Part shown: piece by piece, positions 1 through 64,000 of the stretch
How the letters are laid out: each line of letters begins with the position of its first letter
Position numbering within the stretch: the stretch's first letter is position 1
From: an uncultured Gammaproteobacteria bacterium
Lineage (GTDB): Bacteria > Patescibacteriota > Patescibacteriia > 2-01-FULL-39-33
Reading direction: 5' to 3'
Length of the DNA: 64,000 nucleotides
Assembly (NCBI GenBank): GCA_964558935.1
Contig: CAZLFP010000001.1
Coordinates: forward strand, 147,260 to 211,259
Notes under the pieces: model-generated
What the model saw: the letters and a program-made list of their open reading frames with translations, nothing else
Databases searched by the model: none
What the model was told of the DNA's origin: nothing
Position numbers and translations under genes: made by a program

Positions 1-2
1 TT

Positions 3-1190
3 TTAAGGACGTAAAATCATTGCTTGGCCATTGTCAATTCTAATCAAAGTTGAAGGCTTGCCAACCAGCTTACCCTGATTAACATAAAAATCCACTTGGT
101 TGGAAAAGTATTTTTTAGCTTGCTTAATGGTCAAGGCTGGAGGATGGCCCTCTAAATTGGCACTGGGTGCCACCAGCGGACCGGTTTTTTTAAGCAGGTC
201 GATTAATTGCTTATTCTTCGGTAATCTAAAAGCCAAAGATTTGGCACCTCGATGCAAATACTCCAAATCTGAATTGGGGCAATCTAAGATGATACTGACC
301 GGTCCGGGCCAATACTTGCTGATCATGCTGTGAGTGGCTTTATTCAAGTTAATTTTAAATTTTTTTAACTCATTAATTGATCCAATTAAGATAATAAATG
401 GCTTATCCGGTCTACGACGCCTAACTGTATATATCCTTTCCACCACTTCTCGGTTTAAAGCTAAGCCCACTAAACCATAAATAGTATCCGTTGGCATCAC
501 TCCTATTTGACCATGCTTGATTTTTTCTACCACTGCCTGTCGAGCATTAGATTCAAGCTGAGCCATGCTCACGGCTTGCTGTAGAGAATACTTACCGACT
601 CGAGTTCTTTTTAAAGCCGTTAGGTAAGCGCCTACACCTAAATCATGACCAATGTCTCTGGCCAAGGATCTGATATACACCCCTTTGCCGGTTGTAATTC
701 TAAGTTTCAATTTGGGATAGTCGTATTTAATAATTTTAATCTCCTTAACCTGAACCGATCTGGCTTTTAATTGCAAATTACGACCCGCTCTGGCCGCCTT
801 GTATGATCTTTGACCCCCAACTTTGATGGCGCTGTATTGAGGCGGTATTTGCTGAATCTGACCAAGATATTTATTAATCACAAATTGAATTTCAGTCCGA
901 GAAGGCCGTTGGTCGCTAACTTGCTTAATCTGACCTTCAGCATCATCTGTCGTACTGGTTTTACCCAATTCCAATTCCGCCAAGTATTCTTTGTCAGATT
1001 GAACGATTGAGTTAATCTGTCTGGTCGCTTCCCGACCAACGCCCACCACTAAAACACCCTCAGCTAAAGGATCTAGGGTACCGGCATGACCAACTTTCTG
1101 TTCACCGGTAATTTTTTTAATCTCAGCTATGATCTGGAAAGAAGTTGGTCCCTGAGGTTTGTTGACCACAAAAATGTTTGACATAAACAC
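3..1190 (-). CDS. truB: tRNA pseudouridine(55) synthase TruB fused to an L-threonylcarbamoyladenylate synthase (YrdC/Sua5/TsaC-type) domain; C-terminus runs off the window edge
   Basis: N-terminal half carries TruB motifs (VVNKPQGPTSF, GHAGTLDPLAEGVLVVGVG). From about aa 225 the sequence has a YrdC/Sua5-like fold (GVMPTDTIYGL, KPFIILIGS, GPVSIIL, PSANLEGHPP). The ORF is still open at position 3. Confidence 0.8.
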   Translation of the reverse strand: MFMSNIFVVNKPQGPTSFQIIAEIKKITGEQKVGHAGTLDPLAEGVLVVGVGREATRQINSIVQSDKEYLAELELGKTSTTDDAEGQIKQVSDQRPSRTEIQFVINKYLGQIQQIPPQYSAIKVGGQRSYKAARAGRNLQLKARSVQVKEIKIIKYDYPKLKLRITTGKGVYIRSLARDIGHDLGVGAYLTALKRTRVGKYSLQQAVSMAQLESNARQAVVEKIKHGQIGVMPTDTIYGLVGLALNREVVERIYTVRRRRPDKPFIILIGSINELKKFKINLNKATHSMISKYWPGPVSIILDCPNSDLEYLHRGAKSLAFRLPKNKQLIDLLKKTGPLVAPSANLEGHPPALTIKQAKKYFSNQVDFYVNQGKLVGKPSTLIRIDNGQAMILRP

Positions 1191-1223
1191 AAAGCATCGC
1201 TGGGTAGCGATGCTGAGATGAAA

Positions 1224-1520
1224 TTATTCAGCTAAAGCTTGGTCAGATAAATCATTGCCGCTAAAATCATCGGCATTAATCGCATTTAACAAGCTATCCA
1301 ATTCATTTAAATCTGTTTGTAAGCCAAGATCATCAGTTTGATCTGTAACTTGTTCATCTGAACCAGTTATTGATGTATCATCTGGAGTCGGAGTCGGTGC
1401 CACGGGCGGTGTAACCGGTTTTTGAACAGATGAAGACGTTTGATTCTGTCCGGCTTGACAGCCAACTAAAGCCAAACCACTAACAAGTAAAACGGTAACG
1501 AGTAAATATTTGGTACGCAT
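1224..1520 (-). CDS. small acidic lipoprotein (signal peptide with lipobox LVGC), low-complexity Pro/Thr/Asp-rich
   Basis: N-terminus MRTKYLLVTVLLVSGLALVGC is a lipoprotein signal peptide; the remainder is an acidic low-complexity region. Confidence 0.45.
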   Translation of the reverse strand: MRTKYLLVTVLLVSGLALVGCQAGQNQTSSSVQKPVTPPVAPTPTPDDTSITGSDEQVTDQTDDLGLQTDLNELDSLLNAINADDFSGNDLSDQALAE

Positions 1521-1524
1521 ATAA

Positions 1525-2097
1525 TTATTGATTATTTGTTTGAACTTCCATGTCTGACTGAATCTGCTCTCTTAAGGCTTGAATGTGTGGCCTGACAGTT
1601 TGTTGGTAGTATAACCGGATATCCAAGGAGTCTTGCCTGACAGTCATTAAAGACTGGCGAGATTCTTCCAGAGCAGTTGCAAACTGTCCTTCAGATTGAC
1701 CGCAGGCATAATCACCGGTATTTCTGAGTTTGCCAATGTAATCTGAGTAATTATTTCTGAACTGGTTAATTTCCGCATCCAAATAACTGACATCATTTTC
1801 CAAATCTGAGGTGTCATAACCCTTGTCGCTAATTTTAGCAATAATTTCATTTAGCTTATCTTTCATCTTGTTGTAATTAGCCAAGTGTCTTTCATAATTA
1901 TTCTCGTAACGTGAGATGCTCAACTCAATGCGAGATTCAATCAAGCCACAACGTTCCTGCAATCTGGCTTCTAATTGTGATTTAAATTGATTCATGCGCT
2001 CTTCCAAGTTGCCAGCTTGATTGTCTTGCTGGGCAGAAACCGTATTGACCAAGGCAAAACAACTCAAGACCAAAGTGATGCCGATGATTTTTTTCAT
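1525..2097 (-). CDS. secreted coiled-coil protein of unknown function
   Basis: N-terminal signal peptide (MKKIIGITLVLSCFALVNTVSA) followed by Q/E/R-rich heptad-like sequence. Confidence 0.45.
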   Translation of the reverse strand: MKKIIGITLVLSCFALVNTVSAQQDNQAGNLEERMNQFKSQLEARLQERCGLIESRIELSISRYENNYERHLANYNKMKDKLNEIIAKISDKGYDTSDLENDVSYLDAEINQFRNNYSDYIGKLRNTGDYACGQSEGQFATALEESRQSLMTVRQDSLDIRLYYQQTVRPHIQALREQIQSDMEVQTNNQ

Positions 2098-2141
2098 ACT
2101 TTTTTAGTTATGAATATTAGTTAGCTATATTATATTAAAAT

Positions 2142-3311
2142 TTATTTTATAATGTCAATTCTCTTGCGCATGCTTTTGGTTCTGGCCCGATTGGAAAAAC
2201 GATGTGCTTCATCTCTAATTTGTAACAGGAGTGGTTTGATACTCTGAACCAAAACTTTAATACTCGTCTTGGTTTTACCGGGATAGACCAATTTATCTTC
2301 TGCGTATTTAGACAAGCCCACCAAAGGAATGCTTAAGTTTCTGTCTTGAAACAGTTGATTGAGATAATCAATTTGCGGTTTGCCGCCATCGATTAAGATT
2401 AAATCAGGCCTGGGCCATTCCGGATGATTAAATCTACGCGTTAGCATTTCAGCCAAAGCTCTGAGATCATCATGCTTGGGAGCGGATTTTATTTTAAACA
2501 GCCGATACTGACTTTTATCTGGCTTGCCGTTAGTCATAACCGCCATTGCTCCATAAGTATCCTGACCGGTCAAGTGAGAAATATCATAGGCTTCGATTCT
2601 GGATACTCCTTTCGTGGATTCTATCTCATCTTGAGTCAACAGGGTAACTTCCTGAATCTTCTCAAAAGCTTCGGCCTGTTCCGGATTTTCTGTCTTAAGC
2701 CTGGTCATTAACCTTTTCTTCTGACCCGCAAACAACATAATGATATTATGAATATTTTTCTGATATTCTTTTTCATCTATTTCACCTATGCATGTTCCCG
2801 GACATAAACCAATTTGGTAATCGAAACAAGCTTTCCCTTGATTAGGTGTGCAAGTGCTGTATGGAAAGATTCTTCTGATTATTTTAAGGGCATTTTTGAT
2901 CAAATATTGATTTTGAAAAGGTCCAAAAATTTTATTTTTAGAGACGGGGAATTTTTTCAACTCATGACCTCTGATCAGAATGGGATAACTAAACTTAGTT
3001 AGCGGAAAAACCAAATAGACAAATGACTTATCGTCTTTATCTCGAATATTGTACTTAGGCCAATGTTCTTTAATCTTTCGAGCTTCCAGTAGGATGGCTT
3101 CCAGTACCGTATCCGTAGTCTGGTACTTAATGTCTTTGGCCTGTTCTACCATTTCCGCAATTCTGGGATCTAAGTCTTTTCTAAAATATTGAGCCACTCT
3201 CTTCCTTAGGTTAGTCGCTCTGCCAATGTAAAGAATCTGCTTATTTATATCTAAGAATCTGTAAACTCCCGGTTGATTGGGAAAATCTTTGATTTTGTGT
3301 TTCAAATCCAT
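2142..3311 (-). CDS. uvrC: excinuclease ABC subunit C (UvrC), short form without C-terminal HhH domain
   Basis: GIY-YIG N-terminus (GVYRFLD...ILYIGRATNLRKRVAQYF) and a C-terminal RNase H-like UvrC endonuclease motif (DLILIDGGKPQ). Only 389 aa against about 600 for typical UvrC. Confidence 0.8.
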   Translation of the reverse strand: MDLKHKIKDFPNQPGVYRFLDINKQILYIGRATNLRKRVAQYFRKDLDPRIAEMVEQAKDIKYQTTDTVLEAILLEARKIKEHWPKYNIRDKDDKSFVYLVFPLTKFSYPILIRGHELKKFPVSKNKIFGPFQNQYLIKNALKIIRRIFPYSTCTPNQGKACFDYQIGLCPGTCIGEIDEKEYQKNIHNIIMLFAGQKKRLMTRLKTENPEQAEAFEKIQEVTLLTQDEIESTKGVSRIEAYDISHLTGQDTYGAMAVMTNGKPDKSQYRLFKIKSAPKHDDLRALAEMLTRRFNHPEWPRPDLILIDGGKPQIDYLNQLFQDRNLSIPLVGLSKYAEDKLVYPGKTKTSIKVLVQSIKPLLLQIRDEAHRFSNRARTKSMRKRIDIIK

Positions 3312-5903
3312 CTAGTCTTTTAAATAATCTTTCAAATATTTAGCCGTATCTGACTGTTTATTTTTGCCCGCCAAATAATTGCCAACCACTTCTTCAGGTG
3401 TACCTTTGGCCACAATCTGACCACCCCTATCCCCTCCATCCGGTCCCAGATCAATCACGTAATCAGCGGATTTAATCACATGCATGTTATGTTCAATGAT
3501 AATAATACTGTTACCTCTGTCCACTAATTTATTTAAAACTTCAAGAAGCATTTCCACGTCTTTATAATGCAGTCCCACTGTTGGTTCGTCTAATAAATAC
3601 AAACTCCTTTTACCTAAGGTATGAGTCAACTCTCTGGCCAATTTAATTCTTTGAGCTTCACCGCCGGATAAAGTGGTAGCACTTTGGCCAAGTTGTAAAT
3701 AACCCAGTCCGACTTCTTGCAGAACTTTCAGTTTATCTGTAATTAAATATTGCCCATCAAAATATGTAACTGCTTCATCGATGGTCAGTTCCAAAACATC
3801 AGCAATGTTTTTTCCTTTGTATTTGACTTGCAGTGTTTCTCGGTTAAACCTTTTACCATGACAAACATCGCATTCCACGTAAACAGCCGGTAGAAAATGC
3901 ATTTCAATTAAATTAAAGCCGGCTCCGTCGCAAGCTTCACATCTGCCTCCAGCCCTGTTAAAAGAAAACCGAGATAAGGTATAGGCTCTTTCCTTGGATT
4001 CCGGTAACTGTGCAAAAAATTCCCTGATTGGAGTGTAGATACCGGTGTAAGTGGCTGGATTGGAGCGAGGAGATCTGCCGATTGGAGATTGGTCAACAAT
4101 TACCACTCGATTAATATATTCAGAGCCAATTATCTTAGAAACGTTTTCAAGAGTATTTCTTTCTCCATGTTTTATTTTAACCAAATTTTCATACACAGAA
4201 TCATACAGCAGTGAAGATTTTCCGGATCCGGATACTCCGGAAATACACACTAACTTTCTAAGTGGAACTTCAACCTGTAGATTTTTAAGATTATTGGCCT
4301 TAGCTCCAATTATTTTCAAAGCTTCAGTGGTTTTTTCTCGTCTTTTGGGAATTTCAATCTTTTCATTCCCTCTTAAATAATCCAAAGTTAAAGATTTTTG
4401 TTTGTTGCTTTTCTTAAATAATTCTTTAATTTCACCTTGAGCCACCACTTCCCCACCTTCAGAACCCGCCAAAGGTCCCAAGTCGACCAAATAGTCGGAT
4501 TCTTTAATTACTCTTTCATCATGCTCGACTACGATCACGGAATTATTCTGATCCCTTAAAGATTTTAAAGTGTCTATTAACCGATCATTATCCCTTTCAT
4601 GCAAGCCAATGGTTGGTTCATCTAAGATATACAAAGTATGGGATAAATATGACCCAATCTGAGAAGATAATCTTATTCTTTGAGCTTCGCCTCCGGACAG
4701 AGTTTCGGCTTCTCTGCTCAACGACAAATAATCCAAGCCCACCTGAATTAGAAAAAAAAGTCTGTCACTTATTTCTTGAACCACTTCCTGAGCAATCTCC
4801 ACTTCCCTTTTGGTCATTTTCTTTTTATAGGTTTCAAAAAAAGAATACAGCTTATCTATGCTCAGTTCACTGACTTGGGCAATGTTCTTGTTATTAATTC
4901 TAACTGACAAAGCTTCCGGTTTTAATCTTTTGCCTTCACATTCCAAGCATGGAGCAACGACTCTTTCATACTTATTGACATAACTGCCTTTCTTTTTGGG
5001 ATCATCTGTTTCAAGTCTTTTTCTTTCCCATTTTTCCAATCTACCAATCCCATGACAATTCTCACACGCTCCATGTGGACTATTAAAAGAAAACAGCCTT
5101 GGTTCTACCTCGGGAAAAGCAAAACCATCATGCGGACAAGTCCAATTGGAAGACAGAAGAATGTCTTTTTCCTGATCGCCTTCGTTGTACAAAGCGATAA
5201 CTAGTCCTTGAGAATAGCTTAAAGCGTTTTCCACCGCTTCAGATAATCTGGTTTGATCATCCAATTTAAATTTATCCACCACAATATCTATACTGTGCTT
5301 TTTATACCTTGCCAGTTTTATTTCATTGTGCAAAGATTGGATTTTACCGTCTATTCTGGCTTCAGCATAACCTAAAGACAGATAATCATACAGTAATTGG
5401 TAGTACTCGCCTTTTCTATCTATAACCACAGGTGAGAGAATGGTTACATAATCTGTCTGATTATCCTCTGCTCTTGCAACTATTATATCCAACATTTCAT
5501 CCAATGCCAGTCTTTCTATCTTATGACCGCATTTGGGACAAAATACTTCACCCAAACGAGCATATAATACACGCAGATAATCATAGATCTCGGTTAAAGT
5601 TCCAACCGTTGATCTCGGATTTCTGCTTAAAGCCTTCTGGTCAATGGAAATGGCAGGAGCCAAACCAATAATTTCATCCACTTCCGCCGGTTTCATTTGG
5701 CCCAAAAACTGTCTGGCATAAGGAGATAAGGATTCAATGTATCTTCTTTGGCCTTCCGCAAAGATGGTATCGAAAGCTAAAGACGACTTACCGGATCCTG
5801 AGACACCCGTAAAAACCACCAGTTGGTTATGGGGTATTTCCAAATTAACATTTTTCAAATTGTGCATTCTAGCACCTTTGATGATTATTTTATCTTTTTG
5901 CAT
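3312..5903 (-). CDS. uvrA: excinuclease ABC subunit A (UvrA)
   Basis: Two ABC ATPase modules (GVSGSGKSSL twice; LSGGEAQRI signatures) and zinc-finger CxxC pairs; strong overall UvrA pattern. Confidence 0.95.
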   Translation of the reverse strand: MQKDKIIIKGARMHNLKNVNLEIPHNQLVVFTGVSGSGKSSLAFDTIFAEGQRRYIESLSPYARQFLGQMKPAEVDEIIGLAPAISIDQKALSRNPRSTVGTLTEIYDYLRVLYARLGEVFCPKCGHKIERLALDEMLDIIVARAEDNQTDYVTILSPVVIDRKGEYYQLLYDYLSLGYAEARIDGKIQSLHNEIKLARYKKHSIDIVVDKFKLDDQTRLSEAVENALSYSQGLVIALYNEGDQEKDILLSSNWTCPHDGFAFPEVEPRLFSFNSPHGACENCHGIGRLEKWERKRLETDDPKKKGSYVNKYERVVAPCLECEGKRLKPEALSVRINNKNIAQVSELSIDKLYSFFETYKKKMTKREVEIAQEVVQEISDRLFFLIQVGLDYLSLSREAETLSGGEAQRIRLSSQIGSYLSHTLYILDEPTIGLHERDNDRLIDTLKSLRDQNNSVIVVEHDERVIKESDYLVDLGPLAGSEGGEVVAQGEIKELFKKSNKQKSLTLDYLRGNEKIEIPKRREKTTEALKIIGAKANNLKNLQVEVPLRKLVCISGVSGSGKSSLLYDSVYENLVKIKHGERNTLENVSKIIGSEYINRVVIVDQSPIGRSPRSNPATYTGIYTPIREFFAQLPESKERAYTLSRFSFNRAGGRCEACDGAGFNLIEMHFLPAVYVECDVCHGKRFNRETLQVKYKGKNIADVLELTIDEAVTYFDGQYLITDKLKVLQEVGLGYLQLGQSATTLSGGEAQRIKLARELTHTLGKRSLYLLDEPTVGLHYKDVEMLLEVLNKLVDRGNSIIIIEHNMHVIKSADYVIDLGPDGGDRGGQIVAKGTPEEVVGNYLAGKNKQSDTAKYLKDYLKD

Positions 5904-5972
5904 ACTCTTGATTCTTTAAAAAATATATGATATAACTTTAGTATTGTTGAGTCAACCAGAGGAGGAAAAAAC

Positions 5973-6143
5973 ATGACTGAGCAATTGGAAGTACCTGAGG
6001 CCAAAAACACGCCTCTACCCAGGAGAGTTTGCATCACCGGTGGCATCTGTAAACACGGACACGAACTGCCAACCGAGTGCGATGGCGACTGCATGCTGGG
6101 TGCAGATAAACTGCCTCAGCCAGTGGCTGGTCAGCCCAACTAA
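5973..6143 (+). CDS. small Cys/His-containing protein (56 aa), unknown function
   Basis: SD GGAGGA lies 7 nt upstream of the ATG. The ORF MTEQLEVPEAKNTPLPRRVCITGGICKHGHELPTECDGDCMLGADKLPQPVAGQPN is locally GC-rich and is followed by two hairpin terminators. Confidence 0.35.
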   Translation: MTEQLEVPEAKNTPLPRRVCITGGICKHGHELPTECDGDCMLGADKLPQPVAGQPN

Positions 6144-6155
6144 CTCCCTCTGCTC

Positions 6156-6230
6156 CTAGATTAGTGCAACGCTAATCTAGAGCTTCCCTCCAAACCCGCC
6201 GATCTTTTCTATCGGCGGGTCATTTTTATT
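6156..6230. terminator. tandem hairpins (ctagattag-N7-ctaatctag and cccgccgat-N7-atcggcggg) followed by a T-run; terminates the small + gene and may act bidirectionally for uvrB
   Basis: Two perfect 9-bp inverted repeats; the second is followed by TCATTTTTATT. Confidence 0.6.
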
Positions 6231-8082
6231 CCGATTTATTCACATCTAAAAAATCTTCTATCTCCTTCTGAATGGTTTGCGGAGTAATCCCATGCTGCAT
6301 GTTATATTGCTGTTGTAATTCCCTTCTTCTGTCCACTTCTTTAATGGCTTTTTTAATAGAATCCGTCAAATTATCTGCATACAAAATAACCTTGCCGGTA
6401 ACATTTCTGGCAGCTCTACCCATGGTTTGCATGAGTGAAGTTTCACTCCTTAAAAAACCTTCCCGATCTGCATCTAAAATGGCCACCAAGGTCACCTCCG
6501 GCAAATCCAGACCTTCTCGCAGTAAATTAACTCCAATTAAAACATCTACTCTGCCCTTTCTAAAATTATTTAAAATCTCAGTTCTTTGAATGGTCTTAAC
6601 ATCGCTATGAATATAATCCACTTTAAAACCTTTGTTTCTTAAATATGAATCCAAATCTTCAGCCATCTTCTTGGTTAAGGTGTTAACGATCGCTCTGTCA
6701 TTATTTTTAACCACGCTTTCCAATTCCTTGATTAAATCATCTACTTGGGAAAGATTGGTCTTTTTATCGAAAACTTTTCTAACTTCAACCGGTGGATCGA
6801 TTAAGCCGGTGGGCCGAATCAGCTGCTCTACCTGCTGCTTAGAATGCTTTTTCTCATAATTCCCAGGGGTAGCGGTGGTAAAAATGACCGGACCTAATCG
6901 GTCTTCAAATTCCTTAAAGTTTAAAGGCCTGTTATCTAAAGCTGACGGCAACCTCCAGCCATATTTGATCAGAGCTTGCTTTCTGGCTCTGTCTCCTTCA
7001 TACATACCCCTGACCTGAGGTATGCCAATATGAGATTCATCTACAATCGTTAAAAATTGCGGTTTACCACTTTTGTCTTTGGGAAAATAAGCTAATAATG
7101 TGTCTGGTGCGTCTCCGGCTAATTTGCCGGTCAAATGACGTGAATAATTTTCAATTCCGTTGCAATAACCCAGAGACAACAACATCTCCATATCATATCT
7201 GGTTCTTCTCTCCAGTCTTTCCGCTTCTAGATACAATCCTTTTTTGTCAAAATACTTTAATCTGTCTTTTAATTCTGCTTTAATATTACGAACCGCTTCT
7301 TTAACTTCAGGCATGGTGGACACAAAATGCTTGGATGGAAAAATAATGGTTTCTTGAAGTTCTTCCAAAATGGTTTTTTTAAGAGTGTCCATTAGGTAAA
7401 TATGCCGAACTTTCTGGTCTTCCAATTCAACTCTATGGATAATATTGTCGGCAGCCGGTTGAATGTCAAAAATATCTCCTCTGACTCTAAACAGTCCTCT
7501 TTTAAGTTCTCCGGGAGTTCTTTCAAACTGCATTTTAACGAGTTGAGAAATTAGATCTTTTCTGACGATTTCTTGACCCACCTTCAGATGCAGTGAAGAT
7601 TTAGTATAACTGGCCGGCAAACCCAGATTGTATATGCAAGAAACCGAAGCGACTATAATCACATCCTTTCTGGTAGCCAAGGCAGAAGTTGCCTGATGCC
7701 TTAATCTGTCTATCTCATCATTGATCATGGCTTCTTTTTCTATGTAGGTATCTGTGGTTGGCAAATAGGCTTCCGGCTGGTAGTAGTCATAGTAGGAAAC
7801 AAAATAATTGACACTGTTGTCCGGAAAGAAATTCTTGTATTCTCTATACAGTTGAGCCGCCAAAGCTTTATTCGGAGCCATGACTAAAACCGGTAGGTTA
7901 AATTCTTGAATCACATTAGCCACCGTAAAAGTCTTACCGGAACCGGTTACCCCGACCAAAGTTTGGAAATCATGGCCTTTTTTAAGGCCAGACACCAATT
8001 TTTTAATGGCTTGAGGCTGATCTCCGGCTGGTTTAAAGTTAGATTTTAGTGTAAATAAGGACATTTGAGTTATTCCATGCAC
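6226..8082 (-). CDS. uvrB: excinuclease ABC subunit B (UvrB); true start probably the Met at about 8064
   Basis: FKPAGDQPQAIKKL N-terminus, Walker A GVTGSGKTFT, helicase motifs and a C-terminal UvrB/UvrC interaction helix. Confidence 0.95.
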   Translation of the reverse strand: MHGITQMSLFTLKSNFKPAGDQPQAIKKLVSGLKKGHDFQTLVGVTGSGKTFTVANVIQEFNLPVLVMAPNKALAAQLYREYKNFFPDNSVNYFVSYYDYYQPEAYLPTTDTYIEKEAMINDEIDRLRHQATSALATRKDVIIVASVSCIYNLGLPASYTKSSLHLKVGQEIVRKDLISQLVKMQFERTPGELKRGLFRVRGDIFDIQPAADNIIHRVELEDQKVRHIYLMDTLKKTILEELQETIIFPSKHFVSTMPEVKEAVRNIKAELKDRLKYFDKKGLYLEAERLERRTRYDMEMLLSLGYCNGIENYSRHLTGKLAGDAPDTLLAYFPKDKSGKPQFLTIVDESHIGIPQVRGMYEGDRARKQALIKYGWRLPSALDNRPLNFKEFEDRLGPVIFTTATPGNYEKKHSKQQVEQLIRPTGLIDPPVEVRKVFDKKTNLSQVDDLIKELESVVKNNDRAIVNTLTKKMAEDLDSYLRNKGFKVDYIHSDVKTIQRTEILNNFRKGRVDVLIGVNLLREGLDLPEVTLVAILDADREGFLRSETSLMQTMGRAARNVTGKVILYADNLTDSIKKAIKEVDRRRELQQQYNMQHGITPQTIQKEIEDFLDVNKSE

Positions 8083-8148
8083 AAAAGCGCCTGACTTGGT
8101 CAGACCTAGGGGGTATAATAATCTATTTTATTGTTTCTGGCAAGCATT

Positions 8149-8225
<77 letters not shown>

Positions 8226-8231
8226 GTTTAT

Positions 8232-8969
8232 CTAAAATCTGTACCTAAACATCATATCACCGATCCAAAATAACATTGGAAAAATTATTTGTACAACCAA
8301 ATAGATAATTAAAATCCAAACCCAGATACTTAAACCCTTCTTAGATTTAGAAACTAGTTCAGATTCTTCTTCAGGATGTTTAGCCATGTACATTTTGTAA
8401 AAAATAATGGCTAAGATGCTTAAGGTACCATCTACAATCCCGCAAGCTGCCAACAGTCGGTAATAGAATTCACCCAGATCCCTTAAAACATCATAGTCCA
8501 GATAAATAATGGGCTGGAACATAATAACCACGAAAAACATAAAAACATAATTAACATAGATAATCATGTCCAGATACTTTTCTTTACCCAGAGCTTTAGA
8601 CAAAATATCCCCGTGCAAAGCCGCAAAAGCCAAAATAAAATACGTCTGGTATAAGTCACTCGTTAAAGTAGTAGAAAATATTTCCCAGATACCAAATAAA
8701 GCAGTGATAAAACTAACAACTATTAAAACAAATAAAGTGTTAATAAAAAAAGATAAGCGGGTAAAGGTATTGCGCCTGTCATTATCCCAAATGAAGATCA
8801 AACTAAGCACGGAGTGAACAATGGCTACGAATAAAGTCATTAAGACTTTAAACATAATCTCATTAAAATCCCCGACTAAAACTGCAACGACAGCTACTAG
8901 AGCTGCGATGATTAAACTACCTATCAGGGTTCCATAGGTAATTCTTTTTAAACTTGAAACATCCATCAT
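8232..8969 (-). CDS. polytopic membrane protein, unknown function
   Basis: About 7 hydrophobic segments; no recognisable catalytic motif. Confidence 0.5.
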   Translation of the reverse strand: MMDVSSLKRITYGTLIGSLIIAALVAVVAVLVGDFNEIMFKVLMTLFVAIVHSVLSLIFIWDNDRRNTFTRLSFFINTLFVLIVVSFITALFGIWEIFSTTLTSDLYQTYFILAFAALHGDILSKALGKEKYLDMIIYVNYVFMFFVVIMFQPIIYLDYDVLRDLGEFYYRLLAACGIVDGTLSILAIIFYKMYMAKHPEEESELVSKSKKGLSIWVWILIIYLVVQIIFPMLFWIGDMMFRYRF

Positions 8970-8996
8970 AATGATTAAATTATTCCTAAATATATA

Positions 8997-9410
8997 TTAT
9001 TTACCTGTTGATCCAAATCCACCCTGCCCCCTGTCAGAATCACTTAATGCTTCCATTACTTCAAACTCAATCTTAGGCAAAGGTAAAACTATAACCTGTC
9101 CAATCCTATCCCCCACAGCATAATCATCTGGACCATTCTTTCTAAATCTTAACCTTAACTCTCCCCTGTAACCAGCATCCAAAACACCCACACAATTAGC
9201 TAAAGTCAAATCTGTGTTAGAGACACTACTCCTGGGAAAAACCAACATGACATAACCTTCCGGCAATTCAAAAGACAAGCCTGTTCCATACTCTACATAT
9301 TTATCTGTAACTTCTTTGGACACCGCATAAACATCCATACCAGCATCGGTGGTGTGAGCATACTTAGGAATTATCGCTTCCGGATTAAGCTTTTTGATTT
9401 TAATCTGCAT
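8997..9410 (-). CDS. dut: dUTP diphosphatase (dUTPase)
   Basis: dUTPase motifs AGMDVYA, FPRSS, GVLDAGYRGEL, RGQGGFGSTG. Start taken at MQIKIKK, immediately after the stop of the upstream ORF. Confidence 0.85.
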   Translation of the reverse strand: MQIKIKKLNPEAIIPKYAHTTDAGMDVYAVSKEVTDKYVEYGTGLSFELPEGYVMLVFPRSSVSNTDLTLANCVGVLDAGYRGELRLRFRKNGPDDYAVGDRIGQVIVLPLPKIEFEVMEALSDSDRGQGGFGSTGK

Positions 9411-9411
9411 A

Positions 9412-11214
9412 TTACCAACTACCTCCTCCGCCACCGCCAAAACCGCCTCCTGAGAAACCGCCACCGGAAGAGAAACCACTGGCACCCTTAGCGGCATGAG
9501 ATTCCACTATAATACTGTTAACCTGGGAATTGAAATTAGTCAAACCATCCGTTAAAAGGTGAGGATTAAACGATATTTGACCGCTATCCGAATACCACTT
9601 GGGTTGCTGGTTATATATACCCTCAAACTGTTTAGCCCACTGCTTTTCAACTCCTAAAGCCATGGCATATGGCAGTAACTGTTCAAAATGTTCAGGCTTT
9701 TTGGCCGGTGCATTATGGAAATTTAATCGATCTTTTTCTGCAACTGTCAAGTATGTCTTTAAACCTTCAATATGCTCTTTGACTAAAGATCCTTCTTGAG
9801 TCAAAGCCGGCATTAACCAACCAAAGATGACTATGATCAGACCAGAAGTCAGACTAGATACAAGTCCAATTAAACCAAACATATCCATCAACATAAAAGA
9901 CAGTACACCACCCAGTAAACAACCGACAACCAACCAAGCAATTCTTGTTTTTTGAGGATTAGATTTAAAAAACTTTTTTTCCTTTGTCAATGATGTGTAC
10001 AGTTGGTTCTTAATCAATTCCATATCGACAGCAAAACTCTTCAGCTTAGAAATTTTAACCCCTTTTCTCTGCTCCTTAAACAAGCCGTCTAAAATATGTC
10101 GCTGATGTTTATTGGCCAACACTCCTTGGCCATCCCAATCTTTGAGACTGTCCAGCTCGTAATCCACTTTTTTACCTAGAATTTGTTTTTCTTCAATTCT
10201 TTTGATTTTAAGAAAACCTAAAACAGCCAAATGAATGATTTCAGCTGAAATATCTTTATTATTGGCAGATTGGTCAAAAACAGTTCCAACCTCAGCCGGA
10301 GATAAATTATCCGGAGCTTCAAATTGAGTTACAATCGTACCGCGACCAGATGCATCCTTGCCTTGCCTGGTCCATAAATAATACATTACAACCAAAACAA
10401 AAATTGGTAATATTACAATTATATTGTCTTGCAATACAGCCATGATCTTTTCGAGCGTACTGGGTTCGGCTACGATACCCTTTGGCCAACCTAGAACCAA
10501 AGTCATGCCCTGTCCCGGTTGCAAACTGCCAAAATTAGAATTGGTGAAGCTAAATTTATTAACCCCATCTGCTTCAACCAGGTAATTAGATTGACAGGGA
10601 GTATCGCTACCCGGTTTTCCAATGTAGCAAGCTTGCTTAAGATCTGACTCAGCTATCTTGTCAGGCAAGACGACCAAAGCTTCAACACTTAATATGGGGG
10701 CTGGCCAATCATGACCGGTAATATTCCAATACAATTCATCATGATCTTTGAAATAATTAATCGTTCTGTCCAGGGTATAATCAATGACATAAGTTAATTG
10801 TCCGGTAACATATTGATCCGGATCTCCAATCCTAATATGTAAATTCTGACCTTGTTGGGAAACTTGATGAGTAATTGTTTGACCATCTAAATCCGTTACA
10901 TTGATCTGCGAAATCCGTAGATTAAAATTACCATCCCTGGCTCGGTATTTAACCGGAATATCTCGGTAGATGCCATGTTTCTGGTTTTGTCCAAAGTCGT
11001 AAGCAATGGTTTCTTGAACTTGGATGCTACCATCCTCATAAACCTGGATTTGAACAAAAAAATCCGTAATACTCTCTTCCAGACAAGAGCTGTCTGTGCA
11101 AATCGCCTGAACCTGAACAGGTAAAAAGAGCAGCCAAGTTAGAAATAAGGTAATGAATATTTTGTGCATATTAGTAATTAATCTGTTTAGGTAACTTAAG
11201 CTGAGCATTTGCAA
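9412..11214 (-). CDS. DUF2207-like membrane protein with N-terminal signal/extracytoplasmic domain, TM segments and a Gly-rich C-terminal tail
   Basis: Signal peptide, a large N-terminal domain, a cluster of TM helices and a C-terminus GFSSGGGFSGGGFGGGGGGSW, an architecture typical of the DUF2207 family. Confidence 0.5.
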   Translation of the reverse strand: MQMLSLSYLNRLITNMHKIFITLFLTWLLFLPVQVQAICTDSSCLEESITDFFVQIQVYEDGSIQVQETIAYDFGQNQKHGIYRDIPVKYRARDGNFNLRISQINVTDLDGQTITHQVSQQGQNLHIRIGDPDQYVTGQLTYVIDYTLDRTINYFKDHDELYWNITGHDWPAPILSVEALVVLPDKIAESDLKQACYIGKPGSDTPCQSNYLVEADGVNKFSFTNSNFGSLQPGQGMTLVLGWPKGIVAEPSTLEKIMAVLQDNIIVILPIFVLVVMYYLWTRQGKDASGRGTIVTQFEAPDNLSPAEVGTVFDQSANNKDISAEIIHLAVLGFLKIKRIEEKQILGKKVDYELDSLKDWDGQGVLANKHQRHILDGLFKEQRKGVKISKLKSFAVDMELIKNQLYTSLTKEKKFFKSNPQKTRIAWLVVGCLLGGVLSFMLMDMFGLIGLVSSLTSGLIIVIFGWLMPALTQEGSLVKEHIEGLKTYLTVAEKDRLNFHNAPAKKPEHFEQLLPYAMALGVEKQWAKQFEGIYNQQPKWYSDSGQISFNPHLLTDGLTNFNSQVNSIIVESHAAKGASGFSSGGGFSGGGFGGGGGGSW

Positions 11215-11959
11215 CTACCAGATCCAACTTGCTTTTTTTAATCAAAGCCTGAAAAGTACATTCCTGCAGATTAAAACTCATAACTCTGCCCCCGGCTTCA
11301 GCAACAAAAATCACACCAGCCGCAACATCCCAGATATATCCTTGAGGTAGCAGAAAAGCTTCCGCCCTGCCAGTACCTACCCAGGCGCATTCAATGGCAC
11401 CGGACCCCAGCTTGCGAATATTAGCTACCCTGGGAAAGAACTGCTGCATAATATTTAACATGCCTCGATTCTTAGCTGTATGACCACCACAAAAAAGCAA
11501 CTGAGACTCAGACAGACTACTAATTTTAGAAACATGAACCCTGGATTTACGATTTGTTTTAAGATTAACCAGGTAAGCTCCTCGTCCTGAGATAGCCAAG
11601 TATCTCTCATTTAAGAGCGGTGCTTCAATAATTCCAAATATAGGTTGTCCCCCCTGATACAAAGCAATGGAAACGGAAAAAAAAGGATTATGATTGACAA
11701 AATTACCGGTTCCGTCTATGGGATCAATAATCCAGACATATTCTGAATCTTTTTTAATGAGGCCGGTTTCTTCGGTTAGGATGGAATGGTGGGGATATTG
11801 ATTTTGGATTCCATTGATCAACAGCTTGTCCATTACCTTGTCCGCCCGAGTTTTGACGGCTGGATGACGTGATGTTAATCTATTTTGATCATACAAAACT
11901 ACCAGCTGCTGACCAGCCTGTTGAGCTAATTTTAGACCAAAATCCACATATTTAACCAT
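11171..11959 (-). CDS. inositol monophosphatase family protein (SuhB/IMPase-like)
   Basis: Metal-binding motif WIIDPIDGTGNFV and WDVAAG; start placed at MVKYVDFG. Confidence 0.8.
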   Translation of the reverse strand: MVKYVDFGLKLAQQAGQQLVVLYDQNRLTSRHPAVKTRADKVMDKLLINGIQNQYPHHSILTEETGLIKKDSEYVWIIDPIDGTGNFVNHNPFFSVSIALYQGGQPIFGIIEAPLLNERYLAISGRGAYLVNLKTNRKSRVHVSKISSLSESQLLFCGGHTAKNRGMLNIMQQFFPRVANIRKLGSGAIECAWVGTGRAEAFLLPQGYIWDVAAGVIFVAEAGGRVMSFNLQECTFQALIKKSKLDLVVANAQLKLPKQINY

Positions 11960-12001
11960 TGTCAATCGCTTATTTCTTAGATATAGTATACTAAATAATC
12001 T

Positions 12002-12646
12002 ATGCCAAGTAAAACTCAAAAATTCAAAGAAAATGAACTGTTGCCTAATCTTTGGCAGTGTACTGTTAAAAATGAAATAAAACAAGGTTTAGATAATATT
12101 TTAAAACAAAACAAGCCCATTATTTTGGAATTGGGCTGTGGTGGAGGTGATTACACCTTGGCTCTGGCTAAACATTATCCAGATTGGTATATTATTGGTC
12201 TTGATATCCAAGGCGAAAGATTATGGCATGGCGCCACTCAAGCCTTAAGTCAATCTTTAAACAACGCCTTGTTTATTCGCATGTATGCGGATCATCTGCT
12301 AGATTATTTTCCCACCAAGTCAGTGGCTGAAATTTGGATCACTTTTCCAGATCCCTATCCCAAAACCAAACAAATAAAAAAAAGACTGACCAGTCCTAAG
12401 TTCTTGAATATTTATTCACATGTTTTAAAACCCAAAGGCTATCTTCATTTAAAAACGGATAACCTGGATTTGTTTGACTACTCAACCAATCAGTTAGAAC
12501 AATCCTTTTGGATTACCAACTACGTCGAGAATGTATACGCTTCAGACTCAAATGATCCTCTGCTTTATGTACCAACCTATTACGAAAAAAAATATCTTAA
12601 GCAAGGTCGTAACATCTATTACTTGAAAGCACAATATCACTATTAA
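12002..12646 (+). CDS. trmB: tRNA (guanine46-N7)-methyltransferase TrmB
   Basis: SAM-binding LELGCGGGDY and the TrmB-specific FPDPYPK motif. Confidence 0.85.
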   Translation: MPSKTQKFKENELLPNLWQCTVKNEIKQGLDNILKQNKPIILELGCGGGDYTLALAKHYPDWYIIGLDIQGERLWHGATQALSQSLNNALFIRMYADHLLDYFPTKSVAEIWITFPDPYPKTKQIKKRLTSPKFLNIYSHVLKPKGYLHLKTDNLDLFDYSTNQLEQSFWITNYVENVYASDSNDPLLYVPTYYEKKYLKQGRNIYYLKAQYHY

Positions 12647-12902
12647 TAAGACGTACTTAAAATTGTAAGGTTAGAGATTGTTACGGAAGAGATTGAAATA
12701 TTTAATTTTGTAATTAGGATATTTAAAAACCGTCAATTGCTAATAAAAAGTTATATTTTAAGGGTGTGTTTTGTGATATAATGGATTGTATTACATGATA
12801 ATATTGTCTTAGAAACTTGCTGTTATAATTAGAAATACTACAAGCTCTTGACAGAATAATGCAATATGATAGTAAGAAAGTAGGGATTAACCAAACGATA
12901 GC

Positions 12903-13625
12903 ATGATAACCCAAAATCAGATCCTTAGAATTAAGAAATACATAAAGGATCATACAGAAAAAAGAAAAATTATCATAACTGGCGGACATGCCATGGTTAG
13001 TGGTCAAAAACTTCATTTAAACGAAGGTACTATAAAATCTTTCGAGTCTGCAGTTAATCTCTATTTGAAGCTAAAAAAAGAAGGGCAAAATGTATCACTT
13101 GGCATCTTATTGAATAATATCGGATGTGATTGTTCGGGCAAGGATAAATGCACAAAGCAGACAATAAGTTTTAATGAAAATTCCTTTACTTTGCCAATAA
13201 ATTACAAGCGGACTTTAAAAAAGAAAAATATCAATGAGCATCAATTATTGATCATATGGGAGAAGTATATTAGGAATAGATCAAAAAAAGAATTTCTAAA
13301 GAGCCTCAAAAAAAAGGAAACTAGAGAGCGGATTACTTTAATAAATGGTGACTTGTGGTTAAAGTCTGACTTAAGAGGAAGAATTATTTTAACTAGAAGT
13401 CGAAATAAAGATAAGTACGGCGCTCCAGCTTGCCCTCTTATAATGGCCGGCCTGTATAAGCATCTTGAAAAAATGGGTTTTGGATTGTCAATTAATTGTT
13501 ATTATATTGGTAGTGATAATTTAACTAACATACCAAATCATAATGTTATCGAAAAAGGAATGGATGTTTATAATGAACTGTTTAAAGAAAAAGAATTGAA
13601 AGTTTTTAACTTATACTCCTCTTAA
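12903..13625 (+). CDS. hypothetical protein, first gene of the AT-rich island
   Basis: Lys-rich ORF with no recognisable motifs beyond weak GGHAMVSG; start codon uncertain. Confidence 0.4.
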   Translation: MITQNQILRIKKYIKDHTEKRKIIITGGHAMVSGQKLHLNEGTIKSFESAVNLYLKLKKEGQNVSLGILLNNIGCDCSGKDKCTKQTISFNENSFTLPINYKRTLKKKNINEHQLLIIWEKYIRNRSKKEFLKSLKKKETRERITLINGDLWLKSDLRGRIILTRSRNKDKYGAPACPLIMAGLYKHLEKMGFGLSINCYYIGSDNLTNIPNHNVIEKGMDVYNELFKEKELKVFNLYSS

Positions 13626-13642
13626 ATTAGTTTAAGGTCCCT

Positions 13643-15088
13643 ATGAAAAAAAACAACTTCTATATTTTTATAGAAAATCAAAAGCTTAGATCAAAAACCA
13701 CGAACTCTCTATCTGAAATCGAGAATGATCTTAATCTAGAATTTTCACTTTATAATTTGAATCAGGAAGATTTACCAGCAATAAAAAACAAATCTGGTTT
13801 GTTTATACTTTCCACTGATCCAAATAGTAGATCAATTGAGAGTTTTACTATCAATAATAATTATGACGCTAACTCTTGTCGACTTTTTGTTTTATATAAT
13901 CAAAAATCAATAAAAGACTTTCTTGATTTAGTTGATAAAAAAGGTGAACAATTTAATAATATTAATAATAATTTTGATTATATTATATTTAATTGTGATC
14001 CAAAATATTATAACTGGCAAGATAAGAAAAAAGAATATAATAAGTTCATTTTTTTAGGATTTGATGAAGATTTTGACAGCAATCAATACTTTGATTTCCG
14101 ATTTGACATTAGATATCAGAAGTTTCTAAAAAATCTAATCCTTTTTCCTGATATAAAAATAAAGTCCTCCAGTGGATTTCCAATCAAGGCCATGATAGAG
14201 CCAGTAAGAGCATGTAATTTACGTTGTCCTTCATGTCCAATTGGATCTGGAGTAGCAAGTAATTTTGATAAACTCACCTTTGATAATTTTCGGATAATAA
14301 TCGATAAAATTTATCAAACCATTGAAGATATCTCTCTTTTTAACTACGGCGAACCTCTTTTACATGAAGATATTGATAAAATGATTTATTATGCTAAAAA
14401 AAAAGGTATAAAGAAAGTTAAAATACATACAAATGGAATGTTACTAGATGATAATATTGGTGAGAAAATAATTGAGTCTGGTTTAGACAGTTTGAGTATA
14501 TCAATCGATGCTGCAAGTAAAGAATCATATGATAAGTATCGTGTTGGTGGCGATTTTGAACAATTAGTGGAGAAAGTTAAGGACTTTCTGAGACTAAGAA
14601 AGAGAATGAAATCTGGAAAACCATCCGTTAGGGCTCAGTTTATTATCATGAGTCACAATGAGCATGAAGTTAAAAAGTTTTATGAAATGTTTAAGGAAAT
14701 CGGAGTAAACAAAATAAGATTTAAAACTTTTAATGCTCATATGGATGGTTCAGATGATCATAAGAATAAACAATTTTTACCCCTGAATAAAAAATATTCA
14801 AGATACTCAGATAATGAAGCTCATATTATTAATAATAAATTTAAGAGTAATATCTGTTCATGGCCATGGGAAAATGTAGTTATTAATTCTAATGGAGATA
14901 TAGCTCCTTGCTGCTATGATTATAATGCAGATTATAAACTGGGAAATATTTTTGATGACGATTGGTGGAACAACCCAAGTAGAAATATTTTTCGAGAGAA
15001 AATGGAAAATAGTCCAGATGAAATCGAGATGTGTAAGTATTGTGCTGTCGGAATTCCAGATTTAAGCTATAAAAAAATTGAAATATGA
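13643..15088 (+). CDS. radical SAM / SPASM-domain enzyme with an about 180-aa N-terminal extension of unknown function
   Basis: Canonical CxxxCxxC (CNLRCPSC) preceded by EPVRA, and a C-terminal Cys-rich SPASM-like region (CSWPWEN...GDIAPCCYDY...CKYCAV). Confidence 0.8.
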   Translation: MKKNNFYIFIENQKLRSKTTNSLSEIENDLNLEFSLYNLNQEDLPAIKNKSGLFILSTDPNSRSIESFTINNNYDANSCRLFVLYNQKSIKDFLDLVDKKGEQFNNINNNFDYIIFNCDPKYYNWQDKKKEYNKFIFLGFDEDFDSNQYFDFRFDIRYQKFLKNLILFPDIKIKSSSGFPIKAMIEPVRACNLRCPSCPIGSGVASNFDKLTFDNFRIIIDKIYQTIEDISLFNYGEPLLHEDIDKMIYYAKKKGIKKVKIHTNGMLLDDNIGEKIIESGLDSLSISIDAASKESYDKYRVGGDFEQLVEKVKDFLRLRKRMKSGKPSVRAQFIIMSHNEHEVKKFYEMFKEIGVNKIRFKTFNAHMDGSDDHKNKQFLPLNKKYSRYSDNEAHIINNKFKSNICSWPWENVVINSNGDIAPCCYDYNADYKLGNIFDDDWWNNPSRNIFREKMENSPDEIEMCKYCAVGIPDLSYKKIEI

Positions 15089-16677
15089 AGCAAAATTTCG
15101 AATTTTTGTTTCAAAATGGCAAATTAATATGTAAATTCTTTGATGCTGGTATACAGAGTAAAATTTTTTGTGTTGAAAACGAAAATGGTAAATACAAACT
15201 TATTGATGAAGATATCACGGATCCAAATTTACATAAAGGCCAATTTCCTCGAAGTGGGTTTCTATTCTTTAACTCAAAAAATGATCAATTAACAATTTCT
15301 CCGGATGATTGGGGTAGAGTTCCGATGTTTTTTTACAGCCAGAATAATTATTTATTTTGTACTAATACATTTTCAGAGATACTTGAGAAATTTGATTTAG
15401 AAATAGATAATAATCAAATACTTCAACAACTATTTTTTGGGCATTCTTTTTCTGGAAAGACTATTTTTAAAAAAGTTTTTGTGTTACCACCACATCAGAA
15501 AATAGTTTTTAAGAATGGTAACATGAATATGGAAAATAATGATTTGAATATTTACGGTATCGAAGATAATCATGATCAGTCAATTGAGCAGTTAGATTAT
15601 GAAATTAGTAAAGTATTTTTTGAGTACTTTGACAATGCCAAGAATAATGAATTCACACTATCTCTTACTGGCGGTCTTGATTCTAGATTATTAATGGCCA
15701 AATACATTGAATATAGATCCCATAAAATCAATTGCTTTACTTATGGAACCAGGAAAGATAGAGACGTGTTGATAGCCAGGCGTATCGCTCAAGATTATAA
15801 ATATAATCATAACTTTTTCGAAATAACTCCAGATGACTTCATTAAAAATGCTGAAGAGTATATCTTGTTTACAGGTGGAACTAATTCCTTAACTAATTCG
15901 AGAGCGTTTCATATTTACCGTGAATTTAGCTCTGATCAAATTATTGTCAACGGCTTTGGTGGTGATTTGACTTTGGGTGGTGGGTTTCACAAGCGTGAGC
16001 TTCTAGAACATAATGACAATGATTTTTTGATGAGTTATCTATTTTCAAAGTTTTGCAAAATTGACCCAGATTCATTTAGTAATTTGTCTAATATTGGTAT
16101 TCGTGACTTACAAAACATGTTTATCAATGAAGTTGAGCCGCTTTTTACTTTAAATACTCAGCATGGAAGCCTTCCATTAAAAGCAGACAAAATTTTGTTA
16201 CTGTCTAAAGTCATCTTTTATGGTTATTGGAGTGTATTATTTTCTGCTCAAAAGGCGAAAGTAATAACACCCATGTTTGATCCACGCTTAAATAATTATT
16301 TTTTATCAATTGATTCAAAATCAAGATATAAACACACCTTATACAAAAATTATTTTATTAATAAATTTCCCGAGTTAGCAAAATATCCTTGGCAAAAATT
16401 TGGCGTTAATTTATTCGATGAGAGGTCGCCGATTCTTGATCAAGATAATAATAGAAGAATACCTTATCAGTCTTTTTGGCAAGAAGATCTAAGATTGTGG
16501 ATACGAGACGTACTATTTTCTAATAATTCATACTTAATTAATGTGATTAATATCAATAAAATAAAAAAAATGCTGAATGATAAAAAACCCTCAAATGATT
16601 GGGCAGACTTTATAGGTCAAATTCTAAGCATTGAATTGCTGATAACCTATTATAAGAAAATTAAATTGAAAAGATGA
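15085..16677 (+). CDS. asparagine synthetase (AsnB)-like PP-loop ATP pyrophosphatase domain protein lacking the N-terminal glutaminase cysteine
   Basis: PP-loop motif LSLTGGLDSRL; residue 2 is Lys not Cys, so there is no class-II glutamine amidotransferase nucleophile. The start overlaps the upstream stop (ATGA). Confidence 0.7.
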   Translation: MKQNFEFLFQNGKLICKFFDAGIQSKIFCVENENGKYKLIDEDITDPNLHKGQFPRSGFLFFNSKNDQLTISPDDWGRVPMFFYSQNNYLFCTNTFSEILEKFDLEIDNNQILQQLFFGHSFSGKTIFKKVFVLPPHQKIVFKNGNMNMENNDLNIYGIEDNHDQSIEQLDYEISKVFFEYFDNAKNNEFTLSLTGGLDSRLLMAKYIEYRSHKINCFTYGTRKDRDVLIARRIAQDYKYNHNFFEITPDDFIKNAEEYILFTGGTNSLTNSRAFHIYREFSSDQIIVNGFGGDLTLGGGFHKRELLEHNDNDFLMSYLFSKFCKIDPDSFSNLSNIGIRDLQNMFINEVEPLFTLNTQHGSLPLKADKILLLSKVIFYGYWSVLFSAQKAKVITPMFDPRLNNYFLSIDSKSRYKHTLYKNYFINKFPELAKYPWQKFGVNLFDERSPILDQDNNRRIPYQSFWQEDLRLWIRDVLFSNNSYLINVININKIKKMLNDKKPSNDWADFIGQILSIELLITYYKKIKLKR

Positions 16678-17816
16678 AAATATTTATTATAAGTAGGCAC
16701 TTTTTACCGCATTATGGTGGAGCGGAATTTCAGCTTGATTTTTTGGCCAGATTATTAGTAGAGTCGGGACATGAAGTCGAAGTGCTTACTAGTAGATTAC
16801 AAAATTCTAGAAAGATTGAAAATTACCAAGGCTATAAAATCTTAAGATTTGGTAGTGGTTATAGCAAGAAAGGAAAAGTTCAGGCCTACAATGAAATTCT
16901 AGCATACATTAGAAAAAATCGGGATTTGGATTGGGTATATTGGTCATATTCGGGATCAGAAAAAGAAATTATTATCGCTCAATACGAGTTACTTAAGTAT
17001 TTGCGTCACCAAGGTGTAAAAAGAATCATGAGAGTAACATCTTCAGAAAGAATTAGACAGGCAAAGGAAGATTATCCAGAGTTTATTAATGAGGTTGATA
17101 AAGTTAATTATATTGTTACATTAAATGAAGGAATTAAAGAAGAATTATTAGGTGCTGGAGTTTCTGGTGATGGAATAATAATGATGAATAATGTCGTAGA
17201 TGTTGCTATGTTTAAAAAAGTGTCTAAGCAAGAGAAAGAATTATTAAGACAGAAATTAGGATTCGGATTAGACGAAAAAATATTTATTTATACTGGTCGT
17301 TTTTCTCCTAAAAAAAACTTACCACTTCTGACTACGCTATGGTATGAATTTGGTTATCACCTTAATGCTGAAATGAGACTATTAATTGTAGCAAATGATA
17401 ATCTTGGCATCGAAGACTTAGGAGAGCGTCAAAAAATAGAATCCTGTATTAAAGGCAAGCAAATAAAAAATATAAATATCATTGCAGTAAAAAAACGGGA
17501 AGAGTTAGCTAAATTGTATCAATTATCAGATGTATGTGTTAATTTTTCTACTACTGAGGGTATGAGTAATTCACTGCTTGAGGGGATGGCTTCTGGTTTA
17601 GTGATTATGTGTAGTAATATAATCGCTAACGAAAATATTGTCAAACAGAATGTAAACGGTTATTTGTTTAGTTTAGACAATAATATTGAGATCAAAACAG
17701 CTTTTGAAGGAGCAATGCAGAAAAATGAGCAGATAATCGAGAATAATGTAAATAAAATTATGAGAGATCATTTAGTCAATGACCAACTTAATAAATTAAT
17801 TCTAAAAATAATATAA
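16674..17816 (+). CDS. glycosyltransferase family 4 (GT-B fold)
   Basis: C-terminal motif FSTTEGMSNSLLEGMASGLVIM, typical of GT4 retaining transferases; overlaps the upstream stop. Confidence 0.8.
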   Translation: MKIFIISRHFLPHYGGAEFQLDFLARLLVESGHEVEVLTSRLQNSRKIENYQGYKILRFGSGYSKKGKVQAYNEILAYIRKNRDLDWVYWSYSGSEKEIIIAQYELLKYLRHQGVKRIMRVTSSERIRQAKEDYPEFINEVDKVNYIVTLNEGIKEELLGAGVSGDGIIMMNNVVDVAMFKKVSKQEKELLRQKLGFGLDEKIFIYTGRFSPKKNLPLLTTLWYEFGYHLNAEMRLLIVANDNLGIEDLGERQKIESCIKGKQIKNINIIAVKKREELAKLYQLSDVCVNFSTTEGMSNSLLEGMASGLVIMCSNIIANENIVKQNVNGYLFSLDNNIEIKTAFEGAMQKNEQIIENNVNKIMRDHLVNDQLNKLILKII

Positions 17817-17819
17817 TTT

Positions 17820-18980
17820 ATGAAAATTCTAGTTGTTTCACCGCTGTATGAAAAATATCATTGGGGAGGATTGGCACATTCTTGTAGAAGAATTTCTCTT
17901 GGCCTTAATAATAAGGGACATGAGGTAGTGGTTGTAAATATCGATGCCGAAAATCAATATTGGGATGAAGATAATAAACCCAATGGCTATTTCAAAACCG
18001 ATGATAATGGCTTAAGTTTATATCATGTGCCCCAGCATTATTCCTATACCAACATTGAGCTTAAAAAAGAAGATGACCTGGCAATAAAACTTCAACAATG
18101 GTATCTATTATTAAGATCAATTAGCAAAGATATAAAGCCAGACATAATAATATCTTTTTTTATTGCTCCCTATGGTTATCCACTCTCTCTCATTGCTAAA
18201 GAATTCGGTATTTCTATGATATCAGCAATTAGGGGTAATGACATTGGAAGATTTATGCATGATCCGATGATTATGCCACTTCTGAAGCATACTTTAGAAA
18301 ACTCAGATCTGGTTGTTTGTTTAGCAAAAGATTTGGAGACTCAGGTTAAGCTACTATATCCAAAAGCTAAAACCAAAGTTATTTACAATTCGATCGATCC
18401 GAAATTTTACAATCTAGAGTGGCCGGAAATATTTCAGAATGATATAGTTACCGTTGGTTCAGTTGGAATCTTTAAGCCTAAAAAGGGTGTTGAATTCTTT
18501 ATTGATGCTGTTAATAACAAAAAACGCGAAAAAATGAAGTTATTAATGGTTGGTGATTTTTATAAAACAAAAACAAAAAAGGAAGATATAATTAAAAATT
18601 CAATAAATGAAATCGAAGTGACAGGAGTTGTTACTCGAGAAAGGGTTATTAAATATTTGAAAGATATTGATATCTTCTTTACCCTTACTCACTCAGACGG
18701 GTGTCCAAATGCAACGCTAGAGGCAATGTGCGCCGGCAAATGTATTATTACAACCCCAGTAGCAGCTATGGCAGACTTACTGGAACATAAGCATAGCGCC
18801 TACTTTATAGAAAAAATGGATAAGGATTTAATAGTTAATGCAGTTGAAGAATTAATGTCAGATAGAGGCCTGGTAAAACAAATGGGGAGAAATGCTCGCA
18901 TAGCCGCCAGTAAGCTTTTACCCCCATATGAAATAGATGAGTGGGATATGGTCATAAAATCATTATCAAACAAAAAATGA
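17820..18980 (+). CDS. glycosyltransferase family 4 (GT-B fold)
   Basis: HSDGCPNATLEAMCAGKCIIT motif and GVEFFIDAV. Confidence 0.8.
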   Translation: MKILVVSPLYEKYHWGGLAHSCRRISLGLNNKGHEVVVVNIDAENQYWDEDNKPNGYFKTDDNGLSLYHVPQHYSYTNIELKKEDDLAIKLQQWYLLLRSISKDIKPDIIISFFIAPYGYPLSLIAKEFGISMISAIRGNDIGRFMHDPMIMPLLKHTLENSDLVVCLAKDLETQVKLLYPKAKTKVIYNSIDPKFYNLEWPEIFQNDIVTVGSVGIFKPKKGVEFFIDAVNNKKREKMKLLMVGDFYKTKTKKEDIIKNSINEIEVTGVVTRERVIKYLKDIDIFFTLTHSDGCPNATLEAMCAGKCIITTPVAAMADLLEHKHSAYFIEKMDKDLIVNAVEELMSDRGLVKQMGRNARIAASKLLPPYEIDEWDMVIKSLSNKK

Positions 18981-20116
18981 CTACAGTATTATATAGCCAT
19001 GATGGCAGGGGTATTGGTCATGTTAGTAGAACTGCAGCTTTAGCCATGGGAATTAAACGAATAAAACCTGACGAACAAGTTATTTGCATAACTGGTTATG
19101 AGGGATTTAATGACTTACACCCGAGAAATGACATAGAATGGATAAAGTTGCCGTCATATAAAACCACTGTTACCAAAGGAAAGGTTTGGGCTAAATTATC
19201 ACCCGCCGGATATACCAAAGAAGAATCTGCCAGTATTAGATCACAAATAATATTGGCATCGATTAAAGCGCTAAAACCGGATAATATAATTGTCGAATAT
19301 TTTCCACAGGGCAAAATGCTGGAAATAAGAAAGACCTTGCTTTACTTGGAAAGTAATACGAATTGTAATATATATCTTGGTTTGAGAGGTGTCATAGCCG
19401 ATAAAAATGATGATGGCTATGGCGACATCTTCAACCAAGATAATTATACAATTATTGATAAATACTACAAAAAAGTATTCTGTTATACTGATAGTAACGT
19501 ATTTACTTACAGGAAAGACGAATTCAATAATAATATTCTGAGCAAAATAGTTAATACTGGTTATGTTTCTAGAGCATCAGAAATCGACAAGATAACAGAC
19601 TTAGATAATAAGCCATCATATGATAAATTGGTGGGTTTAGGTTGCAGTGTTAATGCATTTGAAATGATTAAAATGATTATTAATGTTAAGTCAAAATCAT
19701 TTCCAGGTGAGAAGTGGGCCATTTTTTTAGGTACTGCCTTATCAAGAGCTGGAAAAGAAGAGCTTAGAGCCTATTCTAAGGATATTTACAACTTAGATCT
19801 TATCGATTTCAACGATGAATTTTTAGCATATCTAAAATCGGCTAAAGCTATCATTAGTCATGGCGGGTACAATACTATTACTGACACTCTTTTTTTTAGA
19901 AAGCCAACTATATATATAGCAAGAGATGTACCAGAAAAAGATCAAGAGATTCATTTAGAATATTTGAAGACGGCGGGAATAATATCGAATTATTTAACGG
20001 AGACAAATTTAACAGAAGACTTGTTGGAAAATGAAATTAGAAATATGAGCAAGAGAGAAGTATCAACTAACATAGACGGTTCAAGTAATGTGGCGAAAGC
20101 AATTTTTAACTTATAA
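18977..20116 (+). CDS. GT-B glycosyltransferase, MurG/GT28-like (start probably the internal Met overlapping the upstream stop)
   Basis: N-terminal G-rich loop HDGRGIGHVSRTAALA and C-terminal ISHGGYNTITDT resemble MurG/GT28 and UDP-glycosyltransferase donor-binding motifs. Confidence 0.6.
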   Translation: MTTVLYSHDGRGIGHVSRTAALAMGIKRIKPDEQVICITGYEGFNDLHPRNDIEWIKLPSYKTTVTKGKVWAKLSPAGYTKEESASIRSQIILASIKALKPDNIIVEYFPQGKMLEIRKTLLYLESNTNCNIYLGLRGVIADKNDDGYGDIFNQDNYTIIDKYYKKVFCYTDSNVFTYRKDEFNNNILSKIVNTGYVSRASEIDKITDLDNKPSYDKLVGLGCSVNAFEMIKMIINVKSKSFPGEKWAIFLGTALSRAGKEELRAYSKDIYNLDLIDFNDEFLAYLKSAKAIISHGGYNTITDTLFFRKPTIYIARDVPEKDQEIHLEYLKTAGIISNYLTETNLTEDLLENEIRNMSKREVSTNIDGSSNVAKAIFNL

Positions 20117-20186
20117 GAACTGTGTAAATGTGACTAATTTCTGAGATCAATAAAAAACCGTCACATTTGAGACGATTTTTCTATTG

Positions 20187-20257
20187 CTCGGGGACATGGA
20201 TTCGAACCATGGTTACCAGGGCCAGAACCTGGCGTCCTACCACTAGACGATCCCCGA
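20187..20257 (-). tRNA. tRNA-Gln (anticodon CUG), no encoded CCA
   Basis: Reverse complement reads TCGGGGATCGTCTAGTGGTAGGACGCCAGGTTCTGGCCCTGGTAACCATGGTTCGAATCCATGTCCCCGAG. It has a 7-bp acceptor stem, GGTTCGAATCC T-arm and anticodon loop TTCTGGC. Confidence 0.85.
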
Positions 20258-20339
20258 ATACTCAATAACCAACATATCTTGTGTAATTTAACAAAAAAAG
20301 AGCACCTTGTCAATCTACAAGACACCCATCTAAACTGCT

Positions 20340-20660
20340 CTATTCCTTGATGTTGTTGACTAAAACCATAATTTGCTGAGCATGTTTGGCTATGATTTCA
20401 GGATCTCTGAATGACTGAGAAAAATCTTTAAGTTCAGATAGGGCTTTAATGATATCGGCTTTGTTGGGGTTGTCAAAATCAGCTTGAGCTTTGTTAAAAG
20501 CTTTCTTAACAATCTGTTGACAGTAATCTTTGTTTGCCGTCTGGTCTTGATCCAGTCCCACATCTTCGCAATGGGCTTGAAAAAAACATTCCAGTATGGC
20601 GTCCCTGACCATTAAAGGAGTGACAGGCTGATTTGGATCTATTCCAAATACTTTACTCAT
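20340..20660 (-). CDS. hypothetical protein (106 aa)
   Basis: Clean ORF with plausible composition; no motif recognised. Confidence 0.45.
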   Translation of the reverse strand: MSKVFGIDPNQPVTPLMVRDAILECFFQAHCEDVGLDQDQTANKDYCQQIVKKAFNKAQADFDNPNKADIIKALSELKDFSQSFRDPEIIAKHAQQIMVLVNNIKE

Positions 20661-20675
20661 ACACTTATTAAATAT

Positions 20676-22349
20676 TTAAAACATACTGACTACATCTTGC
20701 ACTGCATCGGTTGGTTTGTCGACTTTTATAACCTGTTCAGTTACAGCTGGTTTAGCTAACTTAATCGTCTCATCTTCTTTAACCTCTAACTCTGGAATGC
20801 CTATATCCGTTTTAACCACGCTTTCAATTATCACTTCCGCTTTCACTGTCTCAGAAATGATTTTTTCAACAATCTCTTGATTTTTGTAATCTGTTAATCT
20901 ATCTTGATAAAATTGACTCTTAACGGCAATTTCCAAAGTCTGACCCTTAACTCTCACCGGTTGACTAATTTTAAGTAAAGCTGACAAGGTGTAGTTTTTT
21001 TCAAGCAGACGAGCAACAATCTCCGGCCAATGTGCTTTTATCTTTTTAATATCGACTAAATTCTCGGGTTTTAATTTACTTTTTTTAGACAGCATATCCA
21101 CCTTGACTGACTCATCCGCTTTAGCCTGACTAACCTCAGAAAATTTAACCGCCAACTCAACCGGTTGGTTGTCTGTTTTAGATTGTTGTTTTAATATACC
21201 TTCACTGTGACCACTGCCACCACCTTTTGGCGTAAAATCGTCATCCTCTTTGCGACATTTAATATTTTGACTGATTAGAACCACTGTCATTTCCAACGGC
21301 AGCTGAGGAATAACAGCAGTTTTTAAATCCTGACTGGTTTGCATGAATAAGTCCAAATAGTTTAAAATTCGAGTATAATCCAGACGCTCTACCAACTTCA
21401 CAGCTCGGGCCTGAGTAGTTTCATCCAACTCAATACTCAGTGAATCTAGAGCTGGATTAATCTTAAGTAGGAGCAACTTACGTAAGAGTTCAATTAGATT
21501 ATCTGTAAAAATCTGTAAGTCAGTCCCCTCATCTATTAATCGGTTAATCAACTCAACCCCAGCCGTCGTATTGCCGGATAGCAAATAATCCAGTAATTCC
21601 AATATCTGACTGTAATCTGACTTTGGCAAAACCAATTCAGCTTGTTCCAAACTGATCTGGTCGCCTAAGGTTAATATTTTACCAAGCAAACTCTCTGCGT
21701 CTCTAACGCAACCCTCGGATTGAGCAATGATATTTTTCAAAACTTCCGTTTCGACTTGCTTTTTTTCTTGTTTGACTAGATAATCCAACCTTTTTAACAT
21801 ATCCGCTGACGAAATTTTTTTTAAATCAAACCTTTGACAACGAGATATGATGGTAGCCGGTAATTTATGGATTTCAGTTGTACATAGGATAAAGATGGCA
21901 TGAGCCGGTGGTTCTTCCAAAGTTTTTAACAACGCATTGAAAGCTGAAACCGACAACATATGAACCTCATCAATGATAAAAACCTTGTATTTAGATACCC
22001 CGGGCGTAAATCTGGAATTTTCAATAATATTCTCCCGAACATTATCTACTCCGGTATGAGAGGCAGCATCTATTTCAATTACATCAACACTACTATTGGT
22101 GTTTATGGCCAAACAAGATTGACATTGGTTGCATGGCTCACTCTCTTCCTGCTTCCGATTCTGGCAATTAATCGCTTTGGCCATTAAGCGAGCTAAAGTG
22201 GTCTTACCCAAACCTCTGGGACCGCAAAACAAATAAGCATGACCGATCTGCTGACGCTCAATTTCATTTTGCAAAGTTATTTTAATATGATTCTGACCAA
22301 TGACCTGTTGAAAGGTTTGCGGTCGGTATCTGCGGTAGAGGGCTGACAT
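20676..22349 (-). CDS. dnaX: DNA polymerase III subunit gamma/tau (DnaX)
   Basis: YRPQTFQQVIGQ, Walker A GPRGLGKTT and a Zn-binding CQNRKQEESEPCNQCQSC. Start placed at MSALYRRYRP; TATAAT lies immediately upstream, suggesting a leaderless mRNA. Confidence 0.9.
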   Translation of the reverse strand: MSALYRRYRPQTFQQVIGQNHIKITLQNEIERQQIGHAYLFCGPRGLGKTTLARLMAKAINCQNRKQEESEPCNQCQSCLAINTNSSVDVIEIDAASHTGVDNVRENIIENSRFTPGVSKYKVFIIDEVHMLSVSAFNALLKTLEEPPAHAIFILCTTEIHKLPATIISRCQRFDLKKISSADMLKRLDYLVKQEKKQVETEVLKNIIAQSEGCVRDAESLLGKILTLGDQISLEQAELVLPKSDYSQILELLDYLLSGNTTAGVELINRLIDEGTDLQIFTDNLIELLRKLLLLKINPALDSLSIELDETTQARAVKLVERLDYTRILNYLDLFMQTSQDLKTAVIPQLPLEMTVVLISQNIKCRKEDDDFTPKGGGSGHSEGILKQQSKTDNQPVELAVKFSEVSQAKADESVKVDMLSKKSKLKPENLVDIKKIKAHWPEIVARLLEKNYTLSALLKISQPVRVKGQTLEIAVKSQFYQDRLTDYKNQEIVEKIISETVKAEVIIESVVKTDIGIPELEVKEDETIKLAKPAVTEQVIKVDKPTDAVQDVVSMF

Positions 22350-22395
22350 ATATGCATTATAATCCAAGAAGAACAAACAAGCAAATTATGAGAAA

Positions 22396-22421
22396 AGCTG
22401 CTTCAAAACGATCTGAAGCAG
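22396..22421 (-). terminator. intrinsic terminator after the 75-aa small gene
   Basis: Perfect 10-bp inverted repeat agctgcttca-N6-tgaagcagct followed on the minus strand by TTTTCTCATAATTT. Confidence 0.6.
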
Positions 22422-22468
22422 CTGATTTTGGGCCAAATCGATGTTGGCCTCCAATAAGGCAGTCCATG

Positions 22469-22696
22469 CTAAACCTCTTGTATGCTGTCTGCCGCCTTCT
22501 GCCACATAGGCAAAGACGTCGCCATGTTTGTCCCTATCACTTGTAGCCAAACGACACCGGGTGCAGCCGGATTGGGTATTTCTTTGACTTGAAACACTCC
22601 ATTCGGTTTTAGGAAATCCCTTTGCCAGGGTTCCTGGTTTGGATTGACAATCACCTCGAGTTCCTGCTTAAGTCTGATTCGATACAGCTTAGCCAT
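22469..22696 (-). CDS. small GC-rich protein (75 aa), unknown function
   Basis: Strong SD GGAGGTG lies 6 nt before the ATG. The ORF MAKLYRIRLKQELEVIV... has its own terminator. The track ORF starts 3 codons earlier at a GTG with no spacer. Confidence 0.45.
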   Translation of the reverse strand: MAKLYRIRLKQELEVIVNPNQEPWQRDFLKPNGVFQVKEIPNPAAPGVVWLQVIGTNMATSLPMWQKAADSIQEV

Positions 22697-22770
22697 GACT
22701 TTCACCTCCTCTCAGGCTCTGAGTTGAGTTTGGACACAATGTATCTAAAAAAAGAGACATACTTGCCTCT

Positions 22771-25320
22771 TTAGTTAGAACTGAGATTAGTCTTACGGTC
22801 GACAGGTGCAACCGGATTTCCTCCCAACTGTCCAATCTTGGAGCGCTCAACAATCTGCTGAATGACGTCTCGTCTGGATTGGCCGTATTTTAATCTGGAC
22901 ATTTCTTTGACTGCCGGAATAATGGCGGGGTCGGCAGTATCCGGAAGAGGAAAAGTGTGCATATTGAAAGTATCTGAGGCTGTATTATCTATTAACAGTC
23001 TAATATAAGCGTTAAATTTGTCAATATTCATAACGTCATACTCATTGACTTTTGGCGCTAACTGCTTAGCGATCGTCTCAGCATCATCCACTCCGATTCG
23101 AAAAGAAACAACCGTACCCACATTGCCGAAAATGGCATCTTTAACCTTGGAATCACCACCTTGGGTCAATTGAGCAATATACTGATGAGCCATAATGAGA
23201 TTTAAACGGTATTTTCTGGCTTCAGCCAAAATAATTGAGATACTGTCGGTAATGAAGTTCTGAAACTCATCGATGTAGAGGTAGAAATCATTCCTTTGGT
23301 CTTCAGGTAAATCTGCTCTACCCAAAGCGGCCATTTGCAGTTTGGACACGGCAATTAAACCCAGCAAATTACTATTGGTCTCACCCACTTTACCTTTGGA
23401 TAAGTTCATCAGCAGAATCTTCTTCTCATCCATGACTTTGCGAAAACTAAAACCTGATTTCGGCTGACCAATAATATTCCTCATCAACTCATTTTCCACA
23501 AAACGACCGGTCTTGGAAATCACATAGGATAACATATCTGAAGCCGTACTGCCTTTTTGTGAAGCTTTATATTCTCTTTCCCAAAAATCTCTGACCAACA
23601 AATCTTTAACATGCCTTAATTTTTTGCGACGGTAAATATCGTCCGTAAAAATTCTGGGTAATTCAACCAAAGTACCGGGATCATTGGTATCCGCCATGAG
23701 CGCCAATAAAGCATTACGCATATAATGCTCAAACATCGGTCCGGCCATAGCCGGATCCGGCAATAATTTGTAGAAGATATTAATCATTTCTTGTGCCGCA
23801 AAATCCATTTCATGAGGAGATTTGGCTTCCAACATATTCAAGCCAATCGGTCGTTCCAAATCCGAAGGATCAAATAAAATAACATCATCCAATCTGTCTT
23901 TGGGAATGTGCGGCAAAATATCTTCAACTAAAGAACCATGGGGATCAACCACGCACACGCCTTTGCCGGCCTGAATATCCTGTATGACCAAACTGGCTGT
24001 TAACCAAGATTTACCCGTACCTGTCATGCCAATAATATACATATGACGTCGACGGTCATTATCTTTAATCCTAACTAAAGTTTTTTCTCCTCGATAAAAA
24101 TTCTCTCCCAACAACAAGCCTTCTTCCGGCATATCCACGGGTGGGGGCAGTTTGCGAGATTGCAGCCAGCGAATATTCGGTACTTCCGTACCTGGTATGG
24201 GTAAATGCCATAACGATGTCATTTCTTCGGTATTTAAAACAAAACCCAATTTGTCATCATAGATGCGATAAATGAAATCGGTAATTGTTTTTCTAACAGA
24301 TCCCTTGATGACAGCCCGAAAACCATTGGCATATTCATAATTTGAATACTGAGCAAAAGAATTAATAATGTAATCTAAGTTGTTTTTAGCCTGTTCTTGT
24401 TCCGGAGCAAACGTCACAATTCTGACATTAACATCCATACCGGCTCGAGACGCTTTTTCTTCAATGGATTTAACGGCTTCTTCTTCCATGGGAGAGAGAC
24501 GCTTGGGTTCTTTGGGCTCAGTCGGTTTAACAGAAGTGCCCAGCAGACCCTGAGGTCCGAACAACCAAGCAACCGGGCCTGACTTGGCTCCTGACATAGC
24601 TTCTTTCAAGGACTTGCCCTGGTGAACATCAGATGCCACTTTCACTCCCCTTTGACGCCATTCTTTTTTGGCTGACCTCATCACTACTTGCACAGCAGCC
24701 GCTTGACCATCTGGAATCTTAGATAAACCGGTTAAGAGTGAAGTCAGAGGATCCACTTGCATCTTTTTGTAAGTTAAAATCGGGTACATGCTATGTTTAA
24801 TCAACTGTAAATGCCCGGCAGCAGCTACACCCTTGGGTTTGAAAATGTTGTAATCCGGTACTTGCTCAATCTGGCAGTATGGATATTGAGTTAAAAATTG
24901 TTGACTGATGTAATCTTCCAGATACTCCGGAACGGCAATGTAAAAAGATATTAAATCATCATAGCCTTTGACAATTTCAAATGACCAGTTATCATAACGG
25001 CCGAACAACCAAGTTTTTAAACCTCTCAAGGCTTTCAAGCCTCCCAAATTGGCATAAAAATTTTCAATACCAGATAGAATTTCCTTGGCTTCTTTGTTTT
25101 GGTCACTTTCTTTTAAACTCTGTTTGGGTATGGTTAAACGAAAGACTCTTTTGGAAAAAGTGTTGGGTAAAAAACGTGGGAGTGACAACAGTTTTTTGAT
25201 CACAAACAAAATGGTTAATCCAATAATAAACAAGCTGGCACCAATACCGACAATTAAAACCGCCAGCCAAACATACTCTAAACTTTGACTCACATCTGGT
25301 AATGTATTGAATACCTCCAT
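22771..25320 (-). CDS. membrane-anchored P-loop ATPase of the TraD/TraG/VirD4 (type IV coupling protein, TraG-D_C) superfamily
   Basis: N-terminal TM helix, Walker A IGMTGTGKSW, Walker B region FYLYIDEF, and C-terminal ARKYRLNLIMAHQYIAQL...IFGNVGTVVSFR, which resembles the TraD/TrwB C-terminal motif. Confidence 0.6.
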   Translation of the reverse strand: MEVFNTLPDVSQSLEYVWLAVLIVGIGASLFIIGLTILFVIKKLLSLPRFLPNTFSKRVFRLTIPKQSLKESDQNKEAKEILSGIENFYANLGGLKALRGLKTWLFGRYDNWSFEIVKGYDDLISFYIAVPEYLEDYISQQFLTQYPYCQIEQVPDYNIFKPKGVAAAGHLQLIKHSMYPILTYKKMQVDPLTSLLTGLSKIPDGQAAAVQVVMRSAKKEWRQRGVKVASDVHQGKSLKEAMSGAKSGPVAWLFGPQGLLGTSVKPTEPKEPKRLSPMEEEAVKSIEEKASRAGMDVNVRIVTFAPEQEQAKNNLDYIINSFAQYSNYEYANGFRAVIKGSVRKTITDFIYRIYDDKLGFVLNTEEMTSLWHLPIPGTEVPNIRWLQSRKLPPPVDMPEEGLLLGENFYRGEKTLVRIKDNDRRRHMYIIGMTGTGKSWLTASLVIQDIQAGKGVCVVDPHGSLVEDILPHIPKDRLDDVILFDPSDLERPIGLNMLEAKSPHEMDFAAQEMINIFYKLLPDPAMAGPMFEHYMRNALLALMADTNDPGTLVELPRIFTDDIYRRKKLRHVKDLLVRDFWEREYKASQKGSTASDMLSYVISKTGRFVENELMRNIIGQPKSGFSFRKVMDEKKILLMNLSKGKVGETNSNLLGLIAVSKLQMAALGRADLPEDQRNDFYLYIDEFQNFITDSISIILAEARKYRLNLIMAHQYIAQLTQGGDSKVKDAIFGNVGTVVSFRIGVDDAETIAKQLAPKVNEYDVMNIDKFNAYIRLLIDNTASDTFNMHTFPLPDTADPAIIPAVKEMSRLKYGQSRRDVIQQIVERSKIGQLGGNPVAPVDRKTNLSSN

Positions 25321-25478
25321 ATTATTTTACCAATTTATTGTCTTCTTTTTTGGGTTTAAACTTCAAAATAATCTCGTCGGCTTTGTTTTTAGCCGTTTTT
25401 TCAATAAAAAACTCGTTGACAGGTGCTACCTGTAACCAGCTTTTGATTAACTGTATTAAATCGCTATGCTTAAACATC

Positions 25479-25829
25479 TTATTTAGATAATAAATCTAAA
25501 ATCTTTCTGGCAGTTTCTTCGCCTTTTATCTTAAATTGCATTTGCTGATTAGGGGTTAAGGAAGCAAACAAATCCTCTAGACCGGCTGACAAAATATCTT
25601 CAATTTGTTTCAATGTGTCATTTTTTTCCTTAACTTCAGCTTGTGTTTCAATTGTTGACTTCTTGTCCAAAAACTTAAGCACTTCAGCCTGGATTGCAGC
25701 AGTTGGCACCTCTTCCGGGGATGGAGCTGGCGCATATTCCTGGCCAGGCCTTTCTGGCTTAGCCACTGGTTTGACCTCAGCACCAAAACCAACATGAGGC
25801 GATTTTTCAATTGAGATATCCTCAGGCAT
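25479..25829 (-). CDS. hypothetical Pro/Ala/Glu-rich small protein
   Basis: ORF with a TGGTATAAT box about 20 nt upstream of the ATG; no known motif. Confidence 0.4.
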   Translation of the reverse strand: MPEDISIEKSPHVGFGAEVKPVAKPERPGQEYAPAPSPEEVPTAAIQAEVLKFLDKKSTIETQAEVKEKNDTLKQIEDILSAGLEDLFASLTPNQQMQFKIKGEETARKILDLLSK

Positions 25830-25907
25830 ATTTAATTCATTTATTTATTTCATTATACCACATTTTTTTCTTTTGTGTTATAATATACTAAAAGATAAAA
25901 AGTTTTC

Positions 25908-26849
25908 ATGACTAAAAACATTGTGACAGTCAAATCAGCTAAGAAAAATCTGACTTGGGTTAATATTGTCAATGCTCAAAAGGACGAAATAGATTACTTA
26001 CGACGCAAATTCAAATTCAATGATTTAGACTTGGAAGACTCATACGCCAAAGCCTATTCACAAAGGCCCAAATTTAATCTCCGCAGTAATTATTGCTTTC
26101 TTATCCTGCAGTTTCCGGTGTATGACCGCATGACAAAATCCATTAAACCAGAGGAAATAGACTTCTTCATTTCCAAGAACCAAATCATTACCATCCATAA
26201 CAGCAAATTAAAACCACTGGCTGAACTTTTTAATCTTTGCGCCAGTGATGAATTCTACCGCAGTCAGTATTTAAACGACAACAATGCAGCATTACTCTAT
26301 GAGATTATTATTCGTCTCCAGGAATATTGCTATCCGCTTCTGGATAGGTTAAGTATTGACATTAAAAGCATAGAAAGGAATATCTTTGCCGGCTATGAAC
26401 GCAGAATGGTGACAGAAATCCTGTATGTTAAAAGAAATCTGCTTAATTTTAGAAAAATAATGGAAGCTCATCGCAATGTAATACTTAAAATCAGTCGAGA
26501 TAAAGTCAAATTTTTACCGGTTAATAAGCTAAAAATCTACTACAACGAGCTTTTGGAGCATACTAAAAATATTTGGGAAATTCTAGAAGGTCAAAAAGAA
26601 ATGATTGAAGCGATTGAAAATACCAATACCACACTCGTTTCCTTCAAATTGAATGATGTGATGCGCATTCTAACGATCTTTTCAGTAATTGTTTTCCCAT
26701 TAACCTTAGTGGCTGCCATTTTTGGCATGAATACCACAGACAGCATGCCTTTTGTGAATAATCCATATGGTTTTTGGATAATAATGGCCATTATGCTGGT
26801 GGCTACTTTTTTTATGTTTCTGTTCTTCAAGAAAAAAAAATGGTTATAG
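25908..26849 (+). CDS. corA: CorA-family Mg2+/Co2+ transporter
   Basis: Two C-terminal TM helices with an FGMNTT motif in place of the YGMNF signature, preceded by a soluble N-terminal domain. Extended -10 TGTGTTATAAT upstream. Confidence 0.85.
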   Translation: MTKNIVTVKSAKKNLTWVNIVNAQKDEIDYLRRKFKFNDLDLEDSYAKAYSQRPKFNLRSNYCFLILQFPVYDRMTKSIKPEEIDFFISKNQIITIHNSKLKPLAELFNLCASDEFYRSQYLNDNNAALLYEIIIRLQEYCYPLLDRLSIDIKSIERNIFAGYERRMVTEILYVKRNLLNFRKIMEAHRNVILKISRDKVKFLPVNKLKIYYNELLEHTKNIWEILEGQKEMIEAIENTNTTLVSFKLNDVMRILTIFSVIVFPLTLVAAIFGMNTTDSMPFVNNPYGFWIIMAIMLVATFFMFLFFKKKKWL

Positions 26850-26851
26850 AA

Positions 26852-26875
26852 AACAGCCTTTCAGGCTGTTTTTTG
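26852..26875 (+). terminator. intrinsic terminator of corA
   Basis: aacagcc-tttc-aggctgtt followed by TTTTT. Confidence 0.7.
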
Positions 26876-26933
26876 ATCACAAATGGAAAGGCACATCACT
26901 TTTAGCGATGTGCCGATTGTTTTTCAATTGGCG

Positions 26934-27089
26934 CTACATAACGTGAATGCACGTTCCAGGCTCTTCCCGGAACATGATCACAGTGCAGTCCATAATCAGT
27001 TCTCGAAAGACTTTGAGAGCTTTCATGAAGCTATCAAAAGTACCTTCGAACTCAACCAACTCTGCATCATACCCCTTGACCGTGTACAT
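26934..27089 (-). CDS. small ORF (51 aa) with consensus SD, unknown function
   Basis: GGAGGT lies 7 nt upstream of the ATG (MYTVKGYDAELVEFEGTFDSFMKALKVFRELIMDCTVIMFREEPGTCIHVM). A hairpin ggcacatcact-ttt-agcgatgtgcc (26890-26914) lies downstream. Confidence 0.3.
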   Translation of the reverse strand: MYTVKGYDAELVEFEGTFDSFMKALKVFRELIMDCTVIMFREEPGTCIHVM

Positions 27090-27155
27090 TTTATACCTCC
27101 GTCGTTGTGATAAATGTTTTCTGAACTAAACACTTTATGTATTATATCATATTTA

Positions 27156-28103
27156 TTATATTTTGTCAATATTAGCTACAATAACCTTAATATCCTGTAT
27201 TTTTTCAACTTTAACTAGCTCAGATCTTAATGTCTTAGCTCCCGGAAAGCCTGAGACATACCACAGCAGATGTTTTCTAAGTTCTACCAAACCATGACTT
27301 CCCTTAGCCTTAAAAGCTAACTTAGCATGTTCTAGGATAACTTTCTTTAGCATTTGTTTATTCATATCTTCAAAACTATCTTTCTTTAAATAGTCTTTTA
27401 TTTGTTTAAACAGATATGGCTTACCGTATACTCCTCTTGCTAAACCAATCCCATCTACACCTGTCTCTAGCATTTTTTTAGCATCTTCTGGTGACTTGAT
27501 TCCCCCATTGCCTAATACAATGCCATTGAACTTTTCTTTCACTTGCTTAATCATGTCATAATCTATGGGGCTGGTAAAAGGATTTTTAAAATATCTACCG
27601 TGTATCATTAAGGTGGAAACATCTAAATCCTTTATCTTATCTACAAAATCCAAAGCTGTTACCGTATCTATACCGGCTCTAATTTTAACAGACACCGGTA
27701 ACTTAGTGCCTTGAAGTACAGATTCGATGATCCGATAACAGTTATCTAAATCCCTCATCAGAGTAACTCCTCCACCATGAGCCACCACTTTTTTAGCCGG
27801 ACATCCAAAATTAATGTCTAGACCATCAAAACCATGCTTGGTGACTACTTGTGCTGCTTTTGTAAAAACTTCTGGTTTTTTTCCAAATAATTGGACTACG
27901 ACCGGTTTTTCTTTTTTAGAAAACTGAAGTAGTTCTAAGGTTTTCTTAGAATCATAATACAATCCATCTGCCGAGACCATTTCAGTATATACCACATCTG
28001 CTCCATACTGACGACACAGTTCACGAAAAGCAGAATCAGTTACGCCCGCCATAGGGGCGAGCGCTAAGATGGGCTGTTTAATTTTATGCCAGAAGTTTTT
28101 CAT
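27156..28103 (-). CDS. dus: tRNA-dihydrouridine synthase (Dus family)
   Basis: LALAPMAGVTD, FMN-binding TIM-barrel motifs and catalytic GCPA..V. Confidence 0.85.
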   Translation of the reverse strand: MKNFWHKIKQPILALAPMAGVTDSAFRELCRQYGADVVYTEMVSADGLYYDSKKTLELLQFSKKEKPVVVQLFGKKPEVFTKAAQVVTKHGFDGLDINFGCPAKKVVAHGGGVTLMRDLDNCYRIIESVLQGTKLPVSVKIRAGIDTVTALDFVDKIKDLDVSTLMIHGRYFKNPFTSPIDYDMIKQVKEKFNGIVLGNGGIKSPEDAKKMLETGVDGIGLARGVYGKPYLFKQIKDYLKKDSFEDMNKQMLKKVILEHAKLAFKAKGSHGLVELRKHLLWYVSGFPGAKTLRSELVKVEKIQDIKVIVANIDKI

Positions 28104-28606
28104 TAGTAGAAAATAAAGAAGTTAACCATATGCAATATTAATCCAATGACTATTATTACATAGTAATATATATGCTTGATTCTTACATATTTATATCGAC
28201 GTACGTAAATATTAAACATGTAAAAAGCATATAATATGGCTATGGGTACATACAAAATAATGGGAAAAGATATACCCGCAGCATAGTAGAACGGCATCTG
28301 AATAAAGTCTATAAATAATGCTATAAAGAAAGGTATAGCAATAATATTCCCAAATGTTTTTAAAGCAAAAACATAATTCTGTTTCTCAAATCCTTGAGCA
28401 AAATATTTAGCCAGTGTGTAGGCAACACTCAAAAAAAAGAAAGATAATAAAGGATAACCAAGTAAAATAAAAACGCCCATACCTTGTTGGGCATCAGAAG
28501 TTATTGAAGTTAAAAAAGCTGCAAACATAAGGACAATACCAAACAAAACCACATAGATACCAAATCTAAGTCCAGATAATTTGAATAACTTGTCTAATAA
28601 TTTCAC
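28103..28606 (-). CDS. small polytopic membrane protein, unknown function
   Basis: 4-5 hydrophobic helices; start/stop overlap with dus. Confidence 0.45.
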   Translation of the reverse strand: MKLLDKLFKLSGLRFGIYVVLFGIVLMFAAFLTSITSDAQQGMGVFILLGYPLLSFFFLSVAYTLAKYFAQGFEKQNYVFALKTFGNIIAIPFFIALFIDFIQMPFYYAAGISFPIILYVPIAILYAFYMFNIYVRRYKYVRIKHIYYYVIIVIGLILHMVNFFIFY

Positions 28607-28612
28607 AAAATT

Positions 28613-30004
28613 TTATTTACTTTTTAAATTATACCCTTCTTTAGTATCTTCAATTACATATCCTGCCTTATCTATCTCAGCTCTTAACTTATCTGACAGC
28701 TCATAGTCTTTATTTTGCTTAGCTTTTAATCTATCCTCTGCTAATTCAATTACCTCTTCAGGTATTTTTTCTTCCTGATCCAAATCTAAGCCAAATACTT
28801 TGTCCATATCTAAGATGGTAGCTTTAATATCTTCATGTTTAACATCTGACTTTAACAAATCCCACATCACAGCTAAAGCTTGAGGAATATTAAAATCATC
28901 TTCTAGAGCTGAAACAAACTTTTCTTTCCACTCTCGGTTAACCTTGCCTACTTTAGATATACTAGCTAATTTATTCTTTAAACTAGTGTAAGCACTACTA
29001 GCAGATTCAAGAGCTTCCCAAGTAAAGTTTTGTTTAGATCTGTAATGTGCTCCTAAGTAAAAATATCTTAAAACCAAAGGATCATAGCCTCTATCTCGAA
29101 TTTCTTCCAAAGAATAACCAGTTCCTAAAGATTTAGACATTTTGCCACCATCCACAGTTAGATGTTCGTTGTGTAGCCAATAGTTGGTAAAAGGTTTACC
29201 GGTAGCTGCTTCAGATTGAGCTATTTCATTCGTATGATGAACTGGAATATGCTCTACACCACCCATATGAATATCTAAGGTGTCTCCCAAATACTTTTGA
29301 CTCATTGCAGAACACTCTATATGCCAACCAGGAAATCCTTCTTCAACAGATTGCTTAATACCCTTAAACTGATGACTCCAGGTTTGTAGAGCATTCTTAT
29401 GTTTACCAGCTTTAAAAAACCAAACAGCAAAGTCAGCGGCATGTCTTTTACCTGGATCCCCTACTTCACCTTTACCAGCTGCAGATATATTCTTTTCCAA
29501 ATCCTGTTTGTTTAATTTAGTGTATCCGTCAAATTTAGAGATATCGAAATAGATGGCTAGATCTGTCGCGTAAGCATATCCCTTGTCTATTAAAGTCTGA
29601 ACCATGCTCTGCATCTCTTTAACATGTTCAGTCGCTTTTGGTTGTTTATATGGAGTAAGGACATTTAAATCTTTAACATCTTTCTCATAAATATTTATGT
29701 ACTTATGAGCAATCTCCTCAGGATTCATTTTTGCCTGCTTAGCACTCTTTTCCATCTTATCCTCACCCTCATCACTGTCTGATGTAAGATGGCCCACATC
29801 CGTATAATTTCGAACCAATTTAACTTCGTATCCTATATAGTCCAGGGATCTATGGATTAAATCCGCCAGCACCACTGCTCTTAAATTGCCGATGTGTTGT
29901 GTCCAATACACAGTCGGACCGCAATGATAAAAACCAACTTGTTTATCCTTAAGCGGTTTGAAGTCTTGTTTTTTCTTGTCTAATGTATTGTAAATCTTGA
30001 GCAT
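28613..30004 (-). CDS. cysS: cysteine--tRNA ligase
   Basis: HIGH-type CGPTVYWTQHIGN, KMSKSLG, and zinc-binding Cys/His residues. Confidence 0.95.
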   Translation of the reverse strand: MLKIYNTLDKKKQDFKPLKDKQVGFYHCGPTVYWTQHIGNLRAVVLADLIHRSLDYIGYEVKLVRNYTDVGHLTSDSDEGEDKMEKSAKQAKMNPEEIAHKYINIYEKDVKDLNVLTPYKQPKATEHVKEMQSMVQTLIDKGYAYATDLAIYFDISKFDGYTKLNKQDLEKNISAAGKGEVGDPGKRHAADFAVWFFKAGKHKNALQTWSHQFKGIKQSVEEGFPGWHIECSAMSQKYLGDTLDIHMGGVEHIPVHHTNEIAQSEAATGKPFTNYWLHNEHLTVDGGKMSKSLGTGYSLEEIRDRGYDPLVLRYFYLGAHYRSKQNFTWEALESASSAYTSLKNKLASISKVGKVNREWKEKFVSALEDDFNIPQALAVMWDLLKSDVKHEDIKATILDMDKVFGLDLDQEEKIPEEVIELAEDRLKAKQNKDYELSDKLRAEIDKAGYVIEDTKEGYNLKSK

Positions 30005-30045
30005 ATCTAAATTTTACAAGGAAAATCTGTTTTTTACAAGTTAAA

Positions 30046-30073
30046 AGCCGGAACTACCTCAGTAATTCCGGCT
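30046..30073 (-). terminator. intrinsic terminator downstream of the zinc-ribbon mini-genes
   Basis: gccggaa-N12-ttccggc, followed on the minus strand by TTTTAACTTGTAAAAAAC. Confidence 0.6.
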
Positions 30074-30078
30074 AAACA

Positions 30079-30249
30079 TCATGATTTGTCGAAAATCATG
30101 ACCTTACCCTGAAACAAACCCCAGCGCAGTCCACACTCTGGACAGAGATATGTCCGGCCTGAGCAAAGCTGTTTGGTCAGCAACCGGCCACAGTTGCACT
30201 CCAGCCAGCTTTCCACTTCCTCCCGTAAACAAACACTCTTACTCGGCAT
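30079..30249 (-). CDS. zinc-ribbon mini-protein 2 (56 aa), translationally coupled to mini-protein 1
   Basis: Its ATG overlaps the end of the upstream ORF (GATGCCGAGTAA). It has CNCG...(14 aa)...CPEC, a classic C-x-C/C-x2-C zinc ribbon. Not in the supplied ORF track because it is shorter than 60 aa. Confidence 0.35.
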   Translation of the reverse strand: MPSKSVCLREEVESWLECNCGRLLTKQLCSGRTYLCPECGLRWGLFQGKVMIFDKS

Positions 30250-30391
30250 CGACCAATTCTCCCTTGTCCTTTTTTTCAGTCTGGCCGAAATTCAGAAAAC
30301 AATGACGACAGTGATACTGGTGGCAAATGACTGAATCCGTGCTGACCAACTTATGGCACCTGGGGCATTCGACCGTGTCTTGCTTGGGCAT
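30239..30391 (-). CDS. zinc-ribbon mini-protein 1 (50 aa)
   Basis: SD AGGAGGG lies 8 nt before the ATG. MPKQDTVECPRCHKLVSTDSVICHQYHCRHCFLNF... carries CxxC plus C-x4-C-x2-C. The local GC content is much higher than in neighbouring sequence. Confidence 0.4.
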   Translation of the reverse strand: MPKQDTVECPRCHKLVSTDSVICHQYHCRHCFLNFGQTEKKDKGELVDAE

Positions 30392-30600
30392 CTTTTATCC
30401 CTCCTGTTAAGTTAGAGCTCAACCAAACAAAAACACCAACCTTTGAGTGAAAGGCTGGTTAGTAATTATCTGACTATGTAGCTAAGCACTAATAAGACTT
30501 TCACTCTGAGGAAGGAGTAATAAAGCTAGCAACAATAATCCTAAATTGTGAGTGAAAGTTGTCATATCTGATACCAGTGTAGCTAATTTTAGATTAATTG
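30392..30600 (-). promoter_or_regulatory. sigma70-like promoter (TTGACA-17-TACACT) and about 190-nt structured leader with three copies of CTTTCACTC/GAGTGAAAG giving mutually exclusive helices and a U-tract
   Basis: Minus-strand reading has ACTTTCACTC (A), GAGTGAAAGT (B, complementary to A and C) and CTTTCACTC (C) followed by UUGGUGUUUUUGUUUGG. Confidence 0.45.
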
Positions 30601-31199
30601 TCAAATTCGCCCGCCTTTCTATACTGTTGTAAATTAATGATTTTAAAAATATTGGTATAGATACAATCTTGTTTGGGAAAAGTTTTATCTGGTATGGGTA
30701 TATTCAGAAAAGGGCAGATTTTTTCCCAGCCTTCTCCTTTGGTGATATTCATAACCAAAAGATCATTTGGCCTATCTTTAAAATATTCCCGTACCTCTTT
30801 ATCGTGATTGTTATATGCCTGTCGATACTTTTCTTGGTTGTAATCTATACAACCGTAAATATCCTGATGCAACTGATTTAACCAATTGGCAGATTTAATA
30901 ATTTGACCCGGCCAAAAATGCCTTTTGCAAGAATCAAGCCATTTGTCCATATCTCTCTCCAAATAGATGAATTTAGCGTCCGGATATTCTCTGTCCAGCC
31001 TTTTGTAAAATCTAACCGTTGGAATATCCGCCAAAACATCATTGTGCTCAGCAGCCCATGACGAATACTTTAATTCAGGCTTCTCATATCTCATGATTCG
31101 AAACGGAAAATGATCTACTTTGTAACCCAGAATCTGGAGGGCTTTAGACAGACTGGTTGTACCAGTTTTGGACAGGCCTAAACAGAATATTTTAATCAT
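30594..31199 (-). CDS. sulfotransferase-family protein (PAPS-dependent, predicted)
   Basis: 5-prime-PSB-like motif SKTGTTS and 3-prime-PB-like RDMDKWLDS; about 200 aa. Confidence 0.55.
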   Translation of the reverse strand: MIKIFCLGLSKTGTTSLSKALQILGYKVDHFPFRIMRYEKPELKYSSWAAEHNDVLADIPTVRFYKRLDREYPDAKFIYLERDMDKWLDSCKRHFWPGQIIKSANWLNQLHQDIYGCIDYNQEKYRQAYNNHDKEVREYFKDRPNDLLVMNITKGEGWEKICPFLNIPIPDKTFPKQDCIYTNIFKIINLQQYRKAGEFDN

Positions 31200-32271
31200 A
31201 CGTATTGATTATTTGGTAAGACATAAAAGTATTAATGGAATTGTTCCATGAAAACCGTTCTGCTTTTTTACGACAATGACTGGTATCCAGCTTAAGGCAA
31301 TCCAAAGCCCCTTGTTTTAAATCTTCCGTCAAGAAACCATCTACTCCATGGGTAATTAAATCTTTAACCCCTTCAGCGTTGTGGGCAACCACCGGCAAAT
31401 CGCATGCCATGGCTTCAACCACCGCCAAACCGAAAGTATCTGTGCGGGAAGGAAACACAAAAACATCTGAAACAGACAAATGATCCACCACCTCCTGTCC
31501 TCTTTTGTAGCCAGTGAAGATCACGTTGTCTTTGGCATACTGCTTTTCAAATGCCTTCTTACTCGGTCCATCTCCCACAATGAGCTTAGAGCCAGGCAGA
31601 TCTAAATCTAGAAATTCTTTTAAATTTTTTTCTACAGCTATCCTGCCCAAATATGTAAAGATGGGCCTAGGCAAATTTTGAACTCTTGCCTCTACTTGGG
31701 GATTGGGATTCTTCTTAAACTTATCAATATCCACTCCTAAATACCAAGCTACCACATTCTTAAAATCGTACCTTTCCAGATGCTCTTTCATGGAATAACT
31801 GGTGGTTAAAACACGGTGTGCCAAGCTATGGAAACGTCTGTAAAAGCGGTACAAAAAGGAAACAGGTAGAAATTTTAATCGGTAGTTGATATACTCAGGC
31901 ATTTGGGTATGAAAACAGGTTGTATACTTCAAGTTCAAACGCTTACAGGTAATCCTGGCTGCCAAACCGATTGGTCCTTCAGTGGCAATATGGATGTAAT
32001 CCGGCCGTTCTGACTTCAAGGTGGCTGCCATGAAATGGGTTAAAAAAGGCTGTTGATGGAAACTATACCAACGACGCTTGCAAAAGATGGCTAAAGAAAT
32101 TTCCGGATATGACGGCAAGGGTATTGAATAAAATAAGCTGGGTTCAATTATTTTGACCTGAAAATTTCTGTGTTCCAAATGACTCTTTAACTGCTTCAAT
32201 ACCATCACCACCCCGTTAACCTGAGGCTCCCAGGAATCGGTAAATATGATGATTTTTTTTGCTTGTTCCAT
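31192..32271 (-). CDS. glycosyltransferase family 4
   Basis: FPSRTDTFGLAVVEAMACDLPVV GT4 motif. Confidence 0.75.
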   Translation of the reverse strand: MEQAKKIIIFTDSWEPQVNGVVMVLKQLKSHLEHRNFQVKIIEPSLFYSIPLPSYPEISLAIFCKRRWYSFHQQPFLTHFMAATLKSERPDYIHIATEGPIGLAARITCKRLNLKYTTCFHTQMPEYINYRLKFLPVSFLYRFYRRFHSLAHRVLTTSYSMKEHLERYDFKNVVAWYLGVDIDKFKKNPNPQVEARVQNLPRPIFTYLGRIAVEKNLKEFLDLDLPGSKLIVGDGPSKKAFEKQYAKDNVIFTGYKRGQEVVDHLSVSDVFVFPSRTDTFGLAVVEAMACDLPVVAHNAEGVKDLITHGVDGFLTEDLKQGALDCLKLDTSHCRKKAERFSWNNSINTFMSYQIINTYD

Positions 32272-32272
32272 A

Positions 32273-33550
32273 TTAAGCTACAAGTAGTTCTTTAGCTTTA
32301 AGTGGATTAGCCATGACTTCTTTAACAATCTTCTCCATGTGCATACCCCTGGAACCCTTAATCAGGATGAAATCCCCTTTCTCGATTCTCTCTTGCAAAA
32401 ATCTTCCCGCACGGTCTGTATCTGAAAAAGTAAACACATTATCTGAATCCATACCCCTTCTTTCAGCCTCAGCAGCTATCATACGAGCTCTCTCTCCCAC
32501 TGTAATTAAAATCTCCACTTGAGAATCAAAAACCTGCTGACCAACCTGTCTGTGTCCCTCTGCTGTCTGATCTGCCAGTTCCAACATGTCAGCCAAGACA
32601 GCTATTTTTCTACCCGGCATTTTACCTAACAATTTAACAGCCGCTGTTGTGGAAGCCGGAGCGGCATTATACGTGTCGTCTATGATATAGCTTTGTTTAA
32701 TGCCATCAAGTAAATGCATTCTGCCCGGCAGAGCTTGAAACAGTCTTAAGGCTTGAGATATTTCCAACAGATTCATATCATATATGATACCGGCAGCTGC
32801 ACCGGCTAAGGTCGCATACACCAGATGTTCTCCTAAAATATTGGTTAAAAACACCGGTACAGTACTACCCTGATAAACCAATTTAAAGCTTAAGCCGGTG
32901 ATTTTATCACCACTAACCCCATGATCCAAAGTTGACAAATTGATTTCAGAAGCTCTAATCTGGGCAACTTCATTGTCTATACCGTAAGTCAGTACTCTGC
33001 CCTTGGCCACACTTTTCATATTTAACGTATATGCATTGTCCGCGTTAATAATTGCCCAGCCATTGGAATCTATATGGGAAATAATCTTTGACTTTTCTTT
33101 GGCAATCTTATCTAAAGTCTTGAAGTATTCTAGATGAACAGGACCAATGTTGGTAACCACTCCAACCTTACACGGAGCCAATTCAACCAAATAGCTCATA
33201 TCCCCAATTCTGTCGACAGCCATCTCCAAAACCAAGATTTCCGGATAACTCTTGTCTTTCCACAATAACAAAACAAGAGCTTTAACAAAAGCTCCGCACC
33301 AACCCCAAACAGAACTACCACCGGAAGAAGCCCCAATAATGGTTAATGGCAGACCAATTTCATTGTTGTAATTCTTAATATTGCGCCGAACATTGTATTT
33401 ATGGCTCAAAACCGTATAAATAGCCTCTTTGGTTGAAGTTTTACCCACACTGCCAGTCACGCCAATCACTTCTGGTTGGTATTTGATTAAAATCCGTTTA
33501 GCTAAAAATTTAAGCAGTTGCTGAACAACTTTTTTACATACTTTTTTCAT
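32273..33550 (-). CDS. murF: UDP-N-acetylmuramoyl-tripeptide--D-alanyl-D-alanine ligase (MurF)
   Basis: Mur ligase P-loop GVTGSVGKTSTK and Mur ligase middle and C-terminal domains; position after ftsI is conserved in dcw clusters. Confidence 0.85.
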   Translation of the reverse strand: MKKVCKKVVQQLLKFLAKRILIKYQPEVIGVTGSVGKTSTKEAIYTVLSHKYNVRRNIKNYNNEIGLPLTIIGASSGGSSVWGWCGAFVKALVLLLWKDKSYPEILVLEMAVDRIGDMSYLVELAPCKVGVVTNIGPVHLEYFKTLDKIAKEKSKIISHIDSNGWAIINADNAYTLNMKSVAKGRVLTYGIDNEVAQIRASEINLSTLDHGVSGDKITGLSFKLVYQGSTVPVFLTNILGEHLVYATLAGAAAGIIYDMNLLEISQALRLFQALPGRMHLLDGIKQSYIIDDTYNAAPASTTAAVKLLGKMPGRKIAVLADMLELADQTAEGHRQVGQQVFDSQVEILITVGERARMIAAEAERRGMDSDNVFTFSDTDRAGRFLQERIEKGDFILIKGSRGMHMEKIVKEVMANPLKAKELLVA

Positions 33551-33589
33551 AATACGCTTATTTTAAGCTATTTGAACTAAAAGATCAAG

Positions 33590-35482
33590 TTACTGAGCAT
33601 CATATGGTACATTGTAGTATTGCAAGATAAACTCAGCTACATCTTGAAAAATGGGAGCTGCCACCGCTGCTCCTGTATGACCCCATTGCGGTTTATCTAC
33701 CCTGACAATCATGGCAAATCGCGGATCAGAGAAGGGTGCAAAACCGACAAATGAAGTGATGACTTCTCCACTGTAACCGCGTCCAATGGTACTGGCCACT
33801 TGAGCAGTACCTGTTTTACCACCCACTCGGTAGCCTTTGACAGCCGCAGCTTTACCATGTCCGTTTTCCACCACTGACACTAGCATACCCATTAACATGG
33901 TGGCGGCTTTGGGTGAAATAACCTGACGCATCAATTCCGGCTGGGTGGTTTCTACCTCGTCCTGACTGTGAATAATCTGAGATACGATATGTGGACGCAT
34001 TAATTTACCATCATTGGCAACTGCTGCAATGGCATTGACAATCTGAAGCGGTGTCACCGTAATACCCTGACCAAAAGAAGCGGTGGCAGCGTATATTTCA
34101 CTGGACTGATTCATTAAATTATAGATATTGCCTCCGGATTCCTGCCCAATTTCAATACCAGTCGGTTCGCCAAAACCAAAATTCTGCAAATATTGACTAA
34201 AAACATCCGGTCCAATCTGACGCATGGCATAAATGACACCCGTATTGATAGACTTTTCCAAGACATTAGTCATAGTCTGCTGGCCGTATGATTTGTATTC
34301 AAAATTCGTGATCCGATCCGGACCAATAATAATCTCACCTGTATCCAAATAGGTGGTGTAAGGATCAACAGCACCGGCATCCAAAGCGGCTGCCATGGTA
34401 ATGGGTTTAAAAATTGAGCCTGGCTCATATGCACCAAAGGTGGCCGGATTGTTATACACCTCTATCTCATCCACATCAGCGTAATTATCCGGATCATAAT
34501 CCGGTGCTCCACACATGGCCAAAACAGCACCGGTTTTAGGATTAAGCACAATGATCGTGCCACCCTGAGCTTTAGACTTTTCCACCCCGGCATACAAAGC
34601 TTGGCAAGCTTTGTACTGAATAGCTCGGTCAATGGTTAAAACCAGATCAGCACCATCTTGTTTTTCTGTTAGACGATGACTGCCAATGGCAATAATATTT
34701 CCCCAAGCATCTCTTTCCGAATGTATTTCACCGTACTGACCGGTTAATAACTCGTCGTAATAGCCTTCAAGGCCATAACGGCCCACTCTCTCACCCTGTT
34801 CATTAAAGCCCCAAAAACCAAACAAATGACCGCCGATGCCTTGCTCGGGGTAAAGTCTCCAGGTTTCTTTGCGAAACGCTAAACCGTCTACCTCCAAAGC
34901 CTCTACCGCTAAGGATTGTTCTTCAGTCAGCTTATGGTACAGAGGTTCATACGGATCGTTTTCTTTGGCCAAGATGGTCGTTATTCTGGTTATCTCCAAT
35001 TCCCGCTGTTCTTCCAACCATTTTTGTTTGCGAGCTGCCTTAATTTCAGCCGCCATGTCTGGCTCTAAATCCGGTGAGATGTCTGCATACAATTCTTCTT
35101 CAATGTCTTCAAATTTAATGTGTGAAGGTAATCCAAAGATGTCAAAAAGCTGTTGTGCGACCTCTTCCGGATTGTGTATTTTATACGGTACGGCATACAA
35201 CATATCCAATTCTTGGTTATCCACGAGCGGATACAAATTATGGTTAACACCGTCTGATTCCATCACATAGATGGAACCTCGCTCCGGAATCAGCTTCTGG
35301 TACAACTCATGCTGTCCAACAGCCAAGGCAGCGTAAAAACCGCCTTTCAAAATCTGCAAATCAAACAAGCGCAGGATTAAAACACCGGCAAACAAAATAA
35401 AAAAAACAGCCAGAACTTTTAACCGAAGTAAATCATTGGTTCTAGCTTTGGCCTGTTTGAGCTTGTGTTCTCGCCAACTCAT
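33590..35482 (-). CDS. ftsI: penicillin-binding protein (FtsI/PBP2-type D,D-transpeptidase)
   Basis: N-terminal TM anchor, dimerisation domain, and SxxK (SIFK), SxN and KTGT transpeptidase motifs. Confidence 0.9.
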   Translation of the reverse strand: MSWREHKLKQAKARTNDLLRLKVLAVFFILFAGVLILRLFDLQILKGGFYAALAVGQHELYQKLIPERGSIYVMESDGVNHNLYPLVDNQELDMLYAVPYKIHNPEEVAQQLFDIFGLPSHIKFEDIEEELYADISPDLEPDMAAEIKAARKQKWLEEQRELEITRITTILAKENDPYEPLYHKLTEEQSLAVEALEVDGLAFRKETWRLYPEQGIGGHLFGFWGFNEQGERVGRYGLEGYYDELLTGQYGEIHSERDAWGNIIAIGSHRLTEKQDGADLVLTIDRAIQYKACQALYAGVEKSKAQGGTIIVLNPKTGAVLAMCGAPDYDPDNYADVDEIEVYNNPATFGAYEPGSIFKPITMAAALDAGAVDPYTTYLDTGEIIIGPDRITNFEYKSYGQQTMTNVLEKSINTGVIYAMRQIGPDVFSQYLQNFGFGEPTGIEIGQESGGNIYNLMNQSSEIYAATASFGQGITVTPLQIVNAIAAVANDGKLMRPHIVSQIIHSQDEVETTQPELMRQVISPKAATMLMGMLVSVVENGHGKAAAVKGYRVGGKTGTAQVASTIGRGYSGEVITSFVGFAPFSDPRFAMIVRVDKPQWGHTGAAVAAPIFQDVAEFILQYYNVPYDAQ

Positions 35483-35495
35483 TGTTAATTACAGA

Positions 35496-35867
35496 TTATC
35501 GCAAGGCTACTGAAGAGCCGAGCGGGGTAATGACTGAAACATCATTGCTGGCTACTAAGTTTAAATTTTCTGCCTCTTCAATCACCTTTGCCATTGATTG
35601 TAATTCTATATAATCTAACTGCAAGTGTCTATTTTGTTCTTTTAAGACCGCTAACTGTTCATCTAGCGTTTTAATGGCATAACCTTGAGTGGCGACTTGG
35701 TTGGTTTGAGTTAAGTAGATAAAACCAACAAAACAAGTGACTGCCACCATCACCATAGCCATCTTATTTGGATTAAACAAGCTTTTCAGCCAAGCAATGG
35801 TCTGACTTCTACGATTAAGTTCTGGAAAATGATGATTATGCTGTTCTTTTTGCCAAAATTTACCCAT
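35496..35867 (-). CDS. ftsL: cell division protein FtsL/DivIC-like (single TM plus coiled coil)
   Basis: Small bitopic protein with a leucine-zipper-like segment, located between rsmH and ftsI. Confidence 0.55.
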   Translation of the reverse strand: MGKFWQKEQHNHHFPELNRRSQTIAWLKSLFNPNKMAMVMVAVTCFVGFIYLTQTNQVATQGYAIKTLDEQLAVLKEQNRHLQLDYIELQSMAKVIEEAENLNLVASNDVSVITPLGSSVALR

Positions 35868-35878
35868 AATATTGAAGC

Positions 35879-36763
35879 TTATATTTTTTGAACTACTCTT
35901 AATTTTGCACTGCGACTTCTGGGATTGCTTTTAATTTCCACCGGACCAGCAGTGACAGGTTTTTTTGTAATAATCTCGATTCGTGGCTGACTGGCAGCTG
36001 ATTCTTGTTTAAAAAAATGCTTAACCAATCTATCTTCTCCGGAATGAAAACTAATGACTGCCAACCGGCCACCTGACTCTAAGACTTCAAGAGCTTGAGG
36101 CAATACCAGTGAAAGGTTTTTCAATTCAGCATTAACATGCATTCTTAAGGCTTGAAAAACTCTGGTAGCCGGATGATGTTTGGAAGGAGTCTTAAACCGT
36201 AATCGGTAAAGTTCTGAAACCAGCTGGACAAGCATGGCAGCTGTTTCAATGGTTTTACCCTGTTGGCGATTCGCGATGATTTTCTTGGCGATCGGCCTGG
36301 CTAACGGTTCGTCCCCATTTTTCAATATCTCTACTAGTTGTTGTTGAGTGTACGTATTGATAACCTCGTGAGCGGTTGGTTGGTCTGATGCGGGATTAAA
36401 TCTCAAGTCCAAAAACTCCTGATCCTGGTAACTAAATCCCCGATTCTGTATAAGTTGATCTGATGATAAACCAAGGTCGAGTAATACAGCATGAATTGGA
36501 CTAAATCTGGCATCATGGACTATTTTATTTAAATGCTTGTAATTGTCGTTTACGAGAATTAATCGAGAACTTTTCAGGGTATTTGCTTGAACTGCTTGTG
36601 GATCCCATTCAATGGCCAGTACTTTACCTCGGGGCTTGATTAACTCCAACAGTCTTCCACTGTGTCCTCCGGCTCCAAAAGTACAATCCACGATATTCTG
36701 ATTCGGTTGTGGCTTCAGATAATCTATTACCTCCTGGACTAAAACTGGTTGGTGCACACTCAT
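35879..36763 (-). CDS. rsmH: 16S rRNA (cytosine1402-N4)-methyltransferase RsmH (MraW)
   Basis: VDCTFGAGGHS SAM-binding motif and conserved position after mraZ. Confidence 0.9.
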   Translation of the reverse strand: MSVHQPVLVQEVIDYLKPQPNQNIVDCTFGAGGHSGRLLELIKPRGKVLAIEWDPQAVQANTLKSSRLILVNDNYKHLNKIVHDARFSPIHAVLLDLGLSSDQLIQNRGFSYQDQEFLDLRFNPASDQPTAHEVINTYTQQQLVEILKNGDEPLARPIAKKIIANRQQGKTIETAAMLVQLVSELYRLRFKTPSKHHPATRVFQALRMHVNAELKNLSLVLPQALEVLESGGRLAVISFHSGEDRLVKHFFKQESAASQPRIEIITKKPVTAGPVEIKSNPRSRSAKLRVVQKI

Positions 36764-36764
36764 A

Positions 36765-37193
36765 TTAGACTCCTAGATCATCCAAAGCTTCAGCTATTTC
36801 ACCGGAATTCTTCTCTGTTTCTGCCCGATATTTATCCCATTTGGTCTCATCCCAAATTTCTAAACGATTGTATAATCCGGTAATCACAGTTTTCTTTTTC
36901 AAGCCGGCATATTGCCTTAAGTAATCCGGTAGAATGATTCTTCCCTGTTTGTCTACCGAGACGTCCATGGCACCGGCCAGCATTAACCTGGAAAAAGCTC
37001 TGGTATTGGATTTGCTGAAAGGTAAGGCAGCCAATTTCTCTGCTAGTTTGTCCCATTCCTTCTTGGGGTATAAAAAAAGACAGTCATCCAGTCCTCTGGT
37101 TACAACTGCTTTTTTAAGTTCGCCACGAAACTTGGCTGGAACTGCCAAGCGACCCTTGCTGTCAATGTTGTGTGAATACTGGCCGACGAACAT
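36765..37193 (-). CDS. mraZ: transcriptional regulator MraZ
   Basis: Tandem SpoVT/AbrB-like halves with DxxxR motifs (NIDSKGRLAVP, VDKQGRIILP). Confidence 0.9.
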   Translation of the reverse strand: MFVGQYSHNIDSKGRLAVPAKFRGELKKAVVTRGLDDCLFLYPKKEWDKLAEKLAALPFSKSNTRAFSRLMLAGAMDVSVDKQGRIILPDYLRQYAGLKKKTVITGLYNRLEIWDETKWDKYRAETEKNSGEIAEALDDLGV

Positions 37194-37228
37194 GTCATCT
37201 GAATTAAGTTAGTAATAAATCTGAGTTA

Positions 37229-37248
37229 TCCCCACTTCTCCCCACATT
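37229..37248 (-). promoter_or_regulatory. putative MraZ operator: two direct GTGGG repeats, 10-bp spacing, in the mraZ leader
   Basis: Minus-strand GTGGGGAGAAGTGGGGATAA, matching the known MraZ-box architecture of GTGGG repeats with 5-nt spacers. Confidence 0.5.
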
Positions 37249-37264
37249 TCACCTTACATTAGTC

Positions 37265-37293
37265 ATTATACACCACTTTTAAGCACAGGTCAA
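37265..37293 (-). promoter_or_regulatory. sigma70 promoter of mraZ (TTGACC-17-TATAAT with extended -10 TG)
   Basis: Minus-strand TTGACCtgtgcttaaaagtggTGTATAAT about 70 nt upstream of the mraZ ATG. Confidence 0.65.
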
Positions 37294-37386
37294 CACTTTA
37301 TTAACCGAGTCAAACACAAAAAAAATGGCTCATTTAAGCCATAATAATCTTTACCAACTTAATACGGTGGATAACTTATGTGTTCA

Positions 37387-37806
37387 TTAAGTGATATTAG
37401 GTTGCTTGTTGTAAAAAGGCAGAATTAAAGCGCCTTTTTTAGTTTTTTTCAACTTGTCCATCACCTTTTTAACCAATTCTTCACTACTCTCAAACTGGTT
37501 AGCTTTAATACCAACAACCTTTAATTTCAAAGCAAAACCCAAGGTGTTAGCTACGGTAATTCCAATTCGTAAACTGGAAAAACTGCCCGGTCCAGTGACT
37601 ACACCAATCCCCTGTATATCTACCGTTTGAACCCCATTTTGCCTTAACATAAGATCCAGGTAAGTTAAAAGCTGTTCAGCCTGCTTCCTTTCTACATCCC
37701 ATATTCTATCTTCCACAATCTCTTGATCTGCCAAAATTAACTGAACTCGCTGTTTTAAGGTTGTATTGATAATTAAATACATGTTATTTCTTGTTAAGCT
37801 GGTCAA
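37387..37806 (-). CDS. tsaB: TsaB (YeaZ)-like t6A biosynthesis protein, short form
   Basis: VVTGPGSFSSLRIG motif of the TsaB/Kae1 fold; only 139 aa. Confidence 0.65.
   Translation of the reverse strand: MTSLTRNNMYLIINTTLKQRVQLILADQEIVEDRIWDVERKQAEQLLTYLDLMLRQNGVQTVDIQGIGVVTGPGSFSSLRIGITVANTLGFALKLKVVGIKANQFESSEELVKKVMDKLKKTKKGALILPFYNKQPNIT
37412..37440. terminator. bidirectional hairpin terminator between tsaB and mraZ
   Basis: aaaaaggc-N11-gcctttttt with T-runs on both strands. Confidence 0.5.
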
Positions 37807-38383
37807 TAACCACCATATGCTTACCTTCCATTAAACGATACAGAAACTTGTCAGTCACATCTTTACGGTAATCATAATCTGATTTGGACATGACCGCATA
37901 ATTAATCTGTTGGTTGAGTCCTTTTTCAAAATCTTTAATGATTTTATCCAACAATTGTCTTTTAACCTGACCAACGATCAATAAATCAACCGGCGCATCC
38001 TCTCTGCCCACAAAAATACCGGAAATAACGCAATACTGAACTCGTCCCAATTTGTCTATCTTTTTAATGAAGTCCTGTTCAAGTATGATTTCAGCCTTTA
38101 CCAACAAGGACTTTAGCTCATCCACAAAGATGAAATTCCGGTTTAGTTTGTAGTATTTTTTATTGTCTTTTAACTTTTTTTCAACTTCTTTTTCCAAATC
38201 TTGCTTCGTAAAAGATTGAATAATCCCAATTTTCTCCAGATTATTCAATTCTCTTCTAATGGAGTTTAAATGAGCATTTAAATTACGCGTTAATTCGCGG
38301 ACAAAGAAAGACTGTTCCGGATTGTTTAAAAACAAGCGCAAAAGCAAGACCCGAGTCTTTGATCCAAATAATTGTTCAAGCAT
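37784..38383 (-). CDS. winged-helix DNA-binding protein, unknown specificity
   Basis: N-terminal RVLLLRLFLNNPEQSFFVRELTRNLNAHLNSIRRELNNLEKIGII resembles an ArsR/MarR-type wHTH. Confidence 0.45.
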   Translation of the reverse strand: MLEQLFGSKTRVLLLRLFLNNPEQSFFVRELTRNLNAHLNSIRRELNNLEKIGIIQSFTKQDLEKEVEKKLKDNKKYYKLNRNFIFVDELKSLLVKAEIILEQDFIKKIDKLGRVQYCVISGIFVGREDAPVDLLIVGQVKRQLLDKIIKDFEKGLNQQINYAVMSKSDYDYRKDVTDKFLYRLMEGKHMVVIDQLNKK

Positions 38384-38513
38384 AGAATATGATCTAATTT
38401 AAGATATACTTAACTTAATGGGTATTTAGGGATTTGTCAAAACCATTTACTTCTAACCTTGATTTATTGTATAATATTAGCAATTAGGTGTAAAGCCATA
38501 CCAACTCTGCTTT

Positions 38514-40829
38514 ATGGATAAATTTATCAGTAAATTAGCCAAATTAACAGCTGAACTCGGTCCAGACGACATTTGGGGTGATGCTTTTATTGCCCGACCC
38601 AGTACAGAACTCATCACCAAACTGGGTACGGTTTTTGGCTGGTTGCAATTAGACAGTCTGCCGGAACAATTCAATGAACAGTTTTTGGAAATCATTGAAG
38701 ATCTAAAAACCGAATACTACCTGCCACCGCTAGAAACCGAATATGGGGTAGAAAAAAGATTTGAAGAATGCCTGCAAAGAGCCAACAGAAGAATTCATAA
38801 AATCATTAATCAATCTATCGATGAAGTTGAATTGGACCAAATCAGTTCGGTTATTGCTTTAATCCACAAAGATAAGCTGTATTTAAGCCAGATCGGGACG
38901 ACCAATGCTTTTTTATTTCATCAGAAGAAAAAACATGATCACCTCATTCTGGACATTATTAAACAGACTGGCGACAAGAAAAAGGTTAAAACCAATCCAG
39001 AAAAAATGTTTTCCAATATTATTTCAGGAGAATTAACCGTTAAAGACAGTTTAATTATTTGCAACAGCCCTATTTTAGAATTCCTGTCCCCCAATGAATT
39101 GAAAGATATTGTGACGGAAAATACCAGTTTAACGGCAGTGAAAGAACTGGAAAAAATCTTAACCTCTCAAACCGGTCAAGGCAATTTCTATGCGATTATC
39201 ATCCAACCGGAAGAAGAGCTGGAACCGGAAACCAGTCCAACAGCTCCGGTCAGAACCAATCTGAGACCAGAAGCTTCTTTAAATAACCTGCTAAACACTC
39301 AAGAAAAAACAGAGCAATATTTAACGCCATCTCTCATGCCGAGCTGGCAAAAAGCAATTATCATTATCTTAAGAGGCCTTAAAAAATTACTACAATTGGT
39401 AATTAAATACTTAAAAATCAGTGGCATATACCTGCTGAAGCAACTTAAAAGATTAATCTCTCAGATCAGACAAGAGTCTCCCTCAGCAATCGCTTCGGAA
39501 GAGCAAACGCCTCAGACTAATATTCAAGCAGAAATTGCACATGACAGTCAGCAATTCAAGCAATTTACTGACAATATTTCACAAAAGTCATTAGATATTG
39601 CAAAAAAAGTTGCAGACAAAGCGAAAAACCTGGATGAATACAAGAAATTATTGCCTTTGGATAAAAATAAGACAATTGGCCAAAACCTGAGCGATTGGCT
39701 AAATACACAATTAGCCAGATTCTTTAACTTAAAAAGATACCAGCAAATCTTGGTAATAATGGCCATGATCGTAATTTTCTTTTTCTGCCAGAGCATTGTC
39801 TGGCAGGGCAGAAATCAAACCACGGTTGAAACAACTGATTTAAACGACATTATTTCTCAAATAGATGAGAAAATCAACACGGCAGAGGCTCAAAACATCT
39901 TCAATGATGAAGCAGGAGCCAGGGCTTCCATTTCTGAAGCTGTAGCGTTACTAAACCAAGTGCCGGATAAAAGAAAATACCAAGAAACCAGACTGGAATT
40001 TCAATCCAGAATTGATACGGTTAACCAATTGTTACAAAAAATGACCTTCTTAGACCAGCCTGAAGTCATAGCGGATTTAACCAAGCAAAACAGTCAGGCA
40101 GACACTGCCGGTTTGGCTTTTGCCAACAACCAACTCTTTTCCTTCGATAACAACAATCATACTTTGTATCAAATAGACTTAGATAATCAACAGTCTAAAA
40201 AATTTGAACTGGCTTCAAGCATAAGCGATATCACGAAAGCCAAAGCCATAGATGACAACCAAATCCTACTTTTAAACGGCAACAAAGAATTCTACCTGTT
40301 CAAACCAACAGACAATAAAGCTGAGGTGGTTCTAACATTAGATCAGGCCATTGCTGACTTTGGCTTGTATGGAGATAAAATATATACTTTAAGAACCAAT
40401 CAGAATCAGGTGTACAAGCATCTGAAAAGCAGTACCGGCTACAATCAAGGCAGTGCTTGGATTGGAGACGGAACAGATGTTAAACAAGCGACTGCCATTA
40501 CGGTGGATGGCGGTATCTATTTAGCTTATGCAGACGGCCAATTAAAATATCTGATGGGTGGCGGTTTAGACACTGAAACAACCTTTACCGATATCTCTCC
40601 GGACATTTCAAATCCGGTTGATATTCACAGCCATATCGAATCCAATTACATCTATGTTCTGGATCCTGACAACCAACGAGTGGTGGTTTTCGACAAAAAT
40701 GGTAAATTAAAAATTCAATACACTTCCAATCAATTCTCTAACATTAAAGCCATGGCAGTAGCTGAGAACAACAAGCAGATCTATATTCTGGCAGATAACA
40801 AGATCTATGGCATAGAGATTAATTTTTAA
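38514..40829 (+). CDS. large membrane protein: N-terminal degenerate PP2C-like phosphatase domain, central TM helix, C-terminal repeat (beta-propeller-like) domain
   Basis: PP2C-like segments (IALIHKDKLYLSQIGTTNAFLF ... LIICNSPILEFL ... GNFYAIIIQ), TM ILVIMAMIVIFFFCQSIVW, and repeated hydrophobic/aromatic blades at the C-terminus. Confidence 0.4.
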   Translation: MDKFISKLAKLTAELGPDDIWGDAFIARPSTELITKLGTVFGWLQLDSLPEQFNEQFLEIIEDLKTEYYLPPLETEYGVEKRFEECLQRANRRIHKIINQSIDEVELDQISSVIALIHKDKLYLSQIGTTNAFLFHQKKKHDHLILDIIKQTGDKKKVKTNPEKMFSNIISGELTVKDSLIICNSPILEFLSPNELKDIVTENTSLTAVKELEKILTSQTGQGNFYAIIIQPEEELEPETSPTAPVRTNLRPEASLNNLLNTQEKTEQYLTPSLMPSWQKAIIIILRGLKKLLQLVIKYLKISGIYLLKQLKRLISQIRQESPSAIASEEQTPQTNIQAEIAHDSQQFKQFTDNISQKSLDIAKKVADKAKNLDEYKKLLPLDKNKTIGQNLSDWLNTQLARFFNLKRYQQILVIMAMIVIFFFCQSIVWQGRNQTTVETTDLNDIISQIDEKINTAEAQNIFNDEAGARASISEAVALLNQVPDKRKYQETRLEFQSRIDTVNQLLQKMTFLDQPEVIADLTKQNSQADTAGLAFANNQLFSFDNNNHTLYQIDLDNQQSKKFELASSISDITKAKAIDDNQILLLNGNKEFYLFKPTDNKAEVVLTLDQAIADFGLYGDKIYTLRTNQNQVYKHLKSSTGYNQGSAWIGDGTDVKQATAITVDGGIYLAYADGQLKYLMGGGLDTETTFTDISPDISNPVDIHSHIESNYIYVLDPDNQRVVVFDKNGKLKIQYTSNQFSNIKAMAVAENNKQIYILADNKIYGIEINF

Positions 40830-40842
40830 AAACAAGAAACAA

Positions 40843-40872
40843 AAAGACCCTCATTACGAGGGTCTTTTTTTA
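40843..40872. terminator. bidirectional intrinsic terminator
   Basis: aaaaagaccctc-attacg-agggtcttttttt. Confidence 0.75.
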
Positions 40873-40883
40873 AACCAGTGATC

Positions 40884-41330
40884 TTACTTTAAAGTAACAG
40901 TCGCACCGGCTTCTTCCAATTGCTTCTTAATGGCTTCAGCTTCTTCTTTCTTAACACCTTCTCTAACTATCTTAGGAGCACCGTCAACTAAATCTTTAGC
41001 CTCTTTAAGACCTAATTCAGTCACAGCTCTAACTGCTTTAATGGCGCCAATCTTGTTGTCACCGGCAGCAGTTAATTCGATGTCGAAAGCGTCTTTTTCT
41101 TCAGCCGGAGCAGCCTCTGCACCACCTGCGACAGCCATAGCCGCTACAGGAGCAGCAGCAGAAACACCAAACTTTTCTTCCAACACCTTAACCAGCTCAG
41201 CTAAGTCAATAACACTTAACTGTTCAATCTGTTCCACCAAAGCTTTAAACTTTTCAGGTACTTCTACCTTAGTTGCTTCTTTAGCTTCATCAGCTTGAGG
41301 AGCTGGATTTTGTACATTTTCTTCTGACAT
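40884..41330 (-). CDS. rplL: 50S ribosomal protein L7/L12 with an N-terminal extension
   Basis: C-terminal domain [52 protein letters not shown] and an Ala-rich hinge. Confidence 0.9.
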
Positions 41331-41360
41331 ATGTTTTTTGTTAGTTATTAATTATATAAA

Positions 41361-41876
41361 TTATTGTTTGCTTTCTTTAATGGCATTTAAAGCATAGACC
41401 AGATTTCTTAAGTTGCCTTGCAAAACATTGACCATTCCAGACAACGGAGCCGCAATAGAACCAACAGCTTTAGCTATTAATTCATCTCTACCCGGTAATT
41501 TAGCTAAAGCTACAACCTGATCTTTTTCAATTAGCTTGCCTTCTAAAATACCACCTAAAATCTGCATATTCTCATGGCCTTTGGCAAATTCTGCAATTAA
41601 TTTAGCCGGAGTCACTTCATCTCCCAGACCAATAACAGTGGCAACCTCACCTTCAAAATTCTTGGCTTCCAAGCCTTTTTCAGCTAAAGCTTTCTTTAAC
41701 AAGGTTTTTTTGGTTACTTCATACTTAACATCTTCCTTCTTACAATCCTGTCTTAATCCGTCAATTTCCTTAACCGGAATACCGGAGAAATTAACAAAGA
41801 CAGCAGACTTCATATTGTCCAGCTTGTCAATTAAATTCTGTAAAACACTGTGTTTTTGAGCTTTGGTTTTAGGCAT
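41361..41876 (-). CDS. rplJ: 50S ribosomal protein L10
   Basis: Typical L10 N-terminus (MPKTKAQKHSVLQNL...AVFVNFSGIPVKEI); located upstream of rplL. Confidence 0.9.
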   Translation of the reverse strand: MPKTKAQKHSVLQNLIDKLDNMKSAVFVNFSGIPVKEIDGLRQDCKKEDVKYEVTKKTLLKKALAEKGLEAKNFEGEVATVIGLGDEVTPAKLIAEFAKGHENMQILGGILEGKLIEKDQVVALAKLPGRDELIAKAVGSIAAPLSGMVNVLQGNLRNLVYALNAIKESKQ

Positions 41877-41893
41877 ATATTTGTGTGATTTAA

Positions 41894-41918
41894 TAAAAAA
41901 ACTGCGGTTGATCCGCAG
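41894..41918 (-). terminator. leader attenuator hairpin with U7 immediately upstream of the rplJ start
   Basis: Minus-strand CTGCGG-AUCAA-CCGCAG followed by UUUUUUU; lies between the promoter and the rplJ ATG. Confidence 0.55.
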
Positions 41919-42022
41919 ATTACATGACTAAAGATAGTCAGAGAATATTCCTAGGCAGGGTTTTGTTTAAATTAAGCCAATTATGGCCCCCACGGTCTGC
42001 GGATGTCTTAAGTTATATTGGT

Positions 42023-42052
42023 ATTGTATACTATTTGAGAAGATTTGTCAAT
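42023..42052 (-). promoter_or_regulatory. sigma70 promoter for the rplJ-rplL operon (TTGACA-18-TACAAT)
   Basis: Minus-strand TTGACAaatcttctcaaatagtaTACAAT. Confidence 0.55.
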
Positions 42053-42064
42053 ATTTAATGGTAT

Positions 42065-42613
42065 CTAAACCTCCCCCTCCTTAAAAGTAATGGTTTCGTA
42101 TTTAAAAAACTCTGTCTCATTATTTTCCAAACAACTCTCATCCAAACCGGCTTTTTGACACAAAGAGGATAAAAACTCTCCTTTTTTTGGTAAATCTTTC
42201 CAAACTTCCGGTAAATAAGTGGCAGAATCCGTGCCTTGTTTTATAACAACCCCGTCTCCCGGCTTAATCTCCTTCAAATCCACTTTCTCCAATTCAGACA
42301 GAATGGAAACTTGAATCTTAATCTCTTTTAATTCTTCCTGTGTCAAAGGCGTAAATCTGGGATCCCTAGCTGCCAACAGCACATTATCTCGTATGGCTAA
42401 CATAACTGACTCTTCAGCTTGCAAAGAGCCAATACAGCCTCTTAACTGTTTGCCATGATACAAAGTTACAAACACTCCCCTTTTCTCCCATAACTTCTGG
42501 TTGACAGTTTGAGGTTCATATCTTTCCCGTTGAATTAACTGCATTTCCAAAGCAGTCCTGGCTACTTTGAGCAGGTATTCTTTTTCTCCTCGGGTGTAAT
42601 ATTTTTTATCCAT
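42065..42613 (-). CDS. AMMECR1-domain protein
   Basis: Motif LRGCIGS and AMMECR1 fold signature. Confidence 0.8.
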   Translation of the reverse strand: MDKKYYTRGEKEYLLKVARTALEMQLIQRERYEPQTVNQKLWEKRGVFVTLYHGKQLRGCIGSLQAEESVMLAIRDNVLLAARDPRFTPLTQEELKEIKIQVSILSELEKVDLKEIKPGDGVVIKQGTDSATYLPEVWKDLPKKGEFLSSLCQKAGLDESCLENNETEFFKYETITFKEGEV

Positions 42614-43621
42614 TTAATCTAAATATTTGGCAATATTGGCTTGATGTTCTTCATAAGTTCGACCGTAGATCAGATCACCCTCATCGTTGCTGATAAAATA
42701 ATAATAATTGTTTTGAGTTGGATAAACCGCAGCTAAAATAGCCACTTCACCCGGATTGGAAATGGGTCCGGGTGTTAAACCAGCATATTTGTAGGTATTA
42801 TACGGCGAATCCACTTCTAGATCAGCATAGGAGGGTCTCAGCTCACTCTTGCCGGTCACATAATTTACCGTCGCATCTGACTGCAGAGGAATGCCTTCAG
42901 CAATTCTCTTCTTGAAAATATCCGCAATCATGCGCTTGTCATCGTCTTTTAACGCTTCTCTTTCCACAATCGAAGCTAAAACAATGGTGTCGTAGATGGT
43001 ACTACCCTGGTTCGCAATCTCCTGTTTAACCTCCGGAGTCAATTTTCTATCTAAGTTATCCAACATTTTACGAATAATCTCTTCCACGGTGGCATCTGTA
43101 TATATCCGGTAGGTGTCCGGAAACAAAAACCCTTCTATCGTATCCGCTGGAATATTTGCTAAAAAAGCATACTCCGCTGTCCACAGATCAGTTGCAATAG
43201 CCTTTAAAAACTCTTCCTGAGTGACCAGTCTTTGAGATTCCAAATATTCACCTATCTGCTTGGCTGTCCAGCCTTCAATTACCGTAATCTGCTTCTCATT
43301 GTCGATCGCTTTACCAGTTATTAAAGTATCCGCAATTTCTTTTAAGCTCATGTCAGGACTTAATTTATACTCTCCGGCTAGCAACTTGGATTGAGCCCCC
43401 TGGTACCAGACATACCACTTAAATAAATTAGCAGAAGTGATTAACTGCTGTTGGTGCAAATTTTTAGCTATGGTTTTGACAGACGAACCTGTCTCCACTT
43501 CAAAATAGATTAAAGTAGGCTGGTCGCTAACTGAAGAATTTACACCGCTAAAAAAATAAACGGCTAGCACGACACTCACCACCGCCAAAACCGTGATTAT
43601 TAACCTAATTTTTCTCAACAT
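42614..43621 (-). CDS. mltG: endolytic murein transglycosylase MltG (YceG family)
   Basis: N-terminal TM anchor and YceG motifs (EGFLFPDTYRI, VASIVEREA). Confidence 0.85.
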   Translation of the reverse strand: MLRKIRLIITVLAVVSVVLAVYFFSGVNSSVSDQPTLIYFEVETGSSVKTIAKNLHQQQLITSANLFKWYVWYQGAQSKLLAGEYKLSPDMSLKEIADTLITGKAIDNEKQITVIEGWTAKQIGEYLESQRLVTQEEFLKAIATDLWTAEYAFLANIPADTIEGFLFPDTYRIYTDATVEEIIRKMLDNLDRKLTPEVKQEIANQGSTIYDTIVLASIVEREALKDDDKRMIADIFKKRIAEGIPLQSDATVNYVTGKSELRPSYADLEVDSPYNTYKYAGLTPGPISNPGEVAILAAVYPTQNNYYYFISNDEGDLIYGRTYEEHQANIAKYLD

Positions 43622-43704
43622 GTGATTGGAATTACTAACTTAATTATACCCCAAGCCAAGCTAAAAGGCAAAAGCGACATAATATGGTATAATATATTCA
43701 AAAT

Positions 43705-44475
43705 ATGCTTGAACCGATTAGAAAATATATTTTACTATCGGCGGTTTTTTTGGTAGTGCTGAAAGTTTTTTTAAACTTAGCAATTTTGGCATACCCGAAA
43801 ATAGACCGTTACCAGGCCTTAGATGTCAATTCTCAAGAATTAATCTCTTTAACCAATAATTACCGACAATCTCTGGGTTTAAACAGTTTAAAAGTCAATC
43901 CCAGATTAACTCAGGCGGCAGTCAATAAAGCTCAAGATATTTTAGAAGGCCAATATTTTAACCATACTTCACCGGCCGGTAAAAAGTTCTCAGATTGGAT
44001 CAAAGAAGTCAATTACGATTATTTCTATGTCGGTGAAAATCTAGCGATTGATTTTAGTGACAACCAAGAACTGTTTCAAGCCTGGTTAGACAGTCCCACT
44101 CATCGAGAGAATATCATTAGACCCCAATACCAAGAAATCGGTTTGGCCGCCCTCAGCGGTAAATATAAAAACCACTCAACTATTGTAGTGGTTCAATTAT
44201 TTGGCACACGAGTTCTGTCTCAGCCGACAGAAGAGGTCGCTACCAGCCTGCCTTTCAATGATTGGGCCAGTCATTATTTCTACGAACAGACCGGCTGGCA
44301 AAAATACCTTAAACTGGATACCTTGAATGTTATTAACAATCTAACAGATTACCTACTGATTATCTTCTCAGGTATTTACATTGTCAGTTACAATCCACGC
44401 AAAAAGAAAAACCAAATTAATATTAAACAACCTATTGTTAATCGATACCAAACAAAAATATTCAGGGAATGGTGA
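43705..44475 (+). CDS. CAP/SCP/PR1-like domain secreted protein
   Basis: Signal/TM segment followed by a CAP-domain motif pair (YFNHTSPAG ... GENLA ... WLDSPTHRENI). Confidence 0.7.
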   Translation: MLEPIRKYILLSAVFLVVLKVFLNLAILAYPKIDRYQALDVNSQELISLTNNYRQSLGLNSLKVNPRLTQAAVNKAQDILEGQYFNHTSPAGKKFSDWIKEVNYDYFYVGENLAIDFSDNQELFQAWLDSPTHRENIIRPQYQEIGLAALSGKYKNHSTIVVVQLFGTRVLSQPTEEVATSLPFNDWASHYFYEQTGWQKYLKLDTLNVINNLTDYLLIIFSGIYIVSYNPRKKKNQINIKQPIVNRYQTKIFREW

Positions 44476-45215
44476 GTCAAGTAGTTTAGCAAAAACTTAA
44501 TGGACAAGTAGCCGCTGACCAGAGCTGAGACAAAACCCAGTGCCAACAGCCACAAGTCTGCTTGACTGGTCCAATTAATTTCAAGGACTTGCTTAACTCC
44601 GGCTGCCAAAACAATTGGAATGGATAACAAAAAAGAAAAGCGAGCCGCTTGTTGACGTTTTAATTTTTGACCCATACCTGCTATAATGGTCATACCGGAG
44701 CGAGAAGTGCCCGGAATGAGAGCAACAGCTTGAGCTAAGCCGATAATCAGACTGTCATACAAATTCAATTGACTGATTTCACGCCTGGATTCAGCATATT
44801 TTTCAGTCAGCCACATAGCTATGGCAATGATGATCAGCATCACACCGACCAACCAAGTTTGATGAAAGTAAGTGGTGATAAGATCTTCAAAAAAATAACC
44901 GAGAATAGCCGCTGGAACAGTACCTATAATAATTAACCAGGCTAATCTTTGTTCATGATCCTGTTTTAAATTCCATTTAACCAAGCTAGTAAAAAAAGCT
45001 TGAGCCAATTTGACAATATCCGAATAAAAAAACAGCACCAGAGCGCCTAATGTTCCGAGGTGCAACACCACGTCAAACAGCAGATTATTCTGGAGTTGAA
45101 AATTAAAAATCTCGTGGAAAATGACTAAATGACCTGAACTCGAAATCGGCAGAAACTCAGTTAAACCCTGAACCAAACCGGCCAGGATGGCTAAAAAATA
45201 ATTCATAGTTAGCAA
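44388..45215 (-). CDS. uppP: undecaprenyl-diphosphatase (UppP/BacA)
   Basis: LTEFLPISSSGHL and GTSRSG motifs; 8 TM segments. Confidence 0.9.
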   Translation of the reverse strand: MLTMNYFLAILAGLVQGLTEFLPISSSGHLVIFHEIFNFQLQNNLLFDVVLHLGTLGALVLFFYSDIVKLAQAFFTSLVKWNLKQDHEQRLAWLIIIGTVPAAILGYFFEDLITTYFHQTWLVGVMLIIIAIAMWLTEKYAESRREISQLNLYDSLIIGLAQAVALIPGTSRSGMTIIAGMGQKLKRQQAARFSFLLSIPIVLAAGVKQVLEINWTSQADLWLLALGFVSALVSGYLSIKFLLNYLTHHSLNIFVWYRLTIGCLILIWFFFLRGL

Positions 45216-45219
45216 CTCT

Positions 45220-45669
45220 ATGTTGGAATTAATAATTATCCCTATCTTAGTTGGCTTGATTACTCAAGCCGTTAAGCTTATAATTGATGGTATACCAAAT
45301 AATTTAGATTGGCAACATGTGGTTGGAGATTATGGCGGTATGCCCTCATCACACACCGCTTTTGTTGCCTCCTTGGTTACAGTCATTGGCTTGTCCCAAG
45401 GATTAAACAGTCCGAGTTTTGCCATTGCTCTGGTCTTACTGGCGGTCGTAGCCAGAGACGCCTTGGGCTTTCGGACTGAAATCGGCAAAAATGCGGCTTT
45501 TACCAATCTCATTGCCAAGCAAGTTTTCAAGCATAAAAAAGTAAGTCTGTTGAACGAAAAAATGGGCCACCATCTGTCTGAAGTAATAGTTGGCTTCTTG
45601 ACTGGTGTCATCCTATCTGGTATACTCTATCCAGCCTATCTTTGGCTGACCTCGGCTTACATCACCTAG
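45220..45669 (+). CDS. divergent PAP2 (DUF212) membrane phosphatase-like protein
   Basis: GGMPSSHTAF motif characteristic of the DUF212 / acid phosphatase-like family; sits next to uppP. Confidence 0.7.
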   Translation: MLELIIIPILVGLITQAVKLIIDGIPNNLDWQHVVGDYGGMPSSHTAFVASLVTVIGLSQGLNSPSFAIALVLLAVVARDALGFRTEIGKNAAFTNLIAKQVFKHKKVSLLNEKMGHHLSEVIVGFLTGVILSGILYPAYLWLTSAYIT

Positions 45670-45691
45670 GCTCACAACACAGGAGGAAAAA

Positions 45692-45847
45692 ATGGACAAG
45701 TTGAACCCGAACCAGATCCGAAATCTGCATGCCGAACAAACCATGTCCAAAGGATCTTGTCCCGTCAAGATCCGCATTACTACTTCCCAAGGCACGTTTG
45801 TGGGAATAGTACATGTCAAAGCAGTCACAACCGTTAGCTCTAAGTAG
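45692..45847 (+). CDS. small GC-rich ORF (51 aa), unknown
   Basis: SD AGGAGGA lies 5 nt upstream of ATG (MDKLNPNQIRNLHAEQTMSKGSCPVKIRITTSQGTFVGIVHVKAVTTVSSK); followed by an 11-bp perfect-stem hairpin. Confidence 0.3.
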   Translation: MDKLNPNQIRNLHAEQTMSKGSCPVKIRITTSQGTFVGIVHVKAVTTVSSK

Positions 45848-45856
45848 CTAACGGTT
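45829..45856. terminator. perfect 11-bp inverted repeat hairpin (aaccgttagct-N6-agctaacggtt) between convergent genes
   Basis: Read directly; followed by T-rich ATTATTCTT on the + strand. Confidence 0.55.
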
Positions 45857-45857
45857 A

Positions 45858-46721
45858 TTATTCTTGACAAACAGGACAAAAGTGAGTGCCTCGTTGGTTT
45901 AATGTTATTCTCTGGATAATTCCCCGGCATCTTTTACATTTTTGTCCTTTCCGTCCGTAGACCTTTAAATGCGGTACCATGCCGCCGGGTTGCCCTGAAA
46001 GTTGAACATAATTAGCTGAAGAAGTTCCTTTTTTCTCTATGCCCAGCTTTAAGATTGCAATAACGCAATCATATAGTTTCTGAATCTCAGTGGCTTTTAA
46101 AGATTTAACACTTCTATTGGGCAGTACACCGGCACAAAAACAAGTTTCATCCGCATAAATATTACCCACTCCGGCTACCATCTTTTGGTCCATTAAAACC
46201 ATCTTTATATTCCGTTTGGGATACCTGTTTAAGATAGATTTGAAATGTTCCAAACTAAACCGACTCTCCAAAGGTTCCATACCAAAGCCAGCCACCAATT
46301 GTCGGTATTGATCGTCATTGATCAACTTAGCCCAGCCGAATTTTCTGACATCATTGAAAAACAACTTGCTACCATCGGTAAAAAATAATATCAGATGAGT
46401 AAATTTGTTGGGTAAATCTTTTAAACCTTCTGCTTGAGGATGACCGCCAAATACCAACTTACCTTGCTTGGGAACATAAATTAACTGGCCGGTCATCTTA
46501 AGATGTATGGCTAAAGTTAAAGGTCCGACCAAATCTACTAACAACACCTTAGCTCGTCTGGTAATACCTGCAATTGTTTGGCCTTTGATCCGCTTTTGAA
46601 ACTCTTTCACACTCAAGGGTTTGACCATTTTAGCCCAATCCACCTCTGACCTAAGAACAGTTTTTCCTCGGATAACTTGCAACTGTCGTTTTAAAGTTTC
46701 CACTTCCGGTAACTCTGGCAT
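45858..46721 (-). CDS. mutM: formamidopyrimidine-DNA glycosylase (Fpg/MutM)
   Basis: N-terminal MPELPEVE, a helix-two-turn-helix and a C-terminal C4 zinc finger (CKRCRG...HFCPVCQ). Confidence 0.9.
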   Translation of the reverse strand: MPELPEVETLKRQLQVIRGKTVLRSEVDWAKMVKPLSVKEFQKRIKGQTIAGITRRAKVLLVDLVGPLTLAIHLKMTGQLIYVPKQGKLVFGGHPQAEGLKDLPNKFTHLILFFTDGSKLFFNDVRKFGWAKLINDDQYRQLVAGFGMEPLESRFSLEHFKSILNRYPKRNIKMVLMDQKMVAGVGNIYADETCFCAGVLPNRSVKSLKATEIQKLYDCVIAILKLGIEKKGTSSANYVQLSGQPGGMVPHLKVYGRKGQKCKRCRGIIQRITLNQRGTHFCPVCQE

Positions 46722-46784
46722 ATTGAAATATTTATGAATCTATGCTATTTTGATAAAAGTCATTTTACTTCAGGAGGGTTAGCG

Positions 46785-46967
46785 ATGACTAAAAAACAAA
46801 TAATTTTTCTGGCTAACGAATTGGGCTTGTCATATGTCTTGGCAGTCAAGCTGGCAGATAAATTAGAGCAAGACAATATTTTGTCTGACCTGAAAGACAA
46901 AGACGCACGAGGTGGCATTCAATCTGTTCTCAACAGCTTATGCTCAAAACAAACCACAGGAGGGTGA
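46785..46967 (+). CDS. small protein (60 aa), unknown
   Basis: SD AGGAGGG lies 7 nt before the ATG (MTKKQIIFLANELGLSYVLAVKLADKLEQDN...); its stop overlaps the SD of the next gene. Confidence 0.3.
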   Translation: MTKKQIIFLANELGLSYVLAVKLADKLEQDNILSDLKDKDARGGIQSVLNSLCSKQTTGG

Positions 46968-46969
46968 TC

Positions 46970-47164
46970 GTGCTACCTAAAAAACTGGAGAAGAAGTGTC
47001 CGTGCTGTAACGGTTCGGGTCGCATCTTAGACCAACGCACACCCAACACGCCCAGTAGCCCGCTCATGATGACCTGGCTGGATATTGAGAGGATCAGACA
47101 TGCCTGTACCAAGGAGTATAGAACCTGCCCACTCTGCAATGGCCAAGGCAAAATCTCGATTTAA
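46970..47164 (+). CDS. mini-protein with two DnaJ-type CxxCxGxG zinc-finger motifs (64 aa; GTG start after SD, or ATG at 46940)
   Basis: CPCCNGSGR and CPLCNGQGK repeats; SD AGGAGGG lies 5 nt upstream of the GTG; hairpin terminator downstream. Confidence 0.4.
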   Translation: MLPKKLEKKCPCCNGSGRILDQRTPNTPSSPLMMTWLDIERIRHACTKEYRTCPLCNGQGKISI

Positions 47165-47170
47165 TCCCTT

Positions 47171-47199
47171 AACCGCAAGTAAGTATCTCTTGCGGTTTT
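47171..47199 (+). terminator. intrinsic terminator of the small-gene pair
   Basis: aaccgcaag-N9-cttgcggtt followed by TTCTTATT. Confidence 0.6.
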
Positions 47200-47200
47200 C

Positions 47201-49948
47201 TTATTGACCGCAACATTTCTTGTATTTCTTGCCAGAACCGCACGGACAGGGATTATTGCGTCCGACTTTTGATCTGGAAACAACTGACTTATTCTGCTGA
47301 CGATCCTGCAATCCCTGGTCAGCCTGCATGGGAGATTTCTGACCAGAAGTCTTAGCCGGAGCTGAAAAAATCATCTTCCCGGCTTGGGCCATTTGCATGG
47401 CCGCCGGAGCTACCAGTCCAATTTTAAAAATAGAGTAAGTAATCTGCTTGTCAATATTAACCAATAAATCTTTAAACAAACGCATGGCTTCCCTTTTGTA
47501 TTCCACCAATGGATCTCTCTGACCATAGCCACGTAAACCAATACCAGTTCTTAAATGCTGCATTGTCTCCAAATGTTCAATCCAAAGCGTATCCAAAGAA
47601 CGCAACATCATACCCTTGGCAATATGCGACATATTCTCTGATTGATCATGGCCGGGTTGAGCTGTTAACTGGTTAATATTCTTTTCCAATTCATTTAGTT
47701 GATCAATGGCTAACTTGTTCAAGTAACCAATAATTTTGGCTCTGGCCATGTTGTCTTGATTACTGTCGCCTGCTTGTACTTCAATTTCAGCTAGCTGCTT
47801 TCTGAGTTCTGTCGGCACTTGAAATATGGTACTGACAGCCTCATAGATTTCATTTAAATCCCATCTGGATTCATCTTCGGCTTGAGTATGAAACAGAACA
47901 ATACTCTCGATTTCCGCTAAAACCGACTGAACAACCATTTGTTTAATGTCTTGTCCCTCTAAAATCTGCTGCCTCTTCCGGTAAATGGTTTCCCTCTGTT
48001 TATTCATGACGTCATCATATTCAACCAAATGCTTGCGAATGTCAAAGTTATTACCTTCGACTTTTTTCTGAGCTTGCTCAATGGATCTGGAAATGATGGC
48101 ATTTTCAATCGGCATATCGTCTGGCACACCCAAAGTAGTCATCACCTTTTTCATTCTGTCCGAACCGAAAATGCGCATTAAATCATCATCCATGGAAATG
48201 TAGAACTGGGAGGAGCCAGGATCCCCCTGACGACCGGACCGTCCTCGCAATTGGTTATCGATACGTCGAGACTCATGTCTTTCAGTACCAATCACACATA
48301 AACCACCGGCTGCCACCACTTTAGCATACTCAACCTGGTCAAAAGGATGACCGCCCAAGATGATATCCACTCCTCTACCTGCCATGTTAGTGGCTACAGT
48401 GACTGCACCAGGCTTGCCTGCTTGGGCAATAATATGCGCTTCCTGGTCATGATGTTTGGCGTTTAAAATCTGGCAATCTACACCTTCACGGGATAATAGA
48501 TCGGCTAACATTTCATTTTTTTCAATGGAAATCGTACCAATTAACACCGGCTGTCCTTTGTCATGCCGCTCTTTAATTTCTCTAACTAAGGCCTGGTATT
48601 TACCAGCTTCATTCTTGTAAATACGGTCATTTAAATCCTGACGGATAACTGGCTTGTTAGTCGGAACCACGACGACCTCCAAATTATAGATTTTGGAAAA
48701 TTCTTCAGCTTCAGTGGCGGCTGTACCGGTCATACCGGCTAACTTGGCATACAAACGAAAATAATTTTGAAAAGAAATCGTAGCTAAAGTTCTGGATTCC
48801 CTTTGAACCTTAACATTCTCTTTAGCTTCAATCGCTTGATGCAAGCCTTCGGAATACCGACGACCAAACATCATGCGACCGGTAAATTCGTCAATAATTA
48901 CGATTTCACCGTCTTTGACCACATAATTCTTATCTTTTTTAAACAAAGTTTGAGCCTTAAGAGCCTGTTCAATATGATGAACATCATTAATACCCCGATC
49001 TGTATAGATATTATCTACACCTAAAGCTTTTTCCACTTTGGAAATACCACTGTCAGATAATGTGGCCGCTTTCATTTTTTCATCAATGTTGTAATCCTCA
49101 TTCTCCTTCAAAGTTCTGACGATCTGAGCAAATTGGTAATACTTGTCGGTAGATTCCATGTCCGGAGCCGAGATAATAAGCGGAGTGCGAGCTTCATCGA
49201 TTAAAATAGAATCCACCTCATCCACAATGGCAAAATGGAGCTGAGTTTGCACCTTGTCCGACAGCCGGTTGACCATGTTGTCTCTTAAATAATCAAAGCC
49301 AAATTCATTATTCGTGCCATACACCACGTCACAGGCATACGCTTCTGACCGAGAACAAGCTTCTAAGTATTGGACATCCAACTGCTCATCCCCCCCCTGC
49401 TCTGCCTTATTTGGATTGTATTTGTGGGAGGTTGTTTGTTGTCCAATACAGCTAACAGTTAAGCCTAAAAAATTAAAAACTCGACCCATCCAGTCAGCAT
49501 GTATGCGAGCCAAATAATCATTAACCGTGACCAAATGCGAGCTTTGACCGGTTAAAGCATTTAAATACAAAGGACAGGTGGCGGCTAAAGTCTTGCCTTC
49601 ACCGGTCTTCATTTCAGCAATCTTACCTTGATGCATAACAATACCGGCCAGCAATTGCACATCGTAGTGCCTTTGACCAATTGTCCGATAAGCCGCTTCT
49701 CTGACCGTCGCAAAAGCCTCCGGCAGAATATCTTCCAACGATTTACCTTGAGCCAAAAAATCTTTCAACTTTTGAGTTTGGTCAGCAAGCTGTTGGTCCG
49801 ATAACTGTTTAAGCGTTGGCTCCAACTGGTTAATATCTGCAACAATTGTGTTTAAATTATCTAAGACTTTCTGGTTGGGATCACCGAATATTTTAGTAAT
49901 AATTGACATATAACTCATAATGGATAATGCCCATATTTTAGCAAACAT
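47201..49948 (-). CDS. secA: preprotein translocase ATPase SecA (start probably the Met at about 49909)
   Basis: DEAD-like motor motifs, a preprotein cross-linking domain and the C-terminal zinc-binding CPCGSGKKYKKCCG tail. Confidence 0.95.
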   Translation of the reverse strand: MFAKIWALSIMSYMSIITKIFGDPNQKVLDNLNTIVADINQLEPTLKQLSDQQLADQTQKLKDFLAQGKSLEDILPEAFATVREAAYRTIGQRHYDVQLLAGIVMHQGKIAEMKTGEGKTLAATCPLYLNALTGQSSHLVTVNDYLARIHADWMGRVFNFLGLTVSCIGQQTTSHKYNPNKAEQGGDEQLDVQYLEACSRSEAYACDVVYGTNNEFGFDYLRDNMVNRLSDKVQTQLHFAIVDEVDSILIDEARTPLIISAPDMESTDKYYQFAQIVRTLKENEDYNIDEKMKAATLSDSGISKVEKALGVDNIYTDRGINDVHHIEQALKAQTLFKKDKNYVVKDGEIVIIDEFTGRMMFGRRYSEGLHQAIEAKENVKVQRESRTLATISFQNYFRLYAKLAGMTGTAATEAEEFSKIYNLEVVVVPTNKPVIRQDLNDRIYKNEAGKYQALVREIKERHDKGQPVLIGTISIEKNEMLADLLSREGVDCQILNAKHHDQEAHIIAQAGKPGAVTVATNMAGRGVDIILGGHPFDQVEYAKVVAAGGLCVIGTERHESRRIDNQLRGRSGRQGDPGSSQFYISMDDDLMRIFGSDRMKKVMTTLGVPDDMPIENAIISRSIEQAQKKVEGNNFDIRKHLVEYDDVMNKQRETIYRKRQQILEGQDIKQMVVQSVLAEIESIVLFHTQAEDESRWDLNEIYEAVSTIFQVPTELRKQLAEIEVQAGDSNQDNMARAKIIGYLNKLAIDQLNELEKNINQLTAQPGHDQSENMSHIAKGMMLRSLDTLWIEHLETMQHLRTGIGLRGYGQRDPLVEYKREAMRLFKDLLVNIDKQITYSIFKIGLVAPAAMQMAQAGKMIFSAPAKTSGQKSPMQADQGLQDRQQNKSVVSRSKVGRNNPCPCGSGKKYKKCCGQ

Positions 49949-49970
49949 TCATGATTTTAGCAATAAAAAG

Positions 49971-49990
49971 GAGTCTCCCTAGGGAGACTC
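49971..49990 (-). terminator. palindromic hairpin spanning the stop codon, followed by a T-rich tract on the minus strand
   Basis: gagtctccc-ta-gggagactc; minus-strand downstream sequence CTTTTTATTGCTAAAAT. Confidence 0.5.
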
Positions 49991-50302
49991 AACAGGATGT
50001 GCTTTGAACTGGCAAGGATTAAACTTACCAGACTTACCTTTTAAATACAGAGCTCGAGGCTCAACTTGGACTACCGTAAAGACCTGGCCGGTCTCAATAT
50101 TCTCTACCTGCATACCGGGACAAAAACCATTCTCGGTATGAGCTTGAGTCATTCGCTTCTGTGCATTCCGACAGGCCTGACGTGTCCGAATCTGATGAGC
50201 TTTATCAGATTCCTGACGCAAAGTCGTTTCAATCGTTTCCAAACTGGCCAGCCGCTTGCCTCCACTCATCTGACTGCGAGTATATCTTCCGCTACGAGCC
50301 AC
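49979..50302 (-). CDS. GC-rich hypothetical protein (about 107 aa; GTG start after SD AAGGAGG)
   Basis: SD AAGGAGG lies 7 nt upstream of the GTG; no motif recognised; the ORF track extends to 50329 with another GTG. Confidence 0.4.
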   Translation of the reverse strand: MARSGRYTRSQMSGGKRLASLETIETTLRQESDKAHQIRTRQACRNAQKRMTQAHTENGFCPGMQVENIETGQVFTVVQVEPRALYLKGKSGKFNPCQFKAHPVESP

Positions 50303-50375
50303 AACACTTCCTCCTTGGTTGAAACACACAACACTGCTGGTAAATATAGCAAACTATTGTTAAATTGACAAGAGT

Positions 50376-50678
50376 CTAATCCTGATGTGTTTCCTTGTAT
50401 TTAACCAATTCCCTTTTTAACGTATCTGCTACGATGTTCATCGATTTGGTAATATCGTCAGTTTCTGCTTCAGCTCTTAGAATTTTCTTGGGCACAGACA
50501 AATTAACTTCTGCCCGGTAAATATCTCCGGATTGATGATGCTTGGTGGTTAAACCGACTTCAACGTCGGCCTCAATGATATTCGGATAGTACTTCAGTAA
50601 ATTGGTCATCTTATCCCGAATAATCGTATGAGCTTCCGGGGTCAACTTGGCCAAAGTGGCTTTAATATTGACTTGCAT
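50376..50678 (-). CDS. hpf: ribosome hibernation promoting factor / RaiA family
   Basis: MQVNIKATL...IEADVEVGL...YRAEVNLSVPKK...KSMNIVADTLKRELVKYK matches the HPF/YfiA fold. Confidence 0.75.
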   Translation of the reverse strand: MQVNIKATLAKLTPEAHTIIRDKMTNLLKYYPNIIEADVEVGLTTKHHQSGDIYRAEVNLSVPKKILRAEAETDDITKSMNIVADTLKRELVKYKETHQD

Positions 50679-50695
50679 GTGGTATATATTATGAT

Positions 50696-51679
50696 TTAAA
50701 AACCAAAGTACTCTATCTCTTCCCAAAGTTGCAAATTAAACTTGGATCTGACTTTTTGCTTAATAATGCTAATTAGCATAATAACGTCCTGAGCAGTGGC
50801 TTGACCCAGGTTAATAATCATGCCGGCATGTTGAGGAGAGACTTGAGCTCCTCCCACTTGCTTACCTTTTAAACCAGACTCCTCAATTAACCAAGCAGCG
50901 GGTATTTTCCGGTACTTAACATACTCAACTGGCAGTTTAATGCCCTTATCTGCCAAATCTTGCTCAATCTCGGTTGTGAGTATAATATTCTGGAAAGTGC
51001 TGCCAGCCGATGGATGTTTCATAAACTTCTGAGATCTAATTTTTACCAGGTCCAACATTTCACGCCGAATTTCAGCTTCCTGCCCAGGCTCTAATTTCAG
51101 CTTAACTGCTAAAATAATCTCCTGGTTGTCCGGTTGTTTAAATCGGCTCGTTCGGTAACCAAACTGACAATAATCCTTATCCACGGTTTTAATCTGACCA
51201 TTAGACAGCAAACTAACTTCCAGAATATTATCTGCCATTTCCTGACGGTAGGCTCCGGCATTATTATGCACAGCTCCTCCCAGTGTGCCCGGAATACCCA
51301 TAGCCCAGGCCAAGCCAGACAAGGAATGTTTGGCGGCGAGTAAAACGGCTTGCGACAAAGCAGCACCGGCTTCGGCGGTTAAGATGTTATTTTTGACTTC
51401 CAATTGCTGGTTATCTAGTTTAATAACCAAACCGGGATAACCTTGGTCACTGATTAGAAGATTACTGCCTCCGCCTAAGACAAAGTATGGCAATTGCTTG
51501 TCTTTGGCCAGTTGGATTAAAGCTGACAGGTTTTCTTGAGTAACTGCACAAAAATACTGAGCCGGTCCCCCGATTTTAAAAGTTGTGTATTTAGCCAAAG
51601 GTTCGTTAACTTTAACCCTTGCCAGTTTTTTTAATTGATCCAACATGTAGTTTTGGTTTAGTCTTTTTGTGTTGCGCAT
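50696..51679 (-). CDS. murB: UDP-N-acetylenolpyruvoylglucosamine reductase (MurB)
   Basis: FAD-binding TTFKIGGPAQYF, GGGSNLL and C-terminal substrate domain motifs. Confidence 0.9.
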   Translation of the reverse strand: MRNTKRLNQNYMLDQLKKLARVKVNEPLAKYTTFKIGGPAQYFCAVTQENLSALIQLAKDKQLPYFVLGGGSNLLISDQGYPGLVIKLDNQQLEVKNNILTAEAGAALSQAVLLAAKHSLSGLAWAMGIPGTLGGAVHNNAGAYRQEMADNILEVSLLSNGQIKTVDKDYCQFGYRTSRFKQPDNQEIILAVKLKLEPGQEAEIRREMLDLVKIRSQKFMKHPSAGSTFQNIILTTEIEQDLADKGIKLPVEYVKYRKIPAAWLIEESGLKGKQVGGAQVSPQHAGMIINLGQATAQDVIMLISIIKQKVRSKFNLQLWEEIEYFGF

Positions 51680-51800
51680 AATATTTAACCTGCTCTATTC
51701 GTTTCTTTTGAGCTGCAAAACCTGGAGTGGATTTTTCACTCTTTTTGACTGACTGATCGATTTTGCGCTCGATTTCTTCAACTTGTTTTTGTATTGACAT
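51612..51800 (-). CDS. small Lys-rich ORF overlapping the murB 5-prime end (62 aa), doubtful
   Basis: ORF only; weak RBS; overlaps the murB start region. Confidence 0.25.
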   Translation of the reverse strand: MSIQKQVEEIERKIDQSVKKSEKSTPGFAAQKKRIEQVKYYAQHKKTKPKLHVGSIKKTGKG

Positions 51801-51854
51801 AATACAGATATATTGTTATTCTATGGTTGCAACTTAAACCTAGGAGGAAACGTC

Positions 51855-52049
51855 ATGTTGCAAACTGTCTCGAAACTGTATCAGGAAATAACCCATGGCT
51901 ACCACAGCATCATCCAAGAGGAGCTGGACTACATCAGACGTCTTAGACTATATCTGCTCCATGCCTCACTTGTCTGCCTGTTCTGGTACATAGTTTTTGG
52001 TGGACCCACTTACCTTATCTACTACTGCCTGAAACACGGCTTGATCTAG
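51855..52049 (+). CDS. small membrane protein (64 aa)
   Basis: SD TAGGAGGA lies 6 nt upstream of the ATG; one or two hydrophobic helices (LHASLVCLFWYIVFGGPTYLIYYCL). Confidence 0.45.
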   Translation: MLQTVSKLYQEITHGYHSIIQEELDYIRRLRLYLLHASLVCLFWYIVFGGPTYLIYYCLKHGLI

Positions 52050-52059
52050 GGGGTATGAC

Positions 52060-52452
52060 ATGATTACCGACGGAACTGAAGTACTGGGCATGAAAAAGGG
52101 TGACGTTTGGATGGCCTTTTTAACCGTTCTGGCCTTTCTGGTCATCATTGGCTTCTGCATCGCCTTTGCCTTTGAAAAAGACAATAATCTGTACCATATT
52201 CAGGAGATCGGCTGGCGACAGATTGCCTCTGACAAGCCTGAGGACATCACTGACATTGGTCTTTTGAAAATTATGGTACAGCTTGATCCAAAGCAACCTC
52301 ACAAACTCACTCCCGTCTATTACGGCAAGTATCTGCCCAAAAACGCCAAACTCTGGCAGGAAAACAACCTGGTCTACGTGGTCAGCTACAAATTCAAGCA
52401 TAACGATCGACCGGTTATGCACTTTGTCAAAATGACGTCTTTGACAGACTAA
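52060..52452 (+). CDS. membrane-anchored protein (130 aa), unknown
   Basis: N-terminal TM (WMAFLTVLAFLVIIGFCIAFAF) followed by a soluble domain; forms a mini-operon with the preceding small gene. Confidence 0.5.
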   Translation: MITDGTEVLGMKKGDVWMAFLTVLAFLVIIGFCIAFAFEKDNNLYHIQEIGWRQIASDKPEDITDIGLLKIMVQLDPKQPHKLTPVYYGKYLPKNAKLWQENNLVYVVSYKFKHNDRPVMHFVKMTSLTD

Positions 52453-52465
52453 ACTCTTCCAAGAG

Positions 52466-53845
52466 TCACTCGCGATGTGGCTCTTTTTTATTGACTAACT
52501 CTTTGGCCAGAGTGTAAATATTCCCGGCTCCCAAAAGAACAACCGCATCATAGCTCGAAACCAATTCCGGAAGAGCTGCTTTGGTCTGTTCTAAATCGCC
52601 CACATACTTCAACTGTGCGGCTTGAGCCAGCTTTTTTGCACTGACAGCATAATCTTCAGGCTTTTCTCGGCCGGCAACATAGAAAACATCTGTCAGCATC
52701 ACATGTTTTAAACCTTGTAACTCGGCTACAAACTGATTGAATAATTGTTTTGTCCGGTTGAGTTGGTGAGGTTGGAAAATGAACAAAATCTTTTTTTGAG
52801 GATAAAAGTCGGTCATAGCCTGAACAGTCTGTCTGACTGCCGCCGGTGTGTGAGCATAATCCGTTAATATCTCTTTACCTTGATATAATCCCAATCTTTC
52901 CAGCCTCCGCCATACTCCGTCAAAGTCAGACAGAGCAGTTTGAATAGTTTTAAAATCAATCTTTAAAGTCAAAGCGACAGCGGCGGCTGCCAAGGAATTA
53001 TATATATTATATCTGGCCGGCACTTTCAAATTAACCCGGCCTAAAGACTGGCCCAGATAATGCAGATCATAGCTTTGCTGCTGCTGATCCAATCTGACAT
53101 TTACAGCCTGCACGTCGGCAGGATGCTCAAGGCCGTAAGTTACCAGCTGAGCTTGTAAATCTTTCACTACTTCGCAACTGTTAGCATCATCTGCATTAAC
53201 CACTACATAGCCAGTTGGAGGGACTTGTGACAAATACTGTCGGAATGTCTGTTTGATATCAGCCAGATCAGTATAACAATCCAAATGGTCCTCTCGAATG
53301 TTAGTTATAACCGCCACTTGAGGCGAATAATTTAAAAAAGCACGCTGGTATTCATCACTTTCAAAAATAAAATAATCGCTCTGACCCACTCTGGCATTGC
53401 TCTGCAAGTATTTGACTTTGGCACCAATTAAAATATTGGGGTCTTGCTCAGCTTTTATAAAAATCAAACCGGTCATGGCAGTGGTGGTGGTTTTACCATC
53501 TGTTCCGGAAATGCCAATGCCATATTTAGCTTGAGTCAACAAACCAAGCAACTGAGGATATGTTATGGTGGGAATGCCCAACTGCCTAGCTTGTTGCCTT
53601 TCAGGATTAGATTCCGGTACAGCTACGGAATACACCATCAAATCTATACCAGCCACAATATTATCTTTCATTTGAGGTATTTTAACTTCAATACCCTCGT
53701 GTTCTAAGTCCTGAGTTATTTCCGACTCTGTCATATCACTGCCTAAAACCGTCTTACCCATCTGTCTTAAAATTCGAGCCGCAGCAGATATACCAATACC
53801 TCCAATGCCACAAAAATAAATTGTGCGTATTTTATGTAAATCCAT
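52466..53845 (-). CDS. murC: UDP-N-acetylmuramate--L-alanine ligase (MurC)
   Basis: Rossmann N-terminus IYFCGIGGIGISAAA and Mur ligase P-loop GISGTDGKTTTT. Confidence 0.9.
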   Translation of the reverse strand: MDLHKIRTIYFCGIGGIGISAAARILRQMGKTVLGSDMTESEITQDLEHEGIEVKIPQMKDNIVAGIDLMVYSVAVPESNPERQQARQLGIPTITYPQLLGLLTQAKYGIGISGTDGKTTTTAMTGLIFIKAEQDPNILIGAKVKYLQSNARVGQSDYFIFESDEYQRAFLNYSPQVAVITNIREDHLDCYTDLADIKQTFRQYLSQVPPTGYVVVNADDANSCEVVKDLQAQLVTYGLEHPADVQAVNVRLDQQQQSYDLHYLGQSLGRVNLKVPARYNIYNSLAAAAVALTLKIDFKTIQTALSDFDGVWRRLERLGLYQGKEILTDYAHTPAAVRQTVQAMTDFYPQKKILFIFQPHQLNRTKQLFNQFVAELQGLKHVMLTDVFYVAGREKPEDYAVSAKKLAQAAQLKYVGDLEQTKAALPELVSSYDAVVLLGAGNIYTLAKELVNKKEPHRE

Positions 53846-54907
53846 TTATTTTCTAATTAAACTCATAGCTTCTTGTGCCACTAACTCCGCTCCATTATTC
53901 TGCATTACCTTACCGATATTCCTAGCCAGATCTTCTTTTTGGGCTTGACTATACATTAATTCCTTAACCGAACTGGTAAATATCTGGTGAGTCAAGCTGG
54001 TCTGCGCTAACACCTCAACAGCATTGTTTTTTTGGTAATACTGAGCATTTTCTTCCTGCTGGTTGTCTGGAATGGGAATCAGAATGGTTGGCTTGGTCAG
54101 GACAGATAATTCAGATAATGTTCCAAGACCGGCTCGAGACACCACTACATCCGCCGCACACATCGCTTCAGTTAAACCGTGATGAATGAATTCATGTTGC
54201 TGGTAATGCTCTGCTTTGACATCTATTCGTTTACCCTTACCTGTAATATGGATAACTTGACAGAATTGAAGTAGTTCCGCCAAAGATTGTTGCACAACCT
54301 GGTTAATCTTGGCTGAACCAGTGCCTCCGCCCATGACCAACAGGACCGGTAAATTAGGTTTTAAGTTAAACAGCTGGCGACCCCGATTAGCATCACAAAC
54401 ATAAAATTCAGATCTCACCGGATTGCCGGTTAGAACCACCTTGCTGGCTGGAAACATTTTTAAAGATGGCTCAAAAGAAACGGTTATTTTTTTTGCTAAA
54501 CCGGCCACCAATCTGTTGGCCAGTCCCGTCTTAATATCCTGCTGGTGGACTAAAATGGGAATTTTAAGCAACCAGGCAGCATACGCAACCGGTACACCCA
54601 CATAACCTCCGGCTAAGATTACCACCTGCGGCTTAAACTTAAACAAGATTCTTAAAGATTGAAAGAAACCGATTTTAATCCGAAAAGGATCCACAAAATT
54701 CTGGATCGACCAATACCTTCTCAGCTTGCCGGAACAAATGGCTTGAAATGGAATTTTGTAACTTTCAACCGCTGCCTTTTCCGGTCCGGTTTTAGTTCCC
54801 ACAAACAAACATTCGGCCTCAGGCTGATGTTCTTTAATTTTTTCCCAAACTGCGATTAAGGGCGTTACCGGTCCCATGGTACCGCCACCGGCCAAAAGTA
54901 TTTTCAT
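53846..54907 (-). CDS. murG: undecaprenyldiphospho-muramoylpentapeptide beta-N-acetylglucosaminyltransferase (MurG)
   Basis: MKILLAGGGTMGPVTP G-loop and a GT28 C-terminal domain. Confidence 0.9.
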   Translation of the reverse strand: MKILLAGGGTMGPVTPLIAVWEKIKEHQPEAECLFVGTKTGPEKAAVESYKIPFQAICSGKLRRYWSIQNFVDPFRIKIGFFQSLRILFKFKPQVVILAGGYVGVPVAYAAWLLKIPILVHQQDIKTGLANRLVAGLAKKITVSFEPSLKMFPASKVVLTGNPVRSEFYVCDANRGRQLFNLKPNLPVLLVMGGGTGSAKINQVVQQSLAELLQFCQVIHITGKGKRIDVKAEHYQQHEFIHHGLTEAMCAADVVVSRAGLGTLSELSVLTKPTILIPIPDNQQEENAQYYQKNNAVEVLAQTSLTHQIFTSSVKELMYSQAQKEDLARNIGKVMQNNGAELVAQEAMSLIRK

Positions 54908-54917
54908 AGTTAAATAA

Positions 54918-56081
54918 TTAATCTCTAGCTTGTTTAGATATATTAACTAAAATTCCGGAAGCTGCCAAGCACATCATGAGTGAAGTACCGCCGTAGGAAA
55001 TAAATGGCAAAGGCACGCCGGTTAAAGGCAGAATACCGATAATCGCTCCGATGTTTAAAAAAGCTTGAACCACAAACCAAGTGACAATGCCAATCGCTAG
55101 TAATCTGCCGAACGGATCACTGATATGATTGGCCATTTTAAAAACTCGCAGAGCCAGCATGACAAAAGCAATTACTACAGCCACACACATAAAAAAACCC
55201 AGTTCCTCACCCACCACAGCAAAAATGGAATCTCCGGCCACTTCCGGCAAATAGGCAAACTTCTGACGACTGTGCCCATATCCCCTGCCTAAAATACCTC
55301 CGGAACCTACCGCCAACAAAGCCTGGTTAATGTGGTAACCAATACCCTGAGGATCCAACTCCGGATGCAAGAAAGTTGTTAAACGAGCCGCCCGATACGG
55401 GGAGGTTTTAATCAGTAACCATAAACCACCCAAACCCGCAATCGACAACCAAGTCAAATGAAGCAAAGAACCGCCAGCCACAAAAAAAACAATCAACGAA
55501 GTAATGACAATAATACTCATGGTACCAAAGTCTGGCTGTAGAATTATTAAAACCATAATTATTAGAAGTACAAAAACAAAAGGTAAAAAACCGGCTTTCA
55601 AATCCTTTAATTTTTTTTCGCCTCTGGCAGACAGCCAAGCTACTAAGTAAATTAAGAAAGTGATCTTAACAATCTCTGAAGGCTGGAGAGAAAAACCAAA
55701 AAAGTTAATCCACGAATGAGCTGTTCCATACTCTGCTCCAATACCGGGTATGAAAACTAAAACGAGTAAAACAATGGTAGCAATTAAAAAAGGAGCAGCC
55801 AATTCCTTGAGTCGGTAATAGTCTAATCTAGAAAACAAGACAAAAAGAACAAAGCCCGGAATTAAACCAAAGATAATCTGATGCTTAACATGAAAATAAC
55901 TGTCTCCAAAGTTCTTAAAACCAGAAGCCACACCGGCTGAAGACAGCATAATTAAGCCAAATAAGACTAAAAAACCGATCAGACCAATTAGGTACCAATC
56001 CGGCTGTTTATCCTTTTGTCCGCGAATAATATCTCGGAAAAATTCCTTGATTTGAAACTTATCCAGTATTTTCTTTACCAC
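54918..56081 (-). CDS. ftsW: SEDS-family peptidoglycan glycosyltransferase FtsW/RodA
   Basis: 10 TM helices and SEDS signature regions; located between murD/murG. Confidence 0.9.
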   Translation of the reverse strand: MVKKILDKFQIKEFFRDIIRGQKDKQPDWYLIGLIGFLVLFGLIMLSSAGVASGFKNFGDSYFHVKHQIIFGLIPGFVLFVLFSRLDYYRLKELAAPFLIATIVLLVLVFIPGIGAEYGTAHSWINFFGFSLQPSEIVKITFLIYLVAWLSARGEKKLKDLKAGFLPFVFVLLIIMVLIILQPDFGTMSIIVITSLIVFFVAGGSLLHLTWLSIAGLGGLWLLIKTSPYRAARLTTFLHPELDPQGIGYHINQALLAVGSGGILGRGYGHSRQKFAYLPEVAGDSIFAVVGEELGFFMCVAVVIAFVMLALRVFKMANHISDPFGRLLAIGIVTWFVVQAFLNIGAIIGILPLTGVPLPFISYGGTSLMMCLAASGILVNISKQARD

Positions 56082-56141
56082 AAAATTTAGCTTATTTTAG
56101 CTATTATTATATATAATACCATATTTATTAAACTTTGGCTA

Positions 56142-56170
56142 TTGACAAATATTCAATAGTATGCTATACT
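56142..56170 (+). promoter_or_regulatory. sigma70 promoter (TTGACA-17-TATACT) driving the GC-rich ncRNA
   Basis: Read directly; predicted TSS about 56177. Confidence 0.6.
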
Positions 56171-56177
56171 TGCAATT

Positions 56178-56773
56178 ATGTTCATCGGTAAAGGAGACCG
56201 GTGGCAAAACCAGGTGAAGTCTGGTTCCTTAATAACCAAAGGACGCCGGACACAATGCCCAATGGGCAAGGAGTATTACTCCATGGCGCATGAACGAGCA
56301 GGTCCGATGACAGCACGGATTAATACCAGCTCGACCACCGTGGGCGACGGCTCCGTCTAGCACGGGGCCTGGATCACAAAGAAATCGAAAGGGACAGGAC
56401 CATGGTTAAGCTCCAAATCTGGGGGCATCGGACTACAAGATTGGCGCATCAAGACATGTAAGATGCATTGACGGATGTTAGCCAATTGAGGGAAACCGGT
56501 GTCCCTGATTCCACCCACCGAAAAAATATGTTCTCTAGGAGGTTTGGCTGGGGGGTCATGACAATCCGCGAAGCTTGAGCCTGTGAGGCAACGCTCGATC
56601 GCGACGAGCAAATGACGCCTGAAAAGCAGAGCCAGGCAGCGGGACAAAACGGCACGCCGACGACCGGCAAACGATTACAGCCGGGGGCGATACAGCCGCT
56701 TCCCTCGCCATTCCTCTAAAATGGGGCATCTTCTAAGCGACGAAACGCCAGAAGCTCTGCCCCTTTCTTTTTT
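56178..56773 (+). ncRNA. rnpB: structured GC-rich RNA, most likely RNase P RNA (rnpB, type A-like, with insertions); the 3-prime end includes an intrinsic terminator at 56723-56773
   Basis: No credible ORF; GC far above flanking DNA; own promoter and double terminator. Segments resemble M1 RNA in the same order: GAAAGGACGCCGGAC...AAUGGGCAAGG (P4 5-prime/J4-5), GGAUCA...GAAAGGG (J11/12-P12), GGUUAAGCUCCA (compare GGUAAACUCCA), GCUUGAGCCUGUGAGG (compare P15 GCUUGAGCCAGUGAGCG) and GACGACCGGCAAACG (compare ACAGAACCCGGCUUAUCG, the P4 3-prime strand). Confidence 0.5.
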
Positions 56774-56798
56774 ACCGAATTAATCTCGGTATTTTTTT
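56774..56798 (+). terminator. second intrinsic terminator after the ncRNA
   Basis: accga-attaatc-tcggt followed by ATTTTTTTAT. Confidence 0.6.
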
Positions 56799-56907
56799 AT
56801 TGCCAAAAAACATACGATCCTCTAATATATAAAACACTGTGGCTGTTGACTTAGACTAGTATTCCGAGAGGTTAGTCCAAGATAGTCTAGCAGTCACAGT
56901 ATTTTTT

Positions 56908-58275
56908 TTACACAGTATATTTCTGACCATATTCCGGAATCACTCCTTCAATGCCTAATTTCTGTTTTAAACCATCCTTAATCATCAAAGCCGGTTCTTC
57001 TTCACCGTGCACCACAAAAACCTGTTTAGGTTTAGGACGAGTCATCATCTTAACCCAATGCAATAATTTGGGCTGGTCAGCGTGAGCAGAATAGGCTCCA
57101 ATGGCATCGATCTTAGCTTTGACTCTCACCTGTTCTCCCAAAATCTTAACCTGTTTGGCTCCGTCAAACAACTTTCTGCCCAAAGAACCATCCACTTGGT
57201 AGCCAATGAAAAGTAATTGATTATTAGGATCATTTAAGTACAACTTCAAATGAAAAGGAATTCGACCTCCCACGCACATACCAGAACCGGCAATAATTAC
57301 CTTGGGTGGCTGTATGCCATTAATTCTTTTAGATTGGCGACTGCTACTGGTAAACTCAAGGCCTGGAAATTGGAAAATATCATCTCCGGCTTGCATTAAT
57401 TTTTGAGATTCTTTATCAAAATAATGTAAATAATCTTGGTAAATTTTAGTCGCCCTAATGGCTAAAGGTGAATCTAAAAAAACCCTGGTATCTGGCACCA
57501 ACCGATTTTCAATTAAATAGTTTAATTCATACAATACTTCTTGAGTTCTTTCCAAAGCAAAAGAAGGGATCATTAAAACTCCTTTCTGGCCTACAGATTG
57601 AATAATCGCTTCTTTTAACATCCTAAGCCTTAATTCAGCTGGCTCATGTATTCTACCGCCATAGGTCGCTTCCATAACCACATAATCTGCACCGTCAATC
57701 ACGCTGGTATCTTTTAACAAAGGAACCGGCGAATTGCCCAAATCACCTGAAAAAACTAATTTCTTCTCTTGGGAGCCATCCTTAATCCAAACTTCAGCTA
57801 TCGCCGAACCTAAGATATGCCCGGCATCTCGTAATTTGAATCTTAGTTTGGAATTAATTTTAATCTGCCGATCATATTTCAAAGGTACAAAGAGATTGAT
57901 CAAATCTCTGACATTTTGACGGGAATAAGGAGCGGGTCGATTCTGACTCTTGGCTTCTTTTTGGGCAATACGCGCTGAATCATACAGCATTAGATATGCA
58001 AAATCTTTAGTTGGCTCAACACAATACACCTTGCCTCTGAAGCCATCTTTATATAACTTGGGCAACCGACCGGCATGATCCATATGAGCATGAGTCAGTA
58101 TGACAAAATCTATTTCCTTGGGATCAAAAGCAAACTCATCCCAATTTCTACTGGCATAAAAATCTCCACCTTGGAAAATCCCACAATCTACCAAAAACTT
58201 AACCGAATCTGTTTCCACTAAGTGGCAAGAGCCAGTCACTTCTTGGCAAGCACCATGAAATGATAATTTAATCAT
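56908..58275 (-). CDS. MBL-fold beta-CASP ribonuclease (RNase J-like), short form
   Basis: HAHMDHAG metallo-beta-lactamase motif, MIKLSFHGACQEVTGSC N-terminus and a beta-CASP region; 455 aa. Confidence 0.7.
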   Translation of the reverse strand: MIKLSFHGACQEVTGSCHLVETDSVKFLVDCGIFQGGDFYASRNWDEFAFDPKEIDFVILTHAHMDHAGRLPKLYKDGFRGKVYCVEPTKDFAYLMLYDSARIAQKEAKSQNRPAPYSRQNVRDLINLFVPLKYDRQIKINSKLRFKLRDAGHILGSAIAEVWIKDGSQEKKLVFSGDLGNSPVPLLKDTSVIDGADYVVMEATYGGRIHEPAELRLRMLKEAIIQSVGQKGVLMIPSFALERTQEVLYELNYLIENRLVPDTRVFLDSPLAIRATKIYQDYLHYFDKESQKLMQAGDDIFQFPGLEFTSSSRQSKRINGIQPPKVIIAGSGMCVGGRIPFHLKLYLNDPNNQLLFIGYQVDGSLGRKLFDGAKQVKILGEQVRVKAKIDAIGAYSAHADQPKLLHWVKMMTRPKPKQVFVVHGEEEPALMIKDGLKQKLGIEGVIPEYGQKYTV

Positions 58276-59654
58276 ATTAACTTTTTAAATTGATTACCCC
58301 GATCAAATTCGTTGATAAATAATCCAAAGGAAGCAAAACCGGGACTGAGTAAAATAATGTCTCCTTTTTTGGCCATTGATTTGGCAATGCCAACAGCTTG
58401 AACCATCGACCGGACAACGGTAATCGGCAACTTATCTATCTTCTTGACTCTTGACAATAATTTATCTGTGCCCGTACCTTCAAACAAAACCAGAGACTTC
58501 ACATGCTGCTTTATCAAAGGAATGACCAAATCATATTTAAGCCCCTTGTCTGAACCACCGGCCAGTAAAACAATGTTTCTTTTCCGACCCAATGATTTTA
58601 AAGCCACGCTTAAAGCCTCGGGTGTAGTGGAAGTTGTATCATTGTAGTACTTAACACCCTGATCTGTTTTAACCAATTCCAGTCTGTCAGCGATACCGGT
58701 AAAACTTTTCACACCTCTAACAATATTTTTAACAGCTATGCCGTAAATCATAGCAACACATACAGCGGCCAGAGTGTTATACACATTATGCTCACCAGGA
58801 ATTTGAATATCCTTCAAACTAACCACTCTTTGCTCCTGACCATCTTGTCTGAAACAGATATACCCCCTTTTGACAAAGCAGCCGTTTTGTTCTGCAAACT
58901 CGTCCAGACTAAACCAGTATCTTTGAGCCAAAGCTTGAGAGGCAATTTTGTTAGTATACTTGTTATCCTTATTGATAACCAGATAATCTTGCGGGTTTTG
59001 CCATTTAAAAATATGGCTCTTAGCCTGAACATAATCTGTCATATCGGCATAAGTATTTAAATGATCCGGATACACATTGGTAAAAACAGCAATATGAGGA
59101 CTTAATTGGTACGGCTCCAAGCTTTCTGTCAGCCAAGAGGATAATTCCAACACAACGGGACCGCCTTTGTTGATCTGAGACAATTGAGCTAGAGGTGAAC
59201 AGGTAATATTACCACCCAATACACTGTTGGGATATTGGGTTGAAATAAGTTTATGGATTAAACTGGTGGTCGTACTCTTACCTCTGGTACCGGTAATGCC
59301 AATCAGTCTTTTTCTATCCACCAATTTAAAAAAAATGGAAATATCTGTTTCAATGGGAATTTGATGCTTTCTGGCCAGATTTAATAATTGAGATCTGTTG
59401 GGTACCAAAGGATTTCTGACAATTAAATCGGCATTTAAAACATCTTGACTGCGGTGTTCTCCCAGTACATATTTAATCTGACTCTCATATCTCTTTAACC
59501 TCTTAATCTGGTCTTTGAGTTGTGCATGGGTTTTTAAATCCGTAATCGTTAACTTGGCACCTTGTTTAAGCAAATACTTGGCCGCTGAGATACCGCTACC
59601 TTGAGGAAAAACACCCAACCCAATTAGAGTTACTTTTTTGTTTTGGTAATTCAT
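58272..59654 (-). CDS. murD: UDP-N-acetylmuramoylalanine--D-glutamate ligase (MurD)
   Basis: KKVTLIGLGVFPQGSG Rossmann N-terminus and P-loop GITGTRGKSTTT. Confidence 0.9.
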   Translation of the reverse strand: MNYQNKKVTLIGLGVFPQGSGISAAKYLLKQGAKLTITDLKTHAQLKDQIKRLKRYESQIKYVLGEHRSQDVLNADLIVRNPLVPNRSQLLNLARKHQIPIETDISIFFKLVDRKRLIGITGTRGKSTTTSLIHKLISTQYPNSVLGGNITCSPLAQLSQINKGGPVVLELSSWLTESLEPYQLSPHIAVFTNVYPDHLNTYADMTDYVQAKSHIFKWQNPQDYLVINKDNKYTNKIASQALAQRYWFSLDEFAEQNGCFVKRGYICFRQDGQEQRVVSLKDIQIPGEHNVYNTLAAVCVAMIYGIAVKNIVRGVKSFTGIADRLELVKTDQGVKYYNDTTSTTPEALSVALKSLGRKRNIVLLAGGSDKGLKYDLVIPLIKQHVKSLVLFEGTGTDKLLSRVKKIDKLPITVVRSMVQAVGIAKSMAKKGDIILLSPGFASFGLFINEFDRGNQFKKLI

Positions 59655-60319
59655 AGTGATCTAACCACAGCCATGGGTGTTTGCTCACTGCCCTGGCCTA
59701 ATGGATTATCTTTAAAAATGGCTTTGGCCAGCTCAGAATCCACTCCTTGACTGACACCCAGCACATTAACACCTAAATCGTTTGCGTCAATTATTATTAC
59801 TTGAATATTATACTCATCTGCCAACTTCTGAGCTACTTTGTCTGGCTCTTTTGGACCCAAAACCGCATACTCATTGTAGGGAGGCAGAGTGTAATCACAA
59901 GGACCGTCAATGGCATTGACGCCATGACCGGCCAGGATATAGAAAACACCCTTTTGACCGAATAATTTGGCAATACCCCCAATTAAAGCAGCGACTACAA
60001 TTCTTAAACCTCCGGCTTCATTAATCGCCAGTTGCATCGTTTCCGGCCGACCCAAGCCAATACCATAGGGTGACTTGTAGACAAATTTAACCAACAACCT
60101 TGCTAACCATCCAACCTTAACCTCAGAAATCTTGTAGGCTCTGCCCTGGGTAATCGCCACACATCTCTCTGAAATAAACAGAATATCTCCTGTTTGCAAA
60201 ACCGGTTTGGCATATTGCGCTACCACCTGAAAGATGTCATCTGCCGGCATAATAACATGCGTCTTAATATGCCATCTCTGGTAAGTCTTGTTTTCAACTG
60301 TTATTTGCGTTTGTGTCAT
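59651..60319 (-). CDS. CofE-like protein (F420-0:gamma-glutamyl ligase family amide ligase), function here unknown
   Basis: GDILFISERCVAITQGRAY and AGHGVNAIDGP / IIIDANDLGVN resemble CofE family motifs (GD[IV]LV[IV]SSK..., NAG[IV]D); overlaps the murD start. Confidence 0.45.
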   Translation of the reverse strand: MTQTQITVENKTYQRWHIKTHVIMPADDIFQVVAQYAKPVLQTGDILFISERCVAITQGRAYKISEVKVGWLARLLVKFVYKSPYGIGLGRPETMQLAINEAGGLRIVVAALIGGIAKLFGQKGVFYILAGHGVNAIDGPCDYTLPPYNEYAVLGPKEPDKVAQKLADEYNIQVIIIDANDLGVNVLGVSQGVDSELAKAIFKDNPLGQGSEQTPMAVVRSL

Positions 60320-60320
60320 A

Positions 60321-61718
60321 CTATCTGTGCACAGTAATTATATCTCCCAATTTGATCCAGTCAAAGAACTTGGCCGCCGGCATATCATCCAATCTGACAC
60401 AACCATGACTGACAGCCGTACCTAAAGAACCGGGTCCTTCTTTAATTCCATTTATATACGGTAAAGCATGAATGCCGTTTTGCACACTGCCGGCGTTGTA
60501 AAAACCTACGAATTTCGGCATACCCCAAGTTTGACCATCCCCGGCTCCATACGCCATTTCATGTTTTGACAACACTTGGAATTCTCCCAAGCGAGTCGGA
60601 GTGGACCTTTTACCGGTCGAAGTTATGTATTCCTCAACTTTGTAACCTAAATCATACCAACCAAATCTTTGTTTGGTGACATCAATATCTACGTACCGAC
60701 CGTAACGCATATCTCCTGTCTGCGTATTTTGCACGACAGTCACTAAATCTGCCTGGCCATCTCCATTTAGTTCACCCAGTGCAATGTTCAAACCGCGACT
60801 ATCCTGAGCCTTACCCACAAAAGACTCTTCCAGCAGACTGCCGTCCGCTTTAAAAATCTTCACATGAGGACCGCCGGTAAAACCGGCCGCAGTTATGATT
60901 TCCTGGCCGGGTTGATTGTCATAATCGTAAGCGGCCACTGACACTCCGCCTCTGAAGTTTTCTTCATAAGCCAAAAATTCGGTAATTAAAGAGCCATCTG
61001 CCCGATAAATACCAACATAGGGCTGAGACCCATATTGGCCTGAAATAACAATTTCTTGTTTACCATCTCCCCCCAAATCTATACTTGCCAAATTAATTCC
61101 TTTCAGACTTCCGTAGTTGTTGACCTCAAACATGCCATAGTAACTGGCATCCGGATTAAAAATTTTAACCACTGGTTCATACCCATAACTGGAAGCCACT
61201 AAAATCTTGTTGCCATCTCCGTTAAGATTAGCACAAGCCACTGACACTCCCCACCTGTACTCGGTTTTGTCAAAGGCAAAGAAACCATCATTAACGGTCG
61301 GATGACCGTAAGAATCAAAAACACGAATATGCGGACCACCGGTTTCTCCGGCTCCGGTAATGATTTCCGCTTGACCATCTCCATTTAAATCACAAGCGGC
61401 CACAGACACACCTCCCCTGAAATTATCCTTGTAAGCCAAGAAGGCATCCAAAAAAGAACCATCGGCTCTAAATATTTTAACAACCGGTGACTGTTCCTTA
61501 AGAGCACCCAAAATAATTTCAGTTTTTCCATCACTGCCCAAATCCGCGACTGCCAAATTATAGCCTAAACCGTCGTTTTCTTCAAAACCACCCAGTCTGT
61601 TTAAAGATTTTAGAGCATAAAAATTTACCGGCACACCAGCCCAAACCAAGCTGCCCAACAGGCAACCCAGCACAACTAAACCACCCACGGCTAGTTTGTA
61701 ATTAATGTTAGACTTCAC
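60321..61718 (-). CDS. secreted/membrane-anchored FG-GAP (VCBS-like) repeat beta-propeller fused to a C-terminal YkuD L,D-transpeptidase domain
   Basis: Six DxDGDG-type repeats (DLGSDGKTEI, DLNGDGQAEI, NLNGDGNKI, DLGGDGKQEI, LNGDGQADL) with interspersed GGPHI/VK motifs; C-terminal GSLGTAVSHGCVRL is the YkuD catalytic motif. Confidence 0.75.
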   Translation of the reverse strand: MKSNINYKLAVGGLVVLGCLLGSLVWAGVPVNFYALKSLNRLGGFEENDGLGYNLAVADLGSDGKTEIILGALKEQSPVVKIFRADGSFLDAFLAYKDNFRGGVSVAACDLNGDGQAEIITGAGETGGPHIRVFDSYGHPTVNDGFFAFDKTEYRWGVSVACANLNGDGNKILVASSYGYEPVVKIFNPDASYYGMFEVNNYGSLKGINLASIDLGGDGKQEIVISGQYGSQPYVGIYRADGSLITEFLAYEENFRGGVSVAAYDYDNQPGQEIITAAGFTGGPHVKIFKADGSLLEESFVGKAQDSRGLNIALGELNGDGQADLVTVVQNTQTGDMRYGRYVDIDVTKQRFGWYDLGYKVEEYITSTGKRSTPTRLGEFQVLSKHEMAYGAGDGQTWGMPKFVGFYNAGSVQNGIHALPYINGIKEGPGSLGTAVSHGCVRLDDMPAAKFFDWIKLGDIITVHR

Positions 61719-61736
61719 CTTCCAATTATTTATAGA

Positions 61737-62795
61737 TTAAATATTCCAAGCGCCCCTGTCCATTAAAAAAATAACCAAGCCAATAATCGCCATCATGGCT
61801 CCAATCACCCAAAAACGCATTACAACTTTCGCTTCGGGCCAACCAATGGCTTCAAAATGATGATGAATGGGGGTGGATAAAAAAACTTTTTTACCATGTC
61901 TTAATTTTTTGGAAGTCACCTGAATAATAACCGAAGCAGATTCAAGTACAAACAAAAAACCAATGATCGGCAAAAGCAACACAGAATTGGTTAAGAGTGC
62001 AATAATGGCTAAAGTTACTCCCAAAGACATGGCTCCGGTATCCCCCATAAAAAACCGAGCCGGTGTAATGTTAAACCATAAAAAAGCGAGCAATGAGCCA
62101 ATAATCACTCCGCAGAAAGCCGCCAAATCATATTTACCCTGGACAAAAGCGATACTGCCAAAAGATAAAAAGGCAAAAAGCAGAGTACCACCGGACAAAC
62201 CATCTAAACCATCTATTTCATTAACAGAAAAAGCTGTCGCTACGACCACAAAAATCACAAACGGAATAAACCACAACCCCACATTGTAGGTGGCTAAAAA
62301 AGGAATCCGGATAAAATCCCATTCCAATTTAAAATAAAACCACCAGGCCGCTACGATTGCAATGACTGTGTACACAAACAGGCGATGTCCCATAGACAAA
62401 CCGCCGCCATACGGTCCGATCTTTCTGACATTCAAATAATCATCCACCAAACCAACCAGAGCCGCCGCCACCAAAGCTCCCAAGGGTAACCAAGTTTGCG
62501 ATCGAGACAAAAAATTCAATTTGGAAAACTCCCCGTTGAAGAATTGAGATAAATAAAAGAAAGCCAAAGCAATGACCAATGTGGTTATCCAGATCAATAA
62601 ACCGCCCATAACAGGTGTGCCAGACTTTTTCTGATGCAATTGACTCATAATTGGAGCCCTGTCTGAACTTCGAATCTGCTTACCCAATTTAAACTTATAC
62701 AAAAAATGAGTTAACACAGGAGTCCAACCAATAGCCATGACAAAGGACAATAAGGTTAAAAAAAAGATTTTAATCACAAAGAAGTCAATATCCAT
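61737..62795 (-). CDS. mraY: phospho-N-acetylmuramoyl-pentapeptide transferase (MraY)
   Basis: NEIDGLDGLSGG, NITPARFFMGDTGAMSLG and HHHFE motifs; 10 TM helices. Confidence 0.9.
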   Translation of the reverse strand: MDIDFFVIKIFFLTLLSFVMAIGWTPVLTHFLYKFKLGKQIRSSDRAPIMSQLHQKKSGTPVMGGLLIWITTLVIALAFFYLSQFFNGEFSKLNFLSRSQTWLPLGALVAAALVGLVDDYLNVRKIGPYGGGLSMGHRLFVYTVIAIVAAWWFYFKLEWDFIRIPFLATYNVGLWFIPFVIFVVVATAFSVNEIDGLDGLSGGTLLFAFLSFGSIAFVQGKYDLAAFCGVIIGSLLAFLWFNITPARFFMGDTGAMSLGVTLAIIALLTNSVLLLPIIGFLFVLESASVIIQVTSKKLRHGKKVFLSTPIHHHFEAIGWPEAKVVMRFWVIGAMMAIIGLVIFLMDRGAWNI

Positions 62796-62797
62796 AC

Positions 62798-63172
62798 TTA
62801 CATGTTAATATATACGATCAAACTGCCGGCAATTAATAAAATAACATTCACCAACACCACATTAGCTGACAAAAAGTAGCTTAAAATCTCATGTTTAAGA
62901 TACATGTAAAAAGCTAATAAGGTGTTAAAAATGACACACACCAAGCCCAGTACTGGTAGTAGAATCACAGCCTGCCAGCTAGTTAAAGAACTGATACCAA
63001 AATAAATATTATATTGAAAAATAATATAATCCTGACTCTGGTAGAAATTGGTAATTAAAACCAACCACAGAATGATGTTTAACAACAAGCCCAAGAGTAA
63101 ACTGATCACAATAAACCGGTTGCGTCTGGCAGGACTGGTTTTAATATTTTGATATAAATTCAACCACACCAT
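62798..63172 (-). CDS. small membrane protein, unknown
   Basis: 3-4 hydrophobic helices; starts the minus-strand operon with mraY. Confidence 0.4.
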   Translation of the reverse strand: MVWLNLYQNIKTSPARRNRFIVISLLLGLLLNIILWLVLITNFYQSQDYIIFQYNIYFGISSLTSWQAVILLPVLGLVCVIFNTLLAFYMYLKHEILSYFLSANVVLVNVILLIAGSLIVYINM

Positions 63173-63315
63173 AATGGCTTGATTTAGTAATTATTATATA
63201 GATTTTATAAAGATTTGTCTATCTATTGACAAAATCCAAAAATCATGTTAGATTGTCGAAGTCTGATGCATGGTGTATCAGATTAAATGTTACTCTAGAT
63301 ATAAGGAGTAGATGG

Positions 63316-63441
63316 ATGACAGAAATGACAGAGGCGTTTGAACTGGTCGAAATGTTCCTGAACATGCTGGCCGAGCTAGTCAGCAATGTCTTCGGCATGG
63401 ATCTGTGGAGCTTTTTCGAAGCTCTAGCCGGTATCCTCTAG
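63316..63441 (+). CDS. small anionic amphipathic peptide (41 aa)
   Basis: SD AAGGAG lies 7 nt upstream of the ATG; MTEMTEAFELVEMFLNMLAELVSNVFGMDLWSFFEALAGIL; promoter TTGACA-17-TAGATT upstream. Confidence 0.3.
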   Translation: MTEMTEAFELVEMFLNMLAELVSNVFGMDLWSFFEALAGIL

Positions 63442-63598
63442 GATCCAATCGTCTCAATTGACCTACCTCACCGCAGCCGTTCTGTGTGTGGGGAGTTTTA
63501 TTCTATCTAGCCTCTTGACAGATCTTAATAATTATGATAATTTACAAAATCAACTTAAATCTCTTAAGTTAGATAATAGCTAAATTTAAATAAATAAT

Positions 63599-64000
63599 AT
63601 GCAAACAAACCCAGTTATTAATGCCAAAAATCTAAAAACAGTAGTGATTATTACTGTAATTTTAGTCATTTTTAGTTTAATCATGAGCTTCATGCAAATT
63701 CCCAAGTATGAATCTACTTCTAAACTGATTGTGGTTTTCAACCAAGAAAACATTGACGTGTACACAGCTGCTCAAACCTCAAATTACATTGCCGGTATTT
63801 TGAGCGAGGTTGTCTACTCTCATTCCTTTATTGATGCCGTCTTAGCTTCTAACTTTGACCTACAAGACACTTTAGGTTTTAGTCAAGAAAAAAGATTAAA
63901 GAATTGGCAAAAAATGGTGAAAGTCAGAATTCAAGACAATAAAGGTATTATGATTATCGATGTTCTAAACACTGACAAGAACCAAGCCCACCAGTATGCC
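63599..64000 (+). CDS. Wzz/Cap5A-like polysaccharide chain-length determinant N-terminal domain protein (partial, continues past window end)
   Basis: N-terminal TM (VVIITVILVIFSLIMSF) followed by PKYESTSKLIV, typical of Wzz/YveK N-terminal domains; no stop before position 64000. Confidence 0.5.
   Translation, partial: MQTNPVINAKNLKTVVIITVILVIFSLIMSFMQIPKYESTSKLIVVFNQENIDVYTAAQTSNYIAGILSEVVYSHSFIDAVLASNFDLQDTLGFSQEKRLKNWQKMVKVRIQDNKGIMIIDVLNTDKNQAHQYA

Follow-up and report, generated by a model that had tools for sequence, protein, structure and literature searches.

The locus raises the question of why short, GC-rich genes with strong Shine-Dalgarno (SD) sequences should be scattered among AT-rich housekeeping genes that largely lack them. 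The window, by which we mean the whole 64-kb stretch of DNA that was analysed, contains nine such intergenic units, made up of 12 small cistrons of 41–130 amino acids, as listed in Table 1. Three of the units (S4, S6 and S8) contain two cistrons. Every short ORF described in the first-pass annotation was found at the coordinates given there, with two corrections: S7 starts at a GTG at 50302, and S6b probably starts at a GTG at 46970. The same annotation considered most of these ORFs to be missing from the ORF list supplied with the sequence. In the public record, eight of the 12 cistrons are already called and four are absent. S1 and S9 are present in the NCBI record; S4a, S4b and S6b are absent from the public protein collection.

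Layout and predicted products of the units

The units are dispersed across the window, not arrayed, and are flanked by uvr, dnaX, cysS, mutM, secA and mur genes. Promoter-like hexamers are clear in seven of the nine units; no clear private promoter was found for S2 or S4. A dedicated hairpin terminator had been claimed for each unit, and eight have a canonical one, the terminator of S9 being weaker and imperfect. There are 18 stringent hairpin-plus-T-run sites in the window, eight of which close a small-ORF unit. An intrinsic terminator at the end of each unit would leave the surrounding operons undisturbed. The region containing S5 and S6 is confirmed by an independent Logan assembly (L170), which is 99.93% identical.

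Table 1. Positions of the small cistrons and their associated signals within the window.
Feature	Position	Strand	Description
S1	5973–6143	+	56 aa, 4 Cys; antisense between uvrA and uvrB
S1 SD	5958–5965	+	AGAGGAGG; 7 nt to ATG
S1 promoter-like site	5908–5936	+	TTGATT-N17-TATAAC
S1 terminator	6194–6220	+	
S2	22469–22696	-	75 aa; between T4CP-like ATPase gene and dnaX; GC3 0.53
S2 SD	22709–22705 (GGAGG)	-	GAGAGGAGGTGA
S2 terminator	22396–22423	-	
S3	26934–27089	-	51 aa; predicted β-β-α-β-β fold
S3 promoter	~27139–27167	-	perfect TTGACA-N17-TATAAT
S3 SD	27100–27096	-	GGAGG
S3 terminator	26890–26914	-	
S4 unit (S4a + S4b)	30079–30391	-	overlapping zinc-ribbon-like cistron pair
S4a	30239–30391	-	50 aa; SD GGAGG at 30404–30400; GC3 0.61
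S4b	30079–30249	-	56 aa; AAGGGAG upstream; GC3 0.58
S4 terminator	30046–30073	-	
S5	45692–45847	+	51 aa; between DUF212 gene and mutM
S5 SD	45682–45686	+	GGAGG; 5 nt to ATG
S5 promoter-like site	within 3′ end of DUF212 gene	+	TTGACT-N17-TATACT
S5 hairpin	45829–45856	+	11-bp, spanning stop codon
S6 unit (S6a + S6b)	46785–47164		
S6a	46785–46967	+	60 aa; SD at 46773–46777
S6b	46970–47164	+	64 aa; probable GTG start; SD at 46959–46963; two CPxCNGxG motifs
S6 terminator hairpin	~47171–47213	+	
S7	49979–50302	-	107 aa; GTG start; between hpf and secA
S7 SD	50314–50310 (GGAGG)	-	AAGGAGG
S7 promoter-like site		-	TTGTCA-N17-TATATT
S7 terminator	49971–49990	-	overlapping stop codon
S8 unit (S8a + S8b)	51855–52452	+	inserted antisense between murC and murB
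S8a	51855–52049	+	64 aa, hydrophobic; SD GGAGG at 51843–51847; GC3 0.62
S8b	52060–52452	+	130 aa, one TM helix; AGGGGG at 52048–52053 upstream; GC3 0.59
S8 promoter-like site		+	TTGACA-N17-TATTCT
S8 terminator	52461–52485	+	
S9	63316–63441	+	41 aa, acidic and hydrophobic; SD AAGGAG at 63303–63308; GC3 0.67
S9 promoter-like site		+	TTGACA-N17-TAGATT
S9 hairpin and T-run (weaker)	~63463–63502	+	

None of the 12 cistrons can be assigned to a Pfam family. Their products are predicted to be mutually unrelated: several are Cys-rich and zinc-ribbon-like, one contains an SH3-like barrel, one has a Dmd-like fold, and two or three would be membrane peptides. Four cistrons belong to the Cys-rich, zinc-ribbon-like type; Cys makes up 3.9% of residues in the small cistrons (vs. 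0.9%), and CxxC motifs occur in pairs. In the S4 pair, the ATG of S4b lies 8 nt before the stop codon of S4a, and the two carry the motifs CPRC/CRHC and CNC/CPEC. S6b matches the Anti-TRAP and DnaJ CXXCXGXG families weakly (E-values of 6e-6 to 2e-5, 25–27 bits compared to Pfam cut-offs of 32–33), and scores 24 bits with NCBIfam RtpA, for which the cut-off is 65. The structure predicted by AlphaFold2 for S7 is a long helix together with the C-terminal SH3-like barrel (pLDDT 75 overall, approximately 89 in the barrel).

The S3 prediction has a pLDDT of 74, and its best fold match in the PDB is the T4 antitoxin Dmd (5hy3_B, 5i8j), a phage protein of about 55 residues with the same order of strands and helix (Foldseek probability 0.94, TM 0.57–0.63). 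However, the match has an E-value of 0.22 with 10% sequence identity, and a profile search of PDB sequences with S3 gave no match to Dmd. We know of no RnlA/LsoA-type toxin in this organism.

Translation start signals and base composition

A GGAGG-type SD is found 5–8 nt from the start of the small cistrons. The duplex with the anti-SD has a mean energy of −10.9 kcal/mol in the small cistrons (n = 12) and −0.8 kcal/mol in core genes (n = 55; p = 2e-7). All 12 have a purine-rich SD 4–10 nt upstream of the start codon with an energy of −7.7 kcal/mol or lower, and 11 reach −8 kcal/mol, compared to one of the 55 core genes. The description of every SD as near-perfect is accurate for most, S8b (AGGGGG) and S9 (AAGGAG) being weaker. 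The pattern is far above chance: the combination of SD, start codon and ORF of at least 40 residues occurs nine times in intergenic DNA, where 0.18 would be expected (maximum 2 in 1000 dinucleotide shuffles). Intergenic GGAGG motifs number 14–16, depending on where gene starts are placed; ten lie ahead of an ORF of at least 50 residues, at spacings from its start codon that include 5–8 nt.

As the first-pass annotation had stated, most large genes have weak SDs or none and often appear leaderless: many core genes have a −10 box 6–25 nt from the ATG, implying absent or short leaders. Secondary structure at the start is modestly stronger in the small cistrons (−7.2 kcal/mol, compared to −5.1; p = 0.014). 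We propose that translation of the core genes starts without an SD, on leaders that would be A/U-rich and very short or absent, whereas the small genes would have a leader of 30–50 nt to which the 30S subunit is recruited by canonical SD/anti-SD pairing. The SD may thus offset start regions that are GC-richer and somewhat more structured, and that would be barred from the default pathway. A published survey describes CPR lineages with reduced anti-SD detection, and a subgroup of Parcubacteria without the anti-SD motif (PMC9297842). The window contains no rRNA gene. Because GGAGG is kept in the orthologues of S2 and S7 across saturated divergence (see below), we infer that the SDs of the small genes are functional and that the 16S rRNA retains its anti-SD.

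The small ORFs also have a higher GC content than their surroundings, as claimed (0.45–0.54, compared to 0.34–0.42 in the flanks), with the exception of S6a at 0.40; in S1, both GC and GC3 are 0.54. Per gene, GC is 0.48 in the small genes and 0.38 in the core genes (p = 6e-7), and GC3 is 0.56 and 0.36, respectively (p = 3.5e-7), while the two groups show no significant difference in GC1 or GC2. GC3 exceeds GC2 in 11 of the 12 cistrons. The excess of GC at third codon positions indicates that the small ORFs encode proteins and use codons differently from the core genes. The codon shift is coherent (small vs. core: CTG 0.40 vs. 0.16, GAC 0.61 vs. 0.29, TTA 0.07 vs. 0.36), and in the two-fold codon families of the small genes it is toward NNC. 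In this window the combination of strong SD and high GC3 picks out the small genes cleanly, ordinary genes having neither. On the basis of the sequence, the units appear to form a class of their own, made up of small protein genes that are transcribed and translated independently.

Homologues and syntenic relatives

Homologues were detected for S2, S3 and S7 only, and for the other nine cistrons, S1 among them, there is no detectable homologue anywhere searched. None of the small genes is conserved beyond the genus. The orthologue of S2 (P0010, 41% identical) lies at the corresponding position in a sister genome, upstream of dnaX on contig L162; it keeps the SD and terminator and has a GC content of 0.50 compared to 0.37 in its flank. 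That of S7 (P0009) likewise lies in the sister genome, upstream of secA on contig L161, with a private TATAAT promoter, SD and terminator, and a GC content of 0.47 compared to 0.35. These positional assignments come from two contigs of approximately 0.9 kb from a single sample. The genes flanking both orthologues have a dS of 1.7–2.3, meaning that synonymous sites are saturated, and the dN of S2 and S7 is 0.49–0.84 compared to 0.085–0.12 for their neighbours, so that the small proteins evolve some 6–7 times faster. Both copies of each keep GC3 well above that of the host. We therefore conclude that these two genes, which retain locus, SD, terminator and GC at saturated dS, did not arrive recently.

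S3 is part of a small family that extends to large phage genomes. Its homologues are P0011–P0013 and two phage contigs from IMG/VR (L171 and L172); the phage relatives are 41–44% identical, and no other unit has any. One of the phage genomes has 46% GC, and its copy a GC3 of 0.55.

In the closest syntenic relative, L001, the units are absent or other genes occupy their slots. The slot of S5 is only 52 bp there, and the gap between murC and murB is approximately 130 bp, which is too small for the S8 unit of about 600 bp. Positional analogues are present in L081.

Origin of the units

Our preferred interpretation, which we consider likely, is that the nine units are real genes for small proteins, that each is transcribed on its own, and that together they form a lineage-specific, SD-dependent accessory layer of the Patescibacteria (CPR) chromosome. 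They would fill intergenic slots whose content varies between relatives, and their origin would be mixed, S2 and S7 being inherited within the genus and S3 drawn from the phage gene pool. What keeps GC3 high may be selection at the mRNA level, GC-biased gene conversion, or recurrent replacement of the genes from a GC-richer source. Like bacterial ORFans and other small-protein genes, the units are short, of no known family, fast-evolving and odd in composition, and lie in variable intergenic slots. ORFans are usually AT-richer than their host, whereas these are GC-richer and differ from it in mode of translation initiation.

The main alternative is that all the units are recent horizontal acquisitions, moron-like cassettes from an SD-using donor of about 50% GC (phage or plasmid) whose composition has not yet been ameliorated. 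We regard this as possible but rather doubtful. Morons of lambdoid phages are autonomous promoter-ORF-terminator cassettes inserted between conserved genes, and the units resemble them in consisting of one small ORF or a pair, with a terminator and (in seven of nine) a clear private promoter-like site, in atypical composition, and in separating genes that are neighbours in relatives. The codon usage and GC3 expected of a genome of about 50% GC, the absence from L001, the phage relatives of S3 and the ORFan status of most units are all consistent with recent acquisition, which the first-pass annotation had suggested. However, the surroundings of the units are chromosomal (uvr, mur, fts and sec genes of a bacterium), not those of a prophage or other mobile element; flanking repeats, integrases and target duplications are all absent at the units; and searches of 1.8 billion representative proteins, the phage records and IMG/VR revealed neither a donor nor a near-identical copy. 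Moreover, at least two units have been stably inherited at the same locus without converging on the composition of the host. The suggestion is upheld only partly: the phage relatives of S3 and the absence from L001 speak for it, S2 and S7 against it.

A second possibility is that the small genes are native and highly expressed, their strong SDs and C-ending codons reflecting selection for efficient translation. This would account for the near-consensus SDs and the shift toward NNC. However, the window's best stand-ins for highly expressed genes are rplJ and rplL, which encode ribosomal proteins, and these lack an SD and reach GC3 values of only 0.31 and 0.28; this is therefore not the high-expression style of this organism, and the first-pass proposal of a highly expressed class is not upheld. 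Given also that the small genes evolve fast and are unconserved past the genus, we consider this explanation very unlikely.

It is less probable still that the units are not protein genes at all, but GC-rich islands representing structured ncRNAs or decayed remnants with fortuitous ORFs. GC-rich islands in AT-rich genomes often signal structured RNAs, a neighbouring island at 56150–56800 has no ORF and folds unusually well, and for the nine cistrons without homologues the coding assignment comes only from SD, ORF length, GC3 phase and Cys motifs. Against this, the GC excess is phase-specific, SD, ATG and ORF combine at some 50 times the chance frequency, the homologues of S2, S3 and S7 keep frame through in-frame indels, and S6b contains a duplicated motif; the folding z-scores of the units (−2.1 to +0.8) are those of ordinary coding sequences, with no structured-RNA-like folding. 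Equally improbable is that the units are cargo of a defined mobile system (whether as integron cassettes bearing attC hairpins, as MITE-like elements or as type I toxin-antitoxin loci): each is a small ORF followed by a hairpin, and S8a, S8b and S9 encode hydrophobic peptides, but the hairpins and flanks of the nine units share no sequence, T-runs after the hairpins are of the terminator type, the units are dispersed and the window has no integrase, many products are soluble and Cys-rich, and PADLOC gives zero matches.

Returning to the accessory-layer interpretation, a bolder version, which we think improbable as it stands, is that this CPR lineage has two regimes of translation initiation: an SD-independent, near-leaderless core, and an SD-dependent channel for fast-evolving small, often zinc-binding proteins whose synonymous sites are actively held GC-rich. 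The small genes would then be a regulon responding to anti-SD availability or mRNA stability, with a logic like that of the bS21/SD circuit in Flavobacteriia. In SD-poor Bacteroidia and Flavobacteriia, rpsU retains a strong SD. The present case is similar in that a handful of genes have near-consensus SDs in a genome whose core has almost none. It differs in that the exceptions are some dozen small orphan proteins that evolve fast, with no ribosomal protein among them, and are marked in addition by GC at synonymous sites.

Most small proteins of CPR bacteria lack annotation. If the dichotomy extends genome-wide, small genes in SD-less lineages could be found by a simple working rule, a functioning anti-SD in such lineages would gain indirect support, and there would be a natural system in which to ask why some genes resist AT mutational pressure. 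The units also show that an insulated mini-unit can be inserted into a conserved operon such as the dcw cluster. The dichotomy between small and core genes recurs in another AT-rich contig, unrelated to this one, on which a homologue of S3 is found.

Small SD-led units and their coding potential

All of the small ORFs named in the first-pass annotation are present, and they make up nine intergenic units (S1-S9) with 12 cistrons of 41-130 aa; S4, S6 and S8 comprise two cistrons apiece, designated a and b. When GGAGG was listed on both strands, nearly all intergenic occurrences were found to precede a member of this set, and ten lie upstream of the start codon of an ORF of at least 50 aa. The combination of a Shine-Dalgarno motif (SD), a start codon and an ORF of at least 40 aa was observed 9 times in 7 kb of intergenic DNA, against 0.18 expected and a maximum of 2 in 1000 dinucleotide shuffles.

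The SDs had been described as near-perfect, which is borne out by the bimodal anti-SD energies, which average -10.9 kcal/mol over the small cistrons (n = 12) and -0.8 kcal/mol over the core genes (n = 55; p = 2e-7). The dedicated hairpin terminators and the GC content above the surroundings are also found: 8 of the 18 hairpin plus T-run sites identified in the window by a stringent scan close a small-ORF unit, and mean GC is 0.48 in small genes and 0.38 in core genes. The excess lies in the third codon position (GC3 0.56 vs 0.36, p = 3.5e-7); GC1 and GC2 do not differ significantly between the two sets.

Composition, codon usage, folding and cysteine content together indicate that the small units are protein-coding genes. 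GC3 exceeds GC2 in 11 of the 12 cistrons, a phase-specific excess, and the codon usage shows a coherent shift (CTG, GAC, GTC, AAC and ATC up, TTA down). Structured RNA was rejected as a reading of the ORF units on the strength of their ordinary folding z-scores (-2.1 to +0.8), which favour coding sequence. Cysteine is four times commoner than in core proteins; zinc-ribbon-like arrangements occur in S1, S4a, S4b and S6b, with paired CxxC in S4a and S6b and two CPxCNGxG motifs in S6b. Public annotation already includes eight of the 12 cistrons, with starts identical to the SD-guided ones. The other four (S4a, S4b, S6b and S8a) are absent from the public protein collection and apparently unannotated; all have an SD and high GC3, and three have zinc-ribbon Cys motifs. 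The region around S5 is reproduced at 99.93% identity by an independent Logan assembly of the same population, the reads of which are in SRR7048221, and is therefore not an assembly artefact.

Positions of features in the window
Feature	Position	Strand	Remark
SD-like motif before dut	9410-9450	-	
AT-rich island	12900-20120	+	GC 0.28-0.33, GC3 0.22-0.30
Core promoters	22340-22376, 30004-30030, other core starts		-10 box 6-12 nt from ATG: dnaX, cysS, murF, hpf, sulfotransferase, mraY
S2	22469-22696	-	
Coupling-protein-type ATPase gene	22771-25320	-	849 aa
S3	26934-27089	-	
S4a, S4b	30079-30391		
Ribosomal protein L10 leader	41886-42020	-	Rfam RF00557, 53 bits
Attenuator-like hairpin	41902-41918		within L10 leader
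Logan-matched region	45388-46902		
S5	45692-45847	+	
S6b	46970-47164		
S7	49979-50302	-	
S8	51855-52452	+	S8a, 51855-52049
Non-coding insertion	56082-56907		GC-rich
GC-rich island	56137-56800	+	GC up to 0.64
Beta-CASP RNase gene	56908-58275	-	

Core-gene starts and genomic setting

The window is about 39% GC, and its genes include uvrC/A/B, dut, dnaX, cysS, the dcw cluster (mraZ to murB), rplJ/rplL, secA, mutM and uppP, with the majority of listed genes on the minus strand. In collections of genomes and metagenomes, the nearest secA loci come from Patescibacteria MAGs, with SecA identity of at most 70%.

The large genes had been said to have weak or no SDs and often to be leaderless, in agreement with their weak mean anti-SD pairing and with -10 boxes that precede the ATG by 6-25 nt, the spacing being 6 nt at dnaX and cysS. 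Boxes so near the start codon suggest that the core mRNAs are leaderless or have short leaders that lack an SD; the spacing of 6-12 nt at dnaX, cysS, murF, hpf, sulfotransferase and mraY would imply leaderless mRNAs. The TATAAT, 6 nt, ATG layout of dnaX is kept in a contig of a sister genome. The one strong "SD" among the core genes, that of dut, falls where the preceding gene, DUF2207, encodes a poly-glycine C-terminus; the GGCGGAGGAGGT motif there codes for Gly residues, and the "SD" is probably a coincidental by-product of Gly-Gly codons.

Three further features of the setting were observed. A ribosomal protein L10 leader lies upstream of rplJ. The AT-rich island, a compositional outlier opposite in direction to the small genes, contains seven SD-less plus-strand genes, whose products include a radical-SAM-like protein, an asparagine-synthase-like protein and glycosyltransferases. 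Finally, a membrane-anchored protein with TrwB/TraG/VirD4-type coupling-protein ATPase domains is encoded in the window, and its gene adjoins core genes in the Patescibacteria relatives L007-L011 and L083 too.

Homologues and turnover of the small genes

None of the small proteins scored above threshold in Pfam, PHROGs, NCBIfam or PADLOC, and no known family was matched. No match was obtained with a word-indexed search of 5.8 billion proteins (the 12 proteins as one concatenated query) or with tblastn against phage records. The proposed tblastn comparison with relatives covered 160 genomic and metagenomic loci centred on secA, with no match at E ≤ 0.1. When 1.8 billion representative proteins were searched exhaustively with HMMER, only S7 (P0009, E 1e-9), S2 (P0010, E 2e-8) and S3 (P0011-13, E 8e-5 to 4e-4) had homologues other than themselves. 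Conservation of the mini-ORFs is thus found for these three; the other nine cistrons are orphans in this search.

The orthology of S2 and S7 rests on two contigs of about 0.9 kb from one ENA sample, assigned to the sister genome in ERZ27252234. P0009 is directly upstream of secA and P0010 of dnaX, the positions of S7 and S2 in the window. Each has a GGAGG SD and its own terminator, P0009 has a TATAAT promoter as well, and their GC (0.47 and 0.50) exceeds that of the core genes next to them (0.35 and 0.37). The flanking fragments are 83% (SecA) and 89% (DnaX) identical to those of the window, with saturated dS of 1.7-2.3; both small genes, being at the same loci, are therefore older than the split of the two genomes. 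Identity of S7 and S2 to their orthologues is only 34-41%, with dN of 0.84 and 0.49 vs 0.12 and 0.085 for the flanks. Their evolution is about 6-7 times faster than that of the adjacent genes, yet SD, terminator and raised GC3 are retained. Viral contigs were scanned for S7 and S2, and none was found to carry them. The S7 model is predicted to have a long helix and an SH3-like barrel.

An S3 homologue occurs in a second genome (GC 0.335; L167 4200-6210 / L169 935-2726; JGI 3300004210/3300004209), where it is one of five clustered small genes that are SD-led. Four of the five have GC of 0.42-0.51, and the cluster also encodes two Cys-rich peptides and FeoA. The core genes UvrD, PheRS and AspRS of that genome lack an SD, making it a second genome with the dichotomy of SD-less core genes and SD-led, GC-richer mini-genes. 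Further S3 relatives are on AT-rich contigs where every gene is SD-led, and in two IMG/VR phage genomes of 109 and 128 kb, where the GC of the homologue is that of the phage. The AlphaFold2 model of S3 (pLDDT 74) is a beta-beta-alpha-beta-beta arrangement, with the T4 antitoxin Dmd as best PDB match (probability 0.94, E 0.22); this predicted likeness is only a lead.

The closest long relative, L001 (SecA 69% identical, GC 0.33), shares its gene order with the window from ftsW as far as the gene at 37.8 kb. Its murC-murB spacing of about 130 bp leaves no room for the S8 unit of roughly 600 bp, its DUF212-mutM gap of 52 bp means that S5 is absent, and different genes, AT-rich and unrelated, fill its slots between hpf and secA and between secA and mutM. 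In L081 the S5 and S6 slots contain small ORFs that are SD-led and GC-richer; one is Cys-rich, and none is similar in sequence to S5 or S6. The slots therefore persist, and their content turns over at family-level distances. Comparison of the gaps for shared flanks, repeats and attC-like sites found nothing beyond host promoter boxes and 9-12-mers expected by chance. Small ORFs led by an SD were also surveyed crudely over all fetched loci; the result, too noisy to quantify, gave examples in L081, L083, L120 and L024.

On these sequence grounds, we regard the nine units as a lineage-specific accessory layer of small proteins with predicted leaders of 30-50 nt and predicted canonical SD-dependent initiation, unlike the core genes of the host. 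Retention of GGAGG across saturated divergence would imply a working anti-SD; a subgroup of Parcubacteria reportedly lacks the anti-SD motif (PMC9297842). Compared with core genes, the small genes have start regions of higher GC and slightly stronger folding (-7.2 vs -5.1 kcal/mol, p = 0.014), which is consistent with, and not proof of, an SD compensating for a lost A/U-rich default start region. The persistently high GC3 may reflect selection on mRNA, GC-biased gene conversion where slots recombine, or recurrent replacement by genes from a pool of higher GC. Recent acquisition, as suggested in the first-pass annotation, is compatible with S3 and may apply to the nine orphans; it does not fit S2 and S7, given their shared loci and saturated flanks. 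The suggestion of high expression is unsupported, because rplJ and rplL have neither an SD nor high GC3.

A GC-rich island in the dcw cluster

The gap between ftsW and a beta-CASP RNase gene contains a GC-rich island with no SD-led ORF. Its plus strand has a promoter-like site (TTGACA-N17-TATACT) and a hairpin plus T-run terminator, and folds at -233 kcal/mol vs -199±6 for shuffles (z -5.6; halves -3.2 and -1.8), against z -1.2 for the minus strand. Rfam gave no family, the sole match being raiA-hairpin at E 0.09, and no homologue was found among the fetched loci. We regard the island as a candidate for a structured RNA, about 620 nt in length. In L004, L007 and L009 ftsW directly follows murD; in the window the two are separated by an insertion in the dcw cluster, made up of the RNase gene (beta-CASP metallo-beta-lactamase type) and the GC-rich non-coding DNA.

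What the first reader, a model, noticed from the sequence alone, without database searches (positions are those of the whole stretch)
12647..20260. AT-rich, tRNA-Gln-flanked operon encoding rSAM/SPASM, glutaminase-less AsnB-like and three glycosyltransferase genes
From just after trmB to tRNA-Gln the sequence is visibly far more AT-rich than the flanking housekeeping genes. It encodes six tightly packed or overlapping same-strand genes. These are a hypothetical protein, a radical-SAM/SPASM enzyme, an asparagine-synthetase-like PP-loop protein lacking the Cys2 glutaminase nucleophile, two GT4 glycosyltransferases and a MurG/GT28-like GT-B transferase. The compositional break together with the tRNA border suggests horizontal acquisition. 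The gene set suggests synthesis of an amidated and/or radical-modified surface glycan or glycoconjugate. I do not recognise this combination as a described pathway. AsnB-like amidotransferases do occur in O-antigen and archaeal N-glycan loci, but pairing with an N-terminally extended rSAM/SPASM enzyme is unusual.
Basis: partly seen in the sequence, partly recalled or inferred. Interest (0 to 1): 0.75.

Follow-up and report, generated by a model that had tools for sequence, protein, structure and literature searches.

The report
Conserved radical-SAM, amide-ligase, glycosyltransferase cassette
This AT-rich block is a real, rare five-gene cassette, found in a handful of uncultured microbes, that most likely builds and chemically tailors a short sugar chain; its product and the pathway have not been described.

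Summary
Window 12.6-20.1 kb has 28-34% GC against about 39% elsewhere. It carries six tightly packed plus-strand genes and ends 70 bp from the 3' end of tRNA-Gln(CUG).

Domain calls are confirmed with three corrections:
- The 'SPASM' domain has only four invariant cysteines, which align with BtrN's. It is therefore twitch-like, with one auxiliary cluster.
- The GT28-like gene probably starts at 18977.
- The first gene (240 aa) belongs to a separate small family that occurs elsewhere without the cassette, so it is not core.

The core is five genes: radical SAM, Cys2-less AsnB-like PP-loop enzyme, GT4, GT4 and GT28-like GT-B. All five recur in four other divergent metagenomic lineages and four in a fifth, truncated contig, sometimes in a different order.

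The AsnB-like subfamily has only five representatives among 1.84 billion proteins. Each sits beside such a radical SAM gene and glycosyltransferase genes.

In distant relatives (two cassette lineages, Omnitrophota, a nanoarchaeon) the radical SAM domain is fused to GT28-like or GT4 domains. No precursor peptide, peptide-recognition domain, integrase or tRNA repeat was found.

Best reading: a cytoplasmic glycoconjugate assembly and tailoring module, with radical sugar modification plus ATP-dependent amidation. It was plausibly acquired horizontally. Product, acceptor and host taxon remain unknown, and I found no description in the literature.

The parts
12647..12902 (.). AT-rich intergenic region between trmB and the first island gene; left compositional boundary
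   Evidence: GC drops from about 0.40 to 0.33 and below here. It holds only chance-level sigma-70-like matches, no conserved small ORF and no copy of the tRNA-Gln 3' end.
12903..13625 (+). 240-aa protein of an uncharacterised small family (invariant ITGGH, DKYGxPACPLIM and IEKG motifs). It is an accessory or hitch-hiking gene, not part of the conserved cassette.
   Evidence: No Pfam, NCBIfam or PADLOC hit. It has 9 homologues at 42-45% identity. They lie in other contexts: beside DUF2769, an aminotransferase and Lon in L077, and near an MFS transporter in L078. It is absent from all other cassette loci. GC is 0.307.
13643..15088 (+). Radical SAM enzyme of 481 aa. Residues 1-175 form an N-terminal alpha/beta extension. 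The radical SAM core carries C191-x3-C195-x2-C198. The C-terminal twitch-like Fe-S domain has C405, C423(C424), C464 and C467.
15085..16677 (+). AsnB-like PP-loop ATP pyrophosphatase of 530 aa. It has a degenerate Ntn-type N-domain without the Cys2 nucleophile, and is predicted to adenylate a carboxylate and form an amide.
16674..17816 (+). GT4-family GT-B glycosyltransferase (GT4a), 380 aa
   Evidence: Pfam Glycos_transf_1 67 bits. Orthologues are present in L003, L072, L081 and L082 (137-392 bits). The start overlaps the AsnB-like stop as ATGA. It appears fused to the AsnB-like ORF in L001/L002 through a 1-nt homopolymer difference.
17820..18980 (+). GT4-family GT-B glycosyltransferase (GT4b), 386 aa; the most conserved protein of the cassette
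   Evidence: Pfam Glycos_transf_1 84 bits and Glyco_transf_4 41 bits. Orthologues score 232-650 bits in all five other lineages. The closest solved relatives are BshA-type UDP-GlcNAc transferases (E 6e-13) and TarM.
18977..20116 (+). GT28-like (MJ1255/PF13528-type) GT-B glycosyltransferase of about 379 aa. The mechanical ORF starts at GTG 18941. It is not MurG.
   Evidence: Pfam Glyco_tran_28_C 48 bits. TIGR00661 scores 42 bits and murG TIGR01133 17.9 bits against a cutoff of 250. The real MurG is at 53846-54907 (258.7 bits). Orthologues in all other lineages align from residue 13. A homologous GT-B domain is fused to the radical SAM enzyme in L082, L085 and L018.
20186..20257 (-). tRNA-Gln(CUG), with its 3' end facing the cassette; right boundary of the AT-rich block
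   Evidence: ARAGORN and Rfam tRNA at 61 bits. No direct repeat of it was found at the other boundary.

Best explanation
Proposed function. Window 13643-20116 is a translationally coupled five-gene cassette that assembles and tailors a short glycan on an unidentified acceptor at the cytoplasmic face. The acceptor is probably lipid- or envelope-linked.

Proposed roles (all inferred):
- Three soluble GT-B transferases (two GT4, one GT28-like) add sugars. GT4b possibly uses UDP-GlcNAc.
- The twitch-type radical SAM enzyme abstracts a hydrogen atom from one sugar carbon. The outcome would be oxidation to a keto sugar (as in BtrN), decarboxylation (as in BlsE), epimerisation or ring rearrangement (as in Cds/HpnJ).
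- The glutaminase-less AsnB-type enzyme adenylates a carboxylate, for example on a uronic or other acidic sugar, and closes an amide with ammonia or another amine.

Shown by the data: gene content, motifs, folds, conservation of the five-gene set, and domain fusions.
Inferred: substrate class, order of steps, donor sugars and cellular destination.

The block, together with the unrelated upstream 240-aa gene, was probably acquired horizontally next to tRNA-Gln.
For: 1. Unit conservation. Orthologues of all five proteins co-occur in L001-L003, L072, L081 and L082, and four of them in the truncated L085. AsnB-like identity falls to 28% and the gene order differs in L082 and L085.
2. Rarity and linkage. 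The AsnB-like subfamily has 5 representatives at E<=1e-30 in 1.84e9 proteins. Each is encoded beside a radical SAM gene of this clade and GT genes.
3. Domain fusions. A GT28-like GT-B domain is fused to the radical SAM domain in L082, L085 and Omnitrophota L018 and L017. GT4 fused to radical SAM occurs in L018. A GT28_C+GT4+radical SAM ORF occurs in Nanoarchaeota L014. L018 also carries a DegT-type sugar aminotransferase and two Cys2-less AsnB-like genes.
4. Radical SAM subclass. Four invariant C-terminal cysteines align with those of BtrN. BtrN is a twitch enzyme whose auxiliary cluster has four Cys ligands and which oxidises an aminocyclitol (PMC9012708). The best sequence and fold matches are BlsE, MoaA and BtrN, which act on small molecules or sugars.
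6. No peptide pathway signs. There is no conserved small ORF in or beside six cassette loci and no RRE-like fold.
7. Coupling and location. Junctions are ATGA overlaps and no protein has a predicted TM helix.
8. Acquisition. GC and GC3 lie 2.5-2.9 SD below the window mean. The block is on the opposite strand to most genes of the window. A tRNA 3' end lies at the border. The relative's cassette is also AT-poor against its own, different, flanks.
Against: - No experimental datum exists for any member.
- The cassette has no initiating phosphoglycosyl transferase, flippase, polymerase, nucleotide-sugar synthesis gene or uronic-acid dehydrogenase. The acceptor and the carboxylate are therefore guesses.
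- All family hits are far below curated equivalog cutoffs.
- GT-B enzymes can glycosylate peptides or small molecules.
- The apparent AsnB-like/GT4a fusion in L001/L002 rests on a single base in an A-run and may be an assembly error.
- For acquisition: no integrase and no att repeat. Housekeeping CysS and Dus have GC3 0.28-0.30. Polysaccharide loci are often AT-rich without recent transfer (own knowledge).
Confidence: 0.5

Rival explanations
1. The cassette makes a soluble small-molecule glycoside. Candidates are an aminoglycoside- or nucleoside-like natural product, a low-molecular-weight thiol or cofactor, or a compatible solute. In this reading the radical SAM enzyme and the AsnB-like ligase tailor the aglycone or a sugar, rather than an envelope glycoconjugate.
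For: The nearest solved relatives of the radical SAM enzyme (BlsE, BtrN, MoaA) and of the AsnB-like enzyme (TsnB9, CarA, beta-lactam synthetase) all work on small molecules in secondary metabolism. The best structural relatives of both GT4s are BshA, which glycosylates L-malate. All proteins are soluble and the cassette encodes no export or lipid-carrier function.
Against: No exporter, resistance or regulator gene is conserved with the cassette. Three GT-B transferases are many for a small metabolite. The hosts appear to be small-genome uncultured organisms, where secondary metabolism is uncommon (own knowledge; host not identified). Similarities to the named enzymes are at superfamily level only.
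Confidence: 0.22
2. The cassette matures a ribosomal peptide or a peptide-derived cofactor, like mycofactocin or a glycosylated RiPP. The radical SAM enzyme would cross-link or oxidise the peptide, the AsnB-like enzyme would form an isopeptide or lactam as in lasso peptides, and the GTs would glycosylate it.
Against: No conserved small ORF lies in or next to six cassette loci. The N-extension is flavodoxin/GT-lobe-like, not an RRE, and one cassette lacks it. There is no leader peptidase or lasso B protein. The lasso cyclase model scores 16 bits against a cutoff of 525. The radical SAM domain is fused to GT-B domains, and in Omnitrophota it sits beside a DegT sugar aminotransferase. Only four conserved auxiliary cysteines are present, which is the twitch pattern.
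Confidence: 0.1
3. The block is an ordinary, vertically inherited glycan locus. Its low GC reflects the usual AT bias of sugar-chain loci and weakly expressed genes. The tRNA neighbour is coincidental, so there is no genomic island.
For: There is no integrase, transposase or direct repeat of the tRNA. Housekeeping Dus, CysS and an orphan at 27-30 kb have similar GC3 of 0.27-0.30. In compact genomes a fair fraction of gene junctions touch a tRNA (inference).
Against: Three cassette genes have the lowest GC3 in the window. The block is inverted relative to most neighbouring genes. The nearest relative's cassette sits between different genes (an aminotransferase upstream, a small basic protein and an amino-acid permease downstream) and is also AT-poor against its flanks. 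Another cassette (L081) abuts a tRNA 3' end. The distribution is extremely patchy.
Confidence: 0.3

Closest known systems
BtrN / SpeY-type twitch radical SAM dehydrogenases (aminoglycoside and aminocyclitol pathways) and BlsE (cytosylglucuronate decarboxylase)
   Different: Identity is only 17-20%, and NCBIfam BlsE scores 44 bits against a cutoff of 400. The genomic context differs: there are no aminoglycoside or nucleoside antibiotic genes. An N-terminal 175-aa alpha/beta domain, or a whole GT-B domain in relatives, is absent from BtrN and BlsE.
Glycolipid head-group tailoring by a GT plus a radical SAM enzyme: calditol synthase Cds (archaeal GDGT) and HpnI/HpnK/HpnJ (bacteriohopanetetrol cyclitol ether)
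   Same: The logic is shared. A glycosyltransferase installs a sugar and a radical SAM enzyme then rearranges it (PMC13459092). GT4 and GT28 are the classic glycolipid-synthase families (own knowledge).
   Different: No sequence relationship to Cds or HpnJ was tested or seen. Neither lipid pathway has an AsnB-like enzyme. The lipid nature of the acceptor here is only a hypothesis.
Glutaminase-inactive AsnB homologues: beta-lactam synthetase, carbapenam synthetase CarA, lasso-peptide cyclases; and TsnB9
   Different: Identity is 11-15%, with no PDB hit by sequence. The subfamily has its own conserved motifs (PDxxGRVP, GDLTxGGGxxKR, RYKHxLYK, WQKxG, RRxPY). The context is glycosyltransferases, not beta-lactam or lasso genes.
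AsnB-type amidotransferases of polysaccharide loci (e.g. TIGR03108 of the PEP-CTERM/XrtA EPS system; WbpS-like uronamide formation)
   Same: An AsnB-family gene is embedded among GT4 genes. GT4a and GT4b weakly hit the stp2/stp3 models and the AsnB-like protein hits TIGR03108. AsnB-like genes also neighbour GT4 genes in several loci retrieved through distant AsnB homologues.
   Different: Those enzymes keep the glutaminase domain and Cys2. Scores here are 30-66 bits against cutoffs of 409-817. No exosortase, PEP-CTERM, Wzx/Wzy or ABC export genes are present. The obligatory pairing with a radical SAM enzyme is not a feature of those systems.
MurG / GT28 and the MJ1255 (TIGR00661, PF13528) GT-B family
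   Same: The GT28 C-terminal domain is present (48 bits), as is a G-rich N-terminal motif (HDGRGIGH).
   Different: The murG model scores 17.9 bits against a cutoff of 250. The genome's real MurG lies in the dcw cluster at 53846-54907. This family is repeatedly fused to radical SAM domains.

Membership tests
Radical SAM superfamily | CX3CX2C cluster-binding motif and the partial TIM-barrel core | tested here: met
SPASM subclass (two auxiliary [4Fe-4S] clusters) | Seven-cysteine motif including CX2CX5CX3C, which binds Aux I and Aux II | tested here: not met
   PF13186 matches at 46 bits. However, only 5 cysteines lie C-terminal to the core, and only C405, C423, C464 and C467 are invariant. There is no CX2CX5CX3C. 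The motif definition is from my own knowledge; PMC9012708 states that SPASM binds two clusters and twitch binds one.
Twitch subclass (BtrN-like, one auxiliary cluster) | Truncated SPASM domain with a single set of Cys ligands | tested here: met
   The C-x17-C-x40-C-x2-C pattern aligns residue-for-residue with the four C-terminal cysteines of BtrN (the query there starts at residue 382). NF033640, the twitch model, hits residues 402-468. Actual cluster content cannot be tested in silico.
RiPP maturase system | Adjacent precursor peptide gene and a peptide-recognition (RRE/PqqD-like) domain | tested here: not met
   No small ORF is conserved among six cassette loci. The N-extension folds as a flavodoxin/receiver-like alpha/beta domain. 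A precursor encoded elsewhere cannot be excluded.
Asparagine synthetase B (class II glutamine amidotransferase) | N-terminal Cys2 nucleophile of the Ntn glutaminase domain | tested here: not met
   The N-termini are MKQNFEF, MKFELL, MKNNQ, MRESK and MDEES; none of the five has Cys2. There is no Pfam GATase hit. TIGR01536 scores 54 bits against a cutoff of 267.
AsnB superfamily synthetase domain (PP-loop ATP pyrophosphatase) | SGGxDS PP-loop and the AsnB C-terminal fold | tested here: met
Lasso peptide cyclase (McjC-like) | Family model match, plus a partner B protease/RRE and a precursor | tested here: not met
   NF033535 scores 16 bits against a cutoff of 525. No B protein or precursor is present in the cassette.
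GT4 glycosyltransferases | GT-B with a Glycos_transf_1 C-domain | tested here: met
   PF00534 scores 67 and 84 bits against a cutoff of 26.4. Glyco_transf_4 scores 41 bits for GT4b. No equivalog-level assignment was reached: the best is BshA at 66 bits against a cutoff of 274.
MurG | Score above the TIGR01133 cutoff, and location and role in the dcw cluster | tested here: not met
   The score is 17.9 bits against a cutoff of 250. The true MurG is at 53846-54907, scoring 258.7 bits, between ftsW and murC.
tRNA-associated genomic island | tRNA at the border, an integrase, direct repeat of the tRNA 3' end, and deviant composition | tested here: inconclusive
   The tRNA 3' end lies 70 bp from the last gene and composition deviates by 2.5-2.9 SD. 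No integrase domain is present among the six genes or their neighbours, and there is no repeat of 10 nt or more.
Canonical surface-polysaccharide locus (Wzx/Wzy, ABC or synthase dependent) | Initiating phosphoglycosyl transferase, flippase or exporter, polymerase | tested here: not met
   None of the six proteins has such a domain or a predicted TM helix. None is present in the other cassette loci. These functions could be supplied from elsewhere in the genome.
Known anti-phage defence systems | Match to PADLOC models | tested here: not met
   Only generic radical SAM similarity to pVip was seen (52 bits). The other five proteins have no hit.

The most novel reading that the evidence does not exclude
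The cassette is the unfused, minimal form of a previously unrecognised and phylogenetically wide class of glycan-tailoring machinery. In this class, twitch/SPASM radical SAM enzymes are physically coupled to GT28-like and GT4 glycosyltransferases and paired with glutaminase-less AsnB-type ligases. Members seen here come from Omnitrophota, a nanoarchaeon and unassigned metagenomic lineages. The system would make a new kind of radically modified, amidated sugar in the envelope of ultra-small, probably host-attached microbes.
Probability: 0.35. Interest if true: 0.75.

Novelty: new variant of a known kind. Interest (0 to 1): 0.55.

Why it matters
Radical SAM chemistry on sugars is so far known from a few antibiotic pathways and two lipid head-group pathways. 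Here it is tied by conserved gene order and by repeated domain fusion to GT-B glycosyltransferases, and it comes with a tiny, cassette-specific branch of the asparagine-synthetase superfamily.

If the product is an envelope glycoconjugate, it would point to unexplored sugar chemistry in uncultured small-celled lineages, whose surfaces mediate attachment to hosts.

The finding also gives enzymologists a compact, all-soluble five-gene set to express. It yields a ready genome-mining rule: the AsnB-like subfamily marks the pathway.

If the product turns out to be ordinary, the finding still corrects annotations. The 'SPASM' domain is twitch-like, the GT28-like gene is not MurG, and the start of the 240-aa gene should be moved upstream.

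Tried and rejected
- Integration scars. I looked for direct or inverted repeats of 10 nt or more of tRNA-Gln between 9 and 24 kb and found none.
- Source genome. Exact look-up of window proteins found no contig on record. Cluster look-up gave only unnamed singletons on one 217-kb NCBI contig. The host taxon therefore stays unknown. Neighbouring genes (UvrB, dUTPase, DUF2207, SuhB, TrmB, DnaX, VirD4-like, CorA, Dus, CysS, a dcw cluster) show a peptidoglycan-bearing bacterium.
- Genome-collection scan with the radical SAM alignment. It gave 67 loci, but only L005 (identical to L004) carried the cassette.
- Metagenome scan with the AsnB-like alignment. The general PP-loop pattern swamped it. It returned only distant AsnB relatives (at most 31% identity) and no new cassette.
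- Is the N-extension of the radical SAM enzyme a relic of the fused GT28-like domain? hhalign gave E 0.089, which is not significant. The fold search was equally compatible with receiver domains. Unresolved.
- Is the 240-aa protein related to the extra genes of other cassettes? It shows no similarity to the L004 240-aa protein, the L001 upstream fragment or the L082 300-aa protein.
- Is the AsnB-like/GT4a fusion in L001/L002 strong linkage evidence? I downgraded it, because the only difference from the unfused L003 is one A in a homopolymer.
- Promoter and terminator scans were uninformative in this AT-rich DNA.
- Defence-system models gave nothing specific.
- Seven full-text literature searches found no description of this gene combination.
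- The Cys-rich 82-aa ORF upstream in L004 was considered as a peptide substrate. It has no Pfam match and no counterpart in other loci.

Full report

Yes. In 1-kb bins the window averages about 0.39-0.40 GC. Bins from 12001 to 20000 lie at 0.28-0.34, and the GC skew changes sign over exactly this stretch.

The six plus-strand ORFs average GC 0.311 and GC3 0.264. The other 40 long ORFs average 0.392 +/- 0.032 and 0.376 +/- 0.038. The radical SAM, AsnB-like and first GT4 genes (GC3 0.216-0.258) are lower than every other ORF in the window.

The block is bounded on the left by trmB, which ends at 12646 (Methyltransf_4, 126 bits). On the right it is bounded by tRNA-Gln(CUG) at 20186-20257 on the minus strand, with the tRNA 3' end facing the block. 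Most long ORFs of the window are on the minus strand, so the block is also inverted.

The junctions are an 18-nt gap, ATGA, ATGA, a 3-nt gap and ATGA. That is the classic picture of translational coupling.

**2. What the genes are**

- Radical_SAM plus SPASM (481 aa).
- Asn_synthase without any GATase domain (530 aa).
- Two GT4 enzymes (380 and 386 aa).
- A protein with a GT28 C-terminal domain.
- No family for the first, 240-aa ORF.

Every match to a curated equivalog model is far below its cutoff. None of the proteins can be given a specific name.

Three refinements follow.

(a) Orthologues align with the GT28-like protein from its residue 13. The gene therefore most likely starts at ATG 18977, overlapping the GT4b stop codon.

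(b) The Fe-S domain after the radical SAM core contains only five cysteines. Four of them (C405, C423, C464, C467) are invariant in 28 homologues. They align one-for-one with the four C-terminal cysteines of BtrN. BtrN is the archetypal twitch enzyme. Its single auxiliary cluster has four Cys ligands and it oxidises an aminocyclitol alcohol (PMC9012708). The domain is therefore twitch-like rather than a full two-cluster SPASM domain.

(c) The window contains a normal dcw cluster with an above-cutoff MurG at 53846-54907. The GT28-like protein is therefore not MurG; it scores 17.9 bits against a cutoff of 250.

**3. Conservation: a five-gene core, not six**

The AsnB-like protein is the marker of the system. 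A word-indexed search of 5.8 billion proteins found one close relative at 52% identity, and the next hit was at 24%. A full HMMER scan of 1.84 billion cluster representatives found only five proteins at E<=1e-30, including the query.

I could look up the contigs of all of them. Every one lies beside a radical SAM gene of the same clade and glycosyltransferase genes:
- L001-L004: same order as the window, 52-57% identity.
- L072: same order, with the AsnB-like gene frameshifted.
- L081: same order, but with a short 312-aa radical SAM enzyme.
- L082: GT4-GT4-radical SAM(713 aa)-methyltransferase-unknown-GT28-like-AsnB-like.
- L085: GT4-radical SAM(711 aa)-GT28-like-AsnB-like, on a contig that ends next to the first GT4 gene.

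Pairwise HMM comparison shows orthologues of all five proteins in L001-L003, L072, L081 and L082. In the truncated L085, four have clear orthologues and GT4a has none. GT4b is the best conserved.

The 240-aa ORF does belong to a real small family: nine homologues at 42-45% identity, with invariant ITGGH, DKYGxPACPLIM and IEKG motifs. However, those homologues sit in unrelated neighbourhoods, and the other cassette loci have no such gene. It is a passenger or accessory gene.

**4. Fusions tie the radical SAM enzyme to glycosyltransferases**

In L082 the first roughly 370 residues of the 713-aa radical SAM protein are homologous to the cassette's GT28-like protein. The equivalent regions of the L085 protein and of a 712-aa Omnitrophota protein (L018) are homologous to it in turn (E 9e-38 and 4e-23). 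L017 carries the same GT28_C-radical SAM-SPASM architecture.

L018 further encodes:
- a 1297-aa GT4-radical SAM-SPASM fusion;
- several more radical SAM genes;
- a DegT-type sugar aminotransferase;
- two Cys2-less AsnB-like proteins, which hit an HMM of the cassette subfamily at E 6e-21 and 8e-18.

L010 has an AsnB-like gene next to the radical SAM homologue. A nanoarchaeal contig (L014) has giant ORFs combining GT28_C, GT4, Radical_SAM and SPASM.

These independent fusions are the strongest evidence that the radical SAM enzymes of this clade act in the same pathway, and probably on the same substrate, as GT-B transferases.

One apparent fusion should be discounted. The 919-aa AsnB-like/GT4a protein of L001/L002 differs from the unfused L003 by a single A in a homopolymer.

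**5. Structure-based checks**

None of the six proteins has a predicted transmembrane helix.

**6. Alternatives tested**

*A peptide (RiPP) pathway.* No small ORF is conserved among six cassette loci. There is no RRE and no lasso partner, and the lasso cyclase model scores 16 bits against a cutoff of 525.

*A defence system.* Only generic viperin-like radical SAM similarity was found.

*A known polysaccharide system.* PEP-CTERM, GPMC, teichuronic and colanic models all score far below their cutoffs. There is no initiating transferase, flippase or polymerase in any cassette locus.

*Literature.* Seven full-text searches found no paper describing this combination. The nearest conceptual precedents are radical SAM tailoring of a sugar after glycosyl transfer in calditol (Cds) and hopanoid cyclitol ether (HpnJ) biosynthesis (PMC13459092), and the twitch dehydrogenase BtrN (PMC9012708).

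**7. Horizontal acquisition**

In favour:
- the composition and strand anomalies;
- the tRNA 3' end at the border;
- the nearest relative's cassette lies between different genes and is likewise AT-poor against its flanks, 0.26-0.32 versus 0.33-0.42;
- a third cassette (L081) starts about 135 bp after a truncated tRNA 3' end;
- the extremely patchy distribution.

Against:
- no integrase and no att-like repeat;
- a cassette of 41-44% GC in L072, which may have ameliorated to its host or may simply come from a higher-GC genome, since that contig has almost no flanking sequence;
- the housekeeping genes Dus and CysS in the same window have GC3 of 0.28-0.30.

I rate acquisition as likely (about 0.65-0.7) but unproven.

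**8. Mechanism proposed**

*Shown:* a co-inherited, translationally coupled set of three soluble GT-B transferases, one twitch-type radical SAM enzyme and one glutaminase-less AsnB-type adenylating enzyme.

*Inferred:* the transferases assemble a short glycan on an acceptor at the cytoplasmic membrane face. GT4 and GT28 are the families of the classical glycolipid and lipid-linked-sugar transferases (own knowledge), and the closest solved relatives of GT4b use UDP-GlcNAc. The radical SAM enzyme abstracts a hydrogen atom from a sugar carbon. With one fully ligated auxiliary cluster as electron acceptor, it most simply yields a keto sugar, as BtrN does. Decarboxylation (as in BlsE) or ring rearrangement (as in Cds/HpnJ) are the alternatives. 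The AsnB-like enzyme amidates a carboxylate with ammonia or an amine.

My confidence that the substrate class is a glycoconjugate rather than a peptide is about 0.7-0.75. My confidence that it is envelope- or lipid-linked rather than a soluble metabolite is about 0.5. Confidence in any specific chemistry is low.

**9. Verdict**

It is a new variant of a known kind, a glycan assembly and tailoring cluster. Its interesting and apparently undescribed feature is radical SAM enzymes coupled, and in relatives fused, to GT-B transferases and to a private branch of the AsnB superfamily.

**Limits:** everything rests on sequence and predicted structure. The host organism was not identified. Most related contigs are short, so flanking transport or acceptor genes may have been missed.

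Noticed in passing
window 12903-13625; P0143-P0152: The 240-aa ORF belongs to an uncharacterised family with invariant ITGGH, DKYGxPACPLIM and IEKG motifs and two invariant cysteines. The 210-aa version held in the public collection starts after the invariant TGGH, so the annotated start is probably too far downstream. In L077 a homologue overlaps a DUF2769 gene.
   Followed up: partly
L081 1-30: The contig begins with what looks like a truncated tRNA 3' end (GACCCGGGTTCAATTCCCGGTCGGGGCG), about 135 bp upstream of that cassette's radical SAM gene. This is a second cassette lying next to a tRNA.
   Followed up: partly
L001 about 3788 / L002 / L003 (junction of the AsnB-like and GT4a genes): One A more or less in a homopolymer (A6 versus A7) is the only difference across 2.76 kb. 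It fuses or separates the two ORFs (919 aa versus 530 + 391 aa). This is either an assembly error or a phase-variable tract.
   Followed up: yes
window 52466-62795: The dcw cluster (MraY, MurD, FtsW, MurG, MurC, with MurB and SecA beyond) is interrupted by three unexpected genes: a beta-CASP ribonuclease (56908-58275, hitting Cas14/aCPSF1 models below cutoff), an F420-ligase-like ORF (59651-60319), and an FG-GAP plus YkuD L,D-transpeptidase protein (60321-61718).
   Followed up: partly
window 22771-25320 (-): An 849-aa VirD4/TraG/TrwB-like type IV coupling protein lies about 400 bp upstream of dnaX. No other conjugation genes were examined.
   Followed up: no
window 27156-30004: This is a second low-GC patch. 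Dus (GC3 0.297), a 167-aa orphan with no Pfam hit (28103-28606, GC 0.288) and CysS (GC3 0.284) lie here. Low GC3 in this genome is therefore not confined to foreign-looking genes.
   Followed up: partly
window 20340-20660 (-): A 106-aa ORF with no Pfam match follows dnaX, in the position where ybaB usually lies. A terminator-like hairpin (20327-20300) and a promoter-like site (20313-20285) separate it from tRNA-Gln.
   Followed up: no
L014 194-10885; L018 37-17876: Nanoarchaeota and Omnitrophota contigs carry runs of very long ORFs that combine GT28_C, GT4, several Radical_SAM and SPASM domains. In L018 these sit with a DegT aminotransferase and Cys2-less AsnB-like genes. This looks like a large, undescribed glyco-radical-SAM locus type.
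   Followed up: partly
L004 1029-1277: An 82-aa Cys-rich ORF (CPWN...C...CPYFCG...CC) lies upstream of the class IV aminotransferase that precedes the relative's cassette. It has no Pfam hit and no counterpart in other cassette loci.
   Followed up: partly
window 41886-42020 (-) and 42065-42613 (-): The ribosomal L10 leader (Rfam, 53 bits) is preceded by an AMMECR1-family gene rather than by the usual rplK-rplA genes.
   Followed up: no

Follow-up and report, generated by a model that had tools for sequence, protein, structure and literature searches.

A putative leucine-responsive attenuator of Patescibacteria that precedes two zinc-ribbon mini-genes and, in a related lineage, leuA

In an AT-rich Patescibacteria genome, the DNA that separates a sulfotransferase gene from cysS contains a leader with the architecture of an amino-acid attenuator. 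The interpretation favoured here, to which a probability of roughly three in four is attached, is that this leader acts as a ribosome-mediated, leucine-responsive transcription attenuator and controls a small operon encoding two zinc-ribbon mini-proteins. All the features lie on the minus strand of the window, a term that denotes the whole 64-kb stretch of DNA analysed. An earlier note on this DNA had seen in the leader the layout of a transcription attenuator or riboswitch-like switch, and had proposed that its fold be predicted, that homologous leaders and covariation be sought, and that the conservation of the mini-genes and of a repeat triplet be checked in relatives. The mutually exclusive helices that it had taken for an attenuator are upheld by their conservation, with compensatory changes, in four lineages. 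A conserved 27-codon, leucine-rich open reading frame (ORF) was missed, and it is this element that points to control by a translating ribosome.

Leader-peptide attenuators of the trp, leu, his and ilv type read the sensed amino acid through the codons of a short leader ORF. Leu-rich attenuator peptides are present in E. coli and Salmonella, and in S. aureus there is experimental evidence for one (PMC5794164). Candidate Leu-codon leader peptides precede leuA and ilvB in Actinobacteria, where mutations in Streptomyces gave results unlike those of classical attenuation (PMC1262725), and C. glutamicum ilvBNC is equipped with a leaderless three-hairpin attenuator (PMC11857589). No description of a leader-peptide attenuator in Patescibacteria/CPR turned up in the literature searched.

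Organization of the locus

The site is bordered by cysS on one side and by a gene for a Sulfotransfer_4 protein (E = 8e-38) on the other, and the GC content of the ORF patch, ∼50% compared with 35–36% in the flanks, bears out the GC-rich island that had been reported between the two genes. The promoter announced ahead of the leader was also located on the minus strand (30604–30576): it is of sigma-70 type, consists of TTGACA (30604–30599), a 17-nt spacer and TACACT (30581–30576), scores 10/12 and overlaps the sulfotransferase stop codon with its -35 box. At the far end of the leader, the Shine-Dalgarno (SD) sequence of the first mini-gene, ORF1, reads AGGAGGG (30399–30405). Only ∼35 nt separate the U-tract of the leader terminator from the ORF1 ATG, a gap that leaves no space for a further promoter, and the mini-genes would therefore have to be transcribed by read-through. 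The unit is closed by a strong intrinsic terminator of 12 pairs (30046–30073), conserved in the closest relative, L012. Beyond it cysS has its own promoter (30011–30039; TTGTAA, 17 nt, TAAAAT), which is highly conserved in L012, and cysS therefore constitutes a separate transcription unit.

The perfect 9-bp palindrome recorded by the earlier note (30079–30101, without strand assignment) is indeed present over the TGA stop of the second mini-gene, ORF2. Around 12 comparable inverted repeats occur in the window, and the palindrome is missing at the homologous place in L012. A role as operator was rejected, as the repeat is neither conserved nor unusual, and it is probably non-functional.

Distribution of the leader and its cargo

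Homologues of the leader are present in three further Patescibacteria lineages (L012, L016-18 and L058), in each case at the murF-cysS junction. The L012 leader is 84.6% identical over 162 nt and the L016-18 leader 70.7% identical over 150 nt by blastn; the L058 leader was found by direct reading of the sequence. A covariance model gives the four leaders 152–161 bits, a score that nothing else in 155 kb attains, and reveals no second copy in the window or in 15 related loci. The geometry is constant in all four, with segment 1 at nt 7–16, segment 2 at nt 60–69 and the stop codon of the leader ORF at nt 82–84. The promoter hexamers align (TTGACA/TTGACG; TACACT/TATACT/TATATT), an SD and a gene stand directly after the terminator in every lineage, and the sequence between T-run and SD, together with the SD itself, remains alignable despite differing cargo. 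Outside these lineages, 34 metagenome loci match the three-segment DNA pattern; none is homologous by blastn and they were discarded as chance matches or repeats. Two scans of viral contigs gave no match.

The cargo changes from lineage to lineage. The L058 gene encodes a bona fide LeuA, with 690 bits against TIGR00973 (cutoff 598.7) and 728 bits against NF002086 (cutoff 532). The leuA product is 2-isopropylmalate synthase. The L016 cargo is an uncharacterized 133-aa protein, and that of L012 consists of three zinc-ribbon mini-ORFs, two of which are orthologous to ORF1 and ORF2 of the window. A regulated gene dedicated to making or charging the sensed amino acid is thus found in L058 and not in the window: its 64 kb contain no leuA, and its two zinc-ribbon mini-ORFs lack similarity to LeuA or any evident leucine link. 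Descent of the mini-ORF patch or of the L016 133-aa ORF from leuA by decay was considered and rejected, since blastx and blastn against the L058 leuA returned only E >= 0.14 in a tiny search space. Judged by its sequence, the attenuator is homologous to the L058 leuA leader; the window cargo is a GC-rich mini zinc-ribbon cassette, probably acquired from elsewhere, that sits behind the same promoter, attenuator and SD. The earlier note recognised neither the leader nor the proteins as a known family; the leader belongs to a well-known class, and a homologue precedes leuA in L058.

The leader peptide

The leader ORF (30482–30565) comprises 27 codons and a TAG stop, encodes MTTFTHNLGLLLLALLLLPQSESLISA and includes 10 Leu codons; it spans both segment 1 and segment 2. 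Its ATG (30565) has no SD and lies 6–10 nt past the -10 box, and for this reason the mRNA is predicted to be leaderless or nearly so. Start, 27-codon length and stop position are identical in L012, L016 and L058. The four-leader alignment has no indels within the ORF, the first ones appearing 2–4 nt past the stop, and 7–10 Leu codons are found at positions 8–18 in all four. Start, length, stop and Leu run of this short ORF, whose repeated codons would specify the sensed amino acid, have been retained despite a nucleotide identity of 60–73%. Conservation of the peptide itself is limited to the Leu run, with pN ∼ pS and an amino acid identity of 41–48% in distant pairs. Such variability outside the run is as would be expected of a sensor peptide.

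Selection on the leader is apparent from the comparison with L012. The leader ORF is 91% identical in this pair, whereas the flanking genes have synonymous sites near saturation (cysS pS 0.62 with 45% identity at four-fold sites; sulfotransferase pS 0.85).

These observations bear on two readings in which the peptide is not a sensor. One envisages a translation-independent switch, in which a small molecule, a tRNA or an RNA-binding protein would decide between the helices and the 27-codon ORF would be incidental. It draws on the missing SD of the leader ORF, on the conservation of the helices and middle hairpin as RNA, and on the lineage-specific cargo, which calls for a cargo-independent signal. 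This switch is nevertheless improbable: an incidental ORF would not be expected to keep start, length, stop and Leu run free of indels at such divergence, the L058 leader precedes leuA, and the 43-nt spacers have no conserved structure resembling a ligand pocket. Rfam should contain a Leu leader model. At gathering thresholds neither the leader nor the GC-rich patch was assigned to a family, and at 29900–30750 no amino-acid leader, T-box or riboswitch matched when the limit was relaxed to E = 10; these negative results led to the rejection of a T-box, riboswitch or structured non-coding RNA. The zinc-ribbon proteins themselves might be imagined as the RNA-binding autoregulators. Autoregulation by the cargo fails to explain one leader before three unrelated cargos.

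The other reading holds that promoter, 27-aa hydrophobic peptide and terminator form a self-contained gene, with the mini-genes expressed only by leaky read-through. The peptide could then be a small membrane protein or type I toxin-like. The hydrophobic core LGLLLLALLLL, the unit's own promoter and terminator, which would delimit an RNA of ∼140 nt, and the strong folding of the mRNA are all compatible with this. A functional product is hard to reconcile with a peptide unconserved outside the Leu run, and no plus-strand promoter for an antisense RNA was found over the leader ORF, so that the pairing of a conserved hydrophobic peptide with an overlapping antisense RNA gene that characterizes type I toxin-antitoxin systems is not encountered here. 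A stand-alone gene also leaves unexplained the conserved 2:3 pairing with its compensatory change, described below, and the strong SD and gene right after the terminator in all four lineages; it is very unlikely.

Alternative helices and the terminator

Three short segments can engage in competing helices. Segment 1 (30550–30559; ACTTTCACTC) coincides with codons 3–6 of the leader ORF and provides the 5' arm of the anti-antiterminator 1:2. Segment 2 (30497–30506; GAGTGAAAGT) is the partner of either segment 1 or segment 3. Segment 3 (30445–30454; CCTTTCACTC) is the 3' arm of the antiterminator 2:3 and also belongs to the 5' arm and loop of the terminator; as a repeat copy it reads CTTTCACTC (30445–30453). 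The repeat 9-mer occurs four times in the 64 kb, compared with 0.62 expected, three of these copies falling within 115 nt at the leader, and none of 100 shuffles reached four: the repeat triplet exceeds chance. Between segments 2 and 3, a conserved middle hairpin (30460–30491) contains the leader stop codon, is embedded in an extended 39-nt inverted repeat, I1, and can stack under helix 2:3 to produce a long antiterminator. An intrinsic terminator, 3:4 (30425–30459), separates the leader ORF from the first structural gene and consists of ACCAGCCTTT-cactc-AAAGGTTGGT (30459–30435) followed by GTTTTTGTTT. The antiterminator is therefore exclusive with the terminator, and the anti-antiterminator overlaps the leader ORF. 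This arrangement reverses the switch logic originally put forward, in which the 2:3 pairing was regarded as the terminator with a U-rich tract behind it: the tract follows the separate local hairpin at 30459–30435, a fourth element whose 5' arm and loop include segment 3, with 2:3 serving as antiterminator.

Fold predictions agree with this assignment. The minimum-free-energy fold of the window leader is 1:2 plus terminator. When nt 1–28 are blocked and the transcript is cut before the 3' arm of the terminator, 2:3 becomes the best fold in all four leaders. In L012 and L016 the truncated transcript favours 2:3 even when no part of it is blocked, and the OFF state there would rely on the order of co-transcriptional folding.

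Every helix is conserved with compensatory changes among the homologous leaders. Helix 1:2 forms 10 perfect base pairs in the window, joining codons 3–6 to codons 20–23, and 97.5% of its cells are paired in the four-sequence alignment, with one compensatory pair. The combined 1:2 and 3:4 structure is 92.9% paired, compared with 32–58% when the partners are slid by 1–3 columns, and shows three double-sided changes. The corresponding values for 2:3 are 94.4% and 31–56%, with one pair changed on both sides; in L016 an A-U pair at segment 3 has become G-C. The terminator stem is kept in all four leaders, again with compensatory changes. RNAalifold independently recovers 1:2, the middle hairpin (10 pairs, one compensatory) and the terminator. 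Shuffles reached the observed score in 18/500 cases for 1:2 plus 3:4 and in 248/500 for 2:3, the covariation statistics being weak because there are only four independent leader sequences.

The pattern of substitutions also discriminates between RNA and DNA. Three 9–10-mers ∼53 bp apart, with regular start-to-start distances of 53 and 52 nt or ∼5 helical turns, might be operators for a DNA-binding regulator. What the substitutions in relatives preserve is the pairing of the RNA, by way of G.U wobbles and two-sided changes, and not a single DNA motif; one copy is inverted and the third lies inside a canonical terminator. DNA-level operators are thus an extremely improbable account. The G.U wobbles would be A.C mismatches on the opposite strand, which indicates that the RNA is read from the minus strand.

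A model for leucine-responsive read-through

A plausible sequence of events can be proposed for the attenuator. Transcription would begin a few bases before the ATG at 30565, generating a leaderless or nearly leaderless mRNA, and the 27-codon peptide with its 10 Leu codons would be made on the leader as RNA polymerase moves along it. If the RNA were free of ribosomes, or if the ribosome had arrived at the stop codon (30484–30482), segments 1 and 2 would pair, the terminator (30459–30435) and U-tract would form and transcription would end before ORF1. If charged tRNA-Leu were scarce, the ribosome would stall in the stretch between segments 1 and 2, at the early Leu codons; closure of helix 1:2 would be prevented, and segment 2 would be free to capture the emerging segment 3, stacked on the middle hairpin. 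Formation of 2:3 would then preclude the terminator and allow transcription of ORF1 and ORF2. A stall at the late Leu codons (15–18) would cover segment 2 and favour termination, so that the response would depend on the position of the stall. Indirect support for translation and stalling comes from the conserved frame, length and stop without indels and from the fold switch to 2:3 when nt 1–28 are blocked.

The zinc-ribbon mini-genes

The two mini-genes of 50 and 56 codons described by the earlier note are both in the sequence. ORF1 (30239–30391) encodes a 50-aa protein with the pattern CPRC...C-x4-C-x2-C (C9, C12, C29 and C32, plus C24), and ORF2 (30079–30249) a 56-aa protein with CNCG...CPEC (C18, C20, C36 and C39). 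The genes overlap by 11 nt within GATGCCGAGTAA, and an internal GTG at 30216 is an alternative start for ORF2. The ORF1 orthologue in L012, ORF-A, is 47% identical and keeps the Cys ligands (pN 0.35 versus pS 0.95), and the C-terminal 43 aa of ORF2 are orthologous to ORF-C (37% identity, pN 0.42 versus pS 0.88). Cysteines and SD sites are kept overall, with pN/pS ∼0.4, conservation is confined to the proper frames (tblastx), and each mini-ORF has a correctly spaced SD. Four ligands in two CxxC-type knuckles ∼15 residues apart, conserved in orthologues, are the hallmark of a zinc-ribbon fold and are all present. ORF1 and ORF2 accordingly look like real, tightly packed zinc-ribbon genes, and their substitution pattern in L012 indicates that they are under selection.

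Searches for relatives of the mini-proteins were largely barren. Pfam, NCBIfam, PADLOC and PHROGs yielded nothing beyond generic zinc-ribbon matches under threshold, word-indexed protein searches with ORF1 and ORF2 returned nothing, and a metagenome scan with ORF2 produced no match. The phmmer search of ORF2 against 1.84 billion representatives retrieved only long repetitive Cys-rich proteins. A contig scan with ORF1 identified 11 loci in Latescibacterota and Gemmatimonadota, judged to be generic CPRCHKLV-type matches and not orthologues; the two inspected are N-terminal zinc ribbons of ∼270-aa membrane proteins. The NCBIfam model PRK14890 matches only ORF-B of L012, far under its cutoff (E = 0.009). 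AlphaFold2 single-sequence models are poor for ORF1 (pLDDT 63) and all-beta for ORF2 (pLDDT 82), the latter giving no significant Foldseek match in the PDB and nothing with E below 0.6.

A possible lead is provided by the S. solfataricus 30S chain 9fhl_C, to which ORF2 is similar with a full-sequence E = 3e-4 but per-domain E values of only 0.11 and 1.9. This chain is probably the newly named protein aS34, whose family is reported to be restricted to Thermoprotei (PMC11698992). Like 9fhl_C and the HVO_2753 family, the mini-proteins fall within 45–65 aa and carry C(P)XCG-type zinc-ribbon knuckles. Unlike them, ORF2 has two knuckles instead of four, and neither the four C(P)XCG motifs nor the significant similarity that define the HVO_2753-like/aS34 small zinc-finger proteins were found.

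The mini-genes also bear on the idea that the attenuator is the decaying remnant of a lost leuA and that the mini-ORFs arose by chance within a GC-rich insert. The window has no leuA, GC-rich DNA in an AT-rich genome is open in several frames, and very large databases contain no homologue of the mini-proteins. Decay is at odds with a leader that is 91% identical to that of L012 when synonymous sites in flanking genes are near saturation, and with every element being intact in both genomes. Chance ORFs would hardly be conserved in their own frames only, with all metal-ligand cysteines kept, properly spaced SDs and pN well under pS. A relic is accordingly very unlikely.

Comparison with known attenuators

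The favoured reading, a leucine-responsive attenuator, places the leader beside leuL of E. coli and Salmonella and the S. aureus ilv-leu attenuator (PMC5794164). In each of these systems the structural genes are preceded by a small ORF with consecutive Leu codons and then by an intrinsic terminator, and the anti-antiterminator, antiterminator and terminator helices exclude one another; in the homologue L058 the regulated gene is leuA. The window leader differs in that it resembles no Rfam family by sequence or covariance model, in its leader ORF without SD 6–10 nt past the -10 box, in its Patescibacteria host, and in a cargo of zinc-ribbon mini-proteins in place of leucine-biosynthesis genes. 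Actinobacterial attenuators (ilvBNC, PMC11857589; candidate leuA and ilvB leader peptides, PMC1262725, PMC3890552) resemble it in a peptide from a predicted leaderless mRNA, a first hairpin that acts as anti-antiterminator near the start codon, and branched-chain amino-acid codons as sensor; their sequence is unrelated and their hosts belong to another phylum. For the 'LEU element' of actinobacterial leuA, an SD-sequestering pseudoknot has been proposed, whereas the window leader possesses a clear terminator with U-tract.

Implications

The leader in the window would be a known kind of regulator with swapped cargo, and the practical gain is modest, the mechanism being textbook. What sets it apart is that it would be an attenuator of Patescibacteria/CPR that apparently uses a leaderless leader ORF. 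It also offers a first handle on two orphan micro-proteins, whose expression is predicted to be turned on as tRNA-Leu charging declines. The presence of one leader before three different cargos in related lineages indicates that a regulatory module has outlived the gene for which it presumably evolved, a point of interest for the re-use of scarce regulatory parts in reduced genomes.

A broader and rather unlikely extension is that the murF-cysS junction is a fixed 'regulatory slot', in which promoter, leaderless Leu attenuator and SD stay constant, the cargo behind the SD is exchanged, and the attenuator has taken on the broader task of sensing amino-acid or translation stress. The cargos seen behind the leader are leuA, the 133-aa protein and sets of two or three rapidly evolving zinc-ribbon micro-proteins; the 133-aa and zinc-ribbon cargos are compositionally foreign. 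If this extension were true, the micro-proteins would be starvation-induced and, in view of the weak resemblance to 9fhl_C, possibly ribosome-associated.

Organization of the locus

Every feature named in the earlier note was confirmed, all of them on the minus strand. The sulfotransferase gene (Sulfotransfer_4, E = 8e-38) ends at 30594, and the promoter TTGACA-17-TACACT occupies 30604-30576. Two zinc-ribbon mini-ORFs follow, ORF1 (30391-30239, 50 aa) and ORF2 (30249-30079, 56 aa), which overlap by 11 nt and precede a strong terminator (30073-30046) and the cysS gene's own promoter (30039-30011). The 9-bp palindrome spans the ORF2 stop codon; it is neither conserved nor unusual. Four copies of the 9-mer CTTTCACTC are present in the 64 kb, where 0.62 would be expected, and three of them lie at this locus; the sole other copy is at 24639-24647 on the plus strand, where a covariance model of the leader detects no leader-like element.

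An ATG at 30565, ten bases past the -10 box, starts an ORF that had been overlooked: it comprises 27 codons (MTTFTHNLGLLLLALLLLPQSESLISA), ten of them for leucine, and stops at 30484-30482. Of the three complementary stretches of the leader, segment 1 (30559-30550) falls within codons 3-6 of this ORF and segment 2 (30506-30497) within codons 20-23. Segment 3 (30453-30445), previously taken as the 3' arm of a terminator, contributes instead to the 5' arm and loop of another hairpin, the canonical intrinsic terminator ACCAGCCTTT-cactc-AAAGGTTGGT with GTTTTTGTTT behind it (30459-30425). The leader therefore has the four-element layout of trp/leu-type attenuators, in which helix 1:2 is the anti-antiterminator, 2:3 the antiterminator and 3:4 the terminator, element 4 being the terminator 3' arm. 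The original observation is confirmed and its interpretation partly supported: the attenuator stands, but it is of the leader-peptide type and the helix roles need reassigning.

Several other elements were recorded. The last ∼14 sulfotransferase codons (30619-30660, minus strand), just upstream of the attenuator -35 box, form a ∼42-nt block with two mismatches between the window and L012, the closest related locus; the whole gene shows 73% nucleotide identity and a pS of 0.85. The block holds an imperfect AT-rich palindrome (AATGATTTTAAA/TTTAAAAATATT) and may serve the leader promoter as an UP element or as the site of a regulator. Two direct repeats of 20 nt (ATCTAAATTTTACAAGGAAA / ATCTGTTTTTTACAAGTTAA, 30005-30044), which agree at 75%, run in tandem across the cysS promoter region, and in the relative L053 about five tandem copies of the hexamer AAATAG (2933-2962) lie just upstream of the cysS promoter. 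Elsewhere, the window contains a ribosomal protein L10 leader (RF00557; 41886-42020, minus strand, 53.4 bits, exceeding the gathering score) and only two tRNA genes, tRNA-Val (8149-8225) and tRNA-Gln (20186-20257).

Distribution and conservation of the leader

The best named CysS matches are from Patescibacteria, Buchananbacteria and Falkowbacteria, and the source organism is a Patescibacteria (CPR) bacterium. Syntenic contigs were retrieved via CysS homologues and nine lineages were examined. The ancestral gene order is PBP-murF-cysS-dus, with a variable murF-cysS junction. A homologous leader is present in four lineages, namely the window, L012 (CysS identity 85%), L016-18 (67%) and L058 (66%), and was not found in the other five: L013-15, L053/54, L055/56, L059/60 and L057, the last covered only by 250 nt upstream of cysS. 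The covariance model built from the four leaders scores its own members at 152-161 bits and yields no other match at that level in 155 kb.

The leader ORF is exactly 27 codons long in all four cases, its ATG lying 6-10 nt past the -10 box without a Shine-Dalgarno (SD) sequence. Segment 1 (nt 7-16), segment 2 (nt 60-69) and the stop codon (nt 82-84) hold constant positions; the interior is free of indels, which start 2-4 nt beyond the stop. The peptides of L012 (MKTFTYNLGLLLLALLLPPQSESLISA), L016 (MNTFTQNLGLLLGLLLLGFRGGSFICA) and L058 (MKTSIKQSNLLGLLLLLNYQSGSFVSV) share with that of the window little more than the leucine run, to which conservation is limited, and pN approximates pS in distant pairs, a pattern expected for a sensor peptide and unlike that of a functional protein.

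The murF-cysS-dus neighbourhood is an insertion hotspot. An rve-family integrase (L016, 4851-5780) and a Y1 transposase (L055, 4459-5100) reside next to cysS. In the window a glycosyltransferase and the sulfotransferase intervene between murF and the leader (30594-32271), and a 167-aa membrane ORF (28103-28606) separates cysS from dus, which adjoin in L012. In several relatives murF is followed by a short and very basic reading frame (∼40-70 aa) that has a promoter, SD and terminator to itself (L016 2094-2240; L053 2715-2837; L058 about 883-1091; L060 2778-2911), placed upstream of the leader where there is one; it has no Pfam match and is absent from the corresponding place in the window.

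Alternative folds

By minimum free energy the leader folds into helix 1:2 and the terminator (-43.9 kcal/mol, z = -2.2). RNAalifold, as an independent approach, also yields both of these, along with a conserved middle hairpin that contains the stop codon. Helix 2:3 extends into a 39-nt imperfect inverted repeat, and the G.U wobbles of the helices are compatible with minus-strand RNA only. Across the four leaders 92.9% of cells are paired for 1:2 plus 3:4 (32-58% when partners are slid by 1-3 columns) and 94.4% for 2:3 (31-56%), with three pairs and one pair, respectively, altered on both sides, the latter from A-U to G-C in L016. With four sequences these statistics are weak: the observed score was matched by 18 of 500 shuffles for 1:2 plus 3:4 and by 248 of 500 for 2:3. 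In transcripts truncated 5' of the terminator 3' arm, with nt 1-28 blocked, each of the four leaders has the 2:3 hairpin as its best fold.

Variable genes behind the leader

Behind the shared promoter, attenuator and SD the cargo varies, being leuA in L058 (GC 39%; flanks about 34%), a 133-aa protein of no family in L016 (53.5%; 43-46%), three zinc-ribbon mini-ORFs in L012 (46%; 32-35%) and two in the window (50%; 35-36%). The window, L012 and L016 can still be aligned from the T-run as far as the SD, which places the swap boundary near the start codon. The patch of mini-ORFs was considered as a leuA remnant and shows no recognisable similarity; leuA is absent from the 64-kb window.

The L058 gene directly 3' of the leader codes for a protein of 512 aa. 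Its scores exceed the equivalog cutoffs set by NCBIfam for 2-isopropylmalate synthase (TIGR00973, 690 bits, cutoff 598.7; NF002086, 728 bits, cutoff 532), and it has the Pfam domains HMGL-like, HCS_D2 and LeuA_dimer. As in the classical leucine attenuator, leuA is preceded here by a leader peptide rich in Leu codons, together with an antiterminator and a terminator.

The mini-ORFs bear the marks of coding sequences. ORF1 corresponds to ORF-A of L012 (47% amino-acid identity; pN 0.35 vs pS 0.95) and ORF2 to ORF-C (37%; 0.42 vs 0.88); all metal-ligand cysteines are kept, tblastx conservation is confined to the mini-ORF frames, and a properly spaced SD precedes every one. L012 carries an additional paralogue, ORF-B, and ORF2 may be an ORF-B/ORF-C fusion, because a ∼110-nt deletion in the window relative to L012 takes out most of ORF-B; translation of ORF2 might alternatively start at an internal GTG (30216). 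All five mini-proteins have the pattern C-x(1,2)-C ... Y-[HL]-C-x(2,4)-C; searches gave no above-threshold match in family libraries and no homologues in huge protein databases. ORF2 weakly matches 9fhl_C (full-sequence E 3e-4, per-domain only 0.11 and 1.9), a two-zinc, HVO_2753-like component of the S. solfataricus 30S subunit that is probably the protein named aS34. Within ORF2 (here 30082-30249), residues 5-40 weakly resemble its N-terminal half, with an identical REEVE motif. This is suggestive of a ribosome-associated micro-protein, at a per-domain similarity below significance. The ORF2 model is predicted to be all-beta (pLDDT 82), and Foldseek returned no significant match for it.

Proposed regulation and present use

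The off state would arise with no ribosome on the leader or with one at the stop codon, which is part of the middle hairpin separating segments 2 and 3; the terminator would then form alongside helix 1:2. A ribosome stalled at the early Leu codons between segments 1 and 2 would block 1:2; helix 2:3 would then form during transcription and pre-empt the terminator, and ORF1 and ORF2 would be transcribed. The interval from the U-tract to the ORF1 ATG measures only about 35 nt, and no promoter was detected in it, which leaves the mini-genes dependent on read-through.

Synonymous sites have diverged almost to saturation between the window and L012 (pS 0.62 for cysS, with 45% of four-fold sites identical, and 0.85 for the sulfotransferase). 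Nevertheless the leader ORF retains 91% identity, and both genomes, each with zinc-ribbon cargo, have all the elements intact; the attenuator has accordingly been kept by selection while controlling the zinc-ribbon mini-genes.

Leu-rich attenuator peptides occur in E. coli and Salmonella, and one in S. aureus has experimental support (PMC5794164). In Actinobacteria candidate Leu-codon leader peptides lie 5' of leuA and ilvB, and mutation results in Streptomyces are inconsistent with classical attenuation (PMC1262725); the C. glutamicum ilvBNC attenuator is leaderless and has three hairpins (PMC11857589). The literature searched held no paper joining Patescibacteria, leader peptides and attenuation. 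The element belongs to a well-known class of regulators of which no example appears to have been described from this phylum; unusually, the regulated position is now taken by orphan zinc-ribbon micro-proteins.
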